DNA from: an uncultured Candidatus Saccharibacteria bacterium | GTDB taxonomy: Bacteria > Patescibacteriota > Saccharimonadia > Saccharimonadales > Saccharimonadaceae | DNA length: 64,000 nucleotides | Direction of reading: 5' to 3' | Assembly: GCA_963528915.1 (NCBI GenBank) | Contig: CAURWV010000003.1 | Coordinates: 24,269 to 88,268, forward strand | In this document: positions 1 through 64,000 of the stretch, piece by piece | Layout of the letters: each line of letters opens with the position of its first letter | How positions within the stretch are numbered: position 1 is the stretch's first letter | The notes under the pieces: model-generated | What the model saw: only the letters and a program-made list of their open reading frames with translations | Told to the model about the DNA's origin: nothing | Database searches by the model: none | Program-made: the position numbers and the translations under genes

Positions 1-1976
1 GCACAAACAAATATTTTGATAAATGGAAAGATATTTTCTTGACGATGCTATTAATGTTCCCGATAGTGTCGTTTTTGTTTGGAGCGGCACAATTAGCTGG
101 CTATGCCATTATCGCCAATGCTGGCGACTCATTAATACAGATTATTATAGGTATGGCCGTACAGATAGCGCCAGTCGCTGTTACGCCGCTCATTGTCAAA
201 TTTAGTGGTGGGCTACTAGGTCGAATTGCTGGTGTTATAAATAACCCAAACCGCGGCCTAATTGACCGTACGCGCAATTGGGCGCAAGGTCGCGCAGCTT
301 ATCAAGCATCAAAGGTTCGATCCGGCAAAAATCTCATCAATACCGATAGGGGTGTTTTCAAGAAGTCAAGTAAATTAAGAAAGGCCGCCAACGCTATTAA
401 TAAGTCTCACGGTAGTCGTGCTAACCTAGTCAACTCGGCCGTTCGCGCGCATCACCGCCGCAGTCAACGAATTAAAGGGCTTACTTCCGCTTACGAAGCT
501 GCAGCCGCTAATAATGCTACTGAATGGGATAACAATCGCCACGGCAAATCTTCAGTGCAAGCAGTCGAAGGCGAAAACGAAGCCCGCAAAGCTGAAATCG
601 GCAACAACTTCTACCGCGCACATCATCATCTTACACAACGTCAGCAATTAGCAGATATCGACAAAGCTCGTGCTCAAAACGAATTTAATGAAACTAGCGC
701 TGGGCAAGAAGTTGAAACCGCTCGTCGCACTGTCGAAGCACATAAACAACGTATCACCAACGATCAACAAGCTCGTTGGGATACACTAGCGCAGACAGAC
801 TCAAACCATAAAGCACTCGAGTTAGAGGTTAAGAAGAGTGAATTCGATGCCGCGCGCGCTAAAGAAAAGCTTGGCAAGATGCACGCCGAAATCATTGCCC
901 AGGGCGACCATAGTGAACATGTTATGAACCTGCGCGGTACTGAATCTGATACTTATTCACGAGAACGCGTACTGCATATCGCTCGCGATATCAAGCAGGC
1001 TAATATTGAGACCAACTTGGCTGGTAGCGCCAAACGTGCAGCCGAACAAGAGTTGGCCAGCGAGATTAATTCAATAATGCTCAATAATACTGTTCGTGTC
1101 GATAACAAACCAGCTCGCCAATATGCCGCCGGTATCGGCACTGAAGCGTCAGCACTAGCAGCTAGCGTCACAAAGGCTCGTAAAGAAGCTGGTGATCGCG
1201 TTGCTGAACAAGTCCAGTTATCGTATCACTTCAAGCTTGATGCTGCGCAAATCGAAGCTCTAGCTACTGGTAATTTAGGAACAGATGCCGATGGCAATGA
1301 GATCATGAGCCTAGATGTCGCCGATGATAAAGGTCGCCGATGGTCATTCGACAAGAATGACGAATACGTCCGCGAAATGGCCGTTGATCAAATCTTCGAC
1401 GTAGGTTCATATAAGCAAAAGAAGAAAATCTGGCTCAGCACCGGCATTCATACTGATGAAAATGGTAACAAAATCGTGGGACACAACTACGACCTGCGCC
1501 GCACCGTAAACCAAGCGGCTATCCGCACCAAGTTTATGGAAGCTGGTCCAATGTTCGCCGACAGATCACTCAAACAGCAACTAAATGGTGATTTCACTAT
1601 CCACGACCTATACTACAACTCATACCGTGAGATACTTGAAGGTAAGCTGAAGTCCGGTATCGTCGCCAAAGCTAATGCCGATGCTTTGCAAGATCTGTTT
1701 AGCGACATCAACAGCGCTAAGATGAATAAAGAGCAGTTCGAGCGCCTCATCAACGATAATATTGCTGGTGAATTGAAGAAGCTGCGCAGCAACAACCCGG
1801 CTGCTTCTGATGCTGACGCTCGCCACTCATTGATCAATAAATTCAACGCTAACCGTGAAGCTATGCGCCGAATGGCCGTTGAAGTACTCAAAACACCTAC
1901 CTTGCGTCAGCTATCATCCGATGAAGCGGTGCGTGTCATGAAAGAATTTACTAAGGGTATATACAATGGCGATTAG
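1..1976 (+). CDS. VirB6/TrbL-like T4SS membrane protein paralogue, 5'-truncated by the window edge, with a ~570-aa charged helical C-terminal tail
   Basis: The frame is open from nt 3, with no stop upstream of the listed ATG at 39, so the N-terminus lies outside the window. The first ~65 aa are hydrophobic TM segments that align with the last TM segments of the 1050-aa ORF at 3147 (FDKWKDIFLTMLLMFPIVSFLFGAAQLAG vs FKKWWTVFKATLLVYPTIGLIYGASSLAAG). The remainder is A/E/K/R/Q/N-rich and coiled-coil-like. Stop TAG at 1974-1976. Confidence 0.55.
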   Translation, partial: TNKYFDKWKDIFLTMLLMFPIVSFLFGAAQLAGYAIIANAGDSLIQIIIGMAVQIAPVAVTPLIVKFSGGLLGRIAGVINNPNRGLIDRTRNWAQGRAAYQASKVRSGKNLINTDRGVFKKSSKLRKAANAINKSHGSRANLVNSAVRAHHRRSQRIKGLTSAYEAAAANNATEWDNNRHGKSSVQAVEGENEARKAEIGNNFYRAHHHLTQRQQLADIDKARAQNEFNETSAGQEVETARRTVEAHKQRITNDQQARWDTLAQTDSNHKALELEVKKSEFDAARAKEKLGKMHAEIIAQGDHSEHVMNLRGTESDTYSRERVLHIARDIKQANIETNLAGSAKRAAEQELASEINSIMLNNTVRVDNKPARQYAAGIGTEASALAASVTKARKEAGDRVAEQVQLSYHFKLDAAQIEALATGNLGTDADGNEIMSLDVADDKGRRWSFDKNDEYVREMAVDQIFDVGSYKQKKKIWLSTGIHTDENGNKIVGHNYDLRRTVNQAAIRTKFMEAGPMFADRSLKQQLNGDFTIHDLYYNSYREILEGKLKSGIVAKANADALQDLFSDINSAKMNKEQFERLINDNIAGELKKLRSNNPAASDADARHSLINKFNANREAMRRMAVEVLKTPTLRQLSSDEAVRVMKEFTKGIYNGD

Positions 1977-1999
1977 TACTGACCAGACCTATACGCCAC

Positions 2000-2028
2000 T
2001 TGACTTTTTGCTGAAAAAGGTATACTAT
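2000..2028 (+). promoter_or_regulatory. candidate sigma70-type promoter for the lipoprotein gene
   Basis: TTGACT at 2000-2005. -10-like TATACT at 2021-2026 (15-nt spacer) or TACTAT at 2023-2028 (17-nt spacer). Motif match only. Confidence 0.3.
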
Positions 2029-2030
2029 AA

Positions 2031-2058
2031 GGTTGTACTTATCCTTTAACGTACAACC
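2031..2058 (+). other. perfect 8-bp stem hairpin in an intergenic/5'-UTR position
   Basis: GGTTGTAC (2031-2038), a 12-nt loop, then GTACAACC (2051-2058). No U-tract follows, so it is not a canonical terminator. Function unknown. Confidence 0.4.
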
Positions 2059-2094
2059 ATAAACCACTAATCCAGAGGAGAGGATTGAAGCTTT

Positions 2095-3021
2095 ATGACA
2101 GAAAAAGGAAATAATAAAGAGATCAGCCGCCGCGGTCTATTCGCAGGAGCTGGTATATTGCTGGGGAGTACAGTCATAGCAGCTTGTGCTAGTAACGAGA
2201 CTTCACATAGTGCGCCGTCTAGCACACCTGAAGATTACGAAGTTCCGACATCAACCCCGACACCAGAGATTGACTCTTCGCCGTTTGAGATATCAGAAAT
2301 GATACCCAAGGAACAAGTCGTAAATGTATTCACGCCACCAAAGCGTTCGGAGTTGCCAGGGTCAGCAGAGAATAAAGAAGATTGTGACCAAAGAGCTCAG
2401 GCGTTAATTAGTTACCTAACCAACTCAATAAATCACTACACTAATCCTGGCATGTTCCTGAACGAAAATAAGGGAGAAGATGTAGATAACGACATGGCAT
2501 ATTGGGGCCAGCGCGGCGTCGCGTCTGGGAAAGTTGAAAAGTTTGGCCAGATTTCTGTACCTATTAATTCTTACTTCGAAGGTATATTTCGCGAATCTAC
2601 AGCTAGACCCAACGAGCGTATTTCATCGGAGATGGATAGATTTTATGAAAGATTGCAGAAAGATTTGAATTATAATACCCTTAGAGCGACTCAAAGCGGT
2701 AGGTATTATGAAGAGCAAAAACCAGACGCCTTCGGTACTACAAATAACGAAGAGTATAGACGGCTATATGAGCTTGCTCCAGGCTACAAAATTTCGTATA
2801 GCGAAAACTATTCCGGTATAGCTATAAGTTTTCAAACAACATCAAAATCAAACGCCGAAGGGTGGGATGACGACCATAACGGACGTGAGTTCGGAATCGA
2901 GTGTACACTAGTGCCAGGAATCAGCATAAAAGGCGATCCAAAGAGCCACGGCGATTCAGACCAGTTGTATATTCAAAAGCTTATGATGATACCGCCTATG
3001 GGAGCCGACTTTAGCGATTAG
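2095..3021 (+). CDS. secreted lipoprotein with Tat-like signal, function unknown (within the T4SS-like cluster)
   Basis: N-terminus ISRRGLFAGAGILLGSTVIAAC has a twin-arginine-like SRRxLF motif, an h-region and a lipobox-like IAAC. An S/T/P/E-rich linker and a ~230-aa globular part follow. RBS AGAGGAGAGGA at 2074-2084. Confidence 0.65.
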   Translation: MTEKGNNKEISRRGLFAGAGILLGSTVIAACASNETSHSAPSSTPEDYEVPTSTPTPEIDSSPFEISEMIPKEQVVNVFTPPKRSELPGSAENKEDCDQRAQALISYLTNSINHYTNPGMFLNENKGEDVDNDMAYWGQRGVASGKVEKFGQISVPINSYFEGIFRESTARPNERISSEMDRFYERLQKDLNYNTLRATQSGRYYEEQKPDAFGTTNNEEYRRLYELAPGYKISYSENYSGIAISFQTTSKSNAEGWDDDHNGREFGIECTLVPGISIKGDPKSHGDSDQLYIQKLMMIPPMGADFSD

Positions 3022-3056
3022 TGATTGAAATTTAATTTAATCATCACTTAATTCAC

Positions 3057-3090
3057 AAAAGATACCACCTACTACGGTGGTATCTTTTTC
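3057..3090 (+). terminator. rho-independent terminator after the lipoprotein gene
   Basis: AAAA, GATACCACC (3061-3069), loop TACTAC, GGTGGTATC (3076-3084), then TTTTTC. Perfect 9-bp stem with a U-tract; the A-tract upstream would allow bidirectional function. Confidence 0.8.
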
Positions 3091-3146
3091 ATATCCTTAA
3101 TCTAGTATTTTTCACTATATATTGCTACACTATCTAGTAGATAACC

Positions 3147-6100
3147 ATGAGAAGAATAAAAAAATATTTTCTACTGTTAATTGGAGCGATCTGTCTAATT
3201 TCTCTTGTAGCACTGCCCGCTCAGCGTGCCGCAGCCGAAGACGTACCATGGCCATCAGACACATCGAAAGCTATAACAGCTCTTGATGTTAACATTCTGG
3301 CAACTTGTTTCGGTAACATGAAAGGCGGTGGATATGTTTATTCTAAAGATCTAGATGATAACAAAAAAGGAAATAACTCTATAATCGCACACGGTAAAGT
3401 GCAGTCAGGTATATCATCATATGATGGCGACGGTGGCACTATGAATTGTACTAGTCTATCTAATGCCAGCATTAAAGAAATTTTTAAGGCTGCTGGCTAC
3501 ACTCAAGGTAGTTTGTATGGTATATTCTGTGATGGCACGGGACTAGCCGAATGTAGCGGAGGCTCCGATCAAAAAACAAAAATAGATTACAAAGCCACGC
3601 ATGACGCTCTAGTAAAGGCAGCACCTCTTACAAATGCGTGGAAATATTATTTGACCAGTAGAGTGTTGCATGATCAATGTGGATATGAGGATAGAGGCAC
3701 TGGCGTAAGTAGCGGTGATATGGGAGCGAGCGACGCCACCGCTAAGGTTGTCACTAGTAGCGGCAGTATCGAAGATCACGTCTATCGCCTTAAGGATACT
3801 GGAAAAAGAGTCTACCCTATGCCTATTACCGAATTCAGCGAAGATGGAACAACGTGTAAAGATTTGGTATCGTTCCTAAGCGGAAGCTGGGCGGATGAGT
3901 ACGCAGCCTATATCAAAGGCTTAGGTCTATCAGGAAATAACAACAATGGTGGTGGTAATAATAACGGTGATAATGGTAATGGCGGTGGTGGTAATGACGG
4001 AGAGAATAAAGGCGATGACGAAGAACAGTGCAAAATCGACTACTTAGGTTGGATTCTCTGTCCGATAATAAATACATTAGGAACGATATCAGATGAAGCA
4101 CAGAAACAACTTGAGCAATTTCTACACTTAAGCAATGAAGCGATCATATCTGATAGATCAGAATCTTCGCCATACGCCTATTGGTCGAGGATTCGGGATT
4201 ATGCTAATGTTTTGTTTGTTATTGCCTTCTTGGTCATTATTTATTCGCAATTAACTGGTCGTGGCATAGATAATTACGGCATCAAGAGAATGCTGCCGAA
4301 ACTAATAGCAGGCATTATATTAGTTAATGTATCATTCTACTTATGCGGATTAATGGTAGATTTATCAAATCTGATAGGGAAAGCCGCATATCAATTCATA
4401 ACCGCACCAAAAGCAGGAGATGGCGTCCCAGACGGTTCCTGGTCACAAACCGGTAATACTTTCACAGGTATAGTAGCGACAGCCACCGCCGTTACTGCAG
4501 GTTTATTCGCTATGTCTGCAATTTTATCAGCTTTAATATTTATAAGTATTACGGTTGTAACGACGGTATTTCTACTGGGAGTGCGCGAGGCTTTAGTTAT
4601 ATTATGTGTAATATTATCACCACTAGCCTTCGTCGCCATGCTACTGCCGAACACTGAAAATCTTTTCAAAAAGTGGTGGACTGTATTCAAGGCTACCTTA
4701 TTGGTTTATCCTACTATAGGTTTAATCTATGGAGCTAGTAGCTTAGCAGCAGGGATTCTTCAAGGCAGCGTCTCTGATTTAGATGCAAACAACACAGTTA
4801 GGGTTATTAAACAAGTCTTAGCCGCTGTATTAATGTTCGCTCCATTATTAGCAGTACCAAAACTAATCGCGGCAGCAATGGCTGTCGGCGGCCTTGCCTC
4901 TATGGTTGGAAGGCTTCAGGATCGTGCAAATAAGTTTCTCAACGATAGAGCTCAAAGTAAACTAGATAGTAGTACTTATGGGCAATATATGAAGCATCGG
5001 AAAGAGAAAAAAGCCCTCAGAGATGCCCAGATACAAGGCGGCTCTTTCAAAAGAAGAGGCGGTTTATTAGGACTGCGAGATCGTGCGACCCTTAGGCAAT
5101 TCCGATCTAACAGAAATGCTGGATTTAATAAGAGTAGATTCTCGGGTGATTTTGGAGATAAGCGTTCCTTGTTAGGTAACCAAGCTCTCTTACAAGAAGA
5201 TAACGAACGAATGAAAGCCGCTGATGCTTGGATCGCCAGTAATAATTTCCAATCTAATGAACTGATGACGGCAGCCACAAAAGGTATAGGAGCAGACGGT
5301 AAAAAAATATCGTCTTATCAGCAGCGCGCAGCCATGCGAGCTTTAGCTCCAATCATGACCGGGGATCAGGCAATGCAATTAGCAAATGCTACCAGTGAAT
5401 TCAGTGGTAGCGATCAAGATTCTCTACGCAAAGAAGCTTCCGCAGCTGTCGCTCAAGTGGGGGCCAAAAAAGCTCCATTCCTTGGCGGTAAACAATTAGA
5501 AGCTATGCGACAAGGAAGCTACGATCAGGACGAAGCTATTGAATATTACCTCAAGAATAAAGCCAGCGGCGCTGGTCTAGCGGGCTCAGACAAGGCAGGT
5601 GTCAAAGCAATGGTAGACGCCGCCCAAAAGGCTCAAACTAGCGGCGACAGCTCGATGATGGATAGTTTAGTGAATTCACGCGCCCAGGTTGAATCCAACT
5701 CTAGACTCAAGAGTAGTGTGGGCGAAGGTGTAGCTTCAGAAATTGAACGTATTCCATATAATGGTAAATCCGGCGGTGGTTCTGGCTCTGGCGGCGGTAA
5801 TAGCGGTGGTGGATCCGGCGGTGGTTCTGGCTCTGGCGGAGGCGGTAATAGCGGTGGTGGATCTGGCGGTGGTTCTGGCTCTGGCGGAGGCGGTAATAGC
5901 GGCACGCTAAATGTACCACATGGTGGCAGTATTCCATCGAACAGTAGTAGTTCCGCATTTAGTAATAATTCCTCACCTAGCGGAGGCGGTAATAGCGGTG
6001 GTGGATCCGGCGGTGGTTCTGGCTCTGGCGGAGGCGGTAATAGCAACAATTCCGGAGACAGAGGACCAACGATAATTAATAATTACAATAACCAAACCTT

Positions 6101-6299
6101 TACGACCAACACCAACCAAACGAATAATTTCTCTGGTAACAATAGCGGATCATCAGATAATGGAGCATCATCTCCATCAGCAAGCAATGAGGTTCCGTCA
6201 CAAAAGCCTACTAGACTTGACATAGGTAAATCCAATTCCTTTAACGATGATTACAAAAAACCAAAGCCACCAACACCACCATCAGCTGGACTTGCATAA
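3147..6299 (+). CDS. VirB6/TrbL-like polytopic T4SS membrane protein with a secreted N-domain and a long Gly/Ser/Asn-rich repetitive C-terminal tail
   Basis: Signal peptide (LISLVALPAQRAAA/EDV). A ~300-aa Cys-containing N-domain. An Asn/Gly tract (NNNNGGGNNNGDNGNGGGGNDGE). About 6-7 TM helices between aa ~350-600. A ~450-aa hydrophilic tail ends in GGGSGSGGGGNS repeats and an N/T/S/P-rich end. The VirB6-like call rests on topology, context next to PrgI/VirB4 genes, and paralogy to the ORF at 1-1976. Confidence 0.6.
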   Translation: MRRIKKYFLLLIGAICLISLVALPAQRAAAEDVPWPSDTSKAITALDVNILATCFGNMKGGGYVYSKDLDDNKKGNNSIIAHGKVQSGISSYDGDGGTMNCTSLSNASIKEIFKAAGYTQGSLYGIFCDGTGLAECSGGSDQKTKIDYKATHDALVKAAPLTNAWKYYLTSRVLHDQCGYEDRGTGVSSGDMGASDATAKVVTSSGSIEDHVYRLKDTGKRVYPMPITEFSEDGTTCKDLVSFLSGSWADEYAAYIKGLGLSGNNNNGGGNNNGDNGNGGGGNDGENKGDDEEQCKIDYLGWILCPIINTLGTISDEAQKQLEQFLHLSNEAIISDRSESSPYAYWSRIRDYANVLFVIAFLVIIYSQLTGRGIDNYGIKRMLPKLIAGIILVNVSFYLCGLMVDLSNLIGKAAYQFITAPKAGDGVPDGSWSQTGNTFTGIVATATAVTAGLFAMSAILSALIFISITVVTTVFLLGVREALVILCVILSPLAFVAMLLPNTENLFKKWWTVFKATLLVYPTIGLIYGASSLAAGILQGSVSDLDANNTVRVIKQVLAAVLMFAPLLAVPKLIAAAMAVGGLASMVGRLQDRANKFLNDRAQSKLDSSTYGQYMKHRKEKKALRDAQIQGGSFKRRGGLLGLRDRATLRQFRSNRNAGFNKSRFSGDFGDKRSLLGNQALLQEDNERMKAADAWIASNNFQSNELMTAATKGIGADGKKISSYQQRAAMRALAPIMTGDQAMQLANATSEFSGSDQDSLRKEASAAVAQVGAKKAPFLGGKQLEAMRQGSYDQDEAIEYYLKNKASGAGLAGSDKAGVKAMVDAAQKAQTSGDSSMMDSLVNSRAQVESNSRLKSSVGEGVASEIERIPYNGKSGGGSGSGGGNSGGGSGGGSGSGGGGNSGGGSGGGSGSGGGGNSGTLNVPHGGSIPSNSSSSAFSNNSSPSGGGNSGGGSGGGSGSGGGGNSNNSGDRGPTIINNYNNQTFTTNTNQTNNFSGNNSGSSDNGASSPSASNEVPSQKPTRLDIGKSNSFNDDYKKPKPPTPPSAGLA
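5769..5903 (+). repeat. in-frame tandem repeat, 45/48-nt unit, ~2.9 copies, encoding S-G-G-G-S-G-S-G-G-G-G-N-S-G-G-G
   Basis: Copy 1 at 5769-5813 (45 nt, one Gly codon shorter). Copy 2 at 5814-5861 (48 nt). Partial copy 3 at 5862-5903. The copies are near-identical at nucleotide level. Confidence 0.9.
5982..6044 (+). repeat. dispersed fourth copy of the same Gly/Ser/Asn repeat unit
   Basis: GGAGGCGGTAATAGCGGTGGTGGATCCGGCGGTGGTTCTGGCTCTGGCGGAGGCGGTAATAGC is nearly identical to the unit junction at 5838-5900. It is separated from the tandem block by ~80 nt of S/N-rich coding sequence. Confidence 0.85.
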
Positions 6300-6319
6300 A
6301 TGCGTTATAATAGACGTAT

Positions 6320-7258
6320 ATGGCAGAATACAAAGTAGCACAGGATGTTGAAGCCGAAGATAAATTAATTGGACCATTCAGTTTCCGACAATTTATCTAT
6401 TTGATCGTGGTGGCTATCTGTATCGCCATGGCCTGGGGATTGAGCCAGATTTTTATCGCCTTGGCATTGATACCTCTACCCTTTATATTACTCTTCGGCG
6501 CATTAGCATTACCGCTACGCAAAGACCAGCCAATGGAGATATATCTAGCGGCAATAGTGTCGTATATGTTAAAACCACGCAAGCGTGTGTGGGAACCGGA
6601 CGGTGTTGATTCTCTAATACAGATAACCACACCAGAAGTTGTCGATGAGCACCTCACCAAAGAACTGACTCAATATGAAACCGAAAAACGCCTATCGTAT
6701 TTGGCCAATATTGCTGACACCGAAGGATGGTCGATTCGTCATGCTACCGCACCAGTCCCTAATAGTTCAATGAATCCTGACCAATACTATGCAGCACAGC
6801 AGACTGTAGACGTGATGGATGACGATGGTGGTGTAGCTAGGAAGTTCGACACTATGATAGCTCATGCCGATCAAGATCGCCGTACTCAGATTATGCAAAA
6901 TATGCGTCAAACACAGCCTACATCAGCACCGTTACCGCAGTCGCCAAGCATACCTGACGATCATAGCGATATTCAAAATGGTCGTGTATCAAAATTCAAT
7001 CCGTATCCTACTATTCATCAAACCGTTATACAGCCAAGGAGAACAGACGACAAGCAACCACCACATAATCAAATTAACCAACCTAATACACAGAACCATA
7101 ATGGCGTGAGACAACCAAATATTAGCACTAACATCACGTCAGATGCTATAATGAGTATAGCTAATAATAGCGGTTTGTCAGTCGAGACTATACAGAGGGA
7201 AGTTGACAAGCTCAAGAAAAATAACGATGATAGTGAAATATTCGTATCATTACACTAA
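6320..7258 (+). CDS. PrgI-family (VirB3-like) T4SS membrane protein with a Q/P/N-rich C-terminal extension
   Basis: The N-terminus AQDVEAEDKLIGPFSFRQFIYLIVVAICIAMAWGL followed by a second TM matches the PrgI-family pattern (acidic motif, then a two-helix hairpin). It sits directly upstream of VirB4-related genes. The C-terminal ~150 aa are low-complexity Q/P/N/T-rich. Confidence 0.6.
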   Translation: MAEYKVAQDVEAEDKLIGPFSFRQFIYLIVVAICIAMAWGLSQIFIALALIPLPFILLFGALALPLRKDQPMEIYLAAIVSYMLKPRKRVWEPDGVDSLIQITTPEVVDEHLTKELTQYETEKRLSYLANIADTEGWSIRHATAPVPNSSMNPDQYYAAQQTVDVMDDDGGVARKFDTMIAHADQDRRTQIMQNMRQTQPTSAPLPQSPSIPDDHSDIQNGRVSKFNPYPTIHQTVIQPRRTDDKQPPHNQINQPNTQNHNGVRQPNISTNITSDAIMSIANNSGLSVETIQREVDKLKKNNDDSEIFVSLH

Positions 7259-7270
7259 ATAATAGAAAGG

Positions 7271-8206
7271 ATGGGTATGCCGCCAGATCAGCAGAAACTA
7301 GCGCCGCAATTACCGTCACCGAATAATGTCGGTTCCGGACAAAACCCACCTGTACCGCCTATGAATAATGGCGGTCAAAGCATCAACCAGATGAGCCCCA
7401 ACAGCTCTACTCCGGAAGACCCTAATAGTCAAAACTCTTCAAACTCCAAGAAAAAGAAGCAACAAAAGGCCAAATCAACAAGTACTCAAAACACCTTACT
7501 GTTTTCGGAATTAAGAGATAGTATGGTTATCATGGGTGACGGGTCGTTCCGAGCAGTAGTAGCCTGCAAATCTATCAACTTCGATCTTATGAGTTCGCGC
7601 GAGCGTGATGGCGTCGAGTTGAGCTACCAGGATTTCCTGAATGCCCTGTATTTTCCAATCCAAATATTTGTCCGTTCGCAACGTGTCGATATTGGTCCAT
7701 ATTTAGATAAACTTGAAAGCTTCCGTGTCAACGAAGACAACATGCTTCTAGGTGTACTGATGGACGATTATATCAATTTCATTGATGTACTGTCCCAAGA
7801 GGCGAATATCATGGATAAGAGTTTTTTCGTGGTGATCCCATATTTCCCAACAGGCGACACTGTCAATGTCATGCAGCAAAGTAAAGGATTTTTTTCGATG
7901 GTGTTTGGCGGCAATAAAGATCCCGTCACCAAAATTAATAAAGAAACTTATATCAAAGCTAAGGAAGAAATCAAAAACCGAGTCGATTCTGTAATTGGCG
8001 GTTTAATGCGTGTCGGCGTACAATCTATACAGCTCAATACCAAGCAGCTCGGAGAGCTTTATTATAATATATATAACCCCGATACGGCCGTACGCGAGCC
8101 GCTTGGCGACTTCCACGAGGTAGCCTCGTTGTATGTACGTAAAGGTACCGAGAAAGATAGAGAAAAAGAAGCTAATCCGTTTATCAATAATAGAGGAGTA
8201 TCCTAG
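7271..8206 (+). CDS. soluble protein resembling the N-terminal domain of Gram-positive VirB4/TraE ATPases, with no P-loop
   Basis: An 80-aa P/N/Q/S-rich disordered N-terminus. Then MGDGSFRAVVACKSINFDLMSSRERDGVELSYQDFLNALYFPIQIFVRSQRVDIGPYL, the pattern seen at the start of conjugative VirB4-type proteins. No Walker motifs. The TAG stop (8204-8206) overlaps the GTG start of virB4. Confidence 0.45.
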   Translation: MGMPPDQQKLAPQLPSPNNVGSGQNPPVPPMNNGGQSINQMSPNSSTPEDPNSQNSSNSKKKKQQKAKSTSTQNTLLFSELRDSMVIMGDGSFRAVVACKSINFDLMSSRERDGVELSYQDFLNALYFPIQIFVRSQRVDIGPYLDKLESFRVNEDNMLLGVLMDDYINFIDVLSQEANIMDKSFFVVIPYFPTGDTVNVMQQSKGFFSMVFGGNKDPVTKINKETYIKAKEEIKNRVDSVIGGLMRVGVQSIQLNTKQLGELYYNIYNPDTAVREPLGDFHEVASLYVRKGTEKDREKEANPFINNRGVS

Positions 8207-10059
8207 TGGCGCATAAGAAAAAAGCTGATCCGATAGATATCGCCGCGCAACAACGCGAACGCGAACAAGCCGAAGTAGAGCAGGCATTCTTGAAGGGTAT
8301 GAATACGCTGCGTGATTTGATAGCGCCAAGCAGTCTAGAAATCCACTCAAGCTATTTCCGTATCGGTACTAAATACGGCAGAACTATATATGTCTACGGT
8401 TATCCGCGACTACTATATACCGGCTGGTTATCAGGAGTTATTAATATTGATCAAGTCATCGATATTAGCATGTTTATTTATCCTGTAGATACCGCCGTTG
8501 TTTTAAAGAACTTGCGCAAAAAAGTGACTCAGCTTGAGGCTGATATGGCTCTTAATGCCGAAAAAGGTAAGACTCGCGACCCGGGTAAAGAAGCAGCCCT
8601 AGCTGACGCCGAGGAGTTACGTAATGAATTACAAGTAGGTTCGGAACGTTTCTTTCGTTACGGATTGTATGTAACTATTTACGGCGACAGTCTTGAAGAG
8701 CTGGGCTATATACAGCACACTATCGAAACAATTTTTGGACAAATGTTGATTTATAGTAAAACCGCTTCTAGCCAACAAGAACAAGGTTTAAACAGTACAG
8801 TACCACAAATGAGCGATCAATTACAGATTCGCCGTAATATGAATACTGGAGCAATTAGTACTAGCTTTCCATTTACAAGCGCTGATTTAACTCAAGAAAA
8901 CGGTATTCTATACGGCATTAATATGCACAACAACGGCCTAGTTATCTTTGACCGTTTTACTCTAGAAAATGCCAATATGGTAGTCTTCGCGAAATCTGGT
9001 GCTGGTAAATCATTCACTGTCAAATTAGAAGCCTTACGTAGTATGATGATGGGCGCTGATATCCTAATAATAGACCCAGAAAACGAATATCAAAAGTTGT
9101 GCGATGCTGTCGGCGGCAGTTATACGCGGCTAAGTTTAAGTAGTGATACACGTATTAATCCGTTCGATTTGCCAAAAATAATTGACGGCGACGAAGCAGA
9201 TGACGCTCTGCGCGCTAATCTAGTAACATTACACGGATTACTGCGGCTAATGCTAGGTGGTGCTTCAGCAAATAATGCTGGCATCGGCTTGTCGCCAGCC
9301 GAAGAGGCTGACCTAGATCAGGGATTAATTGACACTTATGCTCGCGTTGGTATTACTAGCGACCCGCTTACGCATACTTCTGTACCACCGACAATGGGTG
9401 ATTTATATGATACGTTATTACACATGGGCGGTACCGGCCCACAGCTAGCGCAGCGCTTACGTAAATATACTACTGGTACTTTTGCTGGTATTTTCAGTCA
9501 GCAAAGCAACATAGATATCAATAATAATATGGTGGTATTCAATATTCGCGATCTCGAAGATGAATTGCGACCAGTGGCAATGTATATCGTCCTTAGCCAC
9601 ATCTGGAATATTGTCCGTACCCAACAGAAAAAACGTATGTTGATCGTCGACGAAGCCTGGCAGCTGATGAAATATGACGATTCAGCGAACTTCATGTTCA
9701 GCCTGGCCAAGCGCGCCCGCAAATATTATTTAGGCTTGACGACTATCACTCAGGACGTCGAAGACTTTATGGGTAGCAAAATGGGCCGCGCTATTGTTTC
9801 GAACTCATCGATGCAGCTACTGCTGAAACAATCATCTAGCGCTGTCGATGTGCTAGGCGATGTGTTTAAATTAACCGAAGAAGAGCGCAAGCGTTTAGCT
9901 AATTTCCCGGTCGGACAAGGCTTATTTTTCGCTGGACAGAACCACGTTCACATCCAAGTCATCGCCAGCGATACCGAGACTGGTTTGATTACTACTAATC
10001 CACAAGCTACCTTACAACAGGCTGCAGCTGCTGCGTCGTCAGAAGGGCAGACACAATAG
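8206..10059 (+). CDS. virB4: T4SS ATPase VirB4 (PrgJ/TraE/TrbE family)
   Basis: Walker A AKSGAGKSF, Walker B MLIVDEAW. Typical VirB4 N-region (GYPRLLYTGWLSGVINID) and C-terminal motifs (TTITQDVEDF, LLLKQ). GTG start at 8206 with RBS AGAGGAG at 8192-8198. Confidence 0.9.
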   Translation: MAHKKKADPIDIAAQQREREQAEVEQAFLKGMNTLRDLIAPSSLEIHSSYFRIGTKYGRTIYVYGYPRLLYTGWLSGVINIDQVIDISMFIYPVDTAVVLKNLRKKVTQLEADMALNAEKGKTRDPGKEAALADAEELRNELQVGSERFFRYGLYVTIYGDSLEELGYIQHTIETIFGQMLIYSKTASSQQEQGLNSTVPQMSDQLQIRRNMNTGAISTSFPFTSADLTQENGILYGINMHNNGLVIFDRFTLENANMVVFAKSGAGKSFTVKLEALRSMMMGADILIIDPENEYQKLCDAVGGSYTRLSLSSDTRINPFDLPKIIDGDEADDALRANLVTLHGLLRLMLGGASANNAGIGLSPAEEADLDQGLIDTYARVGITSDPLTHTSVPPTMGDLYDTLLHMGGTGPQLAQRLRKYTTGTFAGIFSQQSNIDINNNMVVFNIRDLEDELRPVAMYIVLSHIWNIVRTQQKKRMLIVDEAWQLMKYDDSANFMFSLAKRARKYYLGLTTITQDVEDFMGSKMGRAIVSNSSMQLLLKQSSSAVDVLGDVFKLTEEERKRLANFPVGQGLFFAGQNHVHIQVIASDTETGLITTNPQATLQQAAAAASSEGQTQ

Positions 10060-10082
10060 CTTAAAAAGGTTATAATAAACTC

Positions 10083-12941
10083 ATGCCACTGGGTACATCA
10101 AAGAAATCAAACACTGATTACGACGACAACGTCGACAATCTTGACGCCCATAAACAAGAAGTTCAATCGCCAAGCCAGGCGCATTGGGATAATACTGTCG
10201 GTCAAAACCTATCAGGCATGGAAAATAGGAAAAAAAATACCTATAACGATGAAAACTACTCTGATAGCAATGCTGCTAGCGATATAGGCGATCAAGAAAA
10301 TCAATCTAGACAACCTGGATCAGATTGGACAAATAACACATCCAAGAAACGCGACAAAGAAAAAAAAGGTAGAAAAGGTTTTGTTAAACGTTTCGGTGCT
10401 ACTGGCGCTGTTCTTGGCTTATTAACTGGCGGCGTACTTGGCATTGGCGGATCGACAGGCGTCATGGGTTCTTTGCTAATATCTGTAAAAGAACAGGTAA
10501 TGACAGTTCTTGATCAGCAACATTATACTTCTATGTCGCGATCAAATCGTATATTAGTACGGCGTCTAGCTGATGAATCTACAGCAGGGTCATGTACTCT
10601 TATCAAGTTCGCCTGTCGATACACTAAACCAACAAGTTATCAGCTCAAGCAACTAGAGAAATCCGGCATTAAAGCACTCGATAAAGATGGCAATGTTATC
10701 GAAGAGAATAAGCTAATTGGCGGCACCAGGCCAACTCATTACGAAATCGACGGAGAAAAAATATCAGCGAAAGACTTTAAAAAAACAATCAGAGAAAATC
10801 CTAAGGTTCGCAGCGCTTTTCGCCGCGCTCACAATCCGCGCTGGGTTAACTGGGTCGACGATAAAGCAGTTAAGCTATTCGAAAAACTTGGTATCGGTAA
10901 ACGACTATCCGAAAAACTCAGAAAGTCTAAACGTTCTAAGAATGATCTAGCCGAAGTAACCGACGAGTTATCAAAAGCTGAAAACAAATCCGGCGACAAA
11001 ATCAAAAAAGAGATAGCTGATGAAGCCGGGAAATTCGCCGAAAAAGAAGCGAAAAAATCTACCAAAAAGACTCATGACGCCAAGCTAATGATGGCACAAG
11101 TGGTATGTGCTGCTGCACGAGCCCCAAATGTTCTTGTTAATATACAACGTAGCTATCGTATTGCACAATATGCTAAAATTGGCTATCAATTTCTGACTGT
11201 GGCTGACGCTATCAAAAAAGGTAAAGCCACGCCAAAATTAGTCGAAAACGCCGCAACTATCCTGACTCAAACCTACAAAAAATCCGACGGCACTATCAAA
11301 AAATCAGCTATGGACTCTAGTTTGATGAAATATAGTTTAGGCTTGGGTGTATCTGGTAATAAATCATCATACATACCAGGCGTCGGCGGCACTATGGCTA
11401 AGTATTTACAAATCGTCAATAGCGGCGCTGTCAAGACCGGTTGCGATTTGGTTAGCTCGACAGCCGCAGAAGTCGCAGTCGCCGTATTTGACGGTATCAA
11501 AAATGGATTGGGACCTATAGGCTGGGCGTGGACAGCTGGTGAATTCGCTATTGAGGGCATTCTATCTATCGACAGTGTGCAAAAAAAGATCAGCGAAGGG
11601 ATAGGCGATATTGTACAAACCGCTGTCGACAAATTCGGAAGTCTAGTTGATTTTAATAAAATCGCTGAGTATTTCCTTGGCGACAAAACCAAAGGAGCGA
11701 TTGGCACTGATATTGGTGATATAAGCGGTATTGCCTGGTCAAATAGTATGGCTGACCAAGCCAGCTACGTTGGGAATTCACCACTCACCCTACCGCAAAA
11801 AGCCGCCTACGACGAACATATCGTCAAACCGGAACGCGTAGCTATGGCCGAAGAAGATCGCTTAAATCACAGCCCGTTTGATATATCTAGTCCGAACACA
11901 TTTCTAGGCTCTATAGCTATACGATTCTTACCATATTTAGGTTCGGTCTCAAATCCTTTATCATTCATCTCTGCGATTTCATCAATCTCTAGTTCATCCT
12001 TATTCAATTTCACTAGCCCAGCAGCTTACGCCAAAAACGTCATTAACTCTAACAAATGCAGTCAAGATGCACTGCTAGCAGCTGAATCTGACATAGCCGT
12101 CGGACCAGCCTGCGATGTGCAATATGGCATACCAAATGAATACATGGGTATCGAGCCTGACCAAGTAGCTAGCGAGCTGAATTCAATGGGGCAAATAGAC
12201 GAAGATGGCAACATCGTAGATGGTAGTGAATTAAAAGAATGGACAGAAACCTGTAATGTGGCCAGCAGTATAAATATCAAAGGATGTGTCGTTAATGAGA
12301 GAAAATACGCATTGTTTGGTCTATACCAGATTGACAAACGGGCGATAGACGATATGGACGAGGATCCCGACGCATTCAAAAATGGATCGCTAACCCAAGA
12401 ACAACAATCAGAAGAAGAGAATTCATCTGGCGCTAGTTCGGCTATTGGCGAGCCAGAATTTGAGCAAGCCCAACCATTATCAGAAGCAGAATCAAGAGGC
12501 GATCCAGATAACCCAACGTGGCCAGGCAAAGAGAATGGCAAAATCGCCGACTCTGATCTAGCAGAATTATCCTTTGCTCCTGGACAAAGGATGTATAAAC
12601 AAGCAGCAGAAGCTATGGAAGAAATGAATAAAGCCTACAAAGCAGAAAAGGGTGCAGACTTCCAAGTAAATTCAGCTTACCGCTCCTTCGAAGAACAAGA
12701 AAAACTATTCTCAAGCGGCCAAACTGCAGCTAGAGGCGGTAGATCAAACCATGGTTGGGGGTTAGCTATCGATATCCAGGTAGGCGACTTTGGTTCAGAT
12801 ATTTATAATTGGCTTAAAGCGAACGCTCACAAATACGGCTTCGTACACCCGCCTTGGGCAGAGCCAGCACCTGCTCAACCTGACGGCAAAAGACACCAAC
12901 CCGAGCAATGGCATTGGGAATATGCTAGGAGAGTATACTAA
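10083..12941 (+). CDS. large membrane-anchored protein with a C-terminal M15 (VanY-type) zinc D-Ala-D-Ala carboxypeptidase/peptidoglycan hydrolase domain
   Basis: ~100-aa disordered N-terminus. One Gly-rich TM (GATGAVLGLLTGGVLGIGG). A ~650-aa domain of unknown family. The C-terminus carries SAYRSFEEQEKLF, SNHGWGLAIDI and EQWHWEY, matching the VanY/M15B SxYRS, SxHxxGxAxD and WH motifs. Confidence 0.8.
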   Translation: MPLGTSKKSNTDYDDNVDNLDAHKQEVQSPSQAHWDNTVGQNLSGMENRKKNTYNDENYSDSNAASDIGDQENQSRQPGSDWTNNTSKKRDKEKKGRKGFVKRFGATGAVLGLLTGGVLGIGGSTGVMGSLLISVKEQVMTVLDQQHYTSMSRSNRILVRRLADESTAGSCTLIKFACRYTKPTSYQLKQLEKSGIKALDKDGNVIEENKLIGGTRPTHYEIDGEKISAKDFKKTIRENPKVRSAFRRAHNPRWVNWVDDKAVKLFEKLGIGKRLSEKLRKSKRSKNDLAEVTDELSKAENKSGDKIKKEIADEAGKFAEKEAKKSTKKTHDAKLMMAQVVCAAARAPNVLVNIQRSYRIAQYAKIGYQFLTVADAIKKGKATPKLVENAATILTQTYKKSDGTIKKSAMDSSLMKYSLGLGVSGNKSSYIPGVGGTMAKYLQIVNSGAVKTGCDLVSSTAAEVAVAVFDGIKNGLGPIGWAWTAGEFAIEGILSIDSVQKKISEGIGDIVQTAVDKFGSLVDFNKIAEYFLGDKTKGAIGTDIGDISGIAWSNSMADQASYVGNSPLTLPQKAAYDEHIVKPERVAMAEEDRLNHSPFDISSPNTFLGSIAIRFLPYLGSVSNPLSFISAISSISSSSLFNFTSPAAYAKNVINSNKCSQDALLAAESDIAVGPACDVQYGIPNEYMGIEPDQVASELNSMGQIDEDGNIVDGSELKEWTETCNVASSINIKGCVVNERKYALFGLYQIDKRAIDDMDEDPDAFKNGSLTQEQQSEEENSSGASSAIGEPEFEQAQPLSEAESRGDPDNPTWPGKENGKIADSDLAELSFAPGQRMYKQAAEAMEEMNKAYKAEKGADFQVNSAYRSFEEQEKLFSSGQTAARGGRSNHGWGLAIDIQVGDFGSDIYNWLKANAHKYGFVHPPWAEPAPAQPDGKRHQPEQWHWEYARRVY

Positions 12942-14071
12942 TGAAGAAAAACTACTTATTGCTGTTTGTGACGGTAATAACCGCATTGTTTACTACTCCC
13001 AGAGCCTACGCTCTAGAAATACCAGATGCCAACAACGATATACTTTTCTATTCAGAAAAAGCGGCTAGTGGCTGTAGTAATGCTACCGGTGAACTAGTAG
13101 GTAACGATAATCTCGAGAAAATATACAACTATTTCATATCGCAAGGATTGTCTCCAGAGCAAGCTGCCGGTGTAGTCGGTAATATAGCGCAAGAATCAAA
13201 AGGCGACCCGACAATAGTTGAAGGAGGTAATCACACTGAAGACCCATCTGGTGTTAGTGGTGGATGGGGAATTATCCAGTGGACTCCAGGGTCAAAAGTT
13301 CTCGGTATCGCTAAGCAGGCTGGTATTACTGGTGACATATCGAAACTCGAAACTCAACTCCAAGTCGTCTGGTGGCATATGACCACACAGACACCGACTG
13401 GCGTTGCTAACTTCATCGAACAATACAAAACAGTCACTGATGTCAGAGCAGCTACCGACTTGTATGAGAAAAAAATGGAAGCCGCCGGCATACCTAACAT
13501 GGCGAACCGCTACGCTGCCGCCGAGCTAGCCCTCAGCACATATGGTAAGGGGTCGTCTACCACCACATCGTCTGGGAAAAATTGCGGTGGTGGCGCGGTA
13601 GCTGGCAGTGCCATCGAGACAGCCAAAAACTATGCCTGGCCAACATACGAAAGAGGTAAGACTGAGAAAAAACCCGAATACGAAACTGCTATTCAAAAAA
13701 CAAAATCAGAAGGCGGATTCGTCGGCGATAGTTGTTTCGGCGGCGGAGTCGATTGCGGCGCCTTCGTCACTCGCGTCATGCAGGATAGTGGTGCTGACCC
13801 AGAATACAACCCCGAAAAAGGCAACACTAGCGCACAGCTGAACTATGCTATGAATAGTCCAAAATACGAAAAAGTCGACCCTGGCGACGTTAAACCTGGC
13901 GATATTGCAATTCGCTCTGGACACACCTATCTATACATCGGTGAGGTTGAAGGTTTCGAAACACAGGTGGCATCTGCATCACAATGTGAACATGCGCCAA
14001 TGTCAGCACATGAAGGTGTTGGCGACCCGTCATACTCTTGGTTTAGACTAAAGGGAGGTTCCAAAGAATGA
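12941..14071 (+). CDS. secreted bifunctional cell-wall hydrolase: lysozyme-like (phage tail-tip lysozyme type) N-domain plus NlpC/P60- or CHAP-like cysteine peptidase C-domain
   Basis: Signal peptide ending PRAYA/LE. LSPEQAAGVVGNIAQESKGDP...GWGIIQWTPGSK matches the tail-tip-lysozyme family pattern. The C-domain has DCGAFVTRVM (catalytic Cys context) and GDIAIRSGHTYLYIG (His context). Its ATG shares one nt with the upstream TAA stop (12939-12941). Confidence 0.78.
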   Translation: MKKNYLLLFVTVITALFTTPRAYALEIPDANNDILFYSEKAASGCSNATGELVGNDNLEKIYNYFISQGLSPEQAAGVVGNIAQESKGDPTIVEGGNHTEDPSGVSGGWGIIQWTPGSKVLGIAKQAGITGDISKLETQLQVVWWHMTTQTPTGVANFIEQYKTVTDVRAATDLYEKKMEAAGIPNMANRYAAAELALSTYGKGSSTTTSSGKNCGGGAVAGSAIETAKNYAWPTYERGKTEKKPEYETAIQKTKSEGGFVGDSCFGGGVDCGAFVTRVMQDSGADPEYNPEKGNTSAQLNYAMNSPKYEKVDPGDVKPGDIAIRSGHTYLYIGEVEGFETQVASASQCEHAPMSAHEGVGDPSYSWFRLKGGSKE

Positions 14072-14700
14072 ATTACGAAAAAAGGAGATTAATTATCATT
14101 ATTGCAGCAGCAGTGTTTGTTGTCGCTATACCGGTAATATTATACATAATACAGCTAATAAACAATGCCGATAAAGTTCGTATTACTATCACTACTTCGC
14201 CGACCGACGCCAAAGTTTACATTGATGGTAAAGAGACTAGCCACGATCTATACGTAACGCCGGGCAAGCACGCTGTCTCAGCTAAAAAAGATGGTTTCAA
14301 GGATGCTGAAACTTACCAATATTTTTCGAAAGACAGTGATAGTACTACTTTAGTATTATCACCTAATTCCGAAAAGGCTAGAAAATGGGCGAAAAACCAT
14401 TCATCAGAAATACAACGTGCCTACGACATAGCAGCTAACCAACGCGGTAAAGCGATGCGCGAACAATACAAAATTATGAACATCTTGCCACACACTGACA
14501 TATCAGGCCCGTATAAAATTAGCTATTCCTACTATGGCCGCGACTATACCGATATAAAAGTTTATATATCGTATTCCACACCATCCGGGCGCAAGGCTGC
14601 TCTAGCTTGGCTAAAAAGTAAAGGTTATGATCCAACTACGCTCAACATAGCAATCAGAAGTTACGTTAATCCACTGACGGGGAAAGTCTATGACAACTAA
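14068..14700 (+). CDS. bitopic membrane protein with an extracytoplasmic PEGA domain
   Basis: N-terminal TM (LIIIIAAAVFVVAIPVILYII). Then ITITTSPTDAKVYIDGKETSHDLYVTPGKHAVSAKKDGFKDAE, which matches the PEGA pattern. ATGA overlap with the upstream gene. Confidence 0.6.
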   Translation: MNYEKRRLIIIIAAAVFVVAIPVILYIIQLINNADKVRITITTSPTDAKVYIDGKETSHDLYVTPGKHAVSAKKDGFKDAETYQYFSKDSDSTTLVLSPNSEKARKWAKNHSSEIQRAYDIAANQRGKAMREQYKIMNILPHTDISGPYKISYSYYGRDYTDIKVYISYSTPSGRKAALAWLKSKGYDPTTLNIAIRSYVNPLTGKVYDN

Positions 14701-15310
14701 ACGTATTTTATCAATTATTTCAATAATTGTTGTTTCGATTATACTGATTATAATTATAAACTTTGTTTCTTCGCATTCGCTAGTGCAAGTTAATTTCGAA
14801 AACACTTCTAGTGTTGTCGCCTACAGCGATAAAGATAGGAATAATAAAATTGCCGTTTCACGATCTGGCGATCGAGTATGGCTTGCCAAAGATATCAAAT
14901 ACTCTATAGAGTACAAGGGTAGTAACGGCTACGCAAACGGAAATATAACTGCACAGCACCCATTTGATACAATCTCAATTAAACCAGATTACTCGGCCGA
15001 GAAGTATAAGTCGCTTATGTCGGCAGCACTGCCCGACATCAACTCCTTAATTCAAGATAAATATCCGAAAGCTAAAGAATCATACGCTATCCAGCCTAAA
15101 GCTATGCGCGATTTCGGCAAATGGTTCTTAATTGCACTCAAATACACCAAAGAATATAGTACCAAATCCGACACACTATATATTCTTGCTACAAAAGACA
15201 ACTCAAAATGGACACTCAAAACAAACGCTGAGGTATTTTTCCGCTCAAACGATTACCGATCAATTAATACCGAAATATTGTCGTGGGCTAATGAGCAAAT
15301 TATTAAATAG
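14690..15310 (+). CDS. bitopic membrane protein, unknown function (possible VirB8/TcpC-like scaffold)
   Basis: N-terminal TM (ILSIISIIVVSIILIIIINFV) followed by a ~170-aa alpha+beta extracytoplasmic domain. It overlaps the upstream gene by 11 nt and is the last gene of the plus-strand cluster. Confidence 0.5.
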   Translation: MTTKRILSIISIIVVSIILIIIINFVSSHSLVQVNFENTSSVVAYSDKDRNNKIAVSRSGDRVWLAKDIKYSIEYKGSNGYANGNITAQHPFDTISIKPDYSAEKYKSLMSAALPDINSLIQDKYPKAKESYAIQPKAMRDFGKWFLIALKYTKEYSTKSDTLYILATKDNSKWTLKTNAEVFFRSNDYRSINTEILSWANEQIIK

Positions 15311-16310
15311 CTAAACGATTAGCGCTAGTCATCACAATCTGATTATCAACAAATTCGCTCAGCAGACAATCTTGGCGGTGTTGATCTAGTTCACCGAAGA
15401 CATCATCTAGTAGAATTAGTGGTTTTTTGCCAGTTTGTTGCTCAATATAAGATGCTTCAAGAAATTTTAATGACAGGACAATCGTTCGCGCCTCACCGCG
15501 AGAAGTAATTTTGGAAGCCGGATTACCGCCAAAATATATCGCCAAATCATGCCGGTGCGGACCAATACTAGTAGCGCCAATCGCCTTATCGTAGTTAGTT
15601 TTTTCTTCATATTCTCTGAGGAGTTTCTGAGCCGACACCTCGCTTTCGTGAGAATATTTCAGGCTAATTTTGTCATTTATAGAAGCGATTCTTCGATAGA
15701 TATCAGTTATTTTGCTATCAAAATCACGTATTACGGCTTGGCGTTTGTTGATAATTTTGGCACCATAATCACTCAATATCAGATTCCAAGAAAATAATTC
15801 ATCATCGCTTAGTAGCGGGTTCTTGAGTAATTTATTGCGCTGCAATAGGGCGCGATTATAGCAACTCAATTCGTGCGAGTACGATGAATCATATTGCTGG
15901 ATAAGTCCATCTATAAAATCTCGACGGCGCTGCGGCGAACCATTAATAATCCTTAGTGCATCCGGTTCGAACAATACAATTGGATATTTGAGAACATACG
16001 GCATGCGACCGTATTTCTTACCGCCAATAACGAATTGTTTTCGCTTAGAACTATATTGATTTTGATAAATCACATGATATTGCAGTTCATCAGTTACTAC
16101 ATCTATCTGATACATTTGTGCACCATAAGAACAAATTGATTCGTCGCTGCCACGAAACGATTTACCGCGCAAAGCAATATATAGCGCTTCAATTAACGAC
16201 GTTTTACCGCAACCGTTAGGGCCGGAGATTAAGGTCGTTCCCGGTTCTAAATCTAGCGTTTTGAGCGAATGAACGCGGATGTTTTGGACTGCTAGCCGCG
16301 ATATTTTCAT
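15303..16310 (-). CDS. recF: DNA replication and repair protein RecF
   Basis: N-terminal LAVQNIRVH...GPNGCGKTSLIEALY (Walker A). SMC-like signature and Walker B region (ILLDDVFGELD). Position after dnaN. Confidence 0.9.
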   Translation of the reverse strand: MKISRLAVQNIRVHSLKTLDLEPGTTLISGPNGCGKTSLIEALYIALRGKSFRGSDESICSYGAQMYQIDVVTDELQYHVIYQNQYSSKRKQFVIGGKKYGRMPYVLKYPIVLFEPDALRIINGSPQRRRDFIDGLIQQYDSSYSHELSCYNRALLQRNKLLKNPLLSDDELFSWNLILSDYGAKIINKRQAVIRDFDSKITDIYRRIASINDKISLKYSHESEVSAQKLLREYEEKTNYDKAIGATSIGPHRHDLAIYFGGNPASKITSRGEARTIVLSLKFLEASYIEQQTGKKPLILLDDVFGELDQHRQDCLLSEFVDNQIVMTSANRLAI

Positions 16311-16311
16311 A

Positions 16312-17412
16312 TCAGCTCTTCAACGGCATAATTATATGAGTATAGTCTGGATTATCGGCAGCAGGAGACAAGACGCATGGCGATAATTTACCACTGAAAC
16401 GGAAATCGACTCTATCGCTATCAATGACGCTTAGCGCATCGGTGATATAGCGAGAATTAAGCGTGATAACACCGCTATTAATCGTCTCGGCGTCAATCGA
16501 GCTAGTATTTTCGCCAAGTTCACTAGCAATAGAATGAATACTAATATTTTGCTTATCACTATCGACCGTTACTGTCACACTGCCGCCAGAACTGCGCGCA
16601 AACAAGCCGGCAATCTTAACGATCCGTGCAAAATCATCCATCTTGACGCGCGCTGACGTTTCAGAAGTCGCCGGAATAAGCTGTTGATATTTCGGGTAGC
16701 TGCCTTCGATCAGACGACTAGTTATTTCGGAATTATCTACCCGAAAACGCACTTGTTCGTCATCAAACAACACCTCGACTTGATCAGTGCTATCCGATAT
16801 TGTTCGTAACACCTCTTGCAAACTTGTTGTTGGTACAATTGCCGCGATCTCACTAGTTGTATCGAATAATCGACGCTGCGCTAGTCTATAACCATCAGTT
16901 CCCGCTAGATATAGTTTACCGTCATCCGTATGCCAATAAACACCCGTCAATACTGGGCGCGATGTATCATTGCTAGTAGTAATAATCGTCTGATTAGTCG
17001 CTTGCTTGAAGTCGGAAACGGCGATAGTATAAGCAACAGCCTGATTTTCATCAATCGATGGTAGTTCTGGAAATTCGCTGGCATCAGTTCCTGACATAAT
17101 TGATGAATAATTACCTGAAGTGATAGTCATTGATGCACCTTTACTAGCTATATCAACCGTACCACGCGGCAGACTAGCGATAAATTCACTAATCAGCTTC
17201 GCTGGTAGAGTCATCTCGCCCGGCTTAACGATCTTAGCGCCAATATAGCAGGTCGCAGCGATTTCTAGATTAGTAGTCGCTACTAATAGTCTGTTACCTT
17301 CTGTGCGCAATAATACATTACTAAGTATTGGTAGTCCAGCACGATTACTAGCTATGCGCCCAACGATAGTTAACGCGCGGGCGAAGTTTTCTTGAGTGAC
17401 AGATAGCTCCAT
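16312..17412 (-). CDS. dnaN: DNA polymerase III beta sliding clamp
   Basis: 366 aa. The N-terminus ELSVTQENFARAL...ILSNVLL...LLVATTNLEIA and three-domain length are typical of DnaN. Position immediately downstream of dnaA. Confidence 0.93.
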   Translation of the reverse strand: MELSVTQENFARALTIVGRIASNRAGLPILSNVLLRTEGNRLLVATTNLEIAATCYIGAKIVKPGEMTLPAKLISEFIASLPRGTVDIASKGASMTITSGNYSSIMSGTDASEFPELPSIDENQAVAYTIAVSDFKQATNQTIITTSNDTSRPVLTGVYWHTDDGKLYLAGTDGYRLAQRRLFDTTSEIAAIVPTTSLQEVLRTISDSTDQVEVLFDDEQVRFRVDNSEITSRLIEGSYPKYQQLIPATSETSARVKMDDFARIVKIAGLFARSSGGSVTVTVDSDKQNISIHSIASELGENTSSIDAETINSGVITLNSRYITDALSVIDSDRVDFRFSGKLSPCVLSPAADNPDYTHIIMPLKS

Positions 17413-17680
17413 AATTATTACCTTAATTCCTTTTTATAATTTAGTAACGTTTATAGTAGGTATTGTGGACAATGGGGAAAAGTATGATTTTAACAGATGA
17501 AAACAGTCATACTTAGCAGGAGGAAAATTAGCGGAAAAATAGCTGGAAGTATGTAGTAAAAATAGATAGTTTATCCACGCAGATACTGTCTGTGATATCA
17601 GATAGCACCAAACGGTGGATAAATGAACACAGTTTTTACTCGAAGCTTTGAACTGGATGTACACATTTTTTACACAGATA
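17413..17680. other. dnaA-dnaN intergenic origin segment (DnaA boxes plus an AT-rich stretch)
   Basis: DnaA-box-like 9-mers: TGTGGACAA at 17464-17472, TTATCCACG at 17571-17579, GGTGGATAA at 17614-17622. A strongly AT-rich stretch at 17411-17460. Non-coding 268 bp. Confidence 0.55.
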
Positions 17681-19039
17681 TTAAGCATAAAGTTTCTCCC
17701 GGATTTCGGCGACCTGCTCGCGAATTGTTAAGTCAAGTTTGATGGCTTTTTCGATTTTATTAACAGAGTGAATGGCGGTAGTGTGATCTTTGCGGCCAAG
17801 CTCTTGGGCGATGCGCGGAAAACTCATGTGTAGTTCGCTGCGCAGCAGGTACATAGCGATTTGCCGCGGCGTGGCGATATATTTGTCGCGCTTGCTGCTG
17901 CACATTTCTTTGCTGTCAATTTGAAAGTGGCGGGCAGTTTTATCGACGACCTGCTTGGCGGTAAGGTGTTGCGGCCGGGTTTTTCGGACATTGCCGAGCA
18001 ACCCTTCGGCGGTGGCGGCATCGGGCGTGGTACCGCGCATTTCCGAGTAGGCGAGCAACTGGTTGAGTGCGCCCTCTAACTCGCGGACATTAGTTTTGAT
18101 ATTTTGCGCTAGGTATTCAATAGTTTCGCGCTCAAGCGTCACACCAGACATACTAGCCTTGGTTTCGATGATGACGCAGCGAGTTTCAAAATCGGGCATT
18201 TGAATATCAATTGCCATACCCCACTCAAAGCGGCTGCGTAGTCGCTCAGTCAATGTCGGGATGCTACGTGGCGGCTTATCGCTACCGATAATAATTTGTT
18301 TATTCGCCTGATGTAGTGCATTAAAAGTATGAAAAAATTCTTCTTGAGTCTTTTCTTTACCGGTGATGAACTGCATGTCATCAACAATTAATACATCTAC
18401 ATTGCGGTATTTATCACTGAAACCGGCGATTTTGAAGCGAATACTATCCAAGAACTCCTTAGTGAAAGTCTCAAAGCTGACATAAGCTACTTTCATCTTG
18501 GGATTGCGTTTGACGATCTCATTGCCAACAGCTTGAATAAGATGAGTTTTACCGAGTCCAACGCCGCCGTATATAAAAAGCGGATTATATTTAGTACCAG
18601 GGTTGGCGGCAACAGCCTGGCATGCAGTATAAGCCAGGTCGTTGCAGGATCCGACTACGAAATTATCGAAGGTATACCGCGGATTAAGCGTGATGCCAGT
18701 AGTCGACGTTTTGTTGCTAGATGACGTGTGATTAATTAGTTCATTTGCGCGATCACGTAGCGAGGCTGTGGTTTCGCGACTGGTAATCTTTTTTTTAGCA
18801 TTTTTAACTTGATAATTAACGTTTCTAGCGTCGAGATTATTTTTTTTGAGGACTTCGCGGATTTGCTTATCAAAACGCTTTTCTAACTGCGATTTGGCAA
18901 AAACATTAACCACACCTATGGTAACCGTATCTTTGTTATAGGATAATAGCTCGGTATTGCGAAACCAAGTTTCAAAATTCGCGTGTGATACAGACAATTC
19001 GATTTCCCCTAAAACGCTTTGCCATAATGAATTGTTCAT
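17681..19039 (-). CDS. dnaA: chromosomal replication initiator DnaA
   Basis: AAA+ Walker A GGVGLGKTHL, Walker B VLIVDDMQF. C-terminal DNA-binding domain (RQIAMYLLRSELHMSFPRIAQELGRKDHTTAIHS). Preferred start is ATG 19039 (MNNSLWQ); the track start at 19060 is a GTG 7 codons upstream. Confidence 0.95.
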   Translation of the reverse strand: MNNSLWQSVLGEIELSVSHANFETWFRNTELLSYNKDTVTIGVVNVFAKSQLEKRFDKQIREVLKKNNLDARNVNYQVKNAKKKITSRETTASLRDRANELINHTSSSNKTSTTGITLNPRYTFDNFVVGSCNDLAYTACQAVAANPGTKYNPLFIYGGVGLGKTHLIQAVGNEIVKRNPKMKVAYVSFETFTKEFLDSIRFKIAGFSDKYRNVDVLIVDDMQFITGKEKTQEEFFHTFNALHQANKQIIIGSDKPPRSIPTLTERLRSRFEWGMAIDIQMPDFETRCVIIETKASMSGVTLERETIEYLAQNIKTNVRELEGALNQLLAYSEMRGTTPDAATAEGLLGNVRKTRPQHLTAKQVVDKTARHFQIDSKEMCSSKRDKYIATPRQIAMYLLRSELHMSFPRIAQELGRKDHTTAIHSVNKIEKAIKLDLTIREQVAEIREKLYA

Positions 19040-19060
19040 TTTGATGATGTATACCCTCAC

Positions 19061-19313
19061 AAGTTTTAATGATTACTTACAATGATAGCGGATTTGCAAG
19101 TTTTCCACAACTATAAAAGTATTGTAATTTGTGTTGATTAATAATATTACAAAACAGAGGTAAGATTTTCCACAATATAGAACGACCTCTGTTAAATTTG
19201 TGGATAAACGAAGCGAAAATGTGGATAAAGACAGATAGTAATAGTATAATTTCGACACATAAGCAACCATATATTGATTATTTATAACGGAATTGTTATA
19301 CTAATTAGCAGTT
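19061..19313. other. oriC segment between dnaA and rpmH (DnaA-box cluster)
   Basis: Two perfect TTATCCACA boxes, read as TGTGGATAA at 19199-19207 and 19220-19228. Two TTTTCCACA boxes at 19101-19109 and 19166-19174. AT-rich flanks. Classical divergent rpmH/dnaA arrangement. Confidence 0.7.
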
Positions 19314-19451
19314 ATGCCAAAGCGAACGTATCAACCACACACTCGGCATCGTGCCAAGACGCACGGTTATCGTGCGCGCCGCGCCACTAAGGCGGGCCGC
19401 GCTGTTCTTAAACGCCGCCAGGCTAAAGGTCGTGCTCGTATCGCACTCTAA
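19314..19451 (+). CDS. rpmH: 50S ribosomal protein L34
   Basis: Not in the ORF track (45 aa). Translation is [45 protein letters not shown], a canonical L34 sequence. Stop TAA at 19449-19451. Upstream of rnpA. Confidence 0.93.
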
Positions 19452-19500
19452 ACAGTAATGTCGAGTAATTAAGGAATGGTGCCAGCTATTGGTGCCATTT

Positions 19501-19509
19501 TGTTATAAT
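19501..19509 (+). promoter_or_regulatory. extended -10 element (TGTTATAAT) upstream of rnpA
   Basis: TGnTATAAT match located 15 nt upstream of the rnpA ATG. Motif only. Confidence 0.3.
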
Positions 19510-19523
19510 GATAATTATATTCT

Positions 19524-19874
19524 ATGATTGCATCAAAATATCGGTTTCACGGACATGGTAGTCTGAAGTTTTTATACAAAAACGGTCGAGTTATTAGATC
19601 GCGTTATTTCACGGTCAAATATATTACCAACCGCTACCGATCTAATCCACGTTTTGCCGTAGTAGTCAGCAAAAAAGTTCATAAATCGGCAGTTGGGCGC
19701 AATCGTATTCGTCGTCGAATTTATGAGCGACTACGTATCGATGTTCTGCCGCGTGTTAAAAATGTCGATATAGCAGTTATTGTTACTAGAAGCGAGACTC
19801 TAAATTTACCAGCAGACGAACTAAAATCGTCGCTGGATGCGGTTTTTACGCAAGTATACACTGATATCAGCTGA
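19524..19874 (+). CDS. rnpA: ribonuclease P protein component
   Basis: 116 aa and basic. Contains FAVVVSKKVHKSAVGRNRIRRRIYE (RNR motif). Conserved rpmH-rnpA-yidC order. Confidence 0.9.
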   Translation: MIASKYRFHGHGSLKFLYKNGRVIRSRYFTVKYITNRYRSNPRFAVVVSKKVHKSAVGRNRIRRRIYERLRIDVLPRVKNVDIAVIVTRSETLNLPADELKSSLDAVFTQVYTDIS

Positions 19875-19940
19875 TTATTTACCTTCGAGATGATATAATG
19901 ATACAGATGGTATTTGCAATGAGGAGAATATAAGTTTTTT

Positions 19941-20870
19941 ATGCATGATTTATTCCAAGTAATAATTGCACAGCCGATTTTCAACGCTTTGATGTTTCTT
20001 TATAGCATCATTCCTTGGCATGATTTCGGTATGGCGATTATTATATTCACGATATTGCTGCGCTTGGTGATGTACCCGCTAGTCAAAAGCCAGCTTCATC
20101 AGACTAAACTAATGCGCAAAATTCAGCCGGAGCTAGCCAAGATAAAGAAAAAAACCAAAGGCGATCGTCAAGCTGAAGCTATGCAGCAGATGGAGCTGTA
20201 TAAACGCTATGGTATTAAGCCGATGCGTTCAATGCTGGTGCTAATTATCCAATTACCCGTGTTTATAGGATTATACCAAGTCATTCGGATCATTATTTCG
20301 CTTAAAAGTGATGTAATCAGCCAATACCTTTACGAGCCAATTAAAAATATAGACGTTATCCAGTCGATTATTCAGAATCCAGCAAATTTCAATCACACAA
20401 TGTTGGGATTCATTGATTTGACTAAAACAACCTTCACCAACCACGGTGTCGATTTGTTTTTGCTAGCGTTGGCAGCTATATCGGCAGCGACACAATATCT
20501 CATTACCAAACAAACGATGCCGACTGATAATAAAAAACATAAACGTTTTCGTGATTTAATGAAAGATGCTGCTGAAGGTAAAGAAACAGACCCATCAGAA
20601 ATGAGTGGTATTATGACGCGCGGCATGATGAAATTTATGCCAGTAATGATGTTTTTGATTATGGTAGGTCTACCAGGAGCATTAGCGTTGTATTACACGG
20701 CGTCAAACTTGGTAGCGGCTGCCCAGCAACATTTCTTGTTACAAAAAGATATCGAAGAGATGCACGAGATTGCCGAAGAAATGCCTGTTCCATCCAAGAA
20801 ATCTAGAAAGGCTAAAACTCGCGAGAGAAATGCTAAAGAATCGCACATTACGCGGATTAAAGCGAAGTAG
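19941..20870 (+). CDS. yidC: membrane protein insertase YidC (short, monoderm type)
   Basis: The five-TM YidC/Oxa1 core pattern (IFTILLRLVMYPL, QPELAKIKKK, MQQMELYKRYGIKP), a basic C-terminal tail, and synteny. It lacks the large periplasmic P1 domain of diderm YidC. Confidence 0.9.
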   Translation: MHDLFQVIIAQPIFNALMFLYSIIPWHDFGMAIIIFTILLRLVMYPLVKSQLHQTKLMRKIQPELAKIKKKTKGDRQAEAMQQMELYKRYGIKPMRSMLVLIIQLPVFIGLYQVIRIIISLKSDVISQYLYEPIKNIDVIQSIIQNPANFNHTMLGFIDLTKTTFTNHGVDLFLLALAAISAATQYLITKQTMPTDNKKHKRFRDLMKDAAEGKETDPSEMSGIMTRGMMKFMPVMMFLIMVGLPGALALYYTASNLVAAAQQHFLLQKDIEEMHEIAEEMPVPSKKSRKAKTRERNAKESHITRIKAK

Positions 20871-20876
20871 GAGAGG

Positions 20877-21344
20877 ATGAATATGGATAAAGAACAATCT
20901 ATAGCATACGCAAAGAAATTTATTGAAGACATCTTATCATTTTTTGGTGAAAATATTGCAGTTGAAGCTTCGTATAATGATGATATATTGTCGATTAATA
21001 TAGCTAGTAGTGACCTAAATAGTATTTTGATTGGCCGTAATGCTGAAACTTTGCGAAGCCTTCAATATATAGTGTCAACAGTGTTACGTAACAACGATGC
21101 GGCAATTACCCGTGTAATTATCGATATTGCCGACTACAAAAAGCAGCGTGAAGAAAAAATTGCCGAGAAAGCTCGCGGTTGGATTGAGGAAGTACGTCAG
21201 ACTGGTGATTCGCATATCGCTCATATTAACGCTGCTGATCGCCGGATTGTTCACCGTGTTGCTGCCGATTATAGCGATATTCGCACTTATTCCGAAGGCG
21301 AAGGGCGTCAGCGTTATATCGTTATTGCACAAGCTAGTTCCTAG
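20877..21344 (+). CDS. jag: Jag/KhpB-type RNA-binding protein (KH + R3H domains)
   Basis: R3H motif region NAADRRIVHRVAADYSDIRTYSEGEGRQRYIVI. Position right after yidC. Confidence 0.8.
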   Translation: MNMDKEQSIAYAKKFIEDILSFFGENIAVEASYNDDILSINIASSDLNSILIGRNAETLRSLQYIVSTVLRNNDAAITRVIIDIADYKKQREEKIAEKARGWIEEVRQTGDSHIAHINAADRRIVHRVAADYSDIRTYSEGEGRQRYIVIAQASS

Positions 21345-21383
21345 CAGTATAATCATAAGTACAACAACGAAAGGATTTGGAGT

Positions 21384-21962
21384 ATGAGCACCGGATTAAT
21401 AATTATAATTGTGGCGGTTGTTTTGCTAGTTATAGTGATTAGCGCGATCGCTGGCATGTATAATAGCTTAGTTAAATTAAATATCAAGACTGACGAATCT
21501 TGGAGTGATATATCAGTGCAACTCAAGCGCCGTGCTGACTTGATTCCGAATCTTGTGGAAACTGTCAAGGGTTACGCAGCGCACGAAAGCGGCGTCTTCG
21601 AAAAAGTTACCGAAGCACGTTCGGCAATCATGTCGGCTACACACCCAGCTGAAGCTGCCAAGGCTGATGGCGAACTAACTATGGCGCTCAAAAGCTTGTT
21701 TGCAGTATCCGAAAACTACCCGGAATTGAAGGCGTCGAGTAATTTTATGGAACTGCAAGCGCAGATCACCGATACCGAGGATAAAATCGCTGCGTCACGT
21801 CGCTTTTACAATGCTAATGTCACGCAGTTTAATACTAAGCGTAAAGTCTTCCCGACTAATATTTTTGCTGGAATGCTTGGGTTTAACGTTGACAAAGAAT
21901 TCTTTGATGTTAGTGAAAGTGAACGAGCGGCTATTGAAAAGCCAGTCGAAATAAAGTTCTAA
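21384..21962 (+). CDS. lemA: LemA family membrane protein
   Basis: N-terminal TM, then YNSLVKLNIKTDESWSDISVQLKRRADLIPNLVETVKGYAAHE and ENYPELKASSNFMELQ, which are typical LemA motifs. Confidence 0.88.
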   Translation: MSTGLIIIIVAVVLLVIVISAIAGMYNSLVKLNIKTDESWSDISVQLKRRADLIPNLVETVKGYAAHESGVFEKVTEARSAIMSATHPAEAAKADGELTMALKSLFAVSENYPELKASSNFMELQAQITDTEDKIAASRRFYNANVTQFNTKRKVFPTNIFAGMLGFNVDKEFFDVSESERAAIEKPVEIKF

Positions 21963-22002
21963 ATATCTATAACCAATAAGTTAACGAGGTAAGGAGAGCT
22001 CG

Positions 22003-23343
22003 ATGGAACAATTATTTTTGATTAATATCGAGCTCTTTGCCCGTGCCGGCGGCGGCGGATCGGGTGGTTCAAGTGGTGGCTCTGGCGGTGGTGCTGGAGG
22101 TGGTTTAGCGATGATCGGCTTTATACCGGCTTATATCGTTGGTTCGCAGCTGCGCAAACGACTCGGCCGCGAAGGAATGCCTTTTGTTGCTGCTAATATC
22201 ATTGGTTTTAGCCTGGTGGCGGCGACTTTTGTTCTGATAGCTAAAAATTGGATAGGCATAATTATTGCTTTAGGGGCGGTGGCTGGCATGTCTACCGGAT
22301 TGTACGAACTATACAACAAAATCAAGCAAAGCAAATTGGTACGCGACAAACTGCAGCGGGCAAGTGCTGCCGATCCTGTTTGGAGTGAAAGCAGGCTAAT
22401 TAATCACGCCAAGCAAATATTCTTGCGCTACCAGAAAGATTGGTCGAAACAAAACAGCAAGGCAGTCAAAGCCTATACTACAGAATATTATGCTTATCAT
22501 GCCGGGCTGCTGATTTACACTTTACAGCTGATGAAGCGGACTAACCGGATGTCGAATATTAATATTAGCGACGTTGAAGTTGTCGATATGTTAGATTCAG
22601 CTGATAACAGTCAGGATACGGTGACGATTGGTTTTTCGGCGAGCGCTAAAGATTTGCTTATCGATAACTCTACCGGCGAAACTCTCTTTACCGACAATAG
22701 CCAGTTTACTGAATATTGGCGCTTCCGGCGCCATGGCAACGATTGGTTGCTCGACGGCATCGATCAAGCGACGGCTAATCCGGCAATGTATAATGCGCAA
22801 ATTGACCAGTTTGCCCGACAGAATAATTATTGTTATAGCGCTGATATGGGCTGGCTGTTTATTCCGAAGCGCGGCCAGCTGTTTGGCGGCGCGCAATTTG
22901 GCGTCTCGGATATCAATAATCATGTGGTTGGTTTGTATAACGAGTCATTGCTGGTTCAGCTATATACTTATCAGCGTGCTAATGATGTATCGTCGGTAGT
23001 AATTGCTCAGATTAACGTACCTAAAGAATATGGGCAAATCATTGTTCGCCGCAAGAAAAAACTGCGGTTCGGTGGTATCCGCGGCCTGGAAAAAGTCGAA
23101 ATGGAGTGGGGACAGTTCAACAAACAATACGAGATTTACGCTTCTAATACCGACCAGGCAGCTAGCTTTGAATTATTGAATCCTACATATATGGAACAAT
23201 TGGTGGCTCTTGGTTTTGAAGTGTCGATCGAAGTGGTTGATAACGTAATTTACTTATATACCGAGGAGCGAGGGACTGATGTCGCGATATACCAAACTAT
23301 GTATGACTTGGTGCAAAAAGCTTTCAAAGAGATGAGGCTTTAG
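22003..23343 (+). CDS. membrane protein, Gly-rich N-terminus plus a Tim44-like/DUF3137-like region (LemA-associated)
   Basis: GGGGSGGSSGGSGGGAGGG tract and 2-3 TM helices. The central region (WSESRLINHAKQIFLRYQKDW...YWRFRRHGNDWLLDGIDQ) resembles Tim44-like domains. Common pairing with lemA. The domain call is unverified. Confidence 0.5.
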   Translation: MEQLFLINIELFARAGGGGSGGSSGGSGGGAGGGLAMIGFIPAYIVGSQLRKRLGREGMPFVAANIIGFSLVAATFVLIAKNWIGIIIALGAVAGMSTGLYELYNKIKQSKLVRDKLQRASAADPVWSESRLINHAKQIFLRYQKDWSKQNSKAVKAYTTEYYAYHAGLLIYTLQLMKRTNRMSNINISDVEVVDMLDSADNSQDTVTIGFSASAKDLLIDNSTGETLFTDNSQFTEYWRFRRHGNDWLLDGIDQATANPAMYNAQIDQFARQNNYCYSADMGWLFIPKRGQLFGGAQFGVSDINNHVVGLYNESLLVQLYTYQRANDVSSVVIAQINVPKEYGQIIVRRKKKLRFGGIRGLEKVEMEWGQFNKQYEIYASNTDQAASFELLNPTYMEQLVALGFEVSIEVVDNVIYLYTEERGTDVAIYQTMYDLVQKAFKEMRL

Positions 23344-24431
23344 TTTTTGATAGCGTTTTCATAGACTTGCAAGGTTTGTTCGGCCATGCGCGGCCAAGAA
23401 TATTTTGCGACTTGCTGCTTGCCTTTTTTGGATAAACTAGCGCGGAGCGATTTGTCTATTATAACCATATCAATTTTGGCGGCAATATCGTCGGTGTCGA
23501 GCGGGTCGAAATATAGCGCGGCATCGCCGAGAATTTCCGGCATACACGAAGCGTTACTCGAAACTACTGGCGTGCTATACGACATCGCTTCAAGCGGAGG
23601 CAAACCGAATCCTTCGAGTAGTGACGGAAAAACATAAGCTAGCGCTCGCGTTATAATCCAATCGCGCTCCGCATCCGGGATAAAACCGGTGAAATGAATA
23701 TTTTTATAACCTTTGGCTTCGAAATAATCTTTGTTGCGCTGAGTCGCGGCATTGATGCGGCCAACCAACACTAAACCGAGGTCTGGATATTTTTGCAACA
23801 ACTTCTGGTGCGCGTCGCCTAGGCGGCGGATATTTTTGTAATCTGGCTGTTGGCCAACATAGGTAATAAAGCGAGTAAATGGTGTTTTGTACGGCTGCAG
23901 ACCGCCCTGATGAATCTCGGCAGCTTCGTATATTGTTGTAATTTTATCATCAGCAATACCACAGAACGCCTGATATTCGCGCTTGGTGGTGTTCGAGACG
24001 GTTATAATATGCTGGCTAGTTTTGGCAATTTTCTTGAAAACCCAGCGGCCGACTAGCTGCTTAGCATGAAAAACTAGCCAATTTTTGTCGGAATTGTAAG
24101 TATTGAGCAGTGTCATATCGTGGACGGTGGTCACGTGCTTGCCACGATAGCAAACTGGCTGCTGGGGCATGCAAAAATGGACCAAATCAGGACTAAGATC
24201 GTCAAGAAAAGCTTTGAAACCGATTTGCTCGGCCAGCGAATAATTTTTGAAATCAATCGTTAATACATTAAAGTTGGGATTAGTTGGTTGCCAATAGTCT
24301 TTGTCTTTGGTTGGCACCAGGATGCTATAAGTATTGGTATGATCGATTTGCTGCAAGTATTCTAGCAACTTAACGACGTAAGTACCAGTGCCAGAGTTGA
24401 TGACGCGCGCATCGATAGCGATATGACTCAT
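23340..24431 (-). CDS. glycosyltransferase family 4 (GT-B)
   Basis: C-terminal EGFGLPPLEAMSYSTPVVSSNASCMPEILGDAALYFDP (E-x7-E type motif). 363 aa. Confidence 0.85.
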   Translation of the reverse strand: MSHIAIDARVINSGTGTYVVKLLEYLQQIDHTNTYSILVPTKDKDYWQPTNPNFNVLTIDFKNYSLAEQIGFKAFLDDLSPDLVHFCMPQQPVCYRGKHVTTVHDMTLLNTYNSDKNWLVFHAKQLVGRWVFKKIAKTSQHIITVSNTTKREYQAFCGIADDKITTIYEAAEIHQGGLQPYKTPFTRFITYVGQQPDYKNIRRLGDAHQKLLQKYPDLGLVLVGRINAATQRNKDYFEAKGYKNIHFTGFIPDAERDWIITRALAYVFPSLLEGFGLPPLEAMSYSTPVVSSNASCMPEILGDAALYFDPLDTDDIAAKIDMVIIDKSLRASLSKKGKQQVAKYSWPRMAEQTLQVYENAIKN

Positions 24432-24826
24432 AAAAGCTCCTTTTTGAAAACAACTTTATCATACAAACAGTAATTCCAAACTAGCGAAACAGCGGTAGCT
24501 AATAATTTAGCGGCGAATAGAGCGAGTTGTTCCTGCGAGACAATGTTTTTGATGAGCGGAGTAATCAGCCAAATAATACCGTTTTGCAACACCCACAGCC
24601 CGAATAGCGTAATAATTATAAATGAAATTATCTCATATTTGATATTTTTGTTAGTAGATTTGAAAGTGTATTTTTTGTTGGCAAAAAAACTGAAAACAAA
24701 GGCCGAACCGGTCGAAACGGTATTAGCAGCGATTTTTGGCAATCCCAAAAAAGTTAACAAAAATAACAAGCCGAAATCAATCGCTGTATTGATTGTGCCG
24801 ACGATAGCAAAGCGGCCAATCTGCAT
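24428..24826 (-). CDS. GtrA-family small polytopic membrane protein
   Basis: Preferred start is ATG 24826 (MQIGRFAIVGTINTAIDFGLLFLL), which abuts the stop of the upstream GT2 at 24828. Four TM helices and a GtrA-like N-terminal motif. The longer track ORF (to 24937) would overlap the GT2 gene by 110 nt. Confidence 0.8.
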   Translation of the reverse strand: MQIGRFAIVGTINTAIDFGLLFLLTFLGLPKIAANTVSTGSAFVFSFFANKKYTFKSTNKNIKYEIISFIIITLFGLWVLQNGIIWLITPLIKNIVSQEQLALFAAKLLATAVSLVWNYCLYDKVVFKKELL

Positions 24827-24827
24827 T

Positions 24828-25781
24828 TTATTTTTCACGCTTGGCCTCTTTAGATTCGTGATATTCAGCAACGAAATAACTAGGGCGATTCTTGGTTTCG
24901 CTAAAGACACGGGCGATATATTCGCCGATAATACCAAGACTAATCAATTGAATACCGCCAAGAAATAAAATCACTGCCATCAGCGAGGAATAGCCGGCAC
25001 CGGTCGGGACGCCAAACAGTGGGCGAACTAACAAATAAAGAATATATATAAATGCACCGCATGATATAATCATCCCGAGAACTGACGAAATCCGCAGCGG
25101 CGTAGTAGTGAAGCTGGTGATGCCATCAATAGCTAGGTTGATCAATTTACTGTAATTCCATTTGGTTTCGCCGGCGGCACGCGGATCTCGATCGTAGAGA
25201 ATTTCTTTTTTATTAAAGCCAATCCAGCTAAAAAGAGCTTTAGTATTACGTTGTGATTCTCGCAACAGTTTGAGAGCTTCGATACAGCGGCGGTCGAGTA
25301 GGCGGAAATCGCCGGTATCGCGCTGAATTGGGATGCGCGTTGATTTTTGCAAAATTCGATAATACCATTCGCTAGTTTTTTTCTTGAGCCAAGTTTCGCC
25401 TTCGCGGCTGCGGCGTCGGGCATAAACATCGTCGTAGCCTTGTTCCCACAATTCAATCATCTGTGGAATTAGTTCAGGCGGGTCTTGTAAGTCGGAGTCG
25501 ATGATAACTAATGCGTCGCCTTTAGCGTAATCAAATCCGGCTAGCATGCCAGTTTCTTTGCCGAAATTGCGCGATAGATTAACATAAGCGATTGAAGGAT
25601 TCTGCTTAGCCTCTTTTTGGATTATACTCAGAGTGTTGTCGCTGCTGCCATCATTAACGAACAGGAATTCCAGACGGTATTTTTTGATGGCTTTCTGCAA
25701 ATCCTTGAGGCGCACGAACAATTGCGGCAAAACCACTTCCTCATTGTAGGTCGGAATCAATACAGTAATCATCTTCTTCAT
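24828..25781 (-). CDS. GT2 polyprenyl-phosphate glycosyltransferase (GtrB/ArnC/DPM1-like)
   Basis: VLIPTYNEE, NDGSSDNT and DSDLQDPP motifs. Two C-terminal TM helices. Followed directly by a GtrA-like gene. Confidence 0.88.
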   Translation of the reverse strand: MKKMITVLIPTYNEEVVLPQLFVRLKDLQKAIKKYRLEFLFVNDGSSDNTLSIIQKEAKQNPSIAYVNLSRNFGKETGMLAGFDYAKGDALVIIDSDLQDPPELIPQMIELWEQGYDDVYARRRSREGETWLKKKTSEWYYRILQKSTRIPIQRDTGDFRLLDRRCIEALKLLRESQRNTKALFSWIGFNKKEILYDRDPRAAGETKWNYSKLINLAIDGITSFTTTPLRISSVLGMIISCGAFIYILYLLVRPLFGVPTGAGYSSLMAVILFLGGIQLISLGIIGEYIARVFSETKNRPSYFVAEYHESKEAKREK

Positions 25782-25793
25782 AGGCTAATTATA

Positions 25794-26654
25794 TCACTTT
25801 ATTAATTTAACTAAGGCATCGATTGACTCGGCCACGATAGCGCCAGACTGTTGTAAATAATTGGTTTTAGCGGCGGCCGACTCGAGGACATTAGTACCGA
25901 GAATCGCGCCAGCGTGGCCCATTTGAACGCCGCGCGGCGCGCTATGTCCGGCAATATAAGCGTAAACCGGCTTGCTGATATTTTGCTTAATATAATCTGC
26001 TGCGGCAATCTCGCTAGTGCCGCCAATCTCGCCGATCATGACAATTCGCTTGACTGTCGGATCGTCTTGAAATAGTTGCAGGCAGTCGATGAAATTGCTG
26101 CCGCTGATCATATCGCCGCCAATACCAATGATATATTTTTGCCCGAAGCCGGCTTGCGTCAATAGATTCATCGCTTCGTAAGTCAATGTACCGCTGCGGC
26201 TGACGATGGCTGTATCGCCAAGACAAGCGAGCTTCGCAGGAATGATGCCGAGCGATTGATTTCCTGGCAAGAGCACGCCAGGGCAATTAGGACCAATTAA
26301 AACCGATCGGCTGTCGCGCAACTGATGTTTAATTGCTAGCATATCGTGTATTGGTATACCTTCGGTAATACAAACGATAAGCGGTATTTGCGCTTGGGTG
26401 GCCTCAATAATAGCGGATTTGGCATGTGGTGCCGGTACAAAAATTATCGAAATATCAATTGTAAATTGCTTCTGAATATCACCAATCGTTCGAAAAACCG
26501 GAATTTTATAAATTTCGCTAACAGACTGGTTGGGCGAAGTGCCGGCAATAATGTGCGTACCGCTTGCTAGCATATTTTGCGTGTGAAACCGACCGTTTTT
26601 GCCAGTAATTCCTTGGATAATGACATTTTTGCCAGCGAAGAGCTGCGGCGTCAT
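25794..26654 (-). CDS. sucD: succinate--CoA ligase (ADP-forming) subunit alpha
   Basis: IIQGITGKNGRFH, GPNCPGV, SRSGTLTYE, and the phosphohistidine loop MGHAGAI. ATGA overlap with sucC. Confidence 0.9.
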   Translation of the reverse strand: MTPQLFAGKNVIIQGITGKNGRFHTQNMLASGTHIIAGTSPNQSVSEIYKIPVFRTIGDIQKQFTIDISIIFVPAPHAKSAIIEATQAQIPLIVCITEGIPIHDMLAIKHQLRDSRSVLIGPNCPGVLLPGNQSLGIIPAKLACLGDTAIVSRSGTLTYEAMNLLTQAGFGQKYIIGIGGDMISGSNFIDCLQLFQDDPTVKRIVMIGEIGGTSEIAAADYIKQNISKPVYAYIAGHSAPRGVQMGHAGAILGTNVLESAAAKTNYLQQSGAIVAESIDALVKLIK

Positions 26655-27715
26655 GATAAACCTTCCAGAATTGATTCTAGGTTATTAAACAGCGGTAAAT
26701 TATGTTGTTGGAGCAGTTGGCGAGCTTCGGCTTCATGATTGCCGGTAAGGCGGATAGCAAGCGGTGGTAAATTAGGAATTTGCTGCCGCGCTTCGACGAT
26801 GGCGCGGGCTACGTCGTCGCAGCGGACGATACCGCCGAATATGTTTATGATAATTGTTTGAACGTTAGGGAATTTGGTAATTTGTTTGAAACAGCTCAAT
26901 ATTTTATCAGAGGTAGCCGTACCGCCGATATCTAGAAAATTAGCAGGGTTTAAGCCGCGCGCTGCGATTGCGTCGACAGTTGCCATAGCTAGACCAGCGC
27001 CGTTAGCGACGGTAGCGATAGTACCGTTTGGGTTGAGAATGACGAGATTGTGATCAGTAGAGTTATCTTCGAATTGCCATTCGGGATGGCGAAAAGCCGC
27101 TGCATCGTCGACGGTAATTTTGGCATCGCCAGCGATTAACTTGCCGTTTTTAGTAAGAACTAACGGGTTAATTTCGAGCATTAGACAATCGTTGTTTATG
27201 AAACAACGGTAAGCGTTTTGGATAATGTCTTGCAGTAAAAAAGTTTTGCTGGCAATATCAAAATAGTCAGCTAGTTCATCAGCTAAAAACTCAAAGCTGC
27301 TACTAGAAGTTTCGCTAATGTCTCGCCGAAAGAAGTCTTTGGTGTCTTGATCTTCAATATCAACGCCGCCACCAGTATGTGCTAGCAGCTCAATTGCTGC
27401 TGTTTCGCGATTGATGGTCAGCGAAAAATAGAATTCGCGGTCGATATCTAACATTTCCTCGGCGAGCAGTTTATTTGGCAAAAAACCTTTAATCTCTAGA
27501 TCAAAAATTGCTTGAGCGGCTGGCTCTATTTCTACTTGCTGGCGGATTATGCGCACGCCTCCTAACTTGCCGCGGCCGCCGACGGGAACTTGCGATTTTA
27601 GGACAGCCGGTGCAGAAATCTCTTGTAATTCGCTATCAGTAAACACTTTGCTGCGCGGAGTTGGTATACCAGATGTCGACAATAAGTTTTTTGCTTCGTA
27701 TTCTAATAGGCGCAT
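26651..27715 (-). CDS. sucC: succinate--CoA ligase subunit beta (ATP-grasp), somewhat short at 354 aa
   Basis: MRLLEYEAKNLL start, ATP-grasp core, and the ligase-CoA domain motifs VANGAGLAMATVD, NFLDIGGTAT and INIFGGIVRCD. TGA stop overlaps the sucD ATG. Confidence 0.85.
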   Translation of the reverse strand: MRLLEYEAKNLLSTSGIPTPRSKVFTDSELQEISAPAVLKSQVPVGGRGKLGGVRIIRQQVEIEPAAQAIFDLEIKGFLPNKLLAEEMLDIDREFYFSLTINRETAAIELLAHTGGGVDIEDQDTKDFFRRDISETSSSSFEFLADELADYFDIASKTFLLQDIIQNAYRCFINNDCLMLEINPLVLTKNGKLIAGDAKITVDDAAAFRHPEWQFEDNSTDHNLVILNPNGTIATVANGAGLAMATVDAIAARGLNPANFLDIGGTATSDKILSCFKQITKFPNVQTIIINIFGGIVRCDDVARAIVEARQQIPNLPPLAIRLTGNHEAEARQLLQQHNLPLFNNLESILEGLS

Positions 27716-27720
27716 ACTGA

Positions 27721-28734
27721 TTAATATTTCCCAGTAAAAAACTTACGGAATTTAATTAATCCAGTTTGGTTTGGCAGCGGCCCATCATGGATAACGCTGC
27801 GGATATAATCAATGGAAGCTTTGCGATTTTTTTGGATGGACCAGCGTTTTTTGTAGGCGGCTGGTTTGCGGATGATTGACGCCAGTATGCCTTTGAAAGC
27901 TGGCCAGCCGTTGCCGTGGCGGATGGCGCTGGCGAAAATTAGCCAGTATGTCAAGAAAAAGCGAATGCCGATATACCAAAAAAGCTGCCTGGGTACGTTT
28001 TTAATAAAGACTAACGGCAAGTTTTTGAAGGTGTTGTAAACGGCTAGACCAGGCACTTTTTTGCTGCTGGCGCCGACTTTGTGGTAGGCGATAGCCTTAG
28101 GTGTGAAACGAACTTTCCAACCAGCTAGTTGGGCGCGGAAGCTCAAATCGACATCTTCGTAATACATGAAAAAATCTTCATCAAACGTATCAATATCGTT
28201 GAATATCGCTGCTCGATAAAGCGCGCCGCCGCCAGTAGCGCCAAAGATTTCGCCAGCCGTAGTTGGCGCGTTGGCGACAGGCTCGTCGCGGTTGCGCGGA
28301 CCGGGCAATCCCCAGGTGGTGTAAATATCACCTGTCGTGTCGAGCGTTTTGCTATTGCGTCGCTGCATGATACCGGTTGCGATACCGCAATACGAGTGAG
28401 TGGAAAGTTCGTTGATAAGGGCGCGGCACCAATTTTTATCGGCAATCGCGTCAGGATTAAGCACGCCGATATATTCATACTCATGTTCTCGCGCGTAAGC
28501 GAGGCCGGTGTTGATACCGCCGGCAAAGCCTAAATTTTTGTCATTTTCGATAATTACACAATCGACAGACGAGTGTGTCTTTTTGTATTCCTTAAACCTA
28601 GCAACTGAATCGTCGCTAGAATTGTTGTCGACGACAATAATTAACGGCTTGAGAGTTTGTTGAGTGAGAGATTCAATACATTCAAGCGCATCGTCGGCGC
28701 CGTTCCAGTTGAGAACTATGATAGCTAACTTCAT
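27721..28734 (-). CDS. GT2 glycosyltransferase (WbbL/rhamnosyltransferase-like)
   Basis: LAIIVLNWNGADD, VVDNNSSDDS, and the FFMYYEDVDLSFR motif typical of this GT2 subgroup. First gene of the minus-strand operon 28734-23340. Confidence 0.85.
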   Translation of the reverse strand: MKLAIIVLNWNGADDALECIESLTQQTLKPLIIVVDNNSSDDSVARFKEYKKTHSSVDCVIIENDKNLGFAGGINTGLAYAREHEYEYIGVLNPDAIADKNWCRALINELSTHSYCGIATGIMQRRNSKTLDTTGDIYTTWGLPGPRNRDEPVANAPTTAGEIFGATGGGALYRAAIFNDIDTFDEDFFMYYEDVDLSFRAQLAGWKVRFTPKAIAYHKVGASSKKVPGLAVYNTFKNLPLVFIKNVPRQLFWYIGIRFFLTYWLIFASAIRHGNGWPAFKGILASIIRKPAAYKKRWSIQKNRKASIDYIRSVIHDGPLPNQTGLIKFRKFFTGKY

Positions 28735-28793
28735 ATGATTATTCTACGCTATTTTACAATAATCTACTATAAACCGTGCACTCTAGATTATCG

Positions 28794-28802
28794 TGGTATA
28801 AT
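28794..28802 (+). promoter_or_regulatory. extended -10 element (TGGTATAAT) upstream of the ABC-exporter operon
   Basis: TGnTATAAT match 16 nt upstream of ATG 28818, in the divergent intergenic region 28735-28817. Motif only. Confidence 0.3.
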
Positions 28803-28817
28803 ATATCATATAACACT

Positions 28818-29627
28818 ATGAGTTTGGAAAATATTGCGAGTAAACGAAATCGTATTTTGCTGCGAGAGCTTGTGATTACAGATTTCAAGTTACGTTATCA
28901 AGGTTCGGCACTGGGTTATCTATGGTCGGTTCTGAAACCGTTATTTTTGTTCGCTATACTGTATGTAGTTTTTGATAAGTTTTTGCGGCTCGGTCGTGAT
29001 ATCGAACACTTTCCTATATATCTTTTGCTTGGAACAGTCCTTTGGCAGTTTTTTACAGAAGCGACAACACAAGGACTTCAGGCTATTATTAATAGGGGCG
29101 ATTTGATTCGTAAAATAAACTTCCCAAAGTATATCATTGTGATTTCGGGTACCATTTCAGCTCTTATTAATCTTATGATTAATATGATTGTTGTAGTGGT
29201 GTTTTGTTTAATTAACGGTGTACACATACGTTTAGAAGCTTTACTTGTGCTTCCGTTGATTATCGAGTTATATATATTTTCGCTGGCGCTTGCCTTTTTC
29301 TTATCGGCAATTAATGTGAAATACCGTGACGTTGGTTATTTGTGGGAGATATTTTTACAAGCAGCGTTTTATGCCACACCTATAATCTATCCATTACAGA
29401 TGGTAGCTAAGCAAATGGCCGGTGCTGAAAAGTGGTTATTGATGAATCCGGTAGCACAAATCATGCAAGATATCCGCTATATGTTGGTTACGAAAGATTC
29501 TATGACGTTGTGGTCGTCAGTATCAGGATGGAAAACTATCATCCCATTTCTAGTAATTGTCTTGGTTGTTGTACTAGGTAGTTATTATTTCAAGAAAAAG
29601 CAGAAGTATTTTGCAGAGGAGATATAA
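28818..29627 (+). CDS. ABC-2 type polysaccharide/teichoic-acid export permease (TagG/Wzm-like)
   Basis: ITDFKLRYQGSALGYLWSVLKPL signature and six TM helices. Preferred ATG is 28818 (MSLENIAS); the track start at 28776 is a GTG lying across the promoter-like element. Confidence 0.85.
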   Translation: MSLENIASKRNRILLRELVITDFKLRYQGSALGYLWSVLKPLFLFAILYVVFDKFLRLGRDIEHFPIYLLLGTVLWQFFTEATTQGLQAIINRGDLIRKINFPKYIIVISGTISALINLMINMIVVVVFCLINGVHIRLEALLVLPLIIELYIFSLALAFFLSAINVKYRDVGYLWEIFLQAAFYATPIIYPLQMVAKQMAGAEKWLLMNPVAQIMQDIRYMLVTKDSMTLWSSVSGWKTIIPFLVIVLVVVLGSYYFKKKQKYFAEEI

Positions 29628-30815
29628 ATGGCTAGTAAAGAAATCGCTATCAAAGTTGAGCATCTCAGAAAATCCTTTCGAATTCCACTAGAATCAAGTA
29701 ATGGTATTAAACAAAAATTGATAAATATATTTAAAGGTCGAAAGGGATATTCCGATTTTACACCTCTCGAAGATATTTCATTTGAAATTGAAAAAGGCGA
29801 TTTCTTTGGTATTGTCGGACGTAATGGTAGTGGTAAGAGTACCCTCTTAAAAACAATAGCCGGGATCTACTCGCCGACAGATGGTTTAGTGCAAGTAAAT
29901 GGCAGCTTAGTGCCATTCATTGAGCTGGGAGTTGGTTTTAATCCGGAGCTAACAGGGCGCGAGAATGTGTTTTTGAATGGTGCACTACTAGGATTTAGCC
30001 ACGATGAGATGGAGGCTATGTATGATGATATTGTAGATTTTGCTGAGCTGCATAATTTCATGGATGAACGTCTCAAAAATTATTCAAGCGGTATGCAAGT
30101 TCGTTTAGCATTCTCTATCGCTATTCGTGCCCAAGGCGATATACTTCTACTCGATGAAGTTCTGGCTGTTGGGGATGAAGCATTTCAACAGAAATGTTTT
30201 ACATATTTTGCCGAGCTGCGTAAGCGTAAATGTACAGTTATTTTAGTAACTCACGACATGGGGGCGGTTCAGCGGTTTTGTACTAAAGCTATGATGATTG
30301 ACAAGGGTAAAATAGTCAAAATTGGCAATACAGCTGAAGTGGCTGGTGAATATCAGCTTTTGAATAATAGGCTAGCTTCTAAAAAGAATAAAAATAAGGA
30401 CAAAGATAGTAAATTTGGCGAAGAAGCAATTGATACAGAAATTTCAATGAATAATACAGGTGATAGCCTAATATTTAATATTGATTTTAAGGCAAAGACG
30501 CTGATTGAGGATGGGGTGGTGACCGTCATGATGAATAATGCTAATGGTGAAGCTATCTATCGCTGGGCTAGTGACGACGATGGATCAAAAGGTTTGATTA
30601 TACGTGAAGGTGAAACCCTTAACCTTAAGCTTGAATTAGAAAATATTTTTCCAGACGGAGAGTTTTCTATACAGCTAGGCGTTAAAAAGCTAGACAGAAG
30701 CAGAAACTATGCTCTATTTAACGAAGCTTTGAAATTTAATCTAATTAATTCAGACATCAAGAAGCGGAACACTCACTGGAAGCCAAAAGAAAAGTTTAGG
30801 ATTAAAAAAGCCTAA
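29628..30815 (+). CDS. ABC exporter ATP-binding protein (TagH/Wzt-like) with a ~145-aa C-terminal extension
   Basis: Walker A GRNGSGKST, signature YSSGMQVRL, Walker B LLLDEVLAVGD. The C-terminal ~145 aa (30375-30812) is a beta-rich extra domain in the position of Wzt carbohydrate-binding modules. Confidence 0.9.
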   Translation: MASKEIAIKVEHLRKSFRIPLESSNGIKQKLINIFKGRKGYSDFTPLEDISFEIEKGDFFGIVGRNGSGKSTLLKTIAGIYSPTDGLVQVNGSLVPFIELGVGFNPELTGRENVFLNGALLGFSHDEMEAMYDDIVDFAELHNFMDERLKNYSSGMQVRLAFSIAIRAQGDILLLDEVLAVGDEAFQQKCFTYFAELRKRKCTVILVTHDMGAVQRFCTKAMMIDKGKIVKIGNTAEVAGEYQLLNNRLASKKNKNKDKDSKFGEEAIDTEISMNNTGDSLIFNIDFKAKTLIEDGVVTVMMNNANGEAIYRWASDDDGSKGLIIREGETLNLKLELENIFPDGEFSIQLGVKKLDRSRNYALFNEALKFNLINSDIKKRNTHWKPKEKFRIKKA

Positions 30816-30816
30816 A

Positions 30817-31935
30817 ATGAAATATGCACTTTATACATATACTACTGAAAACATTGGCGACGATATTCAATCTATTGCAGCCAGGAGATTTTTGCCGACA
30901 GTTGACTATAGGATAGATCGAGATCTGGTGGGTTTATGGAATAATCCTGAACCAACAGAAAAAGTGAAACTGATAACTAACGGATGGTATATGCATAAAC
31001 CGTATGCTTGGCCCGTCAAAGACAAATCTTTGAATCCACTCTATATCTCGCTTTATGTAGAGCAAGAGGATAATAGGGTGGTTAAAGCTTTTCTAACAGA
31101 TGAGAGTAGGCGGAAGCTTAATGCTCATGGGAAAGTTGGCGCTAGAGATGTAGCTACGAAAAAATTTTTTGAATCCCATGGTATTGAAGCTTATCTTTCT
31201 GGTTGTGTTACACTGACCCTTCAAAAAGATGAAAATATAAAAAAACATGATTTTATACTACTTACTGACGTTAGTGAAAAAATCTATAACTATATTAAAA
31301 AAAATACTGACAAAAAAGTTGTGTATTTGAGCAATGTTGTATCAACCAAACAGAATATCGAAGTAAGAGATGAATTGGCGGAACTATACCTTTATTTATA
31401 TCAAAGTGCGACTTGTGTGATTACCGAAAGACTTCATACGGCATTACCATCTTTAGCGCTGGAAACTCCGGTAGTCTTAATTAGAAAAGACAATCCTATT
31501 GGCGGCAACGACTACCGCCTGCGAGGTTTAGGAGAACTAGCTCATTATTTAACAGAGGATGAGTTTTTAGAAGGCAAGGTTTTTGATATAAACAACCCAA
31601 AAGCTAATAAACCTGACTATAAAAAATATCGCCAATCGTTAATCAGAACTTGCTCAGATTTTACTGGCTACAATAATCAACAGTCTTTTTCTAGAAGTGA
31701 AATAGGGTATAAAAGTTTTGATGAGGTATTAGATAGAGTTTATTTCTTATCGCAAATGAATCTTAAACAATTATCCATAGAGACCTCTCTTAATCGATAT
31801 AAGCTGAACCAGATGTCTGATCTAGAGCATGTCGTCGAAGATCAAAAAATAGAACTAAATAAACTAACGGGTGTAAAATTTACAGCAAGAAGATTAGCTG
31901 GTAATATTAAAAGAAGAATATTAAATGGAAAATAA
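30817..31935 (+). CDS. polysaccharide pyruvyl transferase family protein (CsaB/WcaK-like) with a coiled-coil/basic tail
   Basis: NIGDDIQSIAARRFLP at the N-terminus, GARDVATKKFFESHGIEAYLSGCVTLTL, and ITERLHTALPSLALETPVVLI match the PS_pyruv_trans pattern. Confidence 0.7.
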   Translation: MKYALYTYTTENIGDDIQSIAARRFLPTVDYRIDRDLVGLWNNPEPTEKVKLITNGWYMHKPYAWPVKDKSLNPLYISLYVEQEDNRVVKAFLTDESRRKLNAHGKVGARDVATKKFFESHGIEAYLSGCVTLTLQKDENIKKHDFILLTDVSEKIYNYIKKNTDKKVVYLSNVVSTKQNIEVRDELAELYLYLYQSATCVITERLHTALPSLALETPVVLIRKDNPIGGNDYRLRGLGELAHYLTEDEFLEGKVFDINNPKANKPDYKKYRQSLIRTCSDFTGYNNQQSFSRSEIGYKSFDEVLDRVYFLSQMNLKQLSIETSLNRYKLNQMSDLEHVVEDQKIELNKLTGVKFTARRLAGNIKRRILNGK

Positions 31936-33055
31936 TAAGCCATTAGTATCGGCTATTGTCCCGGTGTACAATACACCAGAGGATTATTTATGGAATAGTC
32001 TGGACAGTATTTTAAAGCAAACATATGGTAATCTTGAAGTGCTGATTGTCGATGACGGTAGCAATAATAAATTAGCTAAAGCTTTAGACAAATATCTAGA
32101 AAAAACTACTGAGAATCCCAACCAAAAATGGCAAATTATTCATCAAGAAAATGGCGGGTTATCAAATGCCAGAAACAACGGGTTTCGTAAATGTTCTGGT
32201 GAATATGTACAGTTTTTAGACTCCGATGATCTATTCGATGAAAACCTCATTACTAAAGCGGTGGAGCGCGCTATCGCTACAGATGCCGACGTAGTGGTCG
32301 AGGATTTCAAGATTATCAATGTGTCTAGTAGCAGTGAAATCGCCAGTGTTGTCAGCAAGATTAATCTGCCGGGTCAGCATTTATTCTCCTTGCGGGATAT
32401 AAAATCTTCGCAAATTGGCACAATTCCTTTTAATGTCTGGTCTAAGCTGTTTAAAAAGAGTTTTTTGGATAACAAAGCAATTTTACACGACGAATCTTTA
32501 CATAGAGCTGAAGACGTCTTGTTCTCTTATTCGGTGTTAGCGCAGACTGATAAGATAACTCTTTTGGACGGAGTTTATATTAGCTATTATGAGGCGATTC
32601 CGACAAGTAATAGTGCTCGAAATGACAAATATCCAATCGATTCAATTAAGGCTTGGCAAAAACTTCATGATTTGTTAACAAAGAATGGTGACTATCCAGC
32701 TTACAGAGAATCGTTCGAGAGCGCGCTTATTGGTAGTGTATATTGGCATTTGGAACGACTACATACGACAGAGGGTATTGAAAAATTATGTAAAGAATTT
32801 AAAAAACTAGCCAAAAAGATAAATATTAAAACCAAAGACAGTAACCTGGTTGGCATAACTTTGGCAGCACAGGACGTCGATTTATGGCGAGTATATCGTA
32901 ATATAATGAGCGACTATGTGAATGTACTAGGCATTTTACGAGACCGTGACGCTACAATTATTAAACTAGACAATCAGCAAAATCCTGGTATAAAAGCATC
33001 AAGTAAATTACTAATAAGGGCAATCAAGCGACGTATCGTAAAGATATTTAGTTAA
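31925..33055 (+). CDS. GT2 glycosyltransferase
   Basis: VSAIVPVYNTPEDYL, LIVDDGSNN and LDSDD motifs. Overlaps the upstream gene by 11 nt. Confidence 0.85.
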   Translation: MENNKPLVSAIVPVYNTPEDYLWNSLDSILKQTYGNLEVLIVDDGSNNKLAKALDKYLEKTTENPNQKWQIIHQENGGLSNARNNGFRKCSGEYVQFLDSDDLFDENLITKAVERAIATDADVVVEDFKIINVSSSSEIASVVSKINLPGQHLFSLRDIKSSQIGTIPFNVWSKLFKKSFLDNKAILHDESLHRAEDVLFSYSVLAQTDKITLLDGVYISYYEAIPTSNSARNDKYPIDSIKAWQKLHDLLTKNGDYPAYRESFESALIGSVYWHLERLHTTEGIEKLCKEFKKLAKKINIKTKDSNLVGITLAAQDVDLWRVYRNIMSDYVNVLGILRDRDATIIKLDNQQNPGIKASSKLLIRAIKRRIVKIFS

Positions 33056-34821
33056 TTTTTAAAAACTTCACTAAATGACGAAGCAGTAATAGCACTGCTG
33101 ATCCCTAGATCGGTATCATGTGAAGTTCGATAGTACCATCGATTATTGATGAATATCTTTTCCGAGAGCGACATTACGGTACCTTTAGTAAATGACCCTA
33201 GTGTTTTTGAAGTATAGGGATCGACTTTATAAGAATTCTTGTTTAAGAACATTTTCCGAGGAGTTTCAAACGGTACATAGCAGGCATCGGCGACAGTTCT
33301 ACTGTCAATAAATTTTAGCGAATTTTCATCTTGCTTAGTCTGGTAATACCAGATTCCGTTCACTAAAACTTTTTTAGTTATGTTGAAAGATTTTACAGCT
33401 ATAGTTTCGATGACTTGATTGGTTTGAGGGTTTATTTTTTCAACTGAATGAATATTTATTGGGCAGAAATTACGAGGGTTTTCTAGAGATACTGCTTGGA
33501 AATCGCCTAGAAATTTAGAATGGATACCAACGTTATTGCCACGAGCATGGTCGTATTCGGTTCGATAATACAGATTACCATCGATAGTAATCTGGTCTAC
33601 TACCTTAATAGAGGTACCTTTAAGCAGATTTCCTGCACCTGTTCTGGTGCTTGGAATTGATTTATTGCCGTCATTGGTCACGGTGAGCCACTTCGGAACG
33701 ATTGAAGAGTAAGGTATGTCTCTTAATTGGCTCTGTGGAACCCCCTGAAAAGCGCCTGTATTTCGATCAAACTCAGTCCGTAAATACCAAGTATTATTTA
33801 TCAATATTTTATCAACAAATTTTAGATGTCGACCACGGGCTAATATATCGCCCTGCGGTTTAGCGTTAGATATATCAATTTTTCGGGCGTTATCACTGGA
33901 TATTTCCATCCATCTAGGGATGTCTAGTGATTTAAAACCGCTACTATGCGTACTGCCAAACCACTGACTGAAAAACATAAAGAAATTCCTATTGCCGTAA
34001 GCACCACAAGGAGCGGTGCCTGGGTAATTAGTAAGCGCGCCATCATTTGGCGTGTATGGTGTGTATATGTAAAGACTCAAAGTAGCGATATTTTCGATAT
34101 AAACGCGCTTAGTGCCGCAAGCAGGATTTGGCGAATATTGAATATTATTCCAGCCCAAGCTATAGCGGTAATCGTTTGGGTGTTCGCGATAGTATTTAAG
34201 CTGCCAAGCAGCAAGCTTAATCTGTTTATAGAAACCCGCTTTAGATGCAGTGCAGTTTGCTGAGTGATTAGGTCCGCTGTCCGGGCAGGCGTATCCCATA
34301 GCATACTTATATTGGTATTTTGTCGGCCAGTTATCGCTAGTTAGCGGGCCGAGCGACTCCTTCTTGAGCATAACTAGCAAGACCTGCGGATTAATGCCGT
34401 TCTCTTGAGCAGCATTATAAATAATTTGTGCTGCTGACATACCGCCTGGGAACCAGCCGCCACCTCGTTCAAATGAAGTTTCACCGGTGTGCGGATTTTC
34501 GTGATAGTTGTTGATACAAACGTATGGTGGGCCGACAACTTTGTGCTCGCCGTCTACAAATGTAGTGGGGTTCCAAGTTAAACAATTTGGTATTAACCTA
34601 TTCAAAAAATCTTGTATCTGTTGTGCGCTCATGGCGTTTTTGTTATAAAAAACATAATCACTAATTATATTGCCAGCTCTGAAATCTCTAGCTGATACAG
34701 CATTGGCGGTATTGCCGCGAATTGCTATATATAACCCGAAACCAGCCGCTGTAATAGACAATACGAAAACAAGAACGACCCTAAATAGGCGACGATCAGT
34801 TAATTTGGAATGAATTTTCAC
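33052..34821 (-). CDS. secreted/anchored protein: conserved N-domain (putative cell-wall glycan hydrolase) plus four ~70-aa SH3b-like repeats
   Basis: N-terminal TM/signal. MSAAQIIYNAAQENGINPQVLLVMLKKESLG resembles glucosaminidase/lysozyme-like substrate-groove motifs. Four repeats are marked by NNTWYLRTEFD, DGNLYYRTEYD, NGIWYYQTKQD and NNRWYYRTSHD. Confidence 0.55.
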   Translation of the reverse strand: MKIHSKLTDRRLFRVVLVFVLSITAAGFGLYIAIRGNTANAVSARDFRAGNIISDYVFYNKNAMSAQQIQDFLNRLIPNCLTWNPTTFVDGEHKVVGPPYVCINNYHENPHTGETSFERGGGWFPGGMSAAQIIYNAAQENGINPQVLLVMLKKESLGPLTSDNWPTKYQYKYAMGYACPDSGPNHSANCTASKAGFYKQIKLAAWQLKYYREHPNDYRYSLGWNNIQYSPNPACGTKRVYIENIATLSLYIYTPYTPNDGALTNYPGTAPCGAYGNRNFFMFFSQWFGSTHSSGFKSLDIPRWMEISSDNARKIDISNAKPQGDILARGRHLKFVDKILINNTWYLRTEFDRNTGAFQGVPQSQLRDIPYSSIVPKWLTVTNDGNKSIPSTRTGAGNLLKGTSIKVVDQITIDGNLYYRTEYDHARGNNVGIHSKFLGDFQAVSLENPRNFCPINIHSVEKINPQTNQVIETIAVKSFNITKKVLVNGIWYYQTKQDENSLKFIDSRTVADACYVPFETPRKMFLNKNSYKVDPYTSKTLGSFTKGTVMSLSEKIFINNRWYYRTSHDTDLGISSAITASSFSEVFKN

Positions 34822-35356
34822 TAGATACTCCTTCAGCAGTTGGTGATGAATAATTTAACCTGTATGTCCAGGTTCCAGGCGATAGCTCTGATACAGGGAT
34901 TTTGATAGTTTTACAATCGGCGGTAGTGGCTCCTGGTAGCAGAGTAGTATTTTTTTTGACGGACGACCCCGATGGACCTTTTAATTGAGCATAGCATTCA
35001 CCTTCTGACACCGCGTTATTAATACCACCGCGAATATAAACAGTACTATCAGATACGCTAGCTGAAGTAACGACCGTTACGATCGTTTTGCCAGTTGTTT
35101 TGTCGATAGTCGTTGGTGCTTGCGGGTCAGTGTTGGTAACTGCTTTTTTTTGTTTCGGGTATGCCTTGGAGTCGTTGTTATCTGAAGTTGAATTAACTGA
35201 CGACTCGAGGTTATTATTTTTTGGCTCGTCTTTGGCAGGTGATCCTATAGTTGAACTATGATAGGCTGCGAGACCGATAGCCACGATAATAGTTATTATA
35301 AGGATAATAATTAAAATTCTCTTCCTACGACTAGGATTTTTGTTTTTTGTCTTCAT
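34796..35356 (-). CDS. bitopic membrane protein with a small beta-sandwich-like ectodomain, unknown function
   Basis: Basic N-terminus, TM (ILIIILIITIIVAIGLAAY), an S/N/T/P-rich linker, and a ~100-aa domain with two Cys. Overlaps the downstream gene by 26 nt. Confidence 0.55.
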   Translation of the reverse strand: MKTKNKNPSRRKRILIIILIITIIVAIGLAAYHSSTIGSPAKDEPKNNNLESSVNSTSDNNDSKAYPKQKKAVTNTDPQAPTTIDKTTGKTIVTVVTSASVSDSTVYIRGGINNAVSEGECYAQLKGPSGSSVKKNTTLLPGATTADCKTIKIPVSELSPGTWTYRLNYSSPTAEGVSSENSFQIN

Positions 35357-35410
35357 GCTAGTGTTAATTGTAGCACGTATTTGATAAAATAACAGTGTTT
35401 AGCAACTAAT

Positions 35411-35419
35411 TGCTATAAT
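35411..35419 (+). promoter_or_regulatory. extended -10 element (TGCTATAAT)
   Basis: TGnTATAAT match 34 nt upstream of ATG 35453, in a divergent intergenic region. Motif only. Confidence 0.3.
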
Positions 35420-35452
35420 ATAAATATTAGCAACGGAAATTTGGGCAGCTTC

Positions 35453-36844
35453 ATGAAAAAATACATCAAAACGATAGCCGATAGTCCGGTAAAGACCTTT
35501 GCTATAGTAGCGGCGTTTTTCGGATTACTGACTATATTAGTCACGCCGATTTTTACTGGTGCCGACGAGGAAGCCCATTTTATTCGCGCTTGGGGTATTT
35601 CTAATGGTCAGTTGTTGTTGACTTCAAAGAATGACAATCAAGTAACTATGCCTAAAGCTTTTCGCAAGACTATTGGTTGTTTGCAGAATAAAATTGCTAC
35701 TCGCGGTAATGTATACGAATATAAGTATGTTAATTATGGCAAGCAGTTGCCTACAACTGCCAGCTGCTCTCTTTCTATCAAAGTCGACAACAACGATACG
35801 GAAGAAATCCGCGCGTCTTCTGCCAGCTATTCGCCAGTCGCCTACGTACCGCAATTAGCAGCTGTATATATCGGGCGAATTTTTAATTGGCCGATCTTTG
35901 TTATTGCTTATCTAATGAGGATAGCTGTTTTGATAGCGTATATAACGCTTGTCTGCGTAGCTATCAAACTGTTAATTAATCGTAAGTGGGCGTTAGTAGG
36001 CATTGCTTTGTTGCCGCATTCGCTGATGCAAATAACTAATCCAGGCGCCGACTATCTTCTATTTGGTGTAGCTGCGATATTGGTGGCGGCCATCATCAGA
36101 AGTCGGCAACTAGCGGAAGATGATTATTTGGTCGAGCGGAAGAAAATCATGCTAATTACGCTGGTATCAATGAGCTTACTGATGGTTCCAAAAGGTGTAT
36201 TTCCTGGCATATGTTTCTTACCGTTGATCGTATTTTTAGCAGGCGTACGCAGAGAAATTTTTATGAAGATACTAATAATTTTGCTGGCATTAACTGCTGG
36301 TATCATTTGGCAAAAAATATCGTCGGTTACCTTGCCACGAACGACTGGTCCAGGCTTGATTTCTTTAGTGCTATCTTTCCCGAAAGCGTTTATCAAGACC
36401 ATGTTCTACGAATGGGCTAATAGAGACTTCCTATACAAAAATATTGGTCTCGGTATTAAAAACCGAGTCGGTTTGCCTGGTATAGCGATTTCGCTAATGA
36501 ACATGTTAGTAGCATTTTGTATTTTTGTAGCGGTAAAGACAGAGGAAAAAATTCAATCAAGCAAATACTTTTCGTGGGCAGCTTGGACTACGGTTGTGGC
36601 TATAATTGTTGGTAGTTTTGCGGCGATGCATGTGATGGCTTATGTGTTACAATCAGGCGATGGTATTATCAACGGTGTTCAGCCGCGGTATTTTTATCCA
36701 GCGCTATTTATATTAGCTGTTATCCCGATGCGGCGCTATATTTACGTCAAAAACGAAAGGATATATCGAAATATTGTTATTGCCGGATCGATGGTCGTTT
36801 TAACCGCTCATCTGTTTGCGATTATGGTGAAGTACTACAGTTAG
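35453..36844 (+). CDS. DUF2142-type polytopic membrane protein (predicted GT-C-like glycosyltransferase), paralogue 1
   Basis: Preferred ATG is 35453 (MKKYIK); the track start is a TTG at 35441. After TM1 comes the acidic loop motif GADEEAHFIRAWGISNG, followed by ~10 further TM helices. Confidence 0.65.
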   Translation: MKKYIKTIADSPVKTFAIVAAFFGLLTILVTPIFTGADEEAHFIRAWGISNGQLLLTSKNDNQVTMPKAFRKTIGCLQNKIATRGNVYEYKYVNYGKQLPTTASCSLSIKVDNNDTEEIRASSASYSPVAYVPQLAAVYIGRIFNWPIFVIAYLMRIAVLIAYITLVCVAIKLLINRKWALVGIALLPHSLMQITNPGADYLLFGVAAILVAAIIRSRQLAEDDYLVERKKIMLITLVSMSLLMVPKGVFPGICFLPLIVFLAGVRREIFMKILIILLALTAGIIWQKISSVTLPRTTGPGLISLVLSFPKAFIKTMFYEWANRDFLYKNIGLGIKNRVGLPGIAISLMNMLVAFCIFVAVKTEEKIQSSKYFSWAAWTTVVAIIVGSFAAMHVMAYVLQSGDGIINGVQPRYFYPALFILAVIPMRRYIYVKNERIYRNIVIAGSMVVLTAHLFAIMVKYYS

Positions 36845-36851
36845 TGGTATA

Positions 36852-37871
36852 ATGACTGTCATGAGTGAGGTGACAGTTTCTATTGTTTGCACAAACTATA
36901 ACAAAGGACCTTGGATTGCTGATGCTATTGAGAGTTTTTTAAGGCAAAAAACTGACTTTGCCTATGAGATTATTATCATAGACGATAAATCGACAGACGA
37001 ATCTCCAGATATTATTAGAAAATATGCTAGCGAGCATTCTGATAAAATAAGAGCTATCTTCAATAGGAAAAACTTGGGCATTACGCGAACATGGAAAAAG
37101 GCTTGTAAAGAAACAAGGGGTAAATACATAGCGCGTTGCGATGGTGATGACTACTGGATTGACGATTATAAGCTACAAAAACAAGTTGATGCATTAAAGA
37201 AAAACAGAAGGTCTAAATGGTGTAACACTGACTTTAATATTATTAACGAAAAAGGAGAAACTCTCCAAAAATTTGGTTTTCAGAATGGACACATGAAGAT
37301 GTCGGATTCGTACGAAGATATTTTCGCAGATAAAGGCTTTACGATGGCCTCCACCTGGTTAGTTGATGCAGCGCTGATGAAACAAGTTAATGAGAAACTC
37401 GACGACAAAGCAGTTGATGATACGTTTAACATTCAGCTAGATTTATTTCATAATACTAAACTAACGTATATACCGGAAGCTACTACTGTTTATCGAGTAT
37501 GCGATGGTTCCGATTCGCGGCCGATAGATCCCGCTGCTATTGAGAGTAGAAATAAACGATTAGTAAATACTCAGCTGGAGTACCTTAAAAAATATCAAGA
37601 TATAGATCATATTAAAGTTATTAAGAAACTACTATCGCTGTCTGAAATCAATGACAATCGGCTAGCTTTAATTAACCGGCAAAGATCGTTGATAGAGGCG
37701 CAAGAAGGAAAAATTAAAGACTTAACAAATACTATAACGAAGACCATAGAAGATAAAGACAAGCAAATGGCTATCCTATTGTCATCTAGGGCATACAAAG
37801 TAGGGAAAACAATCATAACTCCGCTCAGTGCTATAAAAAAGTTGGCGTTAAGAAGGGGTGAAAAACAATGA
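36852..37871 (+). CDS. GT2 glycosyltransferase with a C-terminal coiled coil and basic tail
   Basis: VSIVCTNYNKG, IIIDDKSTDES and CDGDDYW motifs. The C-terminal ~90 aa are heptad-like and end in YKVGKTIITPLSAIKKLALRRGEKQ. Confidence 0.85.
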   Translation: MTVMSEVTVSIVCTNYNKGPWIADAIESFLRQKTDFAYEIIIIDDKSTDESPDIIRKYASEHSDKIRAIFNRKNLGITRTWKKACKETRGKYIARCDGDDYWIDDYKLQKQVDALKKNRRSKWCNTDFNIINEKGETLQKFGFQNGHMKMSDSYEDIFADKGFTMASTWLVDAALMKQVNEKLDDKAVDDTFNIQLDLFHNTKLTYIPEATTVYRVCDGSDSRPIDPAAIESRNKRLVNTQLEYLKKYQDIDHIKVIKKLLSLSEINDNRLALINRQRSLIEAQEGKIKDLTNTITKTIEDKDKQMAILLSSRAYKVGKTIITPLSAIKKLALRRGEKQ

Positions 37872-40138
37872 AAAATGTATTAAAAAAGATTAAACATAAA
37901 ACCCGTATTCGTACCAGATACCGCGACGCCAAGAAGAAAGCTAGATCTATCGCTTATATCTACCGAACTAATGGTCGCCAAGGTTTATCTATGTATGTCA
38001 AAGACGGCATTAAAAAACGGATTCGAAAGAACACGCCGTCTGTTGAAGCGGGAGATGTTCTGTTGGTTTCGATTGGTGATGAATTGTTAGATCGTTATCG
38101 CACTGACCACATGATAGAATCTCTTGAATCGGTCGGCATGTCGGTCGGTAAAGTATTTTATTACGAGTTAAAACCCGAACATATTAAACACTATAATGTC
38201 TTTATATTTTACCGTTGTCCTTGGCTTAAAGAATTTGAAAGTATCTTTGAAGAGATCCGACGCAAAAATAAAGTTTCAATATACGCTGTCGATGATTTGG
38301 TAATCGATCGAAAGTACACCGATAAATTACCGGTGGTGCAGGCTATGCTTCCTGAGGATAGAATACTGTATGACAATGGAGTTGAGCGCCACAATAAGCT
38401 CATGCGTTGCTGTGACTACGCTATTACTACTACTGAAGGTCTGGCTGATGAACTTAAAAAATATGACAACTTCCGTGATGTTTATATTGATCGTAATTCA
38501 ATGAGCGATGAAATGATTTATTATGCAGATAAGGCAGTTGCAGAAGTAGCACGTGATGCGAAAAAGATTGTTATCGGTTACTTTTCAGGTACTAATACCC
38601 ATAATGAAGATTTTCAGATGGTTGCTCCGGCTCTTATCAAAATTCTAAAAAAGTACAAAAATACGTATATCAAACTAGCTGGTAGATTAGAAGCGCCAGA
38701 GCCGCTGAAAGATTTTGCAGACCGGTTAATTTTTACACCATATGTTGATTGGCGTCGATTACCTTATGAATTACGACAATGCGATATCACGTTATCACCT
38801 CTAGTAGACAGTGTGTTTAATAGAGCAAAATCTGAGAATAAATGGTCCGAATCTTCGCTGGTTGAGGTCGCGACAATTGCTAGTGACGTCGGCGCTTTCA
38901 AGATTTCTATTGATAATGGCAAGACGGGAATTTTGGTAGATAATACTACCGATGGCTGGTTCAAAGGAATCAGTCAGCTAGTGGAGGATACTACTCTGAG
39001 AGAAAATATTGCTAGGCAGGCTAGAGAATATGTACGAAAAAACTACAAGACTACTGGATGCCGGGCCGTAGCACTTCGTGATTTCTTAGAAGAGATTACG
39101 CCGCCAGTAATTGCCTTTGGCGGCGTAAACATTAGCGCTATCTCAGGTGGCAACATGGTGGTTAAAAAACACATGGACGTCTTGAGGCGAGCTGGGAATA
39201 TTGTTTATGGTGTTGAAAGCATGGACTATCATGAAAATGATCAATGGCAAGAGCTAAACAATAAAGACGACAAGCTCTACGATATTTTCCGGATCAATAG
39301 TTTCAGGGCTAAGGATAAGGTTAATCTGCGGATGCACTTTGACCGATTTGTTGCAACGTTTTGGCACAGTGTAGCAATGGTTGACGAATATACATATATG
39401 AAACCTAGCGGTAAAAAACTCTATCTAGTGCAAAATATGGAGGCCGATTTCTATAAAGGTAGTGACGCTACTAGAAGAAAAGTCTTTGCTACTTATAGAA
39501 ACGAGAGGGTGCATCCTATAACTATCTCTAAGTGGTGTCAAACTTGGCTAAAAGATGAGTTTGATCGCAATGCTAAATATGCACCTAACGGTATTGAGCT
39601 TGATAATTTCCCGTATCATCAGAGAGATTGGCAAAATCGCAGAATTAAAATACTAGTCGAAGGCGATAGTTCTAGCGAATATAAACGGGTTGATGAATCA
39701 TTTAAAATTACTAATAAGCTCGACGCCGATAAATACGAAGTATCATATTTATCGTATAATGCCGCACCAAAAGATTGGTATCGTGTTGATCATACGTATA
39801 TCAAGATTCCCTCAGATGAAGTTGGTAGGATTTATGCTGATCATGACATATTAGTTAAATCAAGTGTGCTCGAAAGCTTCTCTTATCCGCCGCTTGAAAT
39901 ACTAGCTACAGGGGGCTTACCGATATTAGTGAAAAACGACGGTAATGCTGAATATATTGTAGATGGCGAGAATGCTATTTATTACGATATCAAAGATATT
40001 GATGGTGCTGTTCAGAGGATCGAGGAAATCACGGCCAATAGTGATGAATATCACAGACTAACGCAAAATGGCCGTACTACTGCTGAAAAAAGAAGCTGGG
40101 ATAGGCTATCGCGTAAGATTTTAGCATTATATGAGTAG
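37868..40138 (+). CDS. 756-aa protein with two GT-B (GT4-like) glycosyltransferase modules
   Basis: The first module ends near SENKWSESSLVEVATIASDVGAFKISIDNGKTGILV. The second ends near VLESFSYPPLEILATGGLPILVKNDGNAEYIVDGENAIYY. Both are E-x7-E-like regions. Confidence 0.65.
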   Translation: MKNVLKKIKHKTRIRTRYRDAKKKARSIAYIYRTNGRQGLSMYVKDGIKKRIRKNTPSVEAGDVLLVSIGDELLDRYRTDHMIESLESVGMSVGKVFYYELKPEHIKHYNVFIFYRCPWLKEFESIFEEIRRKNKVSIYAVDDLVIDRKYTDKLPVVQAMLPEDRILYDNGVERHNKLMRCCDYAITTTEGLADELKKYDNFRDVYIDRNSMSDEMIYYADKAVAEVARDAKKIVIGYFSGTNTHNEDFQMVAPALIKILKKYKNTYIKLAGRLEAPEPLKDFADRLIFTPYVDWRRLPYELRQCDITLSPLVDSVFNRAKSENKWSESSLVEVATIASDVGAFKISIDNGKTGILVDNTTDGWFKGISQLVEDTTLRENIARQAREYVRKNYKTTGCRAVALRDFLEEITPPVIAFGGVNISAISGGNMVVKKHMDVLRRAGNIVYGVESMDYHENDQWQELNNKDDKLYDIFRINSFRAKDKVNLRMHFDRFVATFWHSVAMVDEYTYMKPSGKKLYLVQNMEADFYKGSDATRRKVFATYRNERVHPITISKWCQTWLKDEFDRNAKYAPNGIELDNFPYHQRDWQNRRIKILVEGDSSSEYKRVDESFKITNKLDADKYEVSYLSYNAAPKDWYRVDHTYIKIPSDEVGRIYADHDILVKSSVLESFSYPPLEILATGGLPILVKNDGNAEYIVDGENAIYYDIKDIDGAVQRIEEITANSDEYHRLTQNGRTTAEKRSWDRLSRKILALYE

Positions 40139-41576
40139 CGACAATACGATGATTAAACATAAATCAGCTATGAGCAAAATTAAACAGTTCTTTACCAGGC
40201 CAGAATATGTTTTTGTTGTGCCGGCGCTTTTTTTTGGCTTGCTATCTACGGTGTTTATTCCGCAGTTAAGTGCTAACGATGAGAATATGCATTTTATACG
40301 CAGCTACGAATTAACAGAAGGAGAAATAGGCCACAAATGTCACTTGCCAGTGGACATCAAAGAACGAGCCTTCTATCAGGTGTATGCCCAAAAACCCAAT
40401 TTTTCATTTGATAAGAGGAAGATCAATCCGTCTAACAAAATAACTACTGACTGTGGTACTGCTACTGGGTATAATCCTGTGTTACATATTCCGCAAGTAA
40501 TTGGTATATCGCTAGCTAAACTAATACATCCAAGTACTGGGGTGATGATTCTTTTTGGCAGAATTGCTAATCTTTTGGTGTATTGTGCGGGATTATTTTT
40601 TATCATCAAAACTGCTCGAATCGGCAAGTGGATGTTGGTTATCATAGGTCTGATGCCGACATTATTGCATATGGCTAGCACATTGTCCGGCGACGTAATG
40701 AATAATGTGATTGTTTTAGGGTTTATAACTTATCTATTCAATATATTTACACAAAAAGAACAGATGACCAGGCGTCAGATTATGATGCTGATGACTTTCA
40801 GTATATTTTTGGCAACTACCAAACCGACAAACGCTATACTTTTGTTGCCGATTTTATTCTTGCCGGCGAGACTTGTGCCGCAAATCGCAATTAAAGGTAA
40901 ATATATCCCGAAGAGCTTGACTAGGTTTGGCATTGCGTTTGGTGCGGGAGCGCTTATTATATTGGTGATAGCGCTTTGGGCTTATATTTATAAAGACCAA
41001 ACAATTATTGCCTCAGCTAGTGTGAATCCAGTAGCAGAAAGACCGTATAGGCTAGCAAGAATATTGTTTAATACCTTTATTAACCCAGATATAATAGTGA
41101 GAGGCATTCCTTTTGCGGATTGGTTATTGCGAAGCGCAGTGGGCAGCTTTTCATCGTTTGGGTATCATCTACCATTTTATGTAGTGACCATGGCGATTGT
41201 TCTGGTGGTGGTTGTCGGTTTAACTAGCAATCCTGCTGAAGAAAAACTAGTATCAAAAACTGCGACAAGAATGTCCCTAGCTATGATATCTACGTGGCTA
41301 ATTATGATTATTGCTATCACGTATGGTTTGTACGTTTCTTGGGCTTTGCGGCCAGACATGCTGGGTTCTAAGGCTCAGTACGCCTATGGGCTGCAAGGCA
41401 GGTATTTTATACCTTTCCTTATTTTATTGTATCCATTGTTTGTGTGGTTGCGAAAATATATAAGAATAGAAACGAACAATAAGAATCTTTGCGGGTATTT
41501 AATTTTGGCTTTTATGTGTTCCGTGCTGACATTTTATACGATTCAAACAATTTGCTATAACGTGCGGATAAGTTGA
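40131..41576 (+). CDS. DUF2142-type polytopic membrane protein (predicted GT-C-like glycosyltransferase), paralogue 2
   Basis: After TM1 comes the acidic loop motif SANDENMHFIRSYELTEG, parallel to the ORF at 35453. Many TM helices. Overlaps the upstream gene by 8 nt. Confidence 0.65.
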   Translation: MSSDNTMIKHKSAMSKIKQFFTRPEYVFVVPALFFGLLSTVFIPQLSANDENMHFIRSYELTEGEIGHKCHLPVDIKERAFYQVYAQKPNFSFDKRKINPSNKITTDCGTATGYNPVLHIPQVIGISLAKLIHPSTGVMILFGRIANLLVYCAGLFFIIKTARIGKWMLVIIGLMPTLLHMASTLSGDVMNNVIVLGFITYLFNIFTQKEQMTRRQIMMLMTFSIFLATTKPTNAILLLPILFLPARLVPQIAIKGKYIPKSLTRFGIAFGAGALIILVIALWAYIYKDQTIIASASVNPVAERPYRLARILFNTFINPDIIVRGIPFADWLLRSAVGSFSSFGYHLPFYVVTMAIVLVVVVGLTSNPAEEKLVSKTATRMSLAMISTWLIMIIAITYGLYVSWALRPDMLGSKAQYAYGLQGRYFIPFLILLYPLFVWLRKYIRIETNNKNLCGYLILAFMCSVLTFYTIQTICYNVRIS

Positions 41577-42859
41577 ATGCAAGGATTTGTCGAGTGAGCA
41601 AAAAGAATGATTATATCTGGAATTCTCTGGGGTCTTTTCTACAGAGCGCTATTTCACCGATACTTCTAATTATCATTACACGCCTGAATGGTATTGATGA
41701 CTCTGGGCTATTTTCATTTGCACTGTCGCTTTCGGTGGTGTTTTGGGCGGTATCATTATGGGGTGGGCGAACATATCAGGTTTCTGACGTCAGACGAGAA
41801 TTCTCGAGCGGTGATTATATTACCGTTCGCTTTGTTACATCGTTGATTGTGATAATTTCTGCGATTGCGTTTTGTTTATTGAACGGATATAACGCCACAA
41901 AAACAAGTTTGATTATGATTTTGGTAGTCTTTAAGATTCTAGAGTCTATCGCCGATTCATTATACGGCGTTCTGCAAATCCATCGGAAGTTGTATATTGC
42001 TGGTATATCGTTGACTATGAAAGCTATCCTTGGTTTTGGCGCATTTATCGCGGTTGATTTTTTCACCAAAAACGTTATTTATGGCGCACTGGCGATACTA
42101 TTAGTAAATATATTGGTAATTTTATTTTATGATATCCTGTGGGTGCAGCGAGTTGAAAGTATCGCCGTGAGTAGAGAGATTGTGAGAAAATATATCACCC
42201 AGGCTATAGTAATTATGAAACGAACTTCGCCGGTCTTCGTGGTGATGTTTTTGACGATGTTTTCGCTGAATATTCCGCGCTATTTTTTGGATAAAGCACA
42301 CCCTGACCAAATTGGCTATTTTGGTATTATGGCGATGCCTATTACGCTACTGGGGCTTTTTATCTCATTTATTATTCAACCAAACGTTGTGAGCCTGTCT
42401 GAACTGTTAGATAAAGGAAAACGCAAGGAATTTGCGCGAATTGTGGGCAAAATAAATCAAATAACATTTGGGCTAGGAGTTGTTTCAGTTGTGCTGAGTT
42501 ATTTGATTGGTGTGTGGATCTTGAATACCATTTTTGGCATTGCTATTGATAATTTCCGCTTAGATTTGACTATTATGGTTATTGGAGCGGCGGCAAACGC
42601 TTTTGTATCAATTTACGTTAACCTTTTAATCATCATGCGCCGATTCAAGGGGCAATTTTATACGCTACTTCTCACGGATATGTTAGCGGTGGGAATGTCT
42701 GCCTATCTGGTGGGTCAGTTTGCGATGTTGGGCAGTGTGGTCGCATTTATGCTTATTAGCTTTTTGCAGGTTGCATTGTTGTTCTTTATATACGATAGAT
42801 CATTAAAAGATGATATAATTCTTAGTAAAACGAAGGGAAGTATAAAAGCTAATGAGTAA
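41573..42859 (+). CDS. Wzx-like polysaccharide flippase (MOP superfamily)
   Basis: About 12 TM helices over ~420 aa. N-terminal NDYIWNSLGSFLQSAISPILLIIITR pattern. Start uncertain: TTG 41573 overlapping the upstream TGA, or GTG 41594. Confidence 0.65.
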   Translation: MNARICRVSKKNDYIWNSLGSFLQSAISPILLIIITRLNGIDDSGLFSFALSLSVVFWAVSLWGGRTYQVSDVRREFSSGDYITVRFVTSLIVIISAIAFCLLNGYNATKTSLIMILVVFKILESIADSLYGVLQIHRKLYIAGISLTMKAILGFGAFIAVDFFTKNVIYGALAILLVNILVILFYDILWVQRVESIAVSREIVRKYITQAIVIMKRTSPVFVVMFLTMFSLNIPRYFLDKAHPDQIGYFGIMAMPITLLGLFISFIIQPNVVSLSELLDKGKRKEFARIVGKINQITFGLGVVSVVLSYLIGVWILNTIFGIAIDNFRLDLTIMVIGAAANAFVSIYVNLLIIMRRFKGQFYTLLLTDMLAVGMSAYLVGQFAMLGSVVAFMLISFLQVALLFFIYDRSLKDDIILSKTKGSIKANE

Positions 42860-43709
42860 AAAATACGTTATTTTGGGTGCAAGTGGGCAGCTGGGCAAGG
42901 CTCTACAGGCGATGTTTCCAGATGCTAAAGCGCTGGCACGGGAAGAGTTAGATATTACTGACGAAGCGCAGGTGAATGCGTTTGATTGGTCAAAATACGA
43001 TGTAATCTTGAATTCGGCGGCGCTGGTCAATGCTGACGGCTCTGAGACGCCAGAGCTTCGTGCTAAAACTTGGCTGGCTAATGCTTATGGTCCGCGTAAC
43101 TTGGCAAAAATTGCAATTGAACAAGACAAGACTCTTGTTCACTATTCATCAGATTACGTCTGGGATGGTCGTGAGAAAAACCACAAAGATGACGAAGTAG
43201 TGGCGCCACTGTTGGTATACGGAGAAAGTAAGGCGGCTGGTGATTTGGTGGTTAGTTTGGTGCCAAAACATTACATTATGCGAGTATCTTGGGTAGTTGG
43301 TGATGGCCACAATATGCCGAAAACCATGAAAAACCTGGCGGATATGCGCATCGATCCTAAAGTTGTTGATGATCAATTTGGTCGGCTAACGTTTGCGTCA
43401 GAAATTACCCGAGCTACTAAGTATTTCCTGGATAACAGTGTGGCGTATGGATTATATAATGTCACTAATGATGGTCCGGTTAAGTCGTGGTACGAGATCG
43501 CGGCCGATGTTTTTGAATATGCCGGGCATGATCGCAATCGTGTGCAACCAATTTCTACCGAGGAATATGCAGCCAGTAAGCCAGGCTTTGCGCCGCGCCC
43601 GCTCAATAGTGATATGGATTTGTCGAAGTTGCGTCAAACGGGTTTTACACCAAGTGATTACACAGACCTGTTGAAAGATTATATTAGCCAGTTACCGGTG
43701 AATGAATAG
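42852..43709 (+). CDS. rfbD: dTDP-4-dehydrorhamnose reductase family (RmlD paralogue 1)
   Basis: ILGASGQLG Rossmann motif, YGESKAAGD catalytic Y-x3-K, RPLNSDMDLSKL. Roughly half-identical by eye to the second copy at 47485-48336. Confidence 0.8.
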   Translation: MSKKYVILGASGQLGKALQAMFPDAKALAREELDITDEAQVNAFDWSKYDVILNSAALVNADGSETPELRAKTWLANAYGPRNLAKIAIEQDKTLVHYSSDYVWDGREKNHKDDEVVAPLLVYGESKAAGDLVVSLVPKHYIMRVSWVVGDGHNMPKTMKNLADMRIDPKVVDDQFGRLTFASEITRATKYFLDNSVAYGLYNVTNDGPVKSWYEIAADVFEYAGHDRNRVQPISTEEYAASKPGFAPRPLNSDMDLSKLRQTGFTPSDYTDLLKDYISQLPVNE

Positions 43710-43715
43710 GAGATT

Positions 43716-44702
43716 GTGACCGTGAATAAAGGAATTCTAAATGTTATATATCAAAGTGATGACAACTATGCGGTAGTGAGTGCAATTTCTATCGTATCGC
43801 TTCTGGAGAATAATAAGCACTTGAAGCAAATTAATATTTTTTATCTTGGGCATCAACTCAAAAAAGCCAGTATCAACAAGTTTAATAAAATGGTTGGTAA
43901 CTACCAGAATGCTACAATTACGTTTGTTGACGTCTCAAGCTATCCTGATGAGCTGAAAGAGATCGGTGTCAAGGCTTGGAAAGGCCTGTACATCACATGG
44001 TACAAGATGTTAGCATTTGCCAAGCTCGACATAAAAACAGACCGAATTTTATATATTAATCCACACACGGTGATTAGTGGTGCGCTTGACGGTCTTTTGG
44101 AGCTTGATTTTGAAGATAATGTAATGGCATTGTCATATGACGCTACCATGGTGAACGCGCACAAGGATGTAATTGGTTTGAAACCAACCGACGGTTACTT
44201 TAATTGTGGGGTTATGCTTATCAATCACAAAAAATGGATGAAAGATAAGATTGATGCCAAGATGCGCGAGCATTTGCGGCACAATAGCTACGAGGTGGCT
44301 GACCAAGATTTGTGCAACGTGTTTTTCAAAGGCAAGATCAAGAAAGTTGGTGTGGAATATAACTTTTCGACCGTTTTCTATGGCTATGACATTAAAAAAT
44401 ATATTAAGGCCAATGGTTTCTTGCCAGAGAGTTTTTATAGTTATGATGAAATCATGGAGAGTTACTACACGCCGAAGATCATTCATTCGCAGTTTGGTGT
44501 GAACGGTAGGCCGTGGCAGCAGGGTAACGATAATCCAGTTGGTTTTTTGTGGCGTAAATATTTGAAACTAACGCCCTGGAGAAATGCTAAAATGCCAGTA
44601 GCGAAGAAGGATATGAACTGGCGACTATATGACTTATTACCACAATCAATAATCGTCAGACTGTATGCTTGGGCGGTTACGCGCAAGTTTGCGAAGAAAT
44701 AG
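43716..44702 (+). CDS. GT8 family glycosyltransferase
   Basis: NVIYQSDDNYAVVSAISIVSLLENN, the YINPHTVISG region, FNCGVMLINHKKW and ADQDLCNVFF motifs are typical of GT8. Start is GTG 43716 or GTG 43722 (RBS AGGAG at 43708-43712). Confidence 0.8.
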   Translation: MTVNKGILNVIYQSDDNYAVVSAISIVSLLENNKHLKQINIFYLGHQLKKASINKFNKMVGNYQNATITFVDVSSYPDELKEIGVKAWKGLYITWYKMLAFAKLDIKTDRILYINPHTVISGALDGLLELDFEDNVMALSYDATMVNAHKDVIGLKPTDGYFNCGVMLINHKKWMKDKIDAKMREHLRHNSYEVADQDLCNVFFKGKIKKVGVEYNFSTVFYGYDIKKYIKANGFLPESFYSYDEIMESYYTPKIIHSQFGVNGRPWQQGNDNPVGFLWRKYLKLTPWRNAKMPVAKKDMNWRLYDLLPQSIIVRLYAWAVTRKFAKK

Positions 44703-44747
44703 TGGTCTTAGCTCTGTGTTTCCCTGTTTCGAAGGTAGCGAACTGCC

Positions 44748-45569
44748 TTAATTCATTATGCGCGATATAAGGCCGTGAATGCGCGATGTAATGCGAAATT
44801 TAGCTGCGCGCGAGGCTTTTTTCCAGCCAATTTTATCAAACCTGTCGGCGAAAGTGTTGTAAACCTCTTTTTCTTCGCCGAAACGTATGCCGTTTTTACC
44901 TTTTTCTTTGCTGGACAGCGATTCGGCAAAACGGCGATATTGAAAAGTCTCTGTGGTATCAAAGTAAAGTGAGGCTCCATCAATAATCATTGTTAGCTCA
45001 ATAATGACGTCCTCAAGAATCTTGTATTTTGTGTCGAACGAATATCGCTTGATGGTGTCGGTTTTCCAGGTGATGGATGGGAAGTAAAGCCAATTACCAT
45101 GACAAAGCAATGTGGCAAGTTTTTCACCGGTTAGCATACCAGATTTTTTGGGCTGGAGTATTCGCTTAACTTTATCGGCTAATGGCAAATACACATTGTT
45201 TTTATCGTCAATTACTTGAACGCCAGGTTGATAGAAGTCTGCCTCACCAATATTCTTTAGCGTAGTCTCGACATAATCAGGTAGTAATTTATCATCGCAG
45301 CCAACGATCATACAATACGGTGCGCTTGCGTACTGAATGGCATAATTAAAGTTGGCGGTAATACCGATATTCTTGCGGTGTCTGATGTAGGTAATGCGTT
45401 TGTTATTTAGCTCTTTGTAATAACTTTGAGCAGTTTTGTCTGGATAGTGATCGTCGAGTATAGTCAAATGCCAAGCATCGCTAGTTTGTGCTAGTATCGA
45501 GTCGACAGTTTGTCTTAGCAGTGAAAAATCACCCCAGTATGGTACGATAATATCAATAGTATTTTTCAT
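44748..45569 (-). CDS. GT2 glycosyltransferase
   Basis: Preferred ATG is 45569 (MKNTIDIIVPYWGD...ILDDHYPD...GCDDKL). The 55-codon upstream extension in the track overlaps the DUF2304 gene and looks non-genic. Confidence 0.8.
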   Translation of the reverse strand: MKNTIDIIVPYWGDFSLLRQTVDSILAQTSDAWHLTILDDHYPDKTAQSYYKELNNKRITYIRHRKNIGITANFNYAIQYASAPYCMIVGCDDKLLPDYVETTLKNIGEADFYQPGVQVIDDKNNVYLPLADKVKRILQPKKSGMLTGEKLATLLCHGNWLYFPSITWKTDTIKRYSFDTKYKILEDVIIELTMIIDGASLYFDTTETFQYRRFAESLSSKEKGKNGIRFGEEKEVYNTFADRFDKIGWKKASRAAKFRITSRIHGLISRIMN

Positions 45570-45912
45570 TTGACAGTTTAATTGATAATTCTTGGTGCAA
45601 GTCACGTAATCTTCGCTCGTTCTGATCAATACGCTGGCGCTGGTTATTGACGATGTAGAATAGTAGAATAATTGCAGTAGTCTGTAGGATGTCAAATAAA
45701 CTGAGTTCAGATGAGTCGAGCGGCGGGTGGCCAATTGAAATGTTATACAACGGGAACGACCCGATCAGTACGATCATTAGGACGAGCCAGATGATTAATT
45801 GGTGACGAAAGCGTGCCGGGCTTACTTTACGTAGTTTGTATTGGGTGACGATGTTGATGAGCGCCGCGAGAATGATCGGCACGTTAAGCAGGACGAGTAC
45901 AAGATATCTCAT
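45553..45912 (-). CDS. small membrane protein, DUF2304-like
   Basis: 119 aa with three or four TM segments and a C-terminal amphipathic helix (ERRLRDLHQELSI). It sits between two GT2 genes, which is the usual DUF2304 context. Confidence 0.55.
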   Translation of the reverse strand: MRYLVLVLLNVPIILAALINIVTQYKLRKVSPARFRHQLIIWLVLMIVLIGSFPLYNISIGHPPLDSSELSLFDILQTTAIILLFYIVNNQRQRIDQNERRLRDLHQELSIKLSNEKYY

Positions 45913-46613
45913 TCGAATAACTCCGTTAAGCGTTGTTTGAACAGTCGTTTGACAATATTGATGGCGTTCCAGTTGTTTTGGCCTTTAGCGCGGGAGTAGT
46001 CAGTGTAAATTGCTTTGATCGGATACTCAGCGATAATCATTCCGGACTGCTTGGCACGCCAGATCATCTCTGAGCAAAACTCGTAGCCAGTTGATTTCCA
46101 GTCGAGGTTATCGATGGCTTTTCGCGAATAAACTCGCAAGCCAGACTGCGAATCAGTTACATCGATACCAAAGAGGACATAAGTGATGAAGCTGAGACCC
46201 TTATTGCCTAACACTTTGGTTTTAGACATGCCTTCACTGTTGATTAGTCGGCTGCCAATTAATAGATCAGTGTTAGAGGAGTCAATTTGCTTAATTCCTG
46301 CCAAAACATCCTCGGGGTCATGTTGGCCGTCAGCGTCCATGGTAGCAGCGATGTTGTAATCGTGTTGACGTACATAGGCCAGTCCTGTCAAGGTCGCACC
46401 GCCCGCCCCAGAGTTCAGAATGTGGTCAATCACGATAGCTCCGCCTTTTTTAGCTTGTTGCAGAGTGTTATCTTTTGAGCCGTCGTTTATCAAGACTATA
46501 TCAATTGAATATTCTTTTTTGGCTTTTGAAAAAACTCTCTTAGCGGCTTTAATGACGTCTTTGATGACGGCACCTTCATTGTAGGCGGGTATGATAACAC
46601 AAACTTTTTTCAT
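45909..46613 (-). CDS. GT2 glycosyltransferase (DPM1-like catalytic domain, no TM)
   Basis: VIIPAYNEG, INDGSKDNT and MDADGQHDP motifs. Confidence 0.85.
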   Translation of the reverse strand: MKKVCVIIPAYNEGAVIKDVIKAAKRVFSKAKKEYSIDIVLINDGSKDNTLQQAKKGGAIVIDHILNSGAGGATLTGLAYVRQHDYNIAATMDADGQHDPEDVLAGIKQIDSSNTDLLIGSRLINSEGMSKTKVLGNKGLSFITYVLFGIDVTDSQSGLRVYSRKAIDNLDWKSTGYEFCSEMIWRAKQSGMIIAEYPIKAIYTDYSRAKGQNNWNAINIVKRLFKQRLTELFE

Positions 46614-46624
46614 ATTACTGTATA

Positions 46625-47482
46625 TTATATCAATCTAGTAAAATAGTTGCTATATCCAGATTTTTTAAGTGGTTTTGCTAACGCACTCAACTCTTCATCA
46701 GAAATCCAGCCATTATTGAAAGCGGTTTTTTCCGGGCTGCCAATGATACGGCCAGTTCGTTTCTGGATGACACGGACAAAGTCTGAAGCGTCAGTCAGGC
46801 TGTCAATCGTCCCGGTATCCAGCCAAACATCACCATTGTCTAGCGTTTGAACTTGCAGTTTTCCGCGTCGCAAATATTCAGCATTGATGGCGGTAATCTC
46901 CAGCTCACCGCGATCAGATGGTTCAACATTTTTGGCAATTTCTACTACGTCATTGTCATAGAAATACAAACCAACGACGGCGAAGTGCGATTTTGGCTGA
47001 ACAGGTTTTTCCTCAATGGAAATAGCTTGATTTTGCTCATCAAATTCGACCACACCGTAGCGTTCTGGGTCGGAAACTTTGTAGGCAAAAACCGTGCCGC
47101 CATCAGGATTGGTGCACTCCTGTAAAGATTCGTCCAAACGCTCGCCGTAAAAGATGTTGTCACCAAGGACCAATGCTACTTTGTCATCGCCAATAAATTC
47201 TTCACCAATAATGAACGCCTGTGCCAAACCGTCTGGACTTGGTTGAACGGCATAATCCAGATTGATACCCCATTGTGATCCGTCGCCAAGCAGTCGTTGA
47301 AAACCAGCTTGGTCGTCAGGTGTGGTGATTATTAGAATATCGCGGATGCCTGCCTGCATGAGAGTGGTAAGCGGATAATAAATCATCGGCTTGTCGTAAA
47401 TTGGCATTAACTGCTTGCTTATCGCCTGGGTAATCGGCCAAAGCCGCGTACCAGATCCACCTGCTAGAATTATTCCTTTCAT
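46625..47482 (-). CDS. rfbA: glucose-1-phosphate thymidylyltransferase
   Basis: [38 protein letters not shown] is a near-canonical RmlA N-terminus. 285 aa. Confidence 0.95.
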
Positions 47483-47484
47483 GA

Positions 47485-48336
47485 TTACTCCTCAATTATA
47501 TATTCTTTTAATTCATCCAACCAATCGCGGCTAGAAAATCCGGTACTGTGCAATTTATCTAAACTCATGTCGCTATTGAGCGGCCGCGGCGCAATCCCAT
47601 CTTTGCCAGCAAAATACTCGGCTGTAGTGGTATCGGTGACGGTTAAATTGGTATAATCAGCAAATTCGAAAATTTTCCTAGCAATATCTGCCCAGCTGGC
47701 GAGTGGACCGTTATTAGTGACGTTATAAATACCATAATCGGCCTGTTGCGACAGCAGGTAGTCAATAGCGCGGGCAAGTTCGTTCGCGAAAGTTAGGCGG
47801 CCAACTTGATCGGCAACGACGGTCGGAGAGATACCGCGTTCGGCTAGATTAAGCATTGTCCTTACGAAGTTCTTACCTTCGCCTACTACCCAGCTAGTAC
47901 GGATAATATAATGTTTCGGTACAATGCATGCGGCGATATCGCCGGCAGCTTTTGATGCGCCGTACGCGCTGAGCGGACTGAGCGGTTCGTCTTCGGTGTG
48001 CGGTGCGGTTTGTCCATCGAAAATATAATCTGTAGAAATATACACCAGCGCGATATCGTGTTTAATGCAAATTTTAGCTAACTGTCCGACAGCTGTCGCA
48101 TTAACTCGCCAAGCAGCTTTGCGGCCATCTGCGCTTTCTGCGCCGTCAACATTAGTAAAGGCAGCGGCGTTGATAATCACTTTAGTGTGGCTCCAATCAA
48201 AATCATTGACTGCTTTTTGGTCGGTGATATCAAGCTGCTGGTGATCCAGGGCAACCGCTCCTGGATACTGTTTTTGCAGCGCCAAGCCCAATTGACCGTT
48301 AGCACCAATAATGAAAATTTCGCTATCCTTCATCAA
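47485..48336 (-). CDS. rfbD: dTDP-4-dehydrorhamnose reductase (RmlD paralogue 2, in the rml operon)
   Basis: [30 protein letters not shown]. Located between rmlA and rmlC. Confidence 0.9.
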
Positions 48337-48899
48337 ACCTCCATCGGGATTACGTTTGCAAGCAGCGGGTGAGCGGCGTCTTTTTCGGAAATTATCGCTT
48401 GCTCTTTGCTAATCGGCCAGTCGATACCGAGCGCTGGATCAAACAGATTGACAAAGGTGTATTTGGCGTCTGGCGACCAGTACGCGTCGACCAGGTAGGT
48501 ATAGACAATGTTGTCGTCAAGCGCTTGATATCCATTGGCAACACCTTTAGGCACGAAAATTGCTGTGCCAGGATTGATTTCGTGGGTGAAAACTTGGCCG
48601 AAGCTGTCGCCTTTGCGCAGATCGCACCAGGCGCCGAATACGCGGCCGTTGGCGGTGGAGATGAACTTATTCCACGGCTCGGCGTGCAGACCGCGAGTGG
48701 CGCCGGCTTTATCATTAAAGCTGATGTTGTTTTGTACGATGTTAAATGACGGCAAGCCCAGTGCTTCCATTTTTTCTTTTTGGTAGTTTTCTTTGAACCA
48801 GCCGCGGTTGTCGCCGTGGACGGGTAGTTTGACGACGAATAGTCCGGGGATGGGCGATTCGGTGACGGTTAGTTCGTTGTAGTCGTTTGGATCAAACAT
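48333..48899 (-). CDS. rfbC: dTDP-4-dehydrorhamnose 3,5-epimerase
   Basis: Preferred ATG is 48899 (MFDPNDY...), 3 nt after the rmlB stop. GDNRGWFKENYQ and RGLHAEPWNKF cupin motifs. The track's 27-codon extension overlaps rmlB. Confidence 0.88.
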   Translation of the reverse strand: MFDPNDYNELTVTESPIPGLFVVKLPVHGDNRGWFKENYQKEKMEALGLPSFNIVQNNISFNDKAGATRGLHAEPWNKFISTANGRVFGAWCDLRKGDSFGQVFTHEINPGTAIFVPKGVANGYQALDDNIVYTYLVDAYWSPDAKYTFVNLFDPALGIDWPISKEQAIISEKDAAHPLLANVIPMEV

Positions 48900-48901
48900 A
48901 A

Positions 48902-50393
<1,492 letters not shown>

Positions 50394-50405
50394 GCTTTGC
50401 TAAGC

Positions 50406-50441
50406 AAAAAGCCGCAGCGTTTGAGTGTTGTGGCTTATTAA
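50406..50441. terminator. candidate bidirectional terminator between convergent genes
   Basis: AAAAAGCCGCA (to 50416), an 11-nt loop, TGTGGCTT (50428-50435), then ATTAATTTT. An 8-bp stem with one G-U pair, an A-tract upstream and a T-rich tract downstream. Confidence 0.45.
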
Positions 50442-50443
50442 TT

Positions 50444-51463
50444 TTACAGATTATTGTAGCCGTCTGGATTTTGCGACTGCCAGCGCCAGCTGTCGGCGCA
50501 AGCTTGTTCGATACTGAGTTCGGCTTTCCAATCAAGTTCGCGTTCGGCTTTGCTACAATCAGCATAGCAGGCGGCGATATCGCCAGCGCGGCGCGGTTTG
50601 ATCTCGTATGGCAAATCACGTCCGCAGGCCTTGCCGAAGGCCTTGATGATTTCAAGTACCGAAACACCGTGTCCGGTACCAAGATTATAAACGCTGGCGC
50701 CAGTTTGCATGTGCCGCAAGGCAGCTACGTGCCCGCGTGCTAGATCAACGACGTGGATGTAATCGCGCACGCCAGTGCCGTCTGGTGTATCGTAGTCGTT
50801 TCCAAAAACGCCGACACTTTGCAATTTGCCAACCGCTACTTGCGCCACGTAAGGCAGAAGGTTGTTCGGGATACCATTCGGGTCTTCGCCAATACGGCCC
50901 GATGCGTGAGAGCCTATTGGATTGAAATAGCGCAAGATTGTCGCTTGAAAAGTCGGGTCGGCGGTGCAATAATCTTGCAGAATCTGCTCAATCATGTATT
51001 TGGTTCTGCCGTATGGATTAGTCAAACCAATACCGACTGTTGATGTCTCGCGCAGCGGCAGCTCACTTGGCGTGCCATAAACGGTGGCGGAGCTCGAAAA
51101 GACTAATTGTTTGACGTTGTGATTGCGCATCGTTTCGAGCAGTACTAGAGTTGAAGTAAGATTATTATCGTAATATTCCAAAGGCTTGGCAACCGATTCG
51201 CCGACCGCTTTGAGTCCGGCGAAATGAATCACCGCATCGATCTCATGTGTTGTAAAAATCTCATCAAGAGATTTCTGATTGCGTACGTCGGCTTCAAAAA
51301 ACGGTGTTTTTACACCAGTGATTTCCTCGACGCGCTTCAGGCTTTCGCGGCTAGAATTAACCAAATTATCGACGACCACTACGTCAAAATTGTTGTTGAT
51401 AAGTTCGATTAGCGTATGGCTGCCAATATAGCCAGCACCGCCAGTGACTAAAATTGTTTTCAT
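50444..51463 (-). CDS. galE: UDP-glucose 4-epimerase
   Basis: VTGGAGYIGSH, YGRTKYMIE (Y-x3-K), and the RDYIHVVDLA motif. 339 aa. Confidence 0.92.
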   Translation of the reverse strand: MKTILVTGGAGYIGSHTLIELINNNFDVVVVDNLVNSSRESLKRVEEITGVKTPFFEADVRNQKSLDEIFTTHEIDAVIHFAGLKAVGESVAKPLEYYDNNLTSTLVLLETMRNHNVKQLVFSSSATVYGTPSELPLRETSTVGIGLTNPYGRTKYMIEQILQDYCTADPTFQATILRYFNPIGSHASGRIGEDPNGIPNNLLPYVAQVAVGKLQSVGVFGNDYDTPDGTGVRDYIHVVDLARGHVAALRHMQTGASVYNLGTGHGVSVLEIIKAFGKACGRDLPYEIKPRRAGDIAACYADCSKAERELDWKAELSIEQACADSWRWQSQNPDGYNNL

Positions 51464-51496
51464 AGTTCTAGTATACTCGAAAAAGCGAATAGTTGC

Positions 51497-52618
51497 TTAA
51501 GGAGTGTTGTCGCGGACAATCTTCTTAATCTTCGTCAAGAAGAGTCCTTTATCAAACCTTTTAGCAGTGCGAGCGAGCGTGCTAGGATGAAACAGAGTTT
51601 GTTCAGCAGTTTTGATGGCGCGAACAACGTCATCAACAGTTTGCTGTTGAAATAGTACACCGACCTCCGGCGAGGTAACGATATCGGTAGTACCGCCGCG
51701 AGCTAGTCCGATGACAGGGGTGCCGGCAGCCAGCGCTTCGACAGTGACAATCCCGAAATCTTCATCGGCAGCGTAAATAAAACCGCGAGCAGTGGTGATC
51801 GCTTTTTCGTATTCGGCATCTGAGGCATCGCCGAAGCGGTCCGTGCGAAACTCAATGGTCGGGCCGGCCGCTTTAACTAGTTGTTCATGGGCTGGACCGT
51901 TGCCAAAAACTACTAATTTTTTGCCAAGCTTAGTGGTGGCCTTGACGGCTAGATCGTAACGCTTGTATGGCAGTTGGCGGCCGATCGTTACGTAATGGTC
52001 GCCTCGTTTGCGGGCGGGCGTAAAGCGGCTGGTATCTACCGGCGGGTGAATGACGGTACTGCTGCGTTTGTAGTATTTCTTGATGCGTTTTTGCGTTTCG
52101 GTAGAGTTAGCAATAAACACGTCGACTTGCTTAGCTGCCTCCAAATCAAGTTTGCGTTGATGCGGTACCAATAGCGGCATCAGCAAGCGAATAAGCGGAT
52201 TAAGCTTGCCGTAACCCGGGTCACGGCGATATTCGTCGTAGTGGCTCCAATAGTAGCGCGGCGGCGTATGGCAATAGTTGATAATAACTTGGTCGGGGCG
52301 CGATTTGGTAACCTGATGCCCATGTAGATACGAGCTTGTCAGGATAATATCAAATTCGCTGAGGTCGAGTTGGCGCATCGCTTTGACAGCTAAGGTTGGG
52401 AATAGTTTGTGATAGTTGCGCAGCTTTTGCGGCAATTTTTGCAACCTCGACGTGCGTACGTCAAGCTGAGCGAAAGCTGGCACTTTGTTGGGGTTATAAA
52501 TAGCAGTGTAAATTGGTGCCTCGGGAAAAGCTTCGTGCATCGCTAAGACGACATTCTCGGCGCCGCCCGTGGCTGCTAAAAAATCGCAAACAATTGCAAG
52601 ACGCGGCTGCTTCATCAT
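51497..52618 (-). CDS. glycosyltransferase family 4 (GT-B)
   Basis: EDFGIVTVEALAAGTPVIGLARGGTTDIV E-x7-E region. Overlaps the upstream gene by 4 nt. Confidence 0.85.
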   Translation of the reverse strand: MMKQPRLAIVCDFLAATGGAENVVLAMHEAFPEAPIYTAIYNPNKVPAFAQLDVRTSRLQKLPQKLRNYHKLFPTLAVKAMRQLDLSEFDIILTSSYLHGHQVTKSRPDQVIINYCHTPPRYYWSHYDEYRRDPGYGKLNPLIRLLMPLLVPHQRKLDLEAAKQVDVFIANSTETQKRIKKYYKRSSTVIHPPVDTSRFTPARKRGDHYVTIGRQLPYKRYDLAVKATTKLGKKLVVFGNGPAHEQLVKAAGPTIEFRTDRFGDASDAEYEKAITTARGFIYAADEDFGIVTVEALAAGTPVIGLARGGTTDIVTSPEVGVLFQQQTVDDVVRAIKTAEQTLFHPSTLARTAKRFDKGLFLTKIKKIVRDNTP

Positions 52619-54051
52619 CTAGCTCCTGTTTTGCGCAGTACGACACCGATTGTTTTGAAAAGAATCCGCAAATCTAACCAAAAACTCCAGTTTTGCGCGT
52701 AGTAAAGTTCAAGTTCTATACGTTCTTCGAAACTTAAGTTGCTGCGGCCTGACACTTGCCACAAACCAGTAACGCCAGACTTGACGCTGTGCAGCAGAGC
52801 AGTGCGGCTTTTGCTGAATTTAACTTCTTGCGGCAGGATTGGCCGCGGTCCGACCAAACTTAAATCACCTAGCAGTACATTGATAAATTGCGGAAATTCA
52901 TCGAGCGAGGTGTCGCGCAAAAACTTGCCAAACCAAGTGATGCGCGGGTCACTCTCGACCTTGTGGTCGCGGCGATATTCGGCGGCGAGGTCGGGCCGAC
53001 CCATTTCTTCAAACTCAATGCTAGCGTCTTTTTTGCCGTATTGGGCGCCCATGGTGCGAAACTTATATAGGCGAATCGGTTTTGAGAAGCGGCTCAAGCG
53101 CTTAGAGCGGTAAAATATTGGTCCTGGATTGCAGATTTTCTGTAAAATAGCGATTATCGTTACCACCAATCCCCACAGTGGCAAAGTAATAACAACAGCT
53201 AGCAAATCAAACAACCGCTTAGCAATGGCACCCCAGCCGATAAGCGGCGTTTGGCTTACGGTAATCATCGGGTAACCCAAGAAAACATCGACAGTGTTTT
53301 TGCCAGTGTAGAATTCTGGTTCGCCCGGAATGAAATTATACTGAATATGAGCGATCTGTGCAGCGCTTAAAATTTGATGGTTGCGATCTTCGCTAGCGTA
53401 AAGGTCGGTTTGAATAATGGTGCTGACGTTGAGTTTGTTGATATCCTTGAGCGCCGACTCAACGCGACCGTAATGAACAATACCGAGATGCGGTGGCAAT
53501 AATTTCGCTGGGCCAGCAAAAGCCACGATTTGGTAACCGGATTTGTGGGTAGAGCCTAACGACATGGCAATATCAGTAGTTGCGTCGGAATTGCCAATCA
53601 CTAATACTCGACTAACGCCGTGTCCATAGCGGTATAGTTCGTTGCGGACAGTACGGATAATCTCGCGTACCGTAATTATAGCGATGGTCGAACCAACCAA
53701 AACGTAGAGCGCCACCAGTCTAGCTGGGAAAATGTGTGTGCTTGTAAAATACTCCCAGCCGATTACTAGTAGTATACCAATAAATGTACCAAGTGCTACG
53801 CGGCTCCATTCAACTAGCCGGCGATTATAAACGCCCGGATTGTATAATCCGAGCGAAGCAAAAATCAATATCCAAACAGGCGCAATTGCCGCAAAGCTGA
53901 TAATGTATCCGTATACGTAAACTGCATGTAAGAGAACGCGCTGATCGACTTGGGTGCGAATATAATACGCCGCTGCGAAAACGATCGCTAGCATTACCGC
54001 ATCAGCCATCATCAGAATGAGACTATATGATTTGGTATTATGGGATGGCAT
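52615..54051 (-). CDS. polyprenyl-phosphate sugar-1-phosphate transferase (WbaP/CpsE-type bacterial sugar transferase)
   Basis: Five N-terminal TMs and a central Rossmann-like region. The C-terminal catalytic domain has KRLFDLL, RLYKFRTM, DEFPQFINVLLGDLSLVGPRP and SGVTGLWQVSGRS. Confidence 0.9.
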   Translation of the reverse strand: MPSHNTKSYSLILMMADAVMLAIVFAAAYYIRTQVDQRVLLHAVYVYGYIISFAAIAPVWILIFASLGLYNPGVYNRRLVEWSRVALGTFIGILLVIGWEYFTSTHIFPARLVALYVLVGSTIAIITVREIIRTVRNELYRYGHGVSRVLVIGNSDATTDIAMSLGSTHKSGYQIVAFAGPAKLLPPHLGIVHYGRVESALKDINKLNVSTIIQTDLYASEDRNHQILSAAQIAHIQYNFIPGEPEFYTGKNTVDVFLGYPMITVSQTPLIGWGAIAKRLFDLLAVVITLPLWGLVVTIIAILQKICNPGPIFYRSKRLSRFSKPIRLYKFRTMGAQYGKKDASIEFEEMGRPDLAAEYRRDHKVESDPRITWFGKFLRDTSLDEFPQFINVLLGDLSLVGPRPILPQEVKFSKSRTALLHSVKSGVTGLWQVSGRSNLSFEERIELELYYAQNWSFWLDLRILFKTIGVVLRKTGAR

Positions 54052-54081
54052 ATTACTACCATTATATCAACTTTCGTTATA

Positions 54082-55422
54082 ATGGATAGCATGAGCGGTC
54101 TTTTTGCTGAGAGAATAGAGCGGCGGTTGACGCAAACGGCGTTGATTTTGCTGTGTGCGATTATGCTAGGTTTAGCAATTCATACTCCGATGACAGTGTT
54201 TGCTAGCGTTCATTGGCCGGCGATTGCTTTGTATGTGAAGGCTTGGAAAGAAGTATTGCTGGCAATTGCGTTTATCATTGTCATAATATTGGGTTGGCAG
54301 CGCCGCGCGTGGCGAAACTGGCTGTATAATAGATTGCTATGGCTATTGGCTGTTTATGCATTGTGGAATTTGGTTCTAGCGGGGACTTTGCTGGTTGCTG
54401 GTAACTCAGCAGCAACAGTAATTGCTGGGTTAGTAATAGATCTACGTTGGGGGTTAATGGCAGCGACGATGTATGGTTTTATTTACTTATATCCTCGCTA
54501 TCGGCAGATTTTATTGAAATGCATTTTGGCAATATCGGTATTGATTATCAGTTTTGCTTGTTTGCAATTAGTTTTACCGCGGGATTTCTTAACAAATTTT
54601 GGCTATAGCCAGTCAACAATTGCACCGTATATGACAGTTGATTCAAATGATTCTTATATACGTTTCGGTAGTACGCTGCGTGGACCGAACCCGCTAGGGG
54701 CGTATGCGCTTTGCGGATTAGTACTGACAGCGACATTCTTGGTGACAAAATGGCGCAGCTCTAAGCTACGCTTATACGGAGTTTTGGCGGTGTTTGGTTT
54801 TGGTGTAGCTCTTTATATTAGCTATTCGCGAGCAGCAATTCTAGGAACTCTAGCAGCGCTAACTGGTCTTTTTGTCTATAAGTATGGCCTAAGGTTGTCT
54901 AAGAAAATTTGGTTAGCAATTGCGGCGGGCGTTTTAATTGCGATGGCAGGTAGCGTCTATCTGCTGCGTAATACTAGCTTTATGCACAATGTGATTTTAC
55001 ATGATAATCCTGCTACAGGAGCCGTTAGAACTTCAAATGACGACCATATTTTGTCGCTGCGTGATGGAATTGTCAGAGCGGCACAACAACCATTTGGTGC
55101 TGGTGTTGGTAGCACTGGATCGGCGTCGTTGCTAGGAGACTCGGGAGTGATTATCGAAAACCAGTATTTATTTGTGGCCCACGAAGCGGGCTGGCTAGGT
55201 CTTGCTATCTATCTGGCAGTGTTGGTCGCCGTATTGCGGCGGTTGTGGCGGCGGCGGGATGACTGGCTAGCGCTTGGCGTGTTTTTGTCTGGTATTGGCC
55301 TGAGTATCGTCGGTTTGTTTTTGCCAGTATTTGCTGATGATGTAGTGGCGCTGGTTTGGTGGGGTTTATCAGCGCTAATAATTGCGCGACCATTTGACCA
55401 AAGGCCGACTGATTCGCTATAG
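54082..55422 (+). CDS. Wzy_C/O-antigen-ligase-family polytopic membrane protein (polymerase, ligase or O-oligosaccharyltransferase-like)
   Basis: About 11 TM helices with a large loop (RNTSFMHNVILHDNPATGAVRTSNDDHILSLRDGIV...) and a YSRAAILGT motif region. Start uncertain (ATG 54082 or 54091). The track start at 54040 overlaps the divergent gene. TATAAT at 54078-54083. Confidence 0.65.
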   Translation: MDSMSGLFAERIERRLTQTALILLCAIMLGLAIHTPMTVFASVHWPAIALYVKAWKEVLLAIAFIIVIILGWQRRAWRNWLYNRLLWLLAVYALWNLVLAGTLLVAGNSAATVIAGLVIDLRWGLMAATMYGFIYLYPRYRQILLKCILAISVLIISFACLQLVLPRDFLTNFGYSQSTIAPYMTVDSNDSYIRFGSTLRGPNPLGAYALCGLVLTATFLVTKWRSSKLRLYGVLAVFGFGVALYISYSRAAILGTLAALTGLFVYKYGLRLSKKIWLAIAAGVLIAMAGSVYLLRNTSFMHNVILHDNPATGAVRTSNDDHILSLRDGIVRAAQQPFGAGVGSTGSASLLGDSGVIIENQYLFVAHEAGWLGLAIYLAVLVAVLRRLWRRRDDWLALGVFLSGIGLSIVGLFLPVFADDVVALVWWGLSALIIARPFDQRPTDSL

Positions 55423-55853
55423 TGAAGGTTATGGTAGCACGAGCGCAATCGCCAAAGCGGGCGATTAACCCGACCAAGAAGCAGCACGAGCTCCTACTAT
55501 TCATTGATGACTTTATTAAGAAAAATAACTATGGGCCGAGTTATCGCGAAGTTATGCGGGCGCTTGATTACAAAAGCGTTTCAACAGTAGCGGTGCATAT
55601 TGATAATTTGATTGCTCGCGGCCATTTGCGCAAGCGCGATAATTCTGCGCGGTCGCTTGAAATAATAGATACAGTCGCAATGCCGAAGCTTGCATCTAGC
55701 GCCTCAGAATCGACGACTGAACGCGATATTCGTGCTAAGATATCTTACTTACAAAAGCTTGATAATGGTAAAGCACACCAAGATATTCAAACACTTCAAA
55801 CAGCGTTGCAAATTCTTGGTTACGAGGAGCCAGATGAGACGGATAGCGCGTAA
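55422..55853 (+). CDS. LexA-type winged-helix DNA-binding domain protein lacking the S24 peptidase domain
   Basis: TKKQHELLLFIDDFIKKNNYGPSYREVMRALDYKSVSTVAVHIDNLIARGHLRKRDNSARSLEI matches the LexA N-terminal domain pattern. The remaining ~60 aa are helical, with no Ser/Lys dyad region. The GTG start overlaps the upstream TAG by 1 nt (alternative ATG at 55431). Confidence 0.7.
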   Translation: MKVMVARAQSPKRAINPTKKQHELLLFIDDFIKKNNYGPSYREVMRALDYKSVSTVAVHIDNLIARGHLRKRDNSARSLEIIDTVAMPKLASSASESTTERDIRAKISYLQKLDNGKAHQDIQTLQTALQILGYEEPDETDSA

Positions 55854-57678
55854 ACCGTATCGCCGGCGGCGCTACACTGGTGTTAAGTCAACGGTTGATA
55901 CTCCTAGATGCAACTCTTGGCGCTCGAAGTTGCAAAGTATATTTTACGGCGCATATTGGCAGGTAAATTATCAAGCCGCTTCATTGCAGATAAAAATACA
56001 ACGTTTGTTTCGCTGCAAAAATTTTCGCAAATACGCTGTCGGCGCGATGGCGGTATTAATCTTGATATTAGTGGTCGTGCAACTGGCTTATCCTAATGAT
56101 AAGACTTTGCCGTTTGCACATATCGATGGATTAGCCATTGGCGGCATGACTAAAGATGCAGCAGCTAAAAAAGCCAATCAGGCTTATAATGACCACACTC
56201 TTAATGCTGCGATGAATAATTCCGATAAGCCGACGGTTAGTATAAAGCTACGCGATATTGCTGCTTCGGTTGATAATTCGCAGCGGATTAAACAGTATGA
56301 TTATCATTGGTATCTACGGCTTGTACCGACTTCGTTGTTTTGGCATGGCTTGAATTATGGCGCGCCGCCAGCGCCTAAATTTGCTAGCCATACGGATGCC
56401 GCCATTAACGAAAAGATAGTCGCTCACTGTCAACTGACTCCGACTAACGCTACGCTTAAGGTCAAGGGAGCGCAGCTTGAGGTGCAAAAATCTCAGTTTG
56501 GCGGCAAATGCGACGAAGCTAAAATCAAACAATCTGTACGTAATATCAAACCGAAATTACAGCAACCGACAACGGTTAATGTCAATAAAATAGACATCAA
56601 GCCAGCTGTTAGTGACGATAAAGCTAAGCTGTTAGAGCAAAAGCTAACCAAACATCTAACAAATGGTGTTCAGATTAAAGCCAAAGACAAGACTATTGCA
56701 GTCGATGCGCAAACAGTTTACAGTTGGCTTGATTTTGTCGCTAAAGACAAGGAGCTGGTAGCGATACTCAATACTGAGCGTACTAGTAAATGGCTGGATG
56801 ATAAGGTATCGAAAATTGTCGCTGTGGCGCCTGGTGTCTCGAAAATTACCACGCATGATTTCACGGTTGTCAGTAAGCAAACGGGCAGTTCGGGGCAGGC
56901 GCTTGACTTGCCAGCGATGTTGCAGAAGTTGCAGGGCGCGGTTGATGGCGGCAGCTTGCAACTTAGCGCTGCTACCAAGGCAGTGCCACCGCGCGAAGAA
57001 TATACACGGACGTATAGCTCTAGCGACGCCGGTTTGTCGGCTTTAATGGAGAACTTCGCCAAGGATCACCCTGGCACGTATGGCGTATCGATGATCGAAC
57101 TTGACGGCAAAAAACGCCGCGCCGAGTATAATGGCGATAAGCAATTCGTCACTGCTAGCACTTACAAACTATTAGTTGCTTACAGTGTGCTGAAGCGGAT
57201 TGATAGCGGTGCGCGCAGCTGGGATAGCGACCAGGCTTGCTTCAATAAAATGATTAGTCTGAGTGATAATGCTTGCGCCGAGAGTTTTTTGCACGCAATC
57301 GGAGTGAACACTCTTACTAGCGAAGCGAATAGCATCGGTCTCAAAAACTCGACATTCATGAAAGGCGGTGGTCCATACACGACAGCTAATGATCAGGCGT
57401 TGCTGCTAGGCATGATCGCGACAGGACAGAATTTCTCTAGTACTAACCAGCAGCGGTTGATCGAAGCGATGAAGAAAAATGTTTATCGCAAAGGTATTCC
57501 AGCAGGCGTATCGGGTACGGTTGCGGACAAAGTTGGCTTCATGAATGGATTGCTGCACGATTCGGCGATAGTTTACAGCCCGCACGGTACGTACGTGCTC
57601 TCGATCATGACAGAAGGGTCGAGTTGGCCGGTGATTGCTGATTTTGCCAAGCAGATTGATAATCTGCGAGCGCAGTAG
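55834..57678 (+). CDS. membrane-anchored serine hydrolase with a C-terminal class A beta-lactamase/PBP-like fold
   Basis: Preferred ATG is 55834 (RBS GAGGAG at 55824-55829). A basic cytoplasmic tail and one TM. A ~330-aa ectodomain of repeated beta-rich modules. The C-domain has SxxK (ASTYKL), SDN (SLSDNACAE) and a KxG-like triad (DKVGF). Confidence 0.7.
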   Translation: MRRIARKPYRRRRYTGVKSTVDTPRCNSWRSKLQSIFYGAYWQVNYQAASLQIKIQRLFRCKNFRKYAVGAMAVLILILVVVQLAYPNDKTLPFAHIDGLAIGGMTKDAAAKKANQAYNDHTLNAAMNNSDKPTVSIKLRDIAASVDNSQRIKQYDYHWYLRLVPTSLFWHGLNYGAPPAPKFASHTDAAINEKIVAHCQLTPTNATLKVKGAQLEVQKSQFGGKCDEAKIKQSVRNIKPKLQQPTTVNVNKIDIKPAVSDDKAKLLEQKLTKHLTNGVQIKAKDKTIAVDAQTVYSWLDFVAKDKELVAILNTERTSKWLDDKVSKIVAVAPGVSKITTHDFTVVSKQTGSSGQALDLPAMLQKLQGAVDGGSLQLSAATKAVPPREEYTRTYSSSDAGLSALMENFAKDHPGTYGVSMIELDGKKRRAEYNGDKQFVTASTYKLLVAYSVLKRIDSGARSWDSDQACFNKMISLSDNACAESFLHAIGVNTLTSEANSIGLKNSTFMKGGGPYTTANDQALLLGMIATGQNFSSTNQQRLIEAMKKNVYRKGIPAGVSGTVADKVGFMNGLLHDSAIVYSPHGTYVLSIMTEGSSWPVIADFAKQIDNLRAQ

Positions 57679-57680
57679 AC

Positions 57681-57709
57681 TTTACACTTTTTGCGGAATA
57701 CGATACAAT
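57681..57709 (+). promoter_or_regulatory. candidate promoter of tRNA-Asn
   Basis: TTTACA (57681-57686), a 17-nt spacer, then TACAAT (57704-57709), about 30 nt upstream of the tRNA. Confidence 0.45.
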
Positions 57710-57738
57710 ACTGACATCTGCGACGATGCAGAAAATAT

Positions 57739-57813
57739 TCCGGCATAGCTCAGTGGTAGAGCGGTTGGCTGTTAACCAATAGGTCGCTGGTTCGAGCCCA
57801 GCTGCCGGAGCCA
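57739..57813 (+). tRNA. tRNA-Asn (anticodon GTT), CCA encoded
   Basis: Manual cloverleaf. Acceptor TCCGGCA/TGCCGGA. D-arm GCTC-AGTGGTA-GAGC. Anticodon arm GTTGG-CTGTTAA-CCAAT. T-arm GCTGG-TTCGAGC-CCAGC. Discriminator G, then CCA. Confidence 0.93.
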
Positions 57814-57832
57814 TGGGATTAATTAGGTTAGT

Positions 57833-57870
57833 AAACACGCTCCGATTAATAGATTGGAGCGTGTTTATTT
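57833..57870 (+). terminator. rho-independent terminator after tRNA-Asn
   Basis: AAACACGCTCC (57833-57843), a 12-nt loop, GGAGCGTGTTT (57856-57866), then ATTT. An 11-bp perfect stem. Confidence 0.75.
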
Positions 57871-57965
57871 AGTTAATCGCTATGGACACTGACGTCTGAT
57901 TGTGGTATTATACACCTAATTCGTAGCAACCGCTACGATATCGCTCCTTTCGAGAGGATTTTCTT

Positions 57966-58256
57966 ATGGTGAGTGTAACTAAAGAGGCCGCACGCCGCCA
58001 GGTTCGGCGGGCCGAGCGCGCGCTACGGCGCGCCCGTCGTACATTCCAAGACGCAGAGGATGCGGTTTGGTTCGCCGAAAAGAACTGGGCGCTTTCTCAT
58101 CGTGGTTATCGTCATCACAAGCGATGTGCTAGCGAGGTTCGTCACGCCGATGCAAAGTTGGCGCGGGCCTATCGCAAATTGCGACAGGCAAAAAATAGAT
58201 TGACGGATGCTGAGGATAATCTTATGAAATTCAAGCAGGCATTACGAAATTCGTAA
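57966..58256 (+). CDS. small, very basic coiled-coil protein, unknown function
   Basis: 96 aa, R/K/A/E-rich (RRQVRRAERALRRARRTF...). Flanked by its own promoter-like element (TGGTATTAT at 57902-57910) and a terminator. No recognisable family. Confidence 0.5.
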   Translation: MVSVTKEAARRQVRRAERALRRARRTFQDAEDAVWFAEKNWALSHRGYRHHKRCASEVRHADAKLARAYRKLRQAKNRLTDAEDNLMKFKQALRNS

Positions 58257-58295
58257 TGCCTCGAGTCATCCACCCATCAGAAAGGAGTGATACCA

Positions 58296-58321
58296 ACCCC
58301 GATAATATGTCGGGGTTTTTC
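58296..58321 (+). terminator. rho-independent terminator after the small basic protein gene
   Basis: CCCCGA (58297-58302), loop TAATATG, TCGGGG (58310-58315), then TTTTT. Confidence 0.7.
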
Positions 58322-58357
58322 AATTTAGCTATTTGTAAATAATACAATGTAAAAAGC

Positions 58358-58387
58358 TTGACTAACACCATATATTGGGTGTAAATT
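58358..58387 (+). promoter_or_regulatory. candidate nrdD promoter
   Basis: TTGACT (58358-58363), a 17-18-nt spacer, then GTAAAT/TAAATT (58381-58387). The spacer is occupied by NrdR box 1. Confidence 0.4.
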
Positions 58388-58412
58388 TGTATGTAAGCAC
58401 TATATATGGTGT
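58365..58412 (+). promoter_or_regulatory. tandem NrdR boxes (NrdR repressor operator)
   Basis: Box 1 is ACACCATATATTGGGT (58365-58380). Box 2 is GCACTATATATGGTGT (58397-58412). Both fit the acaCwAtATaTwGtgt palindrome. Start-to-start spacing is 32 bp, about three helical turns, directly upstream of a ribonucleotide reductase gene. Confidence 0.7.
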
Positions 58413-58441
58413 TTTCGTAAAACAAATACACGATTACGTGT

Positions 58442-58470
58442 CGCTCCACGGGGTAGATATGGAGCGTTTT
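58442..58470 (+). promoter_or_regulatory. terminator-like hairpin in the nrdD 5' leader
   Basis: CGCTCCA (58442-58448), an 11-nt loop, TGGAGCG (58460-58466), then TTTT, about 25 nt before the nrdD start. It is preceded by a smaller hairpin, ACACG-ATTA-CGTGT (58427-58440). Confidence 0.35.
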
Positions 58471-58494
58471 AATGATGCATTCAGGAGGGGTAGT

Positions 58495-60624
58495 ATGTAT
58501 CAAACCATCAAGAAACGTGACGGTCGCAAAGTGAAATTTGACTCGGCAAAAATCACTAAAGCAATCGCTCGGGCTGGAGTTGAAACTGGCGAGTTCGACG
58601 AAAAAGTTGCCGCCAAGCTAACTGACAAAGTGCTTAAGCAACTTGAAACTCGCGAAACGCGTCGTGTGCCAGGTGTCGAAGAGATCCAAGATATCGTCGA
58701 AGATGTTCTGATTGGTTCCAAATACAAAAAAACCGCCAAAGCCTACATCATTTACCGCGACCAGCACAAGAAAATTCGCGAGATTACTTCGACAGCGCAT
58801 GTTGATCTGATTGATAAATACCTGGGCAATCTCGACTGGAAAGTGAATGAAAATTCGAATATGGGCTACAGCTTGCAGGGGCTGAACAATTACGTTTCTG
58901 CTGAAGTGACTAAAACGTATTGGCTGGACAAGATTTATACGCCCAAAATCGGTCGGGCGCATAAAGAGGGTGACTTACATATTCACGACCTCAATCTCTT
59001 GAGTGTTTATTGCGTTGGCTGGGACTTGTCGGACTTGTTACGCGAGGGTTTCACTGGAGTCAAAGGTAAGGTGGCTTCCAAGCCAGCTAAGCATTTTCGC
59101 TCGGCGCTGGGTCAGGTGGTGAATTTCTTCTACACCCTGCAAGGCGAGGCAGCTGGCGCCCAGGCTTTCTCGGATTTTGACACATTACTAGCGCCGTTCA
59201 TTCGCCATGATAAGCTTAGTTACGATGAGGTCAAGCAAGCTTTGCAGGAGTTCGTCTTCAACGTCAATGTGCCGACGCGGGTTGGTTTCCAGACGCCGTT
59301 TACTAATATTACGCTTGATTTGGAGTGTCCGAAGCACATGGCGGGTAACCCAGTGATTATCGGCGGTGAGATGCAGGATACCAATTACGGCGACTATCAG
59401 GAAGAAATGAATACGCTTAATAAGGCGCTGCTGGAGGTATTGTCTGAGGGTGACGCCAACGGCCGAGTCTTTACCTTTCCGATTCCGACAGTCAACATCA
59501 CCAAGGACTTCAATTGGGATAATCCGGTGATCGAAAATCTATGGAAAGCTAGCGCTAAGTACGGTATTCCATATTTCTCGAATTTTATCAATTCCGACAT
59601 GGACCCAGAAGATGCGCGCTCGATGTGCTGCCGTTTGCGTATTGATAATCGTCAATTGGAATATCGCGGCGGCGGGTTGTTTGGTAGTAATCCAATGACT
59701 GGCTCGGTCGGGGTAGTGACAATTAACTTGCCACGCCTGGCGCTGAAATCCAAGAATGAAAAAGAATTCTTCAAGGGCCTGGCTGAGTTGATGGATATGG
59801 CGCGTGATAGCCTAGAGACCAAGCGTAAAGTTTTGGAGCGCTTAACCGAAGCAAATCTGTATCCGTACACCAAGTTCTACCTGCGCGATATCAAAAAGCG
59901 TTTCAATGAGTATTGGAAGAATCACTTCTCGACGATTGGCTTGATCGGTACGAATGAGGCAGCGCTGAATTTGCTGGGCGTCGACATTGGTACCGAAAAG
60001 GGCAAGGCGTTCGCCGAGAAAACTCTTGATTTTATGCGCGATCGGCTGGTCGAATACCAGAAAGAAACTGGCAATAATTACAATTTGGAAGCAACGCCAG
60101 CTGAGGGTACGACTTACCGCTTAGCGCAAATTGACAAAGCCAGCTTCCCTGATCGAGCACACTTTGCCAATGGTTTGGGCGCGGCGGTCAAGCATCCGTT
60201 CTACACCAACTCCAGCCACTTGCCTGTCAATTACACCGACGACTTGTTCGAGCTGATGGATTTGCAGGATAATTTGCAGACCAAATACACTGGCGGTACG
60301 GTGATTCACTTCTTCCTCGGTGAGCGCATGGATGATCCACAAACGCTCAAGAAATTGGTCAAGACAATTTGCGAAAACTACAAATTGCCGTACTTTACCT
60401 TCACGCCAAGCTTCTCGATTTGCACCAATCACGGCTATATCGTCGGAGAGCATCCAGAGTGTCCGAATTGCGGCGAAGCGACTGAGGTTTACTCGCGGGT
60501 AGTCGGTTTCTTGCGTCCGGTTGCTCAGTGGAACAATGGCAAACAAGCTGAATTTGACATGAGGGAGCATTATGACGATGCCGCCGAACATCAGCGAGCT
60601 TGCGCCGTCGCTGTCCCAGCTTAA
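58495..60624 (+). CDS. nrdD: anaerobic ribonucleoside-triphosphate reductase (class III) with an N-terminal ATP-cone
   Basis: Preferred ATG is 58495 (RBS AGGAGGGG at 58483-58490). The ATP-cone is MYQTIKKRDGRKVKFDSAKITKAI. Class III core motifs are present. The C-terminal Zn-ribbon is CTNHGY...CPNCG and the glycyl-radical loop is SRVVGFLRP. Confidence 0.95.
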   Translation: MYQTIKKRDGRKVKFDSAKITKAIARAGVETGEFDEKVAAKLTDKVLKQLETRETRRVPGVEEIQDIVEDVLIGSKYKKTAKAYIIYRDQHKKIREITSTAHVDLIDKYLGNLDWKVNENSNMGYSLQGLNNYVSAEVTKTYWLDKIYTPKIGRAHKEGDLHIHDLNLLSVYCVGWDLSDLLREGFTGVKGKVASKPAKHFRSALGQVVNFFYTLQGEAAGAQAFSDFDTLLAPFIRHDKLSYDEVKQALQEFVFNVNVPTRVGFQTPFTNITLDLECPKHMAGNPVIIGGEMQDTNYGDYQEEMNTLNKALLEVLSEGDANGRVFTFPIPTVNITKDFNWDNPVIENLWKASAKYGIPYFSNFINSDMDPEDARSMCCRLRIDNRQLEYRGGGLFGSNPMTGSVGVVTINLPRLALKSKNEKEFFKGLAELMDMARDSLETKRKVLERLTEANLYPYTKFYLRDIKKRFNEYWKNHFSTIGLIGTNEAALNLLGVDIGTEKGKAFAEKTLDFMRDRLVEYQKETGNNYNLEATPAEGTTYRLAQIDKASFPDRAHFANGLGAAVKHPFYTNSSHLPVNYTDDLFELMDLQDNLQTKYTGGTVIHFFLGERMDDPQTLKKLVKTICENYKLPYFTFTPSFSICTNHGYIVGEHPECPNCGEATEVYSRVVGFLRPVAQWNNGKQAEFDMREHYDDAAEHQRACAVAVPA

Positions 60625-61315
60625 GGTGGCGATTGGCGGGATTCAGAAGCTGTCGCTGGTGGACTATCCCGGGCACGTGGCGGCAGCGCTGTTCCTCTCT
60701 GGCTGTAACATGCGCTGCGGCTATTGCCATAACCCCGAACTGGTGCTGCCCGAGCGCTTGACACCGAGCATCCCAGTCGAGGAGGCAATGATCTTCCTGA
60801 AGTCACGCATCGGCAAGCTAGACGGCGTGGTGATTTCTGGCGGTGAGCCGACGGTCAACGAAGATCTGCCCGTGCTTTGCCGGATGATTAAAAAGCTGGG
60901 TTTTGATGTCAAACTGGACACCAACGGCACGCACCCGGATATGGTGCGCGGCATGGTCGAGGAGGGGACGATTGATTTCATCGCCATGGATGTCAAGGGT
61001 CCGCTGGAAAAGTATGTGGAGATTGCGGCCCGGCCGATTGATCTGGAGGCGATCAAAGACAACGTGCGGCTGATGATTGACTCAGGGATTGGCCATGAGT
61101 TTCGGACGACGATTGTCCGCGAGCAGCTGGAGGTGGCGGATTTTGAAAAGATCGGCGAGCTCGTCAAAGGTGCCAAGCGATTTGCTTTGCAGCATTTTCG
61201 CACCGGTACGACGATTAGTCCGAAATTTGCCAATTACCACACGTTTACCGATGAGGAATTTAGAACTGCTCAAAAAATAATGGAAAGGTATGTTGACGAA
61301 TGCGTGATTCACTAA
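60572..61315 (+). CDS. nrdG: anaerobic ribonucleotide reductase activating protein (radical SAM)
   Basis: SLVDYPGHVAAALFLSGCNMRCGYCHNPEL (CxxxCxxC) and GVVISGGEPT. Overlaps the nrdD 3' end by 53 nt. Confidence 0.9.
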   Translation: MTMPPNISELAPSLSQLKVAIGGIQKLSLVDYPGHVAAALFLSGCNMRCGYCHNPELVLPERLTPSIPVEEAMIFLKSRIGKLDGVVISGGEPTVNEDLPVLCRMIKKLGFDVKLDTNGTHPDMVRGMVEEGTIDFIAMDVKGPLEKYVEIAARPIDLEAIKDNVRLMIDSGIGHEFRTTIVREQLEVADFEKIGELVKGAKRFALQHFRTGTTISPKFANYHTFTDEEFRTAQKIMERYVDECVIH

Positions 61316-61962
61316 CCGTCGAAATTGTGCGAGTGCGCCAGGAAAATCCCGAGGTGACGACGCTGTATGTTGCGCGGCCGTTTGACTTTATGGCGGGGCA
61401 ATATATCACGGTGTTTATTGAGGGCAGCCAGGTGCGCGAAGGCAAGGCCTATAGTATTTCTTCGCGTCCGCACGAGGAATTGATGTCAATTACCGTGAAA
61501 GATGTTGGCGGTGAATTCTCGAGCTATTTGTGTTCACGCCGTGTTGGCGACACGCTGCAGATTAGCCGGGCCTACGGCGATTTCAATCCGCAGACTGAGC
61601 GGTCATTGGTTGGCATCGCGGCGGGTTGCGGACTTAGTCCGATTTGGAGTATTTTGGCGGATGCCCAGCAGCCGACCTTTCTCTATTTTAGTCAGAAATC
61701 GCCAGAATATATGGTTTTCTCGGAGGAGTTGGCGGCGTCGAATATTATGGTCAAAAAGTTTAGTACCCGCCAACATGTCGAGGAAAAAGATGGCTGGTTT
61801 AACGGGCGGTTTGAGGTGGTGAAGATTGTGAGTGAAGTGCCGAGTGAGGCGCACTTTTTGGTCTGCGGTAGCCTGCCGTTTGTACGCGATGTTTGGCAAA
61901 AATTAACTGCCGCTGGCGTCGATGAGTCGCGGATTTCAACGGAGACTTTTTTTGAACGATGA
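61300..61962 (+). CDS. ferredoxin-NADP reductase-like (FNR family) flavoprotein module, 220 aa
   Basis: FAD-binding motifs KAYSISS (RxYS type) and VGGEFSSYL. NAD(P)-binding motifs GIAAGCGLSPIWSIL and FLVCGSLPFV. The ISTETFF end is typical of the family. Overlaps nrdG by 16 nt. Confidence 0.8.
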   Translation: MRDSLTVEIVRVRQENPEVTTLYVARPFDFMAGQYITVFIEGSQVREGKAYSISSRPHEELMSITVKDVGGEFSSYLCSRRVGDTLQISRAYGDFNPQTERSLVGIAAGCGLSPIWSILADAQQPTFLYFSQKSPEYMVFSEELAASNIMVKKFSTRQHVEEKDGWFNGRFEVVKIVSEVPSEAHFLVCGSLPFVRDVWQKLTAAGVDESRISTETFFER

Positions 61963-64000
61963 ATGAGGTGGTGGCGTCACTGGTTTTGGAGGAACTGCCG
62001 ACAATAGGCGAGGCTGGCGGCGAAGGGTTTGATGTATTTTCGTCGTTGAGAGGCGGTTCAGCAAATGGAGATTTTTCAACGGGGATTGATAGTGCGGCAA
62101 CTACCGCTGGCGCGGACGGATCGGCAAACGATTTTGATTTGGTGGCGGTGGCAAATGGCGAAGAAACGCTTGATGCTGCCACAGGAATTGATTCAGAAAA
62201 ATCCGCCAGTGAGACAACGGCTTCTAGGATTTCTGCTGTTTGCACAGGCATGGCGAGCGCAGCCTGCTTGAGTTGTGCGGCGCGTGGCGACTGTTCACTT
62301 TTGCGAATGTGGGGCGCTGCTGGGAGTCGTCAACCCGACCCAGAAAGACAAAGCTATGTGGAGGAATTACTGTCTGATGATAATAATCTGGTGGTAGCTG
62401 GTTATACTGATAGTCGCGAACCTCTGGACTCTGAAGAGGGTTATTCAAGCAAACAGGCGAATAATACAAAAGTAACCGTTAATGCTGAAAATACAACAAG
62501 CGAACCGGAATCATCGTTTAAGGATGATCTTGCTGATGATGGTAATAAAGAATCATCAGTTAAGCCAACGAAGTTTTTCGATAAAGCTGAAAGCGTTGAA
62601 AAATCAAAAAAGCTAGAAGAGCCAGAGCAGTCGCGTATGGAGGCGATTCGCGATGATCCAAAAAAGCAAGCTGATGAAAATAGGCAGCCGCTATCTGTAA
62701 AACATGAAACGCCGGTGCCTGATAATGCTAATCCTGACGATGACATTGTAGAAACAGAAACCTTGGTGTCTGAGGAAAAAAATGTTGTTCAGGAAACGCC
62801 AGTAGCCATTGCTCCTGAAGCAGCGCCGGCTGTTGTTTCTACCGCACCTAAGCCGGGCAAACCAGAGATAGTTTACAGATCGCCTGCTGCTAATCATTCT
62901 CAAGGAAGCCAGCCGGACTTGTCAAAAAATACAAGCACGGGGGTAGAGGATAAAGGTCATGACGTTCTGGCTGCTACTGAACTTGCCGCTGCAGTTGCTG
63001 GAGCATCTACTGAAAACCCCGCGCCAGCTCAAAAAATTTCAGACGATTCAAACGTTATTACACCGACAGAGCGCGAACAAAAGGCGCAATCTCAAAATCT
63101 CGAATCTCTAAAAACCGCGGTCGACGATACGCCAGACGAGCAGGTTGCAGTGACCAGCCTGAATGCGGAAAATAATGCGGGGAGTAACTCCGGCAATCTT
63201 AATCCGTCCGCAGATATACGGCAGAATGATAAATTGGATGCGCTAGATACAGTGGCGGCAACGGGTACGAATACCAATGTCGATACCGATACCGATACCG
63301 ATGGCTCTACCTTATCTCGGGTGGTAGCAGGGCCGGAGAGGTCAGCTGACGTGACATTCGCTACCGATAATCACTCTACATCTCAAGTGAAAGATAAGCC
63401 GCCAATCCTAACCAGTCCATTTTCATCGCCTCATACAAATGACTACGGAAACGAAGCGCCCGTACCTAGCGATTCGCCGCAAAAAAATATCGAGAAAGAA
63501 TCTGCCAGGATTGATAATGGCTCGTTTGTCTCGCCCGCTAAAGTTGGTGATTTAGCTGGCACTATGTCGGCGGCTGAGAAGTCCGCGTCAGCGACGGAGC
63601 AGGGGTTAAACTTGGGGCAAAAACCGGCAACTGACAACGAGCCCAACACTACCGAAATTTCTACCGTAGTTGAACCTGTTAAACTAGCCAAACATTCTGA
63701 AAATATTTCTCCGACAGAGCAATCGACAAACGATGTGTTAAGCACAACGAATAAAGAAGCTACACCTGCAGCGTCTACTCCGGAAAATGATACGCTGCTA
63801 GGAAAACCTGCTACCAGAAAAGCTGATTTTATTCCATTTCAGGATGGTGATACTGATAATACTCAAGTTGCGACTTATTCAGCGGTTGATGTGAAGCTCG
63901 CCGTGGGTAATAAGACTGCGAATCCACAAGAAGCCACTGCTAATTGGGCGAGCGAAGACGAAATATTTGTGGTTAAACAGTCGCCGGAAATGCCATATTT
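61959..64000 (+). CDS. large acidic low-complexity protein, 3'-truncated by the window edge (>680 codons), unknown function
   Basis: Not in the supplied track because there is no stop in the window. I translated the frame from ATG 61959 (ATGA overlap with the FNR-like stop) to nt 64000 and found no stop codon. D/E/S/T/N/P/A-rich. One Cys cluster, CTGMASAACLSCAARGDC, about 100 aa in. Only short antisense shadow ORFs are listed here. Confidence 0.75.
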   Translation, partial: MNEVVASLVLEELPTIGEAGGEGFDVFSSLRGGSANGDFSTGIDSAATTAGADGSANDFDLVAVANGEETLDAATGIDSEKSASETTASRISAVCTGMASAACLSCAARGDCSLLRMWGAAGSRQPDPERQSYVEELLSDDNNLVVAGYTDSREPLDSEEGYSSKQANNTKVTVNAENTTSEPESSFKDDLADDGNKESSVKPTKFFDKAESVEKSKKLEEPEQSRMEAIRDDPKKQADENRQPLSVKHETPVPDNANPDDDIVETETLVSEEKNVVQETPVAIAPEAAPAVVSTAPKPGKPEIVYRSPAANHSQGSQPDLSKNTSTGVEDKGHDVLAATELAAAVAGASTENPAPAQKISDDSNVITPTEREQKAQSQNLESLKTAVDDTPDEQVAVTSLNAENNAGSNSGNLNPSADIRQNDKLDALDTVAATGTNTNVDTDTDTDGSTLSRVVAGPERSADVTFATDNHSTSQVKDKPPILTSPFSSPHTNDYGNEAPVPSDSPQKNIEKESARIDNGSFVSPAKVGDLAGTMSAAEKSASATEQGLNLGQKPATDNEPNTTEISTVVEPVKLAKHSENISPTEQSTNDVLSTTNKEATPAASTPENDTLLGKPATRKADFIPFQDGDTDNTQVATYSAVDVKLAVGNKTANPQEATANWASEDEIFVVKQSPEMPY

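Follow-up and report, generated by a model that had tools for sequence, protein, structure and literature searches.

From the open reading frame (ORF) listing, it is clear that the first 15310 nucleotides of the window (the whole 64,000-nucleotide stretch of DNA analysed here) are occupied by ten co-oriented, densely packed genes on the + strand, at (1)39–1976, 2095–3021, 3147–6299, 6320–7258, 7271–8206, 8206–10059, 10083–12941, 12941–14071, 14068–14700 and 14690–15310. The gaps between them, in cluster order, are 118, 125, 20, 12, −1, 23, −1, −4 and −11 nt, and 98% of the cluster is coding, in agreement with the earlier note's description of ten mostly overlapping or abutting T4SS genes. Encoded are two paralogous VirB6/TrbL-like proteins, a lipoprotein, a PrgI/VirB3 protein, a TrsD-like protein, VirB4 (the sole P-loop protein among the ten), two wall hydrolases and two single-pass membrane proteins, and the GC content of 0.39–0.47 lies inside the range of the rest of the window.

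The left edge of the cluster was recovered from a metagenome contig that shares 13021 nt with the window at 100% identity and yields 7.9 kb of upstream sequence, including the true cluster start. Gene A, of which the window holds the 3′ two-thirds (1–1976, + strand), is 1027 aa at full length (6799–9882 of that contig, L001) and starts 1108 nt to the left of the window. Besides the rest of gene A, the 7.9 kb carries six PF18895 VirB2-like pilin genes, which are diverse in sequence and divergent from the T4SS operon, and genes for an HSP20 protein and a ComF-like phosphoribosyltransferase. The ten genes first described are thus real, but the first was clipped at the window edge and the pilin array lay outside it; the leftward extension proposed at that time has supplied both.

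Gene A has the features of an ‘extended VirB6’, namely a signal peptide, an N-terminal exodomain, about seven TM helices (TM scan) and a 590-aa hydrophilic tail, and gene B (3147–6299, + strand, 1050 aa) has a signal peptide, a 290-aa exodomain, six TM helices and a 470-aa tail holding GGSGGGN-type low-complexity coding repeats. The two are paralogues, with 32% identity over 330 aa of the TM core (E = 3e-55). PF04610 matched both membrane cores below threshold (gene A, E = 0.0023, profile positions 6–206 of 215; gene B, E = 0.11, positions 25–208 of 215), and it is the only family that recurs among 44 Saccharibacteria orthologues and paralogues (11/44 matches, best 3.2e-06). A precomputed PF19590 TrbL_3 match on full-length gene A was not reproduced in our own profile scan. 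The putative TrbL/VirB6 assignment, which draws on these sub-threshold single-sequence hits together with family-level and literature support, is weaker than the others.

Between the two VirB6-like genes lies that of a 308-aa lipoprotein (2095–3021, + strand). It carries a signal and lipobox of the form RRGLF...AAC, a linker rich in Pro, Thr and Ser, and a globular domain some 200 aa long. It has no family match in Pfam or NCBIfam, its AF2 model, at a pLDDT of 34, is too poor to confirm a VirB8-like fold, and it evolves fast, close clusters numbering only 2 by single-sequence search and 7 by profile. In 34 loci a lipoprotein of ~290–350 aa is encoded directly before the second VirB6-like gene, and 13 of these 34 were connected by jackhmmer to the 308-aa protein. 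The latter is the positional counterpart of SEML1_0012 in Southlakia epibionticum, a non-essential protein for which a TAT signal and an NTF2-like domain (ECOD match e4ec6D1) are reported (PMC10633639).

Downstream of gene B, the PrgI/VirB3-like membrane protein (6320–7258, + strand, 312 aa) matches PF12666 PrgI over residues 5–91 (E = 2.3e-11, 44.5 bits against a cut-off of 27 bits), with one TM window detected by scan and a long C-terminal hydrophilic tail. The next protein (7271–8206, + strand, 311 aa) has no TM helix and was matched by the NCBIfam profiles TrsD (E = 0.0021) and VirB4_plasma (E = 0.0019, profile positions 91–232); it also carries a precomputed PF26593 TraC-like match, and its median identity across Saccharibacteria is 65%. 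Its stop overlaps the virB4 start by 1 nt, indicating translational coupling, and the virB4 gene itself (8206–10059, + strand) aligns to VirB4_plasma profile positions 286–893. Judging from these alignments, the TrsD-like protein equates to a detached VirB4 N-terminal domain. The VirB4 ATPase is accordingly a short form of 617 aa, with intact Walker A (AKSGAGKS) and Walker B (MLIVDE) motifs, and was matched by NF045971 ‘VirB4-like, CD1110 family’ (374.6 bits, cut-off 325 bits), PF19044 P-loop_TraG (6.5e-29) and the VirB4 of PDB 4AG5 (1.5e-45), which places it in the CD1110 (MPF_FATA-type) family. Database entry MCD1275697.1, which derives from a Candidatus Nanogingivalaceae MAG, holds this VirB4 sequence, and we assign the present genome to that family of bacteria.

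The two wall hydrolases follow. The first, an envelope protein of 952 aa (10083–12941, + strand), has a hydrophilic N-terminus, a Gly-rich hydrophobic segment, ~650 aa of mostly helical central sequence and, at its C-terminus, a VanY/M15 DD-peptidase domain (PF02557, E = 4.5e-15, residues 836–948); its AF2 model has a low pLDDT of 34. Since many 64%-identical homologues align over 80% coverage only and lack VanY, this domain is swapped between lineages. The protein may serve as the functional counterpart of the VirB1-like wall hydrolase. The second is a secreted lysozyme of 376 aa (12941–14071, + strand; PF18013 Phage_lysozyme2, 4.6e-29) without a glucosaminidase domain, compared with 643 aa for its S. 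epibionticum counterpart SEML1_0006, to which lysozyme-like and cysteine-proteinase folds were assigned (PMC10633639). Its C-terminal Cys/His region seems to resemble NlpC/P60. Profile matches in Pfam and NCBIfam thus support the PrgI, VirB4 and wall hydrolase calls alike.

The operon ends with two single-pass membrane proteins. One, of 210 aa (14068–14700, + strand), has an N-terminal TM helix and a PEGA domain (PF08308, 5.2e-07); its counterpart SEML1_0005 is an essential PEGA protein (PMC10633639). The other, of 206 aa (14690–15310, + strand; TM helix at residues 6–24), belongs to no recognized family in Pfam or NCBIfam, was found by tblastn in only 5 of 80 loci, and is the positional counterpart of SEML1_0004 (249 aa). 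The protein at 7271–8206, read earlier as a bitopic scaffold candidate, is the TrsD-like protein. Among the parts described as having no recognizable family, the central domain of the 952-aa protein remains so, its counterpart also being without a fold assignment in the S. epibionticum study, but the lipoprotein counterpart is NTF2-like and the VirB6-like tails have been assigned ARM-repeat-like folds in that species (PMC10633639).

The stop codon of the last gene overlaps that of recF by 8 nt, and beyond it recF, dnaN, an 84-aa ORF and dnaA (15303–19060, − strand) were identified by Pfam matches. The dnaA–rpmH intergenic region (19061–19523), with four DnaA boxes of which two are perfect, is a candidate oriC, and rpmH and rnpA are divergent from dnaA. 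The window contains 30 DnaA boxes against 15.9 expected; they are clustered around dnaA, at 19101–19228 (including the two perfect copies) and 17464–17622, in line with the origin-proximal location first noted. This setting is shared by related genomes. Among the 51 Saccharibacteria loci with at least 9 kb of downstream sequence, dnaN/dnaA adjoin the cluster in 45, 5–9 kb downstream, and the T4SS operon is convergent with recF-dnaN-dnaA in 45/45 related loci holding both, as it is here. Because dnaA is not nearby in the other 6 of 51, proximity to the origin is common, not universal. The order PrgI, TrsD-like, VirB4, hydrolase, lysozyme, recF/dnaN/dnaA recurs in most species-representative loci, and VirB4 is found with the same neighbours at 80–95% identity in 80 species-representative Saccharibacteria genomes, with a median identity of 84% in the same loci where DnaA has 72% and DnaN 61%.

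A scan that covered the cluster's ten genes and most ORFs of 100 aa or more between 22 and 62 kb, and in which three ORFs had no Pfam family, turned up neither a relaxase, a T4CP, an integrase, a partition gene nor a mobile-element replication-initiation gene. Nor does the annotation of the 7.9 kb upstream, where such genes would have pointed to an ordinary integrative element, include a relaxase, coupling ATPase or integrase. A repeat search found no att-like repeats flanking the cluster, and the only tRNA in the window, at 57739, is not adjacent to it; the absences recorded by the first reading are thus confirmed for the cluster. The VirB4 family is otherwise typical of conjugative elements, and the sequence inspected around the cluster amounts to only ~72 kb rather than the whole genome, so that the genes could be read as the transfer module of an ICE or decayed plasmid whose relaxase, T4CP and integrase lie further away. 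This we consider very improbable, given that the genes and their order are kept at the same site beside recF-dnaN-dnaA across dozens of Saccharibacteria species, with the VirB4 conservation and unexceptional GC content given above, no integrase, adjacent tRNA or flanking repeat in the regions examined, and housekeeping genes on either side (HSP20 and ComF-like on one, recF on the other). The conserved site, a VirB4 more conserved than DnaA and the lack of mobility genes in the regions examined all favour the domesticated, non-conjugative, core-genome apparatus that the earlier note had proposed. Its reading of the system as Gram-positive in type and housed in a small-genome epibiont holds as well.

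Comparison with S. epibionticum, a member of a different Saccharibacteria family, showed that gene order, lengths and domains match SEML1_0003–0021 gene for gene (PMC10633639), the mapping being by order, length and domain only; the accessory proteins have diverged too far to be matched directly by sequence. From recF outwards, both have a small exported protein, PEGA, lysozyme, DD-peptidase protein, VirB4, a ~290-aa protein, PrgI, a ~1000-aa polytopic protein, a ~280–310-aa lipoprotein (TAT/lipoprotein signal), a TrbL/VirB6-like protein of ~1000–1090 aa and, beyond it, six pilins, HSP20 and the ComF-like gene. In both, the cluster lies beside dnaA-dnaN-recF with no relaxase or T4CP inside; far from the cluster, S. 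epibionticum has a T4CP homologue that is non-essential (PMC12102498), and a distant T4CP or relaxase may exist in the present genome too. In the study of Wang et al. 2023 (Cell), SEML1_0004–0019 were reported to be without relaxase and coupling protein and, except for SEML1_0012, essential by Tn-seq for epibiotic growth (PMC10633639). A T4SS that occurs throughout the Patescibacteria, lies near dnaA, has no relaxase and forms an MPF_FATA-related VirB4 clade was described by Quiñonero-Coronel et al. 2025 (Microb Genom; PMC12102498) and is also summarized in a 2025 FEMS review (PMC12857230). Our cluster shares with it the MPF_FATA-related VirB4, adjacent TrsD-like protein, PrgI-type VirB3, VirB6, VirB2-like pilin array, non-VirB1 hydrolases downstream of virB4, lack of a relaxase and proximity to dnaA/dnaN/rnpA/rpmH; we see no substantial difference, only one more member of the Saccharimonadia set. 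Since this system is already known from Saccharibacteria, where it was shown to be essential for growth on the host bacterium, the ten genes are a correct rediscovery of a published origin-proximal, relaxase-less T4SS rather than a novel one. The statement that the architecture goes beyond textbook models was overstated, the system being described, essential and surveyed phylum-wide (PMC10633639, PMC12102498, PMC12857230).

More distant relatives indicate where the machinery came from. The CD1110/CTn2-type MPF_FATA modules of Firmicutes and Actinobacteria (for example Brevibacillus plasmid NZ_CP144923 and Embleya plasmid NZ_CP108778) share the order VirB6-like, PrgI, VirB4, large wall hydrolase, with VirB4 identities of 30–38%. 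Unlike our cluster, they lie on plasmids and have a VirD4-like T4CP as well as a relaxase, which is either accompanied by MobC or of the replication-relaxation type; their VirB6 is shorter, they have no annotated pilin array, and they show no linkage to an origin. For the closest plasmid VirB4, that of Embleya (37.6%), the genes directly downstream are those of a T4CP and a replication-relaxation protein, and the Brevibacillus CD1110-type plasmid carries MobC, relaxase and VirD4. The VirB4 of the Brevibacillus, C. botulinum and Paenibacillus elements, unlike ours, is one protein of ~800 aa. A closer parallel is found on the megaplasmid of Pontibacillus sp. ALD_SL1 (NZ_CP062975, L090 7477–17030), with two PF18895 pilins, a 779-aa TrbL-like protein, a PrgI/TraL-like protein, a short 621-aa VirB4 (37% identity, 1.9e-122), a 1050-aa wall hydrolase and a TrsD-like homologue (7.5e-28) that, like one from C. 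perfringens (5e-22), adjoins a short VirB4 on a plasmid. The incomplete PLSDB gene table lists neither a relaxase nor a T4CP within 12 kb of this module, and the replicon is typed non-mobilizable. It differs from ours in belonging to a free-living Firmicute, lying on an 898-kb replicon beside flagellar genes, and having one VirB6-like gene instead of two and an M23 + NlpC/P60 hydrolase instead of VanY. We are highly confident that the cluster represents the non-conjugative T4SS that Saccharibacteria (Patescibacteria) typically carry on the chromosome, derived from MPF_FATA monoderm conjugation machinery and now part of the core genome beside oriC.

The roles suggested at the outset, a conduit for effectors or nutrients and DNA uptake, have already been discussed in print (PMC11665869). 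Six divergent pilin genes adjoin the cluster and are essential in S. epibionticum, sequence-variable pilin arrays fit adaptation to host surfaces (PMC12102498), and the cluster has no substrate-recruiting ATPase; a VirB2-type pilus that mainly holds the epibiont on its host and moves no substrate would account for these facts. We find it rather unlikely, as Saccharibacteria already have two type IV pilus systems for adhesion and motility (PMC12206443), which, together with a VirB4 conserved beyond DnaA and the two large extended VirB6 proteins, suggests an active translocon and not pilus biogenesis alone.

T4SSs also work without a VirD4 coupling protein in Bordetella Ptl, Brucella VirB and Helicobacter ComB, the last in the import direction (PMC12857230, PMC11665869), but these distantly similar systems are diderm MPF_T machines with a VirB7/9/10 outer-membrane core and are not growth-essential. 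An import conduit like H. pylori ComB, drawing host nucleic acids, nucleotides or other building blocks inward through the pilus or channel, is a possible but less probable function here. Neither T4CP nor relaxase occurs in or near the cluster, and an absent coupling protein would then reflect a reversed transport direction. Saccharibacteria lack nucleotide synthesis, and the T4SS is a candidate uptake route because in S. epibionticum it is essential and the ComEC competence route dispensable (PMC11665869, PMC12857230); for a different bacterium of this phylum, a 2026 preprint reports that host RNA is taken up and that there are tubular structures, maybe T4SS pili (10.64898/2026.06.21.733656), but its link to the T4SS is by morphology only. 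However, the sequence is silent on transport direction, the cluster has no gene for a nuclease, nucleic-acid-binding protein or ComEC-like channel, the S. epibionticum counterpart of the upstream ComF-like gene is non-essential, and export is the direction of most T4SSs.

Taken together, we favour effector-protein export into or onto the host, to which we give somewhat less than an even chance; a function other than export, import or attachment has a small one. Assembly, transport direction and substrate are all matters of inference, and our working model is as follows. The short VirB4 and the separate TrsD-like N-domain protein would dock on PrgI/VirB3 and the two extended VirB6-like proteins, forming a membrane translocon. 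Local opening of the peptidoglycan may fall to the lysozyme and the protein with the VanY-type peptidase, with the lipoprotein, the PEGA protein and the single-pass protein of 206 aa as envelope-spanning accessories, and the six VirB2-like pilins would build an extracellular pilus or tube reaching the host bacterium.

Ten plus-strand open reading frames fill positions 1-15310 of the window with a coding density of 98%, the successive gaps between them being 118, 125, 20, 12, -1, 23, -1, -4 and -11 nt. A scan for promoters and terminators over window 1-19600 gave counts at chance level and is uninformative on operon structure. The earlier note had read a type IV secretion system (T4SS) core in these co-oriented genes, and this is borne out by profile for PrgI, VirB4 and the wall hydrolases, and moderately for VirB6. 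The PrgI/VirB3 gene (6320-7258, +) matches PF12666 with 44.5 bits against a cut-off of 27, pointing to a PrgI-type VirB3 in the cluster. The VirB4 ATPase (8206-10059, +) is matched by P-loop_TraG (6.5e-29), by NF045971, the NCBIfam family 'VirB4-like conjugal transfer ATPase, CD1110 family' (374.6 bits, cut-off 325), and by PDB entry 4AG5 (1.5e-45); both its Walker A and its Walker B motif are intact, and none of the other nine cluster proteins has a P-loop. By these comparisons it appears to be related to MPF_FATA and close to the other Patescibacteria VirB4s. At NCBI the protein is named just 'DUF87 domain-containing protein' (MCD1275697.1, Candidatus Nanogingivalaceae bacterium), and the T4SS therefore goes unflagged in the deposited annotation. 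The exact VirB4 and DnaA sequences have been deposited from a Candidatus Nanogingivalaceae MAG, with accession numbers seven apart, in agreement with the gene order.

The gene immediately before virB4 (7271-8206, +) encodes a TrsD-like protein without a transmembrane helix, recognized through weak NCBIfam matches (TrsD, 0.0021; VirB4_plasma) and a precomputed Pfam match to PF26593, TraC-like. The VirB4_plasma profile is split over the two neighbours, with positions 91-232 falling on the TrsD-like gene and 286-893 on VirB4, and the two genes overlap by 1 nt. Since they share consecutive parts of one full-length VirB4 profile, VirB4 would be encoded here as two translationally coupled genes, the TrsD-like gene adjoining virB4 being a putative homologue of the VirB4 N-domain. 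A profile search of the TrsD-like family against the PDB gave nothing relevant, and an hhalign comparison with one full-length Brevibacillus VirB4 was not significant (E 0.14), with the alignment falling in the N-terminal part, as expected.

The two large polytopic proteins, encoded by the first gene (1-1976, cut by the window edge) and by the gene for a 1050-aa protein (3147-6299), are paralogues with 32% identity over a 330-aa membrane core (E 3e-55). PF04610 stays below threshold on either membrane core, yet aligns over the full length of the profile, and across 44 orthologues no family recurs except TrbL (11 matches, best 3.2e-06). A precomputed PF19590 TrbL_3 match on the full-length first gene (1027 aa) was not reproduced by our own Pfam scan of that gene, which returned no family; the VirB6 assignment was then based on core-only and family-wide scans. 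Alignment of the family with one CD1112-family VirB6 by hhalign gave an E value of 0.24, which is not significant. We assign a TrbL/VirB6 identity to both proteins with moderate confidence. The tandem coding repeats at window 5700-6200 form the C-terminal tail of the 1050-aa protein, with GGSGGGN/GSGSGGG runs followed by an Asn/Ser/Thr-rich stretch, and the protein is thus a T4SS membrane protein with a disordered, repeat-variable tail.

Extension to the left, as the earlier note had proposed, locates the true start of the cluster and brings in no annotated mobility gene. A metagenome contig identical to the window over 13,021 nt reaches 7.9 kb further left and supplies the full 1027-aa VirB6-like gene; divergently upstream of it, outside the window, six VirB2-like pilin genes are arrayed (PF18895, confirmed by our own scan), each encoding a signal peptide and two hydrophobic helices. 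Beyond these six lie genes for HSP20, a ComF-like phosphoribosyltransferase and a seventh pilin. By domain and predicted topology, an array of VirB2-like pilin genes thus lies beside the cluster.

Downstream of virB4 are the genes for a 952-aa protein with a C-terminal VanY/M15 peptidase domain (10083-12941, +), a lysozyme (Phage_lysozyme2; 12941-14071, +) and a PEGA-domain protein found by Pfam profile search (14068-14700, +), followed by that for a 206-aa single-pass protein (14690-15310), the last of the operon. Lacking a P-loop, the 952-aa protein was rejected as a candidate degenerate coupling protein. Homologues of this protein (P0028-P0099) that are 64% identical over the first 80% have no VanY domain, and its C-terminal wall-hydrolase module has therefore been swapped between close Saccharibacteria lineages, an exchange that may track differences in cell-wall chemistry. 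Its AF2 model, built from a 21-sequence, low-diversity alignment, reached a pLDDT of 34 and is unusable.

The 308-aa lipoprotein (2095-3021) has recognizable relatives in its closest lineages alone. In most loci this slot nonetheless holds a lipoprotein of similar size, and 13 of 34 such proteins are connected to the 308-aa protein by iterative search. A profile search of its family against the PDB gave nothing relevant, and its AF2 model (8-sequence alignment) is likewise unusable at pLDDT 34; the helices followed by four strands seen in that model are compatible with an NTF2-like fold and are given no weight. The sole positive sign of such a fold (VirB8-type) for the lipoprotein slot is the ECOD assignment of the positional counterpart in Southlakia epibionticum (PMC10633639).

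A scan of species-representative genomes gave 80 Saccharibacteria loci with VirB4 proteins 80-95% identical to the present one. The order PrgI, TrsD-like, VirB4, large hydrolase and lysozyme is retained throughout in this synteny comparison, which the earlier note had called for, and most related species carry the cluster at the same site: of the 51 loci with 9 kb or more of downstream sequence, 45 have dnaN/dnaA within 5-9 kb downstream, always convergent. Median identities in these loci (L007-L086) are 84% for VirB4, 72% for DnaA, 61% for DnaN and 48% for RecF. The envelope-exposed partners are far more diverged than VirB4: the 952-aa protein stands at 27% and the lysozyme at 32%, and the lipoprotein is barely detectable. 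As judged from sequence divergence, the accessory envelope proteins of the cluster evolve fast.

To the right, the cluster ends at recF, and recF, dnaN and dnaA (all on the minus strand, by Pfam profile search) confirm its abutment on the origin as originally described. dnaA starts at 19060, 3.7 kb from the operon end, and is followed by gene calls for rpmH, rnpA, yidC, a KH/R3H protein and LemA on the plus strand; the chromosomal position of the cluster is thus near dnaA, dnaN, rnpA and rpmH. Clusters of DnaA boxes flank dnaA on either side, and two of the boxes, at 19199 and 19220, are perfect. Left of dnaA the GC skew is flat, and on the right side it is positive; since it has no clean minimum, the origin was placed by gene order and DnaA boxes; on these two grounds the region right of the cluster is the predicted chromosomal origin region. 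The dnaA-dnaN spacer carries three near-consensus DnaA boxes and is filled by an 84-aa ORF (17434-17688, minus strand), about 51% conserved and found in the closest relatives only, which could encode a genuine small protein or simply reflect the conservation of an origin segment.

The T4SS operon runs towards the origin and therefore meets the leftward replication fork head-on. All 45 related loci that contain both the operon and recF-dnaN-dnaA have them in convergent orientation, and here the stop codons of the last T4SS gene and recF overlap by 8 nt, leaving no room for a terminator. It is unusual for a long, essential operon to be kept head-on beside oriC; the published discussion consulted on its placement by the origin mentions gene dosage alone.

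The rest of the window is housekeeping in character, with a large envelope-polysaccharide gene cluster, a LexA-like gene and NrdD/NrdG. The polysaccharide cluster (22003-55422) comprises many glycosyltransferases, a Wzm/Wzt ABC exporter, Wzy, a priming transferase, dTDP-sugar genes and a pyruvyl transferase, and a succinyl-CoA-ligase-like pair (ATP-grasp_2/Ligase_CoA, 25794-27715) is set among the glycosyltransferases. The GC content is 0.36-0.39 across 30-40 kb and 0.45-0.52 further right, and the low value suggests a variable or horizontally exchanged segment.

We have also checked the mobility functions that a conjugative element would carry. No relaxase, coupling ATPase or integrase, which the earlier note had likewise not seen, was found among the ten genes, in the scanned rest of the window (a few of its ORFs having no Pfam match or being left out of the scan) or in the 7.9 kb upstream; in the scanned window genes and this upstream stretch there was no family match to a VirD4/TcpA-type T4CP or to a MOB relaxase. 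Att-like repeats flanking the cluster were likewise not found, the repeat search giving coding repeats and pilin paralogues only, and the sole tRNA of the window lies 42 kb away. The reading of the locus as an ICE was rejected, as the regions examined hold no coupling ATPase, MOB relaxase or element boundaries. A remnant of a mobile element is also very unlikely: conservation of VirB4 above DnaA and recurrent synteny at the origin side mark an indispensable core function rather than a mobile element, which supports the domesticated, core-genome apparatus initially envisaged.

The nearest plasmid-borne VirB4s are only 30-38% identical. On a Brevibacillus plasmid, the same VirB6-PrgI-VirB4-hydrolase core comes after MobC, a relaxase and a VirD4-like gene, and on an Embleya plasmid the genes next after VirB4 are those for a T4CP and a replication-relaxation protein, whereas in the present locus the wall hydrolases occupy that place directly downstream. 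The 898-kb plasmid NZ_CP062975 of Pontibacillus sp. ALD_SL1, typed as non-mobilizable, carries a look-alike module (7477-17030 of the extracted locus L090). It shares two PF18895 pilins, a TrbL-like protein, a PrgI/TraL-like protein and a short VirB4 (1.9e-122), and has a homologue of the TrsD-like gene (7.5e-28) and a 1050-aa hydrolase, with no relaxase or T4CP annotated within 12 kb. Pontibacillus is a free-living Firmicute, and its module adjoins flagellar genes. A split VirB4 also occurs on C. perfringens pJFP838A (L091, 1518-4824). Thus, an architecture with pilins and a split VirB4 may extend beyond Patescibacteria, and in view of the Pontibacillus module the 'Patescibacteria-type' T4SS may be one branch of a wider, unrecognized class of non-conjugative, pilus-forming monoderm T4SSs.

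Systems of the present kind have already been published. Wang et al. (2023) described an 'apparent T4SS (SEML1_0006-0019)' in S. epibionticum that Tn-seq showed to be essential; its nearest relatives are Gram-positive conjugative systems, and it has a pilin array and no recognizable coupling or relaxase protein (PMC10633639). According to its supplementary tables, the genes from dnaA to the ComF-like gene agree with the present locus in order, size and domain, and SEML1_0004-0019 all scored as essential except SEML1_0012, in the lipoprotein slot (PMC10633639). The requirement for epibiotic growth is a Tn-seq result for S. epibionticum only (PMC10633639). In a survey of the phylum, Quiñonero-Coronel et al. 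(2025) found a distinct VirB4 clade related to MPF_FATA, whose loci carry TrsD, PrgI, VirB6 and VirB2-like pilin arrays, with relaxases nearly absent and dnaA, dnaN, rnpA and rpmH close by; they suggested that non-VirB1 hydrolases may take the VirB1 role, citing the S. epibionticum peptidase and lysozyme homologues downstream of virB4 (PMC12102498). As possible roles, either delivery of effectors or acquisition of nucleotides had already been put forward in a 2024 perspective (PMC11665869). It is clear that the present system is one more orthologous locus and not a new kind of system; the description and interpretation in the earlier note were right but not new (PMC10633639, PMC12102498, PMC11665869).

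From these homologies, VirB4 with its detached N-domain protein, PrgI and the two extended VirB6 paralogues would form a membrane translocon, and the two hydrolases would open the cell wall. Accessory roles in the envelope would fall to the PEGA protein, the 206-aa protein and the lipoprotein, and the pilins could build an extracellular tube or fibre reaching the host. Between export of effectors and import of host macromolecules, we consider export somewhat more likely, and attachment alone less likely than either. In an import machine, the VirB2-type tube would enter the host envelope and VirB4 would drive host RNA, nucleotides or other macromolecules inward. We regard this as a tentative possibility, one that would account for the missing coupling protein, the essentiality and the exceptional conservation of the Saccharibacteria T4SS; a 2026 preprint links possible T4SS pili to feeding on host RNA in another lineage (10.64898/2026.06.21.733656).

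The practical value of the present locus lies in its correct annotation and in three comparative points, namely a VirB4 conserved above DnaA, an operon that always faces the origin and a look-alike module in a Firmicute. What an essential T4SS transports is an important biological question, since no T4SS before the Saccharibacteria system had been reported as essential for its own carrier bacterium, and few other molecular handles exist on how the ultrasmall Candidate Phyla Radiation epibionts live off other bacteria.

Follow-up and report, generated by a model that had tools for sequence, protein, structure and literature searches.

Paired VirB6-like proteins with large hydrophilic tails in a monoderm-type T4SS cluster near the replication origin of a Saccharibacteria bacterium

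What are the two large, tailed membrane proteins encoded on either side of a lipoprotein gene at the start of this Saccharibacteria sequence, and on which side of the membrane do their tails lie? The window, i.e., the whole stretch of 64,000 nucleotides analyzed here, opens with an ORF ending at 1976, followed by a lipoprotein gene and an ORF of 1050 amino acids (aa), all present where the preliminary description had placed them. On the + strand, frame 3 reads without interruption from nucleotide (nt) 3 to a stop at 1974-1976, giving 657 codons with no upstream stop, and the first ORF, here gene A, is therefore truncated by the window edge. Recovering the upstream sequence, as had been proposed, yielded the full first paralogue. 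The source contig (L001) is 100% identical to the window across the entire 13,021-bp overlap, with L001 nt 7907 corresponding to window nt 1, and it carries the complete gene A at 6799-9882, encoding 1027 aa. The features of the locus, in window coordinates, are:

1..1976, + strand: 3' part of the A-type VirB6 gene (aa 371-1027 from nt 3, plus stop), assigned by identity to L001
3..224, + strand: final two hydrophobic helices of the A core (A aa ~378-404 and ~412-437), including FDKWKDIF...GAAQLAG
225..1973, + strand: A tail (aa ~445-1027), predicted to be cytoplasmic
2095..3021, + strand: lipoprotein of 308 aa with a twin-arginine signal (SRRGLF motif, lipobox Cys31), positional orthologue of SEML1_0012
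3147..6299, + strand: B-type VirB6 gene, 1050 aa, orthologue of SEML1_0011 by position and architecture
3147..3236, + strand: B signal peptide or N-terminal anchor (aa 1-30, ...AQRAAA followed by ED), from direct reading of the sequence and hydropathy
3237..4004, + strand: B ectodomain (aa 31-286), acidic and hypervariable
4005..4958, + strand: B VirB6/TrbL-like membrane core (aa 287-604)
4959..5756, + strand: B conserved tail (aa 605-870), K/R-rich next to the membrane and then forming a helical repeat of HEAT/ARM-like type
5757..6296, + strand: B low-complexity Gly/Ser/Asn/Pro end (aa 871-1050; pLDDT ~25)
6320..7258, + strand: PrgI-family (VirB3-like) protein (PF12666, E 2.3e-11)
7271..8206, + strand: TrsD/TraC-like protein, the N-terminal portion split off from VirB4
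8206..10059, + strand: VirB4 ATPase of the CD1110 family (E 1e-111)
10083..14071, + strand: two predicted cell-wall hydrolases with a VirB1-like role

Full-length A and B align with 32% identity over 330 aa (E 3e-55), A148-462 pairing with B287-604 and thus covering the entire membrane core. The truncated A ORF also matched B by BLASTP (E 2e-7, 24% identity over 102 aa), reproducing the motif pair from which paralogy had been proposed by eye. The similarity over the whole core is far beyond chance, and the pairwise alignment that had been suggested as a check firmly identifies A and B, from their sequences, as paralogues with a common ~315-aa polytopic core of VirB6/TrbL type. The cores contain five to seven hydrophobic segments. 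PF04610 (TrbL) was matched by 14 of the 32 Saccharibacteria family cores (best E 1.6e-8); A (E 0.4, 10.9 bits) and the B core (E 0.12, 12.6 bits) fall below its gathering score of 25.9 bits, and both alignments span profile positions 25-207 of 215. A precomputed Pfam table gives PF19590 (TrbL_3) for A, unmarked (E at most 1e-5), and PF19590.5 for nearly all A and B orthologues shown; a local search of the Pfam library returned no PF19590 match. When the family profile was compared with the PDB, the sole match was TrwI/VirB6 of R388 (E 0.052, not significant alone), located on the PLAF...F.KW motif; in B, the motif aligning with TrwI reads PLAF...P.T...F.KW. The two top Foldseek matches of the B model were likewise TrwI chains (best probability 0.96, E 0.088, TM-score 0.31, again not significant alone). 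The similarity to TrwI is marginal, and the AlphaFold models, with a mean pLDDT of 51 for B and 37 for A, are too poor to fix the fold or the helix count. The TrbL-clan profiles and the T4SS context nevertheless support the initial reading of A and B as VirB6/TrbL-like proteins with large hydrophilic C-terminal extensions.

The genes around A and B form a chromosomal, oriC-proximal, monoderm-type T4SS cluster, which consists of six pilins, A, the lipoprotein, B, PrgI, TrsD, VirB4, and two hydrolases. On L001, the six T4SS_pilin genes lie directly upstream of A on the opposite strand, with one more further off. The first hydrolase (952 aa) ends in a VanY/M15 peptidase domain, and the second (376 aa) contains a phage-tail-lysozyme domain. 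Adjoining the cluster at 15.3-19.2 kb are dnaA, dnaN, and recF together with DnaA boxes (19.1-19.2 kb), placing the T4SS cluster about 13 kb from dnaA/oriC. No VirB9, VirB10, or VirB11 was found among the companion genes. Similarly, a scan of the cluster genes, the ten downstream ORFs (15.3-26.7 kb), and the nine largest of those further on revealed neither a coupling protein nor a relaxase.

The arrangement is not particular to this genome. Most of 71 loci from Saccharibacteria keep the gene order A-type, lipoprotein, B-type, PrgI, TrsD, VirB4, and the tandem pair, each type with its characteristic lengths, recurs in both oral and environmental members of the group. A-type proteins have an ectodomain of ~140-150 aa and a tail of 460-780 aa. 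B-type proteins have a long, Cys-rich, fast-evolving ectodomain of 300-440 aa (here a region of ~290 aa) and a shorter tail of 250-450 aa, formed by helical repeats and then a low-complexity end. Nanosynbacter-like loci (L008-L033) encode the same pair, and these oral relatives share ~65% identity with A and ~50% with B. In Nanosynbacter lyticus TM7x itself, two predicted virB6 genes (TM7x_00055 and TM7x_00060) have already been named, with a virB8-like neighbor (TM7x_00050); these tags are compared here as a pair only and are not equated with the A- and B-types.

The closest described counterpart is SEML1_0001-0024 of Southlakia epibionticum ML1, where gene order and sizes agree gene for gene with this locus (PMC10633639, Tables S1/S2). 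Starting from dnaA, both run through dnaN, recF, two small genes, two hydrolases, VirB4, TrsD, PrgI, B, the lipoprotein, A, six pilins, Hsp20, a phosphoribosyltransferase, and a further pilin. The genes for A, the lipoprotein, and B measure, in this order, 3267, 837, and 2997 bp in Southlakia and 3084, 927, and 3153 bp here. In both, the short-ectodomain copy lies beside the pilins, the long-ectodomain copy lies beside PrgI, and the middle gene carries a TAT signal. Southlakia is a different species, and the Gly/Ser/Asn repeat end is particular to the present lineage. Judged by synteny, size, and domain layout rather than by sequence comparison, A, the lipoprotein, and B are inferred to be orthologues of SEML1_0013, SEML1_0012, and SEML1_0011, respectively. 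Structure-based annotation assigned SEML1_0011 and SEML1_0013 to T4SS/VirB6 with C-terminal ARM repeats (PMC10633639). Tn-seq over three time points called SEML1_0011 essential throughout (ES/ES/ES), SEML1_0013 non-essential and then essential (NE/ES/ES), and SEML1_0012 non-essential throughout (NE/NE/NE) (Wang et al. 2023, PMC10633639). SEML1_0011 also tolerated insertions at 43-46 sites with high read counts (PMC10633639), so that some part of the B-type protein is dispensable.

The lipoprotein begins with MTEKGNNKEISRRGLFAGAGILLGSTVIAAC, where a twin-arginine motif precedes a lipobox (Cys31), and the motif, the hydrophobic stretch, and the lipobox Cys at position 31 are all present in SRRGLFAGAGILLGSTVIAAC. 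It gave no match to the Pfam TAT_signal model at E up to 0.1; signals similar to this one are also seen in positional homologues at many loci. The protein evolves very fast, sharing 26% identity across 43% of its length with oral relatives, and sequence searches with it gave no matches bearing on an NTF2-like/VirB8-like fold. For SEML1_0012, a TAT signal and such a fold have been annotated (ECOD e4ec6D1, probability 0.90; PMC10633639), and by analogy with this positional orthologue the lipoprotein may be a VirB8-like/NTF2-like component.

A and B share their core and differ in what surrounds it. In A, an N-terminal domain of ~150 aa precedes the core, and a tail of about 565-583 aa with 29% charged residues extends past the last hydrophobic segment. 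It starts with a K/R-rich juxtamembrane stretch (14 K/R vs 2 D/E in 61 aa), beyond which it is charged, predicted to be helical, and devoid of Cys; its identity to oral relatives is 60%. In B, the ectodomain holds six of the seven Cys of aa 1-286, the seventh (C16) lying within the signal peptide, and is predicted to adopt an alpha/beta fold (pLDDT 70-83). Among relatives with 94% identical VirB4, the similarity of this domain is 23% identity or undetectable. The core contains the family-wide motif C-x5-GW-x2-CP (aa 295-306, nt 4029-4064). The tail then comprises about 446-460 aa, of which aa 605-870 are the best-conserved portion of B among the near-identical orthologues compared. Part of the last 180 aa is encoded by a 48-bp tandem repeat (2.9 copies, 5768-5902), and this low-complexity end differs in length among 94-98% identical orthologues and is not conserved beyond those. 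In every domain, B outpaces A in evolutionary rate.

The sizes and composition initially given for the tails, charged in A and ending in Gly/Ser/Asn-rich sequence in B, agree with these data, and the two do differ in composition and length. Their different character does not extend throughout, however, as the C-terminal helical parts of the tails probably share ancestry, although a second profile comparison was weak. The B-tail profile matches HEAT-like alphaRep proteins (E 5e-4 to 1e-2), and beyond such generic HEAT-like repeats neither tail has detectable similarity to any Pfam family or solved structure.

On which side these tails lie was judged from the positive-inside rule, the Cys pattern, and the substitution pattern. 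Along the 32 family cores, loop net charge alternates, predicted inside loops being positive in 29-32 of the 32 and predicted outside loops negative. The 50-60 aa following the membrane region carry a net charge of about +7 and are net positive in 29 of the 32 members. A and B are thus predicted to be N-out/C-in, making the tails most likely cytoplasmic scaffolds and not adhesins. The opposite arrangement was raised by the preliminary description, which considered channel extensions or adhesins; here, with an even number of crossings, the C-termini would project through the wall and serve as channel extensions, adhesins, or arms contacting the host, the B end being a wall-spanning linker. The hydrophobic block B442-502 can indeed be read as two segments instead of three, the B end is of low complexity and variable in length like many surface proteins, and the role of extended-VirB6 domains is acknowledged as unknown (PMC12857230). 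However, the ambiguous segment B483-502 has positive flanks on both sides, which makes parity odd whether five helices and a re-entrant element or seven helices are counted, and the charge past the last helix is that of an inside segment. Cysteine content is double-edged. N-domains contain 1.9 Cys per 100 aa plus an invariant Cys pair, whereas 92 of 92 tails contain none, with ~340 expected at the window background of 0.81%. This complete absence exceeds what a cytoplasmic location alone explains and is common in proteins exported unfolded, yet one would expect Cys in an exported tail as well, since the N-domains of the same proteins are rich in it and keep conserved pairs. Finally, substitutions among near-identical B orthologues are concentrated in the predicted outside loops and, like the variable ectodomain, contrast with a tail that is spared. 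Extracellular tails are therefore considered unlikely.

Taken together, A, the lipoprotein, and B are likely VirB6-family subunits and a lipoprotein of an oriC-proximal, monoderm-type Saccharibacteria T4SS, orthologous to SEML1_0011-0013, with their tails in the cytoplasm. It is possible, though on balance doubtful, that A and B are alternative subunits for different stages, i.e., initial host encounter and stable attachment, rather than partners in one complex. In TM7x, TM7x_00055 is higher at initial encounter and TM7x_00060 in stable symbiosis (bioRxiv 10.1101/2022.03.25.485537), and the Tn-seq kinetics differ, SEML1_0011 being essential from the first time point and SEML1_0013 from the second only. 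Yet both end up essential in one co-culture, the TM7x tags are not equated with either type, and the single strand, short gaps, and lack of a terminator-like site between the genes suggest co-transcription. A reading in which either gene is a redundant or decaying copy without a separate function is very improbable. The faster evolution of B in all domains and the many insertions tolerated in SEML1_0011 could be read in this way, but both reading frames remain uninterrupted in this genome and across dozens of lineages that keep the type-specific architecture, both Southlakia orthologues were called essential, and strongly reduced genomes argue against retaining 3-kb pseudogene-like genes. It is scarcely credible that the two are ABC-2-type transporter permease-like proteins lying in the cluster by chance. 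While both Southlakia orthologues carry KEGG K01992 (ABC-2 permease) and one annotation tool calls SEML1_0013 an 'ABC transporter permease' (score 0.575), there is no Pfam ABC-2 match and no adjacent ABC ATPase, the profile and fold evidence all points toward TrbL/VirB6, and linkage to PrgI, TrsD, and VirB4 holds in most of the 71 loci.

The pair had been likened to the proliferated VirB6 proteins of the Rickettsiales, and in architecture and lifestyle the parallel holds. RvhB6a-e of the rvh system are 674-1154 aa long, compared to 1027 and 1050 aa here, and combine a VirB6/TrbL domain of a few hundred residues with large hydrophilic extensions, VirB6 being duplicated in a reduced-genome, host-dependent organism in both cases (Gillespie et al. 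2009, PMC2653234). However, the rvh system is diderm and of MPF-T type, with VirB8-B11, the coupling protein VirD4, and five paralogues, whereas the system here is monoderm-type, with PrgI, a CD1110-type VirB4 in split form, and wall hydrolases; the scanned ORFs include no coupling protein, and there are two paralogues with a lipoprotein gene between them. An assignment of A and B as rvh-type VirB6 was rejected on these companions and the lack of VirB9, VirB10, and VirB11 among them; the two duplications are independent. Since the system is monoderm-type and both genes were already annotated in Southlakia and TM7x, the suggested convergence is not a new one.

Compared to canonical VirB6 of ~300-350 aa, which lacks a large ectodomain or tail, A and B have both, while their cores are polytopic, as are TrwI of R388 and VirB6 of A. 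tumefaciens. The latter, as Jakubowski and colleagues reportedly found in 2004, is N-out/C-in with an odd helix number, as predicted for A and B. PrgH and TcpH, which are Gram-positive VirB6-like proteins, are counted among the 'extended VirB6' proteins. The concept goes back to Alvarez-Martinez and Christie 2009 and is taken up again in PMC12857230; it describes proteins with five or more hydrophobic helices and one or more large hydrophilic domains, as in A and B.

In the cytoplasmic-tail reading, an N-terminal signal or anchor would export each protein, placing outside a domain of ~150 aa in A and a Cys-rich, hypervariable one of ~290 aa in B. An odd number of crossings, whether by seven helices or by five with a re-entrant hairpin, would then leave the long tail in the cytoplasm. 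On the model of R388, where a TrwI/VirB6 pentamer sits at the base of the stalk, the cores may provide a membrane platform for assembly of the six VirB2-like pilins and for passage of cargo, with the ectodomains extending into the wall and the host interface. It could be speculated that the helical tails, HEAT/ARM-like in B, dock the split VirB4 ATPase (TrsD plus VirB4) and/or cargo. The observation of paired, tailed VirB6 paralogues is correct, yet the locus had already been described; a T4SS of this type is conserved across Saccharibacteria (TM7), and it is the system that these bacteria need for living on their host bacteria.

The two large VirB6-type proteins are encoded on the forward strand on either side of a lipoprotein gene. 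The upstream protein (A) enters the window in frame 3, where 657 codons are open between nt 3 and the stop codon at 1974-1976 and no stop lies upstream, and is followed by ORFs of 308 aa at 2095-3021, the twin-arginine/lipobox lipoprotein, and of 1050 aa at 3147-6299, the downstream protein (B). An exact-sequence look-up showed that an 85-kb metagenomic scaffold (L001) encodes the identical 308-aa lipoprotein; L001 and the window are identical across their whole 13,021-bp overlap, with window nt 1 corresponding to L001 nt 7907. The edge-truncated gene of the preliminary description could be completed from this scaffold, in which A is 1027 aa long (L001:6799-9882). The preliminary description had also aligned the last transmembrane segments of A and B by eye and taken the two for paralogs. 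BLASTP of the truncated A product against B reproduces that alignment (FDKWKDIF... to FKKWWTVF..., E 2e-7), and full-length A matches B at E 3e-55 with 32% identity over 330 aa (A148-462/B287-604). Since the latter match spans the entire hydrophobic core, the paralogy is real and strong. Antisense ORFs in 953-1891 and 3913-6049 were dismissed as coding-strand by-products, e.g., a Pro-rich reading of Gly-repeat DNA, and a promoter and terminator scan of 1900-6400 found nothing above chance.

The gene neighborhood of A and B settles that the system is a type IV secretion system (T4SS), and its further components are as follows.

Genes around A and B (window coordinates)
upstream of A, opposite strand: six T4SS_pilin (VirB2-like) genes, with a seventh further off
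downstream of B: PrgI/VirB3-like gene
within 7271-10059: TrsD/TraC-like gene, 311 aa, matching the N-terminal part of VirB4-type models
within 7271-10059: VirB4 ATPase gene, 617 aa, CD1110 family (E 1e-111; positions 172-733 of the 752-position model)
downstream of B: two wall hydrolase genes, one with a VanY/M15 domain and one with a phage-tail-lysozyme domain
15303-19940 (recF-dnaA 15.3-19.1 kb), minus strand: recF, dnaN, and dnaA

VirB4 is split between the TrsD/TraC-like 311-aa and the CD1110-family 617-aa proteins, and neither a coupling protein nor a relaxase was found among the cluster genes, the ten ORFs downstream (15.3-26.7 kb), or the nine largest ORFs beyond. DnaA-box clusters are located at 19101-19228 and 17464-17622, and the window's only two perfect DnaA boxes (TTATCCACA), together with two one-mismatch boxes, fall at 19.10-19.23 kb. 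Because these boxes and recF, dnaN, and dnaA are located there, the T4SS cluster adjoins the chromosomal oriC, which lies ~13 kb from the VirB6 genes; such proximity to the origin has been reported for Patescibacteria T4SS clusters. Farther along the window, an envelope-polysaccharide gene run at ~23300-55400 encodes GT1, GT2, and GT4 glycosyltransferases, two DUF2142 membrane proteins, a Wzt-type ABC ATPase, a Wzy-like ligase, and a Bac_transf priming transferase, and G+C is 0.36-0.41 between 30 and 44 kb versus 0.42-0.49 elsewhere in the window. The stretch at 55690-60624 opens with a 662-aa protein whose C-terminal domain is of the class-A-like beta-lactamase family (PF13354); next come tRNA-Asn (57739-57813) and the anaerobic ribonucleotide reductase NrdD (58375-60624).

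The locus is orthologous to a system that has already been described and in part tested, and its novelty is therefore low. In the gene table of Southlakia epibionticum ML1 (Wang et al. 2023, PMC10633639, Table S1), dnaA, dnaN, and recF are SEML1_0001-0003, followed by two small (0004, 0005) and two large (0006, 0007) genes, 0008 (KEGG K12063), 0009 (882 bp), 0010 (PrgI), 0011 (2997 bp), 0012 (837 bp), 0013 (3267 bp), six small genes (0014-0019) in the opposite orientation, 0020 (Hsp20), 0021 (K02242), and a further pilin (0024). The order of SEML1_0001-0024 agrees gene for gene with that of the window and L001. PDB entry 4EC6 is the VirB8-like TraM of pIP501. The closest domain to SEML1_0012, which has a TAT signal and is NTF2-like, is ECOD e4ec6D1, while SEML1_0013 is annotated from structure as TrbL/VirB6 (MAPEG-like residues 156-445, ARM repeat 806-1085) and SEML1_0011 as "type IV secretion system protein" (ARM repeat 746-995) (PMC10633639, Table S2). 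The orthologs SEML1_0011 and SEML1_0013 are essential in the one species tested: Tn-seq calls at three time points are essential throughout for 0011, non-essential and then twice essential for 0013, and non-essential throughout for 0012 (PMC10633639). Despite its essential calls, SEML1_0011 retains 43-46 insertion sites with ~800-1100 normalized reads (PMC10633639), which means that disruption is tolerated in part of the B-type protein. A transcriptome preprint on TM7x (Nanosynbacter lyticus) names two virB6 genes and one virB8 in the T4SS region, with responses that differ between initial encounter and stable symbiosis. Further treatments of the Saccharibacteria T4SS are Quinonero-Coronel et al. 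2025, in the supplements of which no Southlakia locus tags were found, and a 2025 review that restates the "extended VirB6" concept and gives the role of the extra domains as unknown. The Saccharibacteria system is the first T4SS shown to be essential to its carrier, yet its role is called completely unknown (PMC12857230, PMC11665869).

Several lines of evidence point to a VirB6/TrbL identity of A and B; they agree in direction, while none is decisive singly. A precomputed Pfam table gives PF19590 (TrbL_3) for A and almost every A or B ortholog, and a local Pfam-A scan, in which the model may be absent or changed, did not match PF19590 to A or B at any E up to 1. In local Pfam and NCBIfam searches, neither A and B nor their tails alone gave a significant match. 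PF04610 (TrbL) is sub-threshold for both (E 0.4 for A and 0.12 for B, profile positions 25-207 of 215) and matches 14 of 32 diverse family cores, with a best E of 1.6e-8. Searched against the PDB at E up to 10, a profile of the 32 cores has exactly one match, TrwI, the VirB6 of R388 (E 0.052), with the two aligning along the conserved PLAF...P.T...F.KW stretch; in single-sequence searches, A finds TrwI at E 0.2. Those with B matched engineered proteins at their Gly/Ser linkers only, a low-complexity artifact, and those with the lipoprotein only cyanovirin linker constructs. In Foldseek, the AlphaFold2 model of B likewise has TrwI chains as its two best matches (probability 0.96, but E 0.088). 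As no PDB match of this model reaches E 0.001, both the TrwI and the helical-repeat Foldseek matches are leads only; the model of A is unusable. The main reading of the preliminary description, a VirB6/TrbL-like pair with large extensions and a lipoprotein gene in between, is supported.

The pair is conserved. In the 71 loci obtained from a scan of species-representative genomes, an upstream VirB6 gene is followed by one of ~1 kb, whose product often has a twin-arginine and lipobox signal, and then by the genes for the downstream VirB6, PrgI, TrsD, and VirB4; this order recurs in both oral and environmental lineages. All 71 loci and the named homologs belong to Saccharibacteria (TM7). Some oral Saccharibacteria carry two consecutive twin-arginine/lipobox-type lipoprotein genes between the VirB6 genes rather than one (L016 7981-9759; L017 6974-8773; L025 6589-8758). 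Upstream (A-type) copies have an N-domain, the part before the core, of 137-177 aa and a tail, the part after the last hydrophobic helix, of 460-780 aa, while downstream (B-type) copies mostly have an N-domain of 300-440 aa and a tail of 250-450 aa. In an exhaustive HMMER search, the B core matches 14,047 representative clusters at 50% identity (E up to 0.001), and the best 150 of these all have the long-N-domain layout, with total lengths of about 700-1600 aa. In a neighbor-joining tree of 32 cores, 10 of 12 upstream cores form one clade, but a clean split into A-type and B-type was recovered in 0 of 200 bootstraps. The exceptions are L040 and L047, in which the PrgI-adjacent copy has an A-like core with a long (305-aa) and an A-like short N-domain, respectively, and L072, whose two copies group together as closest relatives. 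The duplication is old, but not every lineage has inherited it unchanged; for some, the pattern suggests that replacement, gene conversion, or re-duplication took place.

Both proteins start with a signal-like segment ending AAA and have acidic, Cys-rich N-domains. In both types, the first core helix is preceded by a C-x5-GW-x2-CP motif, in which two Cys are nearly invariant. Loop net charge alternates across the 32 cores.

Mean net charge of loops across 32 cores (B numbering)
before helix 1: -0.9
B372-382: +1.8 (positive in 32/32)
B408-441: -1.2
B477-482: +1.1
B503-513: +1.5
B538-551: -0.75
about 50 aa after the last helix: +7.0 (positive in 29/32)

As B483-502 is flanked by positive charge on both sides, it either forms a re-entrant hairpin in a five-helix core or belongs to a seven-helix arrangement, and the odd number of crossings under either count implies an N-out/C-in orientation. 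Judged by loop charge, the tails are thus most likely cytoplasmic, which argues against the earlier suggestion that they serve as adhesins or channel extensions. Tail Cys is absent from 92 of 92 distinct full-length family members (L001-L077; mean tail 457 aa), compared with 1.9 per 100 aa in N-domains and 0.81% in other window proteins. Cys-free tails fit a compartment other than that of the N-domain, yet their total lack of Cys exceeds what a cytoplasmic location alone would explain. Some neighboring proteins are Cys-poor as well (VirB4, 1 in 617 aa; TrsD, 1 in 311; the C-terminal part of PrgI, 0 in 217).

The preliminary description regarded the two tails as different in character. This holds in that a direct BLAST of the A tail against the B tail shows no similarity, but their C-terminal parts are probably related. 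The A tail is charged (91 K/R and 78 D/E in 583 aa) and, at very low confidence, modeled as almost entirely helical; the full-length AlphaFold2 model of A, from an 18-sequence alignment, has a mean pLDDT of 37. The B model has a mean pLDDT of 51, with moderate confidence only in the ectodomain (70-83) and the conserved tail (605-870; 60-75), which is predicted to be helical, while the last 180 aa are disordered low-complexity sequence. The B-tail family profile matches HEAT-like alphaRep proteins (E 5e-4 to 1e-2), in agreement with the ARM-repeat assignment of both Southlakia orthologs. BLAST matches between the C-terminal part of upstream tails and downstream tails occur at E 1e-11 to 1e-35 in environmental lineages, and the upstream tail of L071, clearly related to that of A, matches oral B-type tails at E ~1e-4. 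Using hhalign, A767-1020 and B685-869 match at E 2.8e-4 (probability 41%), which with slightly different alignments becomes only E 0.0097 (probability 4%). An ancestral helical-repeat module common to both tails is therefore probable.

The likeness to the Rickettsiales rvh system drawn in the preliminary description is fair at the level of architecture, as RvhB6a-e are 674-1154 aa long with a VirB6/TrbL domain of ~413 aa. It does not extend to membership, as rvh is a diderm MPF-T machine whereas the system here is of the monoderm type, and the likeness is one of independent duplication in a common theme. Extended VirB6 proteins are widespread (2025 review). Nor is the likeness a new convergence, since both genes are already annotated in Southlakia and TM7x.

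As measured by sequence identity, the rate of evolution varies strongly inside this one operon-like cluster.

Identity of window proteins and domains (window 2095-14071) to oral Nanosynbacter-like relatives (including L011, L012, L020, and L029)
VirB4: 94%
TrsD: 73-75%
A core: 72%
A tail: 60%
PrgI: 60%
B core: 52%
B tail: 50%
376-aa lysozyme-like protein: 30-33%
lipoprotein: 26% over 43% of its length
B ectodomain: 23% or undetectable

Among B orthologs of 94-98% identity, substitutions concentrate in B413-450 and B547-549, with only four in the 266-aa tail, and lengths vary from 1029 to 1050 aa. The difference in length maps to the Gly/Ser repeat at the B end, where a 48-bp tandem repeat (5768-5902, 2.9 copies, 95% matches) encodes GGGSGSGGGGNSGGGS units, suggesting repeat slippage.

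According to the R388 structural entries (PDB 7o3v, 8rt9), a TrwI/VirB6 pentamer is the base of the stalk. By analogy, the A and B cores would form a membrane platform for pilin assembly and cargo passage, their ectodomains would face the wall and host, and the cytoplasmic tails may be a scaffold for the split VirB4 ATPase, for cargo, or for both in a system in which the genes searched include no coupling protein. Import of host macromolecules has been proposed for Patescibacteria. It could be speculated, although we consider it rather unlikely, that A and B form one hetero-oligomeric VirB6 platform with divided labor. Here, the hypervariable Cys-rich B ectodomain and the fast-evolving lipoprotein would set the host envelope that is engaged, and the Cys-free, K/R-rich helical cytoplasmic tails would replace the missing coupling protein, either as an effector docking site or, if the machine imports, as a receiving platform for incoming nucleic acid.

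The window locus is no new kind of system. The comparisons made here do offer handles for domain-level genetics in cultivable species: each of the two paralog types has its own fixed set of domain lengths, the helical-repeat tails are probably cytoplasmic, and the B ectodomain and the lipoprotein evolve extremely fast next to a VirB4 that is 94% conserved. Of remaining interest are the part that the tails play and how sharply the very fast-evolving outward-facing regions differ from the conserved ATPase.

Follow-up and report, generated by a model that had tools for sequence, protein, structure and literature searches.

Three predicted peptidoglycan hydrolase modules in two adjacent genes of a Saccharibacterial type IV secretion operon

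[quoted passage not shown] The upstream membrane components (39..6299) are the last part of a TrbL/VirB6-like protein (39-1976), a protein of 308 aa whose leader is twin-arginine-like (2095-3021) and a polytopic protein of 1050 aa (3147-6299); these three ORFs yielded no Pfam match and were assigned by synteny with a related locus, L005, which carries TrbL_3, and with SEML1_0013/0012/0011 of 'Ca. Southlakia epibionticum' ML1. They are followed by a PrgI/VirB3-like protein (6320..7258; Pfam PrgI, 44.5 bits), a TrsD/TraC-like protein that resembles the N-terminal region of VirB4 (7271..8206; NCBIfam TrsD, E 0.002) and whose orthologues carry the TraC-like Pfam domain PF26593, and the VirB4-type T4SS ATPase (8206..10059; Pfam P-loop_TraG, AAA_10 and DUF87). 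Directly 3' of virB4 lie the two genes of interest, encoding proteins of 952 aa (10083..12941) and 376 aa (12941..14071), and the operon continues with a membrane-anchored PEGA-domain protein (14068..14700; Pfam PEGA and a TM segment), a T4SS accessory equivalent to SEML1_0005, to end with a 206-aa membrane-anchored protein (14690..15310; an ORF with a TM segment) at the position of SEML1_0004, a position that is conserved in related loci. From PrgI to the 206-aa protein this one-strand order shows overlapping stops and starts, such as that between the 952-aa and 376-aa ORFs (TAATG) and that between the 376-aa and PEGA genes (ATGA). No relaxase or coupling protein lies near this T4SS, which carries pilins (PMC10633639; PMC12102498). 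Both ORFs lie at the coordinates given in the initial annotation, which had also placed them correctly in a T4SS context.

The same gene order beside dnaA/dnaN/recF was found in 39 related Saccharibacterial loci and in S. epibionticum. The cluster represents the monoderm-type T4SS that Saccharibacteria carry near the origin. In S. epibionticum the likeness runs through dnaA-dnaN-recF, a hypothetical gene, PEGA, the lysozyme protein, the peptidase-tailed protein, VirB4, the TrsD-like protein and PrgI. By annotation and position, our gene pair can be likened to SEML1_0007, a large protein with a Hedgehog/DD-peptidase fold at its end, and SEML1_0006, which combines a glucosaminidase, a phage tail lysozyme and a cysteine proteinase (PMC10633639 Tables S1/S2). 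The pairs differ in that SEML1_0007 has no Pfam match, whereas the tail of the window protein clearly scores as VanY/M15B, and in that SEML1_0006 has an N-terminal glucosaminidase that the 376-aa short form lacks. The genes SEML1_0004-0010 are all essential by Tn-seq in S. epibionticum ML1 (PMC10633639; Wang et al. 2023), the T4SS is essential for the epibiotic growth of this organism (PMC10633639; PMC12102498), and its hydrolase pair has been summarized by Quinonero-Coronel et al. 2025 (PMC12102498). The gene pair had therefore been annotated before, and a domain set of this kind has been described as usual for Gram-positive-type secretion systems.

Synteny of this strictness also bears on whether the two proteins could be housekeeping autolysins, serving growth, budding or cell separation, whose genes simply adjoin those of the T4SS. 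All three of their domain families are found in ordinary autolysins as well, and S. epibionticum has elsewhere a phage-tail-lysozyme paralogue, SEML1_0667, that is non-essential (PMC10633639). Nevertheless, the constant association with VirB4 in the 39 related loci, the overlap of stop and start codons inside the operon and the occurrence of the same arrangement on conjugative plasmids, which play no part in the division of their host cells, make such a role of the pair very improbable.

Homologues of the 952-aa protein are present across Saccharibacteria at 37-100% identity, and in the loci examined its gene always lies between VirB4 and the lysozyme gene, a position orthologous to that of SEML1_0007. 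A hydropathy scan revealed a single Gly-rich membrane anchor (residues 104-135; 10392..10487) preceded by a basic stretch, which is consistent with the protein having been labelled as anchored, and the positive-inside rule predicts an N-in, C-out topology. The C-terminal end is a VanY/M15B zinc peptidase domain (residues 836-948; 12588..12926), detected as VanY (PF02557) by Pfam with 56 bits against a cut-off of 25 (E 4.5e-15) and showing the motifs SAYRS (864-868), SNHGWGLAIDI (888-898) and EQWHWEY (941-947). The SxYRS, H-x6-D and ExxH signatures are all intact, with the M15B residues being Arg867 in the first motif, the zinc ligands His890 and Asp897 in the second, and the catalytic Glu941 and the C-terminal zinc ligand His944 in the EQWH of the third, and these motif residues are invariant in the six VanY-type tails compared (6/6). 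The tail motifs align with the zinc ligands and ExxH of the solved VanXY D,D-peptidases (5hnm, 6a6a), the alignment to these structures covering SNHGWGLAIDI and EQWH. The initial annotation had called this domain a D,D-peptidase acting on D-Ala termini, a proposal whose family assignment stands but whose label of specificity is too narrow. The M15B family also includes LD-carboxypeptidases (LdcB) and phage endolysins, the matches of the domain to VanY, LdcB and phage endolysins are weak and of comparable strength, and it is as similar to actinophage endolysins as to VanY.

The 376-aa protein, at the position of SEML1_0006, would be an exported, two-domain peptidoglycan hydrolase. Its predicted Sec signal peptide (MKKNYLLLFVTVITALFTTPRAYA, followed by LE; 12941..13015) was read from the sequence, and this signal-like N-terminus ending in AYA before LE is consistent with the earlier description of the protein as secreted; an N-terminal hydrophobic segment is also seen in the aligned homologues. 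Downstream of it lies a Phage_lysozyme2 domain of the phi29 gp13 muramidase type (13106..13534), which Pfam detects (PF18013, residues 56-198) with 101.8 bits against a cut-off of 28.2 (E 4.6e-29) and which matches the PDB profile of gp13 with an E of 6e-21. Glu85 aligns with the catalytic Glu45 of gp13 and is invariant in 37/37 homologues, and comparison of the AF2 model (pLDDT 86.5) with gp13 by Foldseek gave an E of 3e-5 and a probability of 1.0. In gp13 itself (PDB 3csq/3csr) a homologous N-terminal lysozyme domain, with the same catalytic Glu, is likewise paired with a peptidase, the difference being that gp13 is a phage tail protein with an M23 peptidase whereas the window protein has an NlpC/P60-like one.

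This second domain, a divergent NlpC/P60-type cysteine peptidase with Cys272 and His328 (13589..14056), is the weakest of the three module assignments. In the 376-aa protein alone NLPC_P60 (PF00877) remains below the Pfam cut-off (14.6 bits against 23, E 0.033), but 21 of the 37 full-length homologues match it at E<=0.1, the best of them at 9e-7, and a profile of the family matches E. coli Spr/MepS (E 1e-4) in an alignment that pairs the catalytic Cys and His. Asp271-Cys272 and His328 are present without exception in the 37 homologues, and Cys272 and His328 occupy the places of the NlpC/P60 catalytic Cys, at the start of a helix, and His, in the next strand; the site matching the third His of Spr varies among homologues (Ser, Glu, Ala, Asn or Asp). 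The domain model has a pLDDT of 94.6 and its Foldseek matches are weak (best E 0.08, TM 0.35-0.5), although all of them are papain-like wall hydrolases (NlpC/P60, CHAP, Tse1, 4hpe). The domain also shares 35% identity (E 1e-18) with the C-domain of a T4SS hydrolase of the actinobacterial plasmid pGnB68. The proposed NlpC/P60- or CHAP-like identity is supported by the invariant Cys and His and by the family profile, and weakened by the sub-threshold Pfam score and the poor fold matches. Taken together, Pfam (VanY and Phage_lysozyme2) and the profile of the homologues (NlpC/P60-type) bear out the presence of three distinct modules of wall-cutting families in two adjacent T4SS genes, with the catalytic residues of the first two, and the Cys and His of the third, intact on alignment.

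The initial annotation had gone further and taken this trio to fit the breaching of a thick foreign wall better than a local gap in the producer's own sacculus, on the ground that typical T4SSs need one VirB1-like enzyme. The argument fails because that premise is valid for Gram-negative systems only. Among monoderm (MPF-FATA) T4SSs multi-domain hydrolases are the rule, such as TraG of pIP501, with SLT and CHAP domains, and PrgK of Enterococcus faecalis pCF10, with LytM and CHAP domains and a muramidase structurally homologous to phi29 gp13 (PMC11323569; PMC12102498). PrgK, a DELTA-class T4SS hydrolase, is like our pair in belonging to a monoderm T4SS, in being membrane-anchored with extracellular hydrolase domains, and in having the same trio of domain types, namely a zinc metallopeptidase, a gp13-like muramidase and a papain-like Cys/His peptidase. 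It differs in being one polypeptide, whereas the trio of the window is split over two genes; in its metallopeptidase, M23/LytM with a degenerate active site rather than M15B with all motifs intact; in its cysteine peptidase, CHAP rather than NlpC/P60-like; and in serving conjugation, whereas the window system has no relaxase nearby. As only the muramidase is active in PrgK, LytM and CHAP being regulators (PMC11323569), intact motifs are no guarantee of three activities in the pair studied here. Homologous genes occupy the corresponding position on ordinary conjugative plasmids. Lactococcus pMRC01 (pGO1/pMRC01-type) has TrsD, VirB4, a membrane protein and then a 'phage tail tip lysozyme' gene at the TrsG position, and Glutamicibacter pGnB68 has VirB4, a 736-aa protein, a hydrolase with SLT and Cys-peptidase domains, the SLT replacing the gp13-type glycosidase domain, and then a PEGA protein homologous to that of the window. 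No homologue of the body of the 952-aa protein was found in plasmid T4SSs, where VirB4 and the hydrolase are separated by an unrelated protein that lacks a peptidase tail.

The location of the two genes in a T4SS operon beside VirB4, and their glycosidase and peptidase domains, are those of the VirB1-like class, and their most likely role is that of the VirB1/PrgK/TrsG-equivalent set of wall hydrolases of this system. We consider it probable that they form the peptidoglycan-hydrolase component of a chromosomal monoderm-type Saccharibacterial T4SS, cutting at least the producer's own wall. Both proteins, encoded in one operon with VirB3, TrsD and VirB4, would together be the functional equivalent of VirB1, PrgK, TrsG or CwlT divided in two, with their hydrolase domains predicted to lie outside the membrane. 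The 952-aa protein would be held by one N-terminal helix in the producer membrane and present its M15B zinc peptidase at the end of an extracytoplasmic body of about 700 residues, while the 376-aa protein, exported by Sec, would bring a gp13-type muramidase joined to an NlpC/P60-type cysteine peptidase. Local cutting of glycan and stem-peptide bonds could then let the secretion channel and, in this phylum, its pilus pass a Gram-positive-type wall, which would be at least that of the producer.

Examination of the relatives showed the modules to be variable. The N-terminal glucosaminidase domain absent from the window protein is carried by 25/34 of the relatives' lysozyme proteins, and some Saccharibacterial orthologues combine the lysozyme with M23. 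The C-terminal peptidase of the large protein is a cassette of about 600 bp, either VanY or an unrecognized H..D/HxH domain, and oral strains that share 93-100% identity in the protein body alternate between the two forms; in one replacement 97% identity over residues 1-793 gives way to unrelated sequence. Hydrolase modules at a fixed T4SS position are shuffled between lineages, and this, together with the dimorphism of the cassette, appears to be new. Such rapid swaps between near-identical strains are not obviously expected of enzymes with an own-wall-only role, since the producer's own wall is presumably invariant.

Peptidoglycan hydrolases serve as T4SS effectors in Xanthomonas, and polymorphic toxins have variable C-terminal domains. 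The exchange of a C-terminal cassette on a conserved body, and the weak resemblance of the Cys-peptidase fold to the T6SS effector Tse1, could suggest that the hydrolase domains are delivered as weapons, killing or lysing host cells or competitors. We regard this as highly unlikely, given that these core, essential genes keep their synteny in every locus examined, and that a Sec-type leader in one protein and a membrane anchor in the other are ill-suited to T4SS substrates. Furthermore, the non-homologous block exchanged between loci L001 and L003 (about 600 bp) contains no ORF, so that no immunity gene travels with the cassette. The cognate immunity gene sought near the pair was not found either, the downstream PEGA and 206-aa genes being conserved T4SS accessories that occur also on a plasmid T4SS.

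The variation also bears on the host, an actinobacterium whose thick wall the enzymes might mainly cut at the contact site so that the pilus or channel reaches the host membrane. A T4SS with pilins, with no relaxase or coupling protein nearby and essential for epibiotic growth in S. epibionticum (PMC10633639; PMC12102498) would suit this role, as would a lysozyme domain from a family used by phages to enter from outside, an M15 tail similar to endolysins of actinobacterial phages, a long extracytoplasmic body that could serve as a spacer, and the shuffling of modules between lineages and near-identical strains, expected if substrates vary by host. Against it, no host-binding domain was found, PrgK was calculated by its authors to reach only mid-way through the donor wall (PMC11323569), essentiality in an obligate epibiont is silent on which wall is cut, and the variation might just as well reflect a neutral exchange of equivalent enzymes. 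Nor do the number and types of modules discriminate, because they are the norm for conjugative monoderm T4SSs: three modules are what monoderm ancestry predicts, with no sign of a special target, and the trio is by itself no proof of attack on a host wall. Nothing in the present data favors the host wall over the producer's own, and we hold the idea to be possible but on the unlikely side.

In the question of how Saccharibacteria and other Patescibacteria draw on their bacterial hosts, their T4SS counts among the few machineries with a demonstrated essential part in that lifestyle. The hydrolase pair per se adds little, being conserved, already annotated and essential in the model strain and mirroring the hydrolases of Gram-positive conjugation. 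More may be gained from the comparison of relatives: a fixed slot 3' of VirB4 with combinatorially shuffled wall hydrolases and a dimorphic peptidase cassette offers a testable handle on host-wall contact, namely whether the module set tracks the host species. A bolder proposal, which we consider rather doubtful, is that the hydrolase modules are directed at the host wall, and that the interchangeable, recombining post-VirB4 peptidase cassette (VanY, the unrecognized zinc-peptidase-like H..D/HxH domain, M23, NlpC-like or none), along with the variable partner domains of the lysozyme protein, fits the wall chemotype of whichever actinobacterium serves as host. If that were true, the cassette would be a determinant of host range in Saccharibacteria.

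All three wall-cutting modules recognised by the initial annotation in two adjacent genes of a type IV secretion system (T4SS) proved to be real when examined with Pfam, alignments, a scan of homologues and structure models. The 952-aa protein (10083-12941, + strand; here the post-VirB4 protein) ends in a VanY/M15B domain that scores 56 bits against a Pfam cut-off of 25 and retains its motifs intact (the arginine of SxYRS, the H-x6-D zinc ligands and ExxH), its likeness to VanY, LdcB and actinophage or Bacillus-phage endolysins being about equal. The 376-aa lysozyme protein (12941-14071, +) carries Phage_lysozyme2 (101.8 bits in Pfam), with Glu85 as the counterpart of the catalytic Glu45 of the phi29 tail enzyme gp13. 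Its AF2 model (pLDDT 86.5) matched gp13 in Foldseek (E 3e-5), and matches obtained with the whole model mostly reflect the lysozyme domain. The third module, in the same protein, appears to be a divergent NlpC/P60-type cysteine peptidase. Single-sequence searches were weak in this case (NLPC_P60 at 14.6 bits, under the Pfam threshold of 23, E 0.033; no NlpC/P60 structure matched in the PDB), and the assignment is therefore based on the family profile, whose match to Spr/MepS (E 1e-4) aligns both the catalytic Cys and the catalytic His, and on the homologue scan, which found NLPC_P60 at E<=0.1 in 21 of the 37 full-length homologues (best 9e-7). Cys272 and His328 are invariant among homologues, and conservation does not extend to the third catalytic residue. 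Modelled alone, the domain was better folded than in the whole-protein model (pLDDT 94.6) and matched papain-like wall hydrolases exclusively in Foldseek, all of them weakly. The single hydrophobic segment of the 952-aa protein (residues 104-135), preceded by a basic stretch, suggests anchoring with the N-terminus inside and about 815 residues outside, and the signal-like N-terminal sequence of the 376-aa protein points to its export. In tblastn searches, the rest of the window contained no paralogue of the two hydrolases.

The window belongs to a Saccharibacterial (TM7) chromosome, and all close relatives of both proteins are encoded by MAGs of Saccharibacteria, the majority of them oral or gut. 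The two genes belong to a single T4SS operon on the + strand, running from the left edge of the window to 15310 with several stop/start overlaps (TAATG, ATGA). It comprises the end part of a TrbL/VirB6-like gene assigned by synteny (39-1976), a gene for a 308-aa protein with a twin-arginine-like leader, one for a 1050-aa polytopic membrane protein (3147-6299), PrgI/VirB3 (6320-7258), a TrsD/TraC-like gene (7271-8206), VirB4 (8206-10059), the hydrolase pair, and genes for an anchored PEGA-domain protein (14068-14700) and an anchored 206-aa protein (14690-15310), all on the + strand. The C-terminal part of the 1050-aa protein (window 5500-6299) is a long low-complexity repeat tail rich in Gly, Ser and Asn (GGGSGSGGGNSGGGSGGGSGSGGGGNS..., repeated), and long low-complexity N-terminal regions also occur in the PrgI, TrsD-like and 952-aa proteins. 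Directly adjoining the operon, on the opposite strand and facing away from it, lie recF, dnaN and dnaA (15303-19060, -), followed beyond dnaA by a 116-aa ORF in the rnpA position, occupied in related loci by Ribonuclease_P, and a yidC-like gene (Pfam 60KD_IMP; together 19524-20870, +). Because of these neighbours we place the cluster at the replication origin, in agreement with the published observation that T4SSs of Patescibacteria, which descend from the MPF-FATA (monoderm) class, are often found near dnaA (Quinonero-Coronel et al. 2025, PMC12102498).

The two genes form the hydrolase pair that is conserved in the Saccharibacterial T4SS, and the same arrangement was present in 39 of 39 related loci (7 metagenome contigs and 32 GTDB species genomes). 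'Ca. Southlakia epibionticum' ML1 has the same gene order as the window: dnaA-dnaN-recF-SEML1_0004-0005 (PEGA)-0006-0007-0008 (VirB4)-0009-0010 (PrgI) (tables of Wang et al. 2023, PMC10633639). There the annotation of SEML1_0006 lists glucosaminidase, phage tail lysozyme and cysteine proteinase, a Hedgehog/DD-peptidase fold forms the end of SEML1_0007, and every gene from SEML1_0004 to 0010 was scored essential (PMC10633639). That peptidase and lysozyme homologues directly 3' of virB4 may fill the role of VirB1 has also been stated explicitly (PMC12102498).

The initial annotation went on to argue from the presence of three modules that their target is special, namely a foreign wall. This does not follow, since monoderm T4SSs as a rule have multi-domain hydrolases: PrgK of pCF10 combines LytM with a muramidase structurally homologous to phi29 gp13 and with CHAP, and TraG of pIP501 combines SLT and CHAP (PMC11323569). 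In vitro the muramidase of PrgK alone was active, and the authors conclude that PrgK acts on the donor wall (PMC11323569). In tblastn searches of plasmids, the lysozyme domain of the 376-aa protein matched genes for a 'phage tail tip lysozyme' on Gram-positive plasmids, most of which are predicted to be conjugative, such as pMRC01, where TrsD is followed by VirB4, a membrane protein and then the lysozyme gene. The T4SS of the actinobacterial plasmid pGnB68 of Glutamicibacter nicotianae (L042:3567-10628) encodes VirB4, a 736-aa protein, an SLT plus Cys-peptidase hydrolase and then a PEGA protein homologous to that of the window. The Cys-peptidase domain of this hydrolase is 35% identical to that of the 376-aa protein (E 1e-18), and BLASTP detected no similarity between the 736-aa protein and the 952-aa protein in the same position. 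These likenesses hint that this portion of the Saccharibacterial T4SS and conjugative elements from Actinobacteria, the phylum to which the hosts of Saccharibacteria belong, have a common ancestry. Given PrgK, TraG, pMRC01 and pGnB68, the number of modules and the PEGA neighbour are inherited from this class of T4SS and are no sign of a special target.

Cognate immunity genes were looked for nearby and not found, both downstream genes encoding conserved anchored proteins; the PEGA gene is ruled out as an immunity gene by its homologue after the hydrolase of pGnB68. In some distant lineages one or two small N-terminally anchored ORFs (133-164 aa) lie between the peptidase-tailed and lysozyme genes (L006:5588-6004, L007:5510-6004, L009:4206-4691, L037:8676-9080 and L039:8902-9736), two of them mutually homologous (37% identity). 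They may serve as regulators, as immunity proteins or as accessory subunits, and none occurs between the two hydrolase genes of the window.

The post-VirB4 slot is highly modular. Counted over 40 loci, the window among them, the tail of the post-VirB4 protein was VanY in 14 (window included) and, in 19, an unrecognised domain whose H, D and H-x-H residues are invariant; it was M23 in three, NlpC-like in one and absent in two, or three counting the unrecognised low-complexity tail of L009. One orthologue of 1463 aa (L008:1622-6013) carries Exo_endo_phos, a nuclease/phosphatase-type domain, besides M23. Among 34 distinct downstream proteins, Phage_lysozyme2 was present in 33 and was combined with glucosaminidase in 25, its other partners being NlpC/P60, M23, Amidase_3, M15_4, GH3, C39_2, GDSL or CHAP; the 376-aa protein of the window is a short form without glucosaminidase. 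In the alignment of 34 loci, one lysozyme-protein orthologue includes a domain of glycoside hydrolase family 3 (E 1.6e-43) and a second one includes Peptidase_M15_4 (E 1.9e-17).

Within the oral clade, post-VirB4 proteins share 93-100% identity over their bodies, and the VanY and H..D/HxH tails are interleaved. Two such homologues, P0103 and P0138, share 97% identity over residues 1-793 and are unrelated beyond. At the DNA level, identity between loci L001 and L003 is 97.7-99.9% upstream of a dissimilar block of approximately 600 bp (L001:10379-11003 versus L003:10379-10983; window equivalent 12450-12941) and 92% downstream of it; neither locus has an internal ORF within this block. The C-terminal peptidase of the oral proteins thus appears to be a cassette of some 600 bp that exists in two forms unrelated to each other. 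The P0138-type tail has no Pfam match and no PDB match by sequence or profile, and profile-profile comparison with VanY tails aligned only a 14-column H..D motif, at a probability of 3.9%; its four invariant residues (H, D and H-x-H) would be consistent with a LAS-type zinc peptidase. The cassette-like behaviour fits selection of tail exchange by variable substrates, and neutral exchange of equivalent enzymes would account for it as well. We found no published description of such an exchange in the literature searched.

Taken together, the initial observation is confirmed and its interpretation partly supported. Action of these hydrolases on the host wall is plausible because the T4SS of this phylum is required for epibiotic growth, includes pilins and has no relaxase or coupling protein nearby (PMC12102498, PMC10633639). 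As a kind the hydrolase pair was already known, and the finding as originally stated is a modest one; the modular, recombining hydrolase slot is the part that seems to be new and that deserves follow-up.
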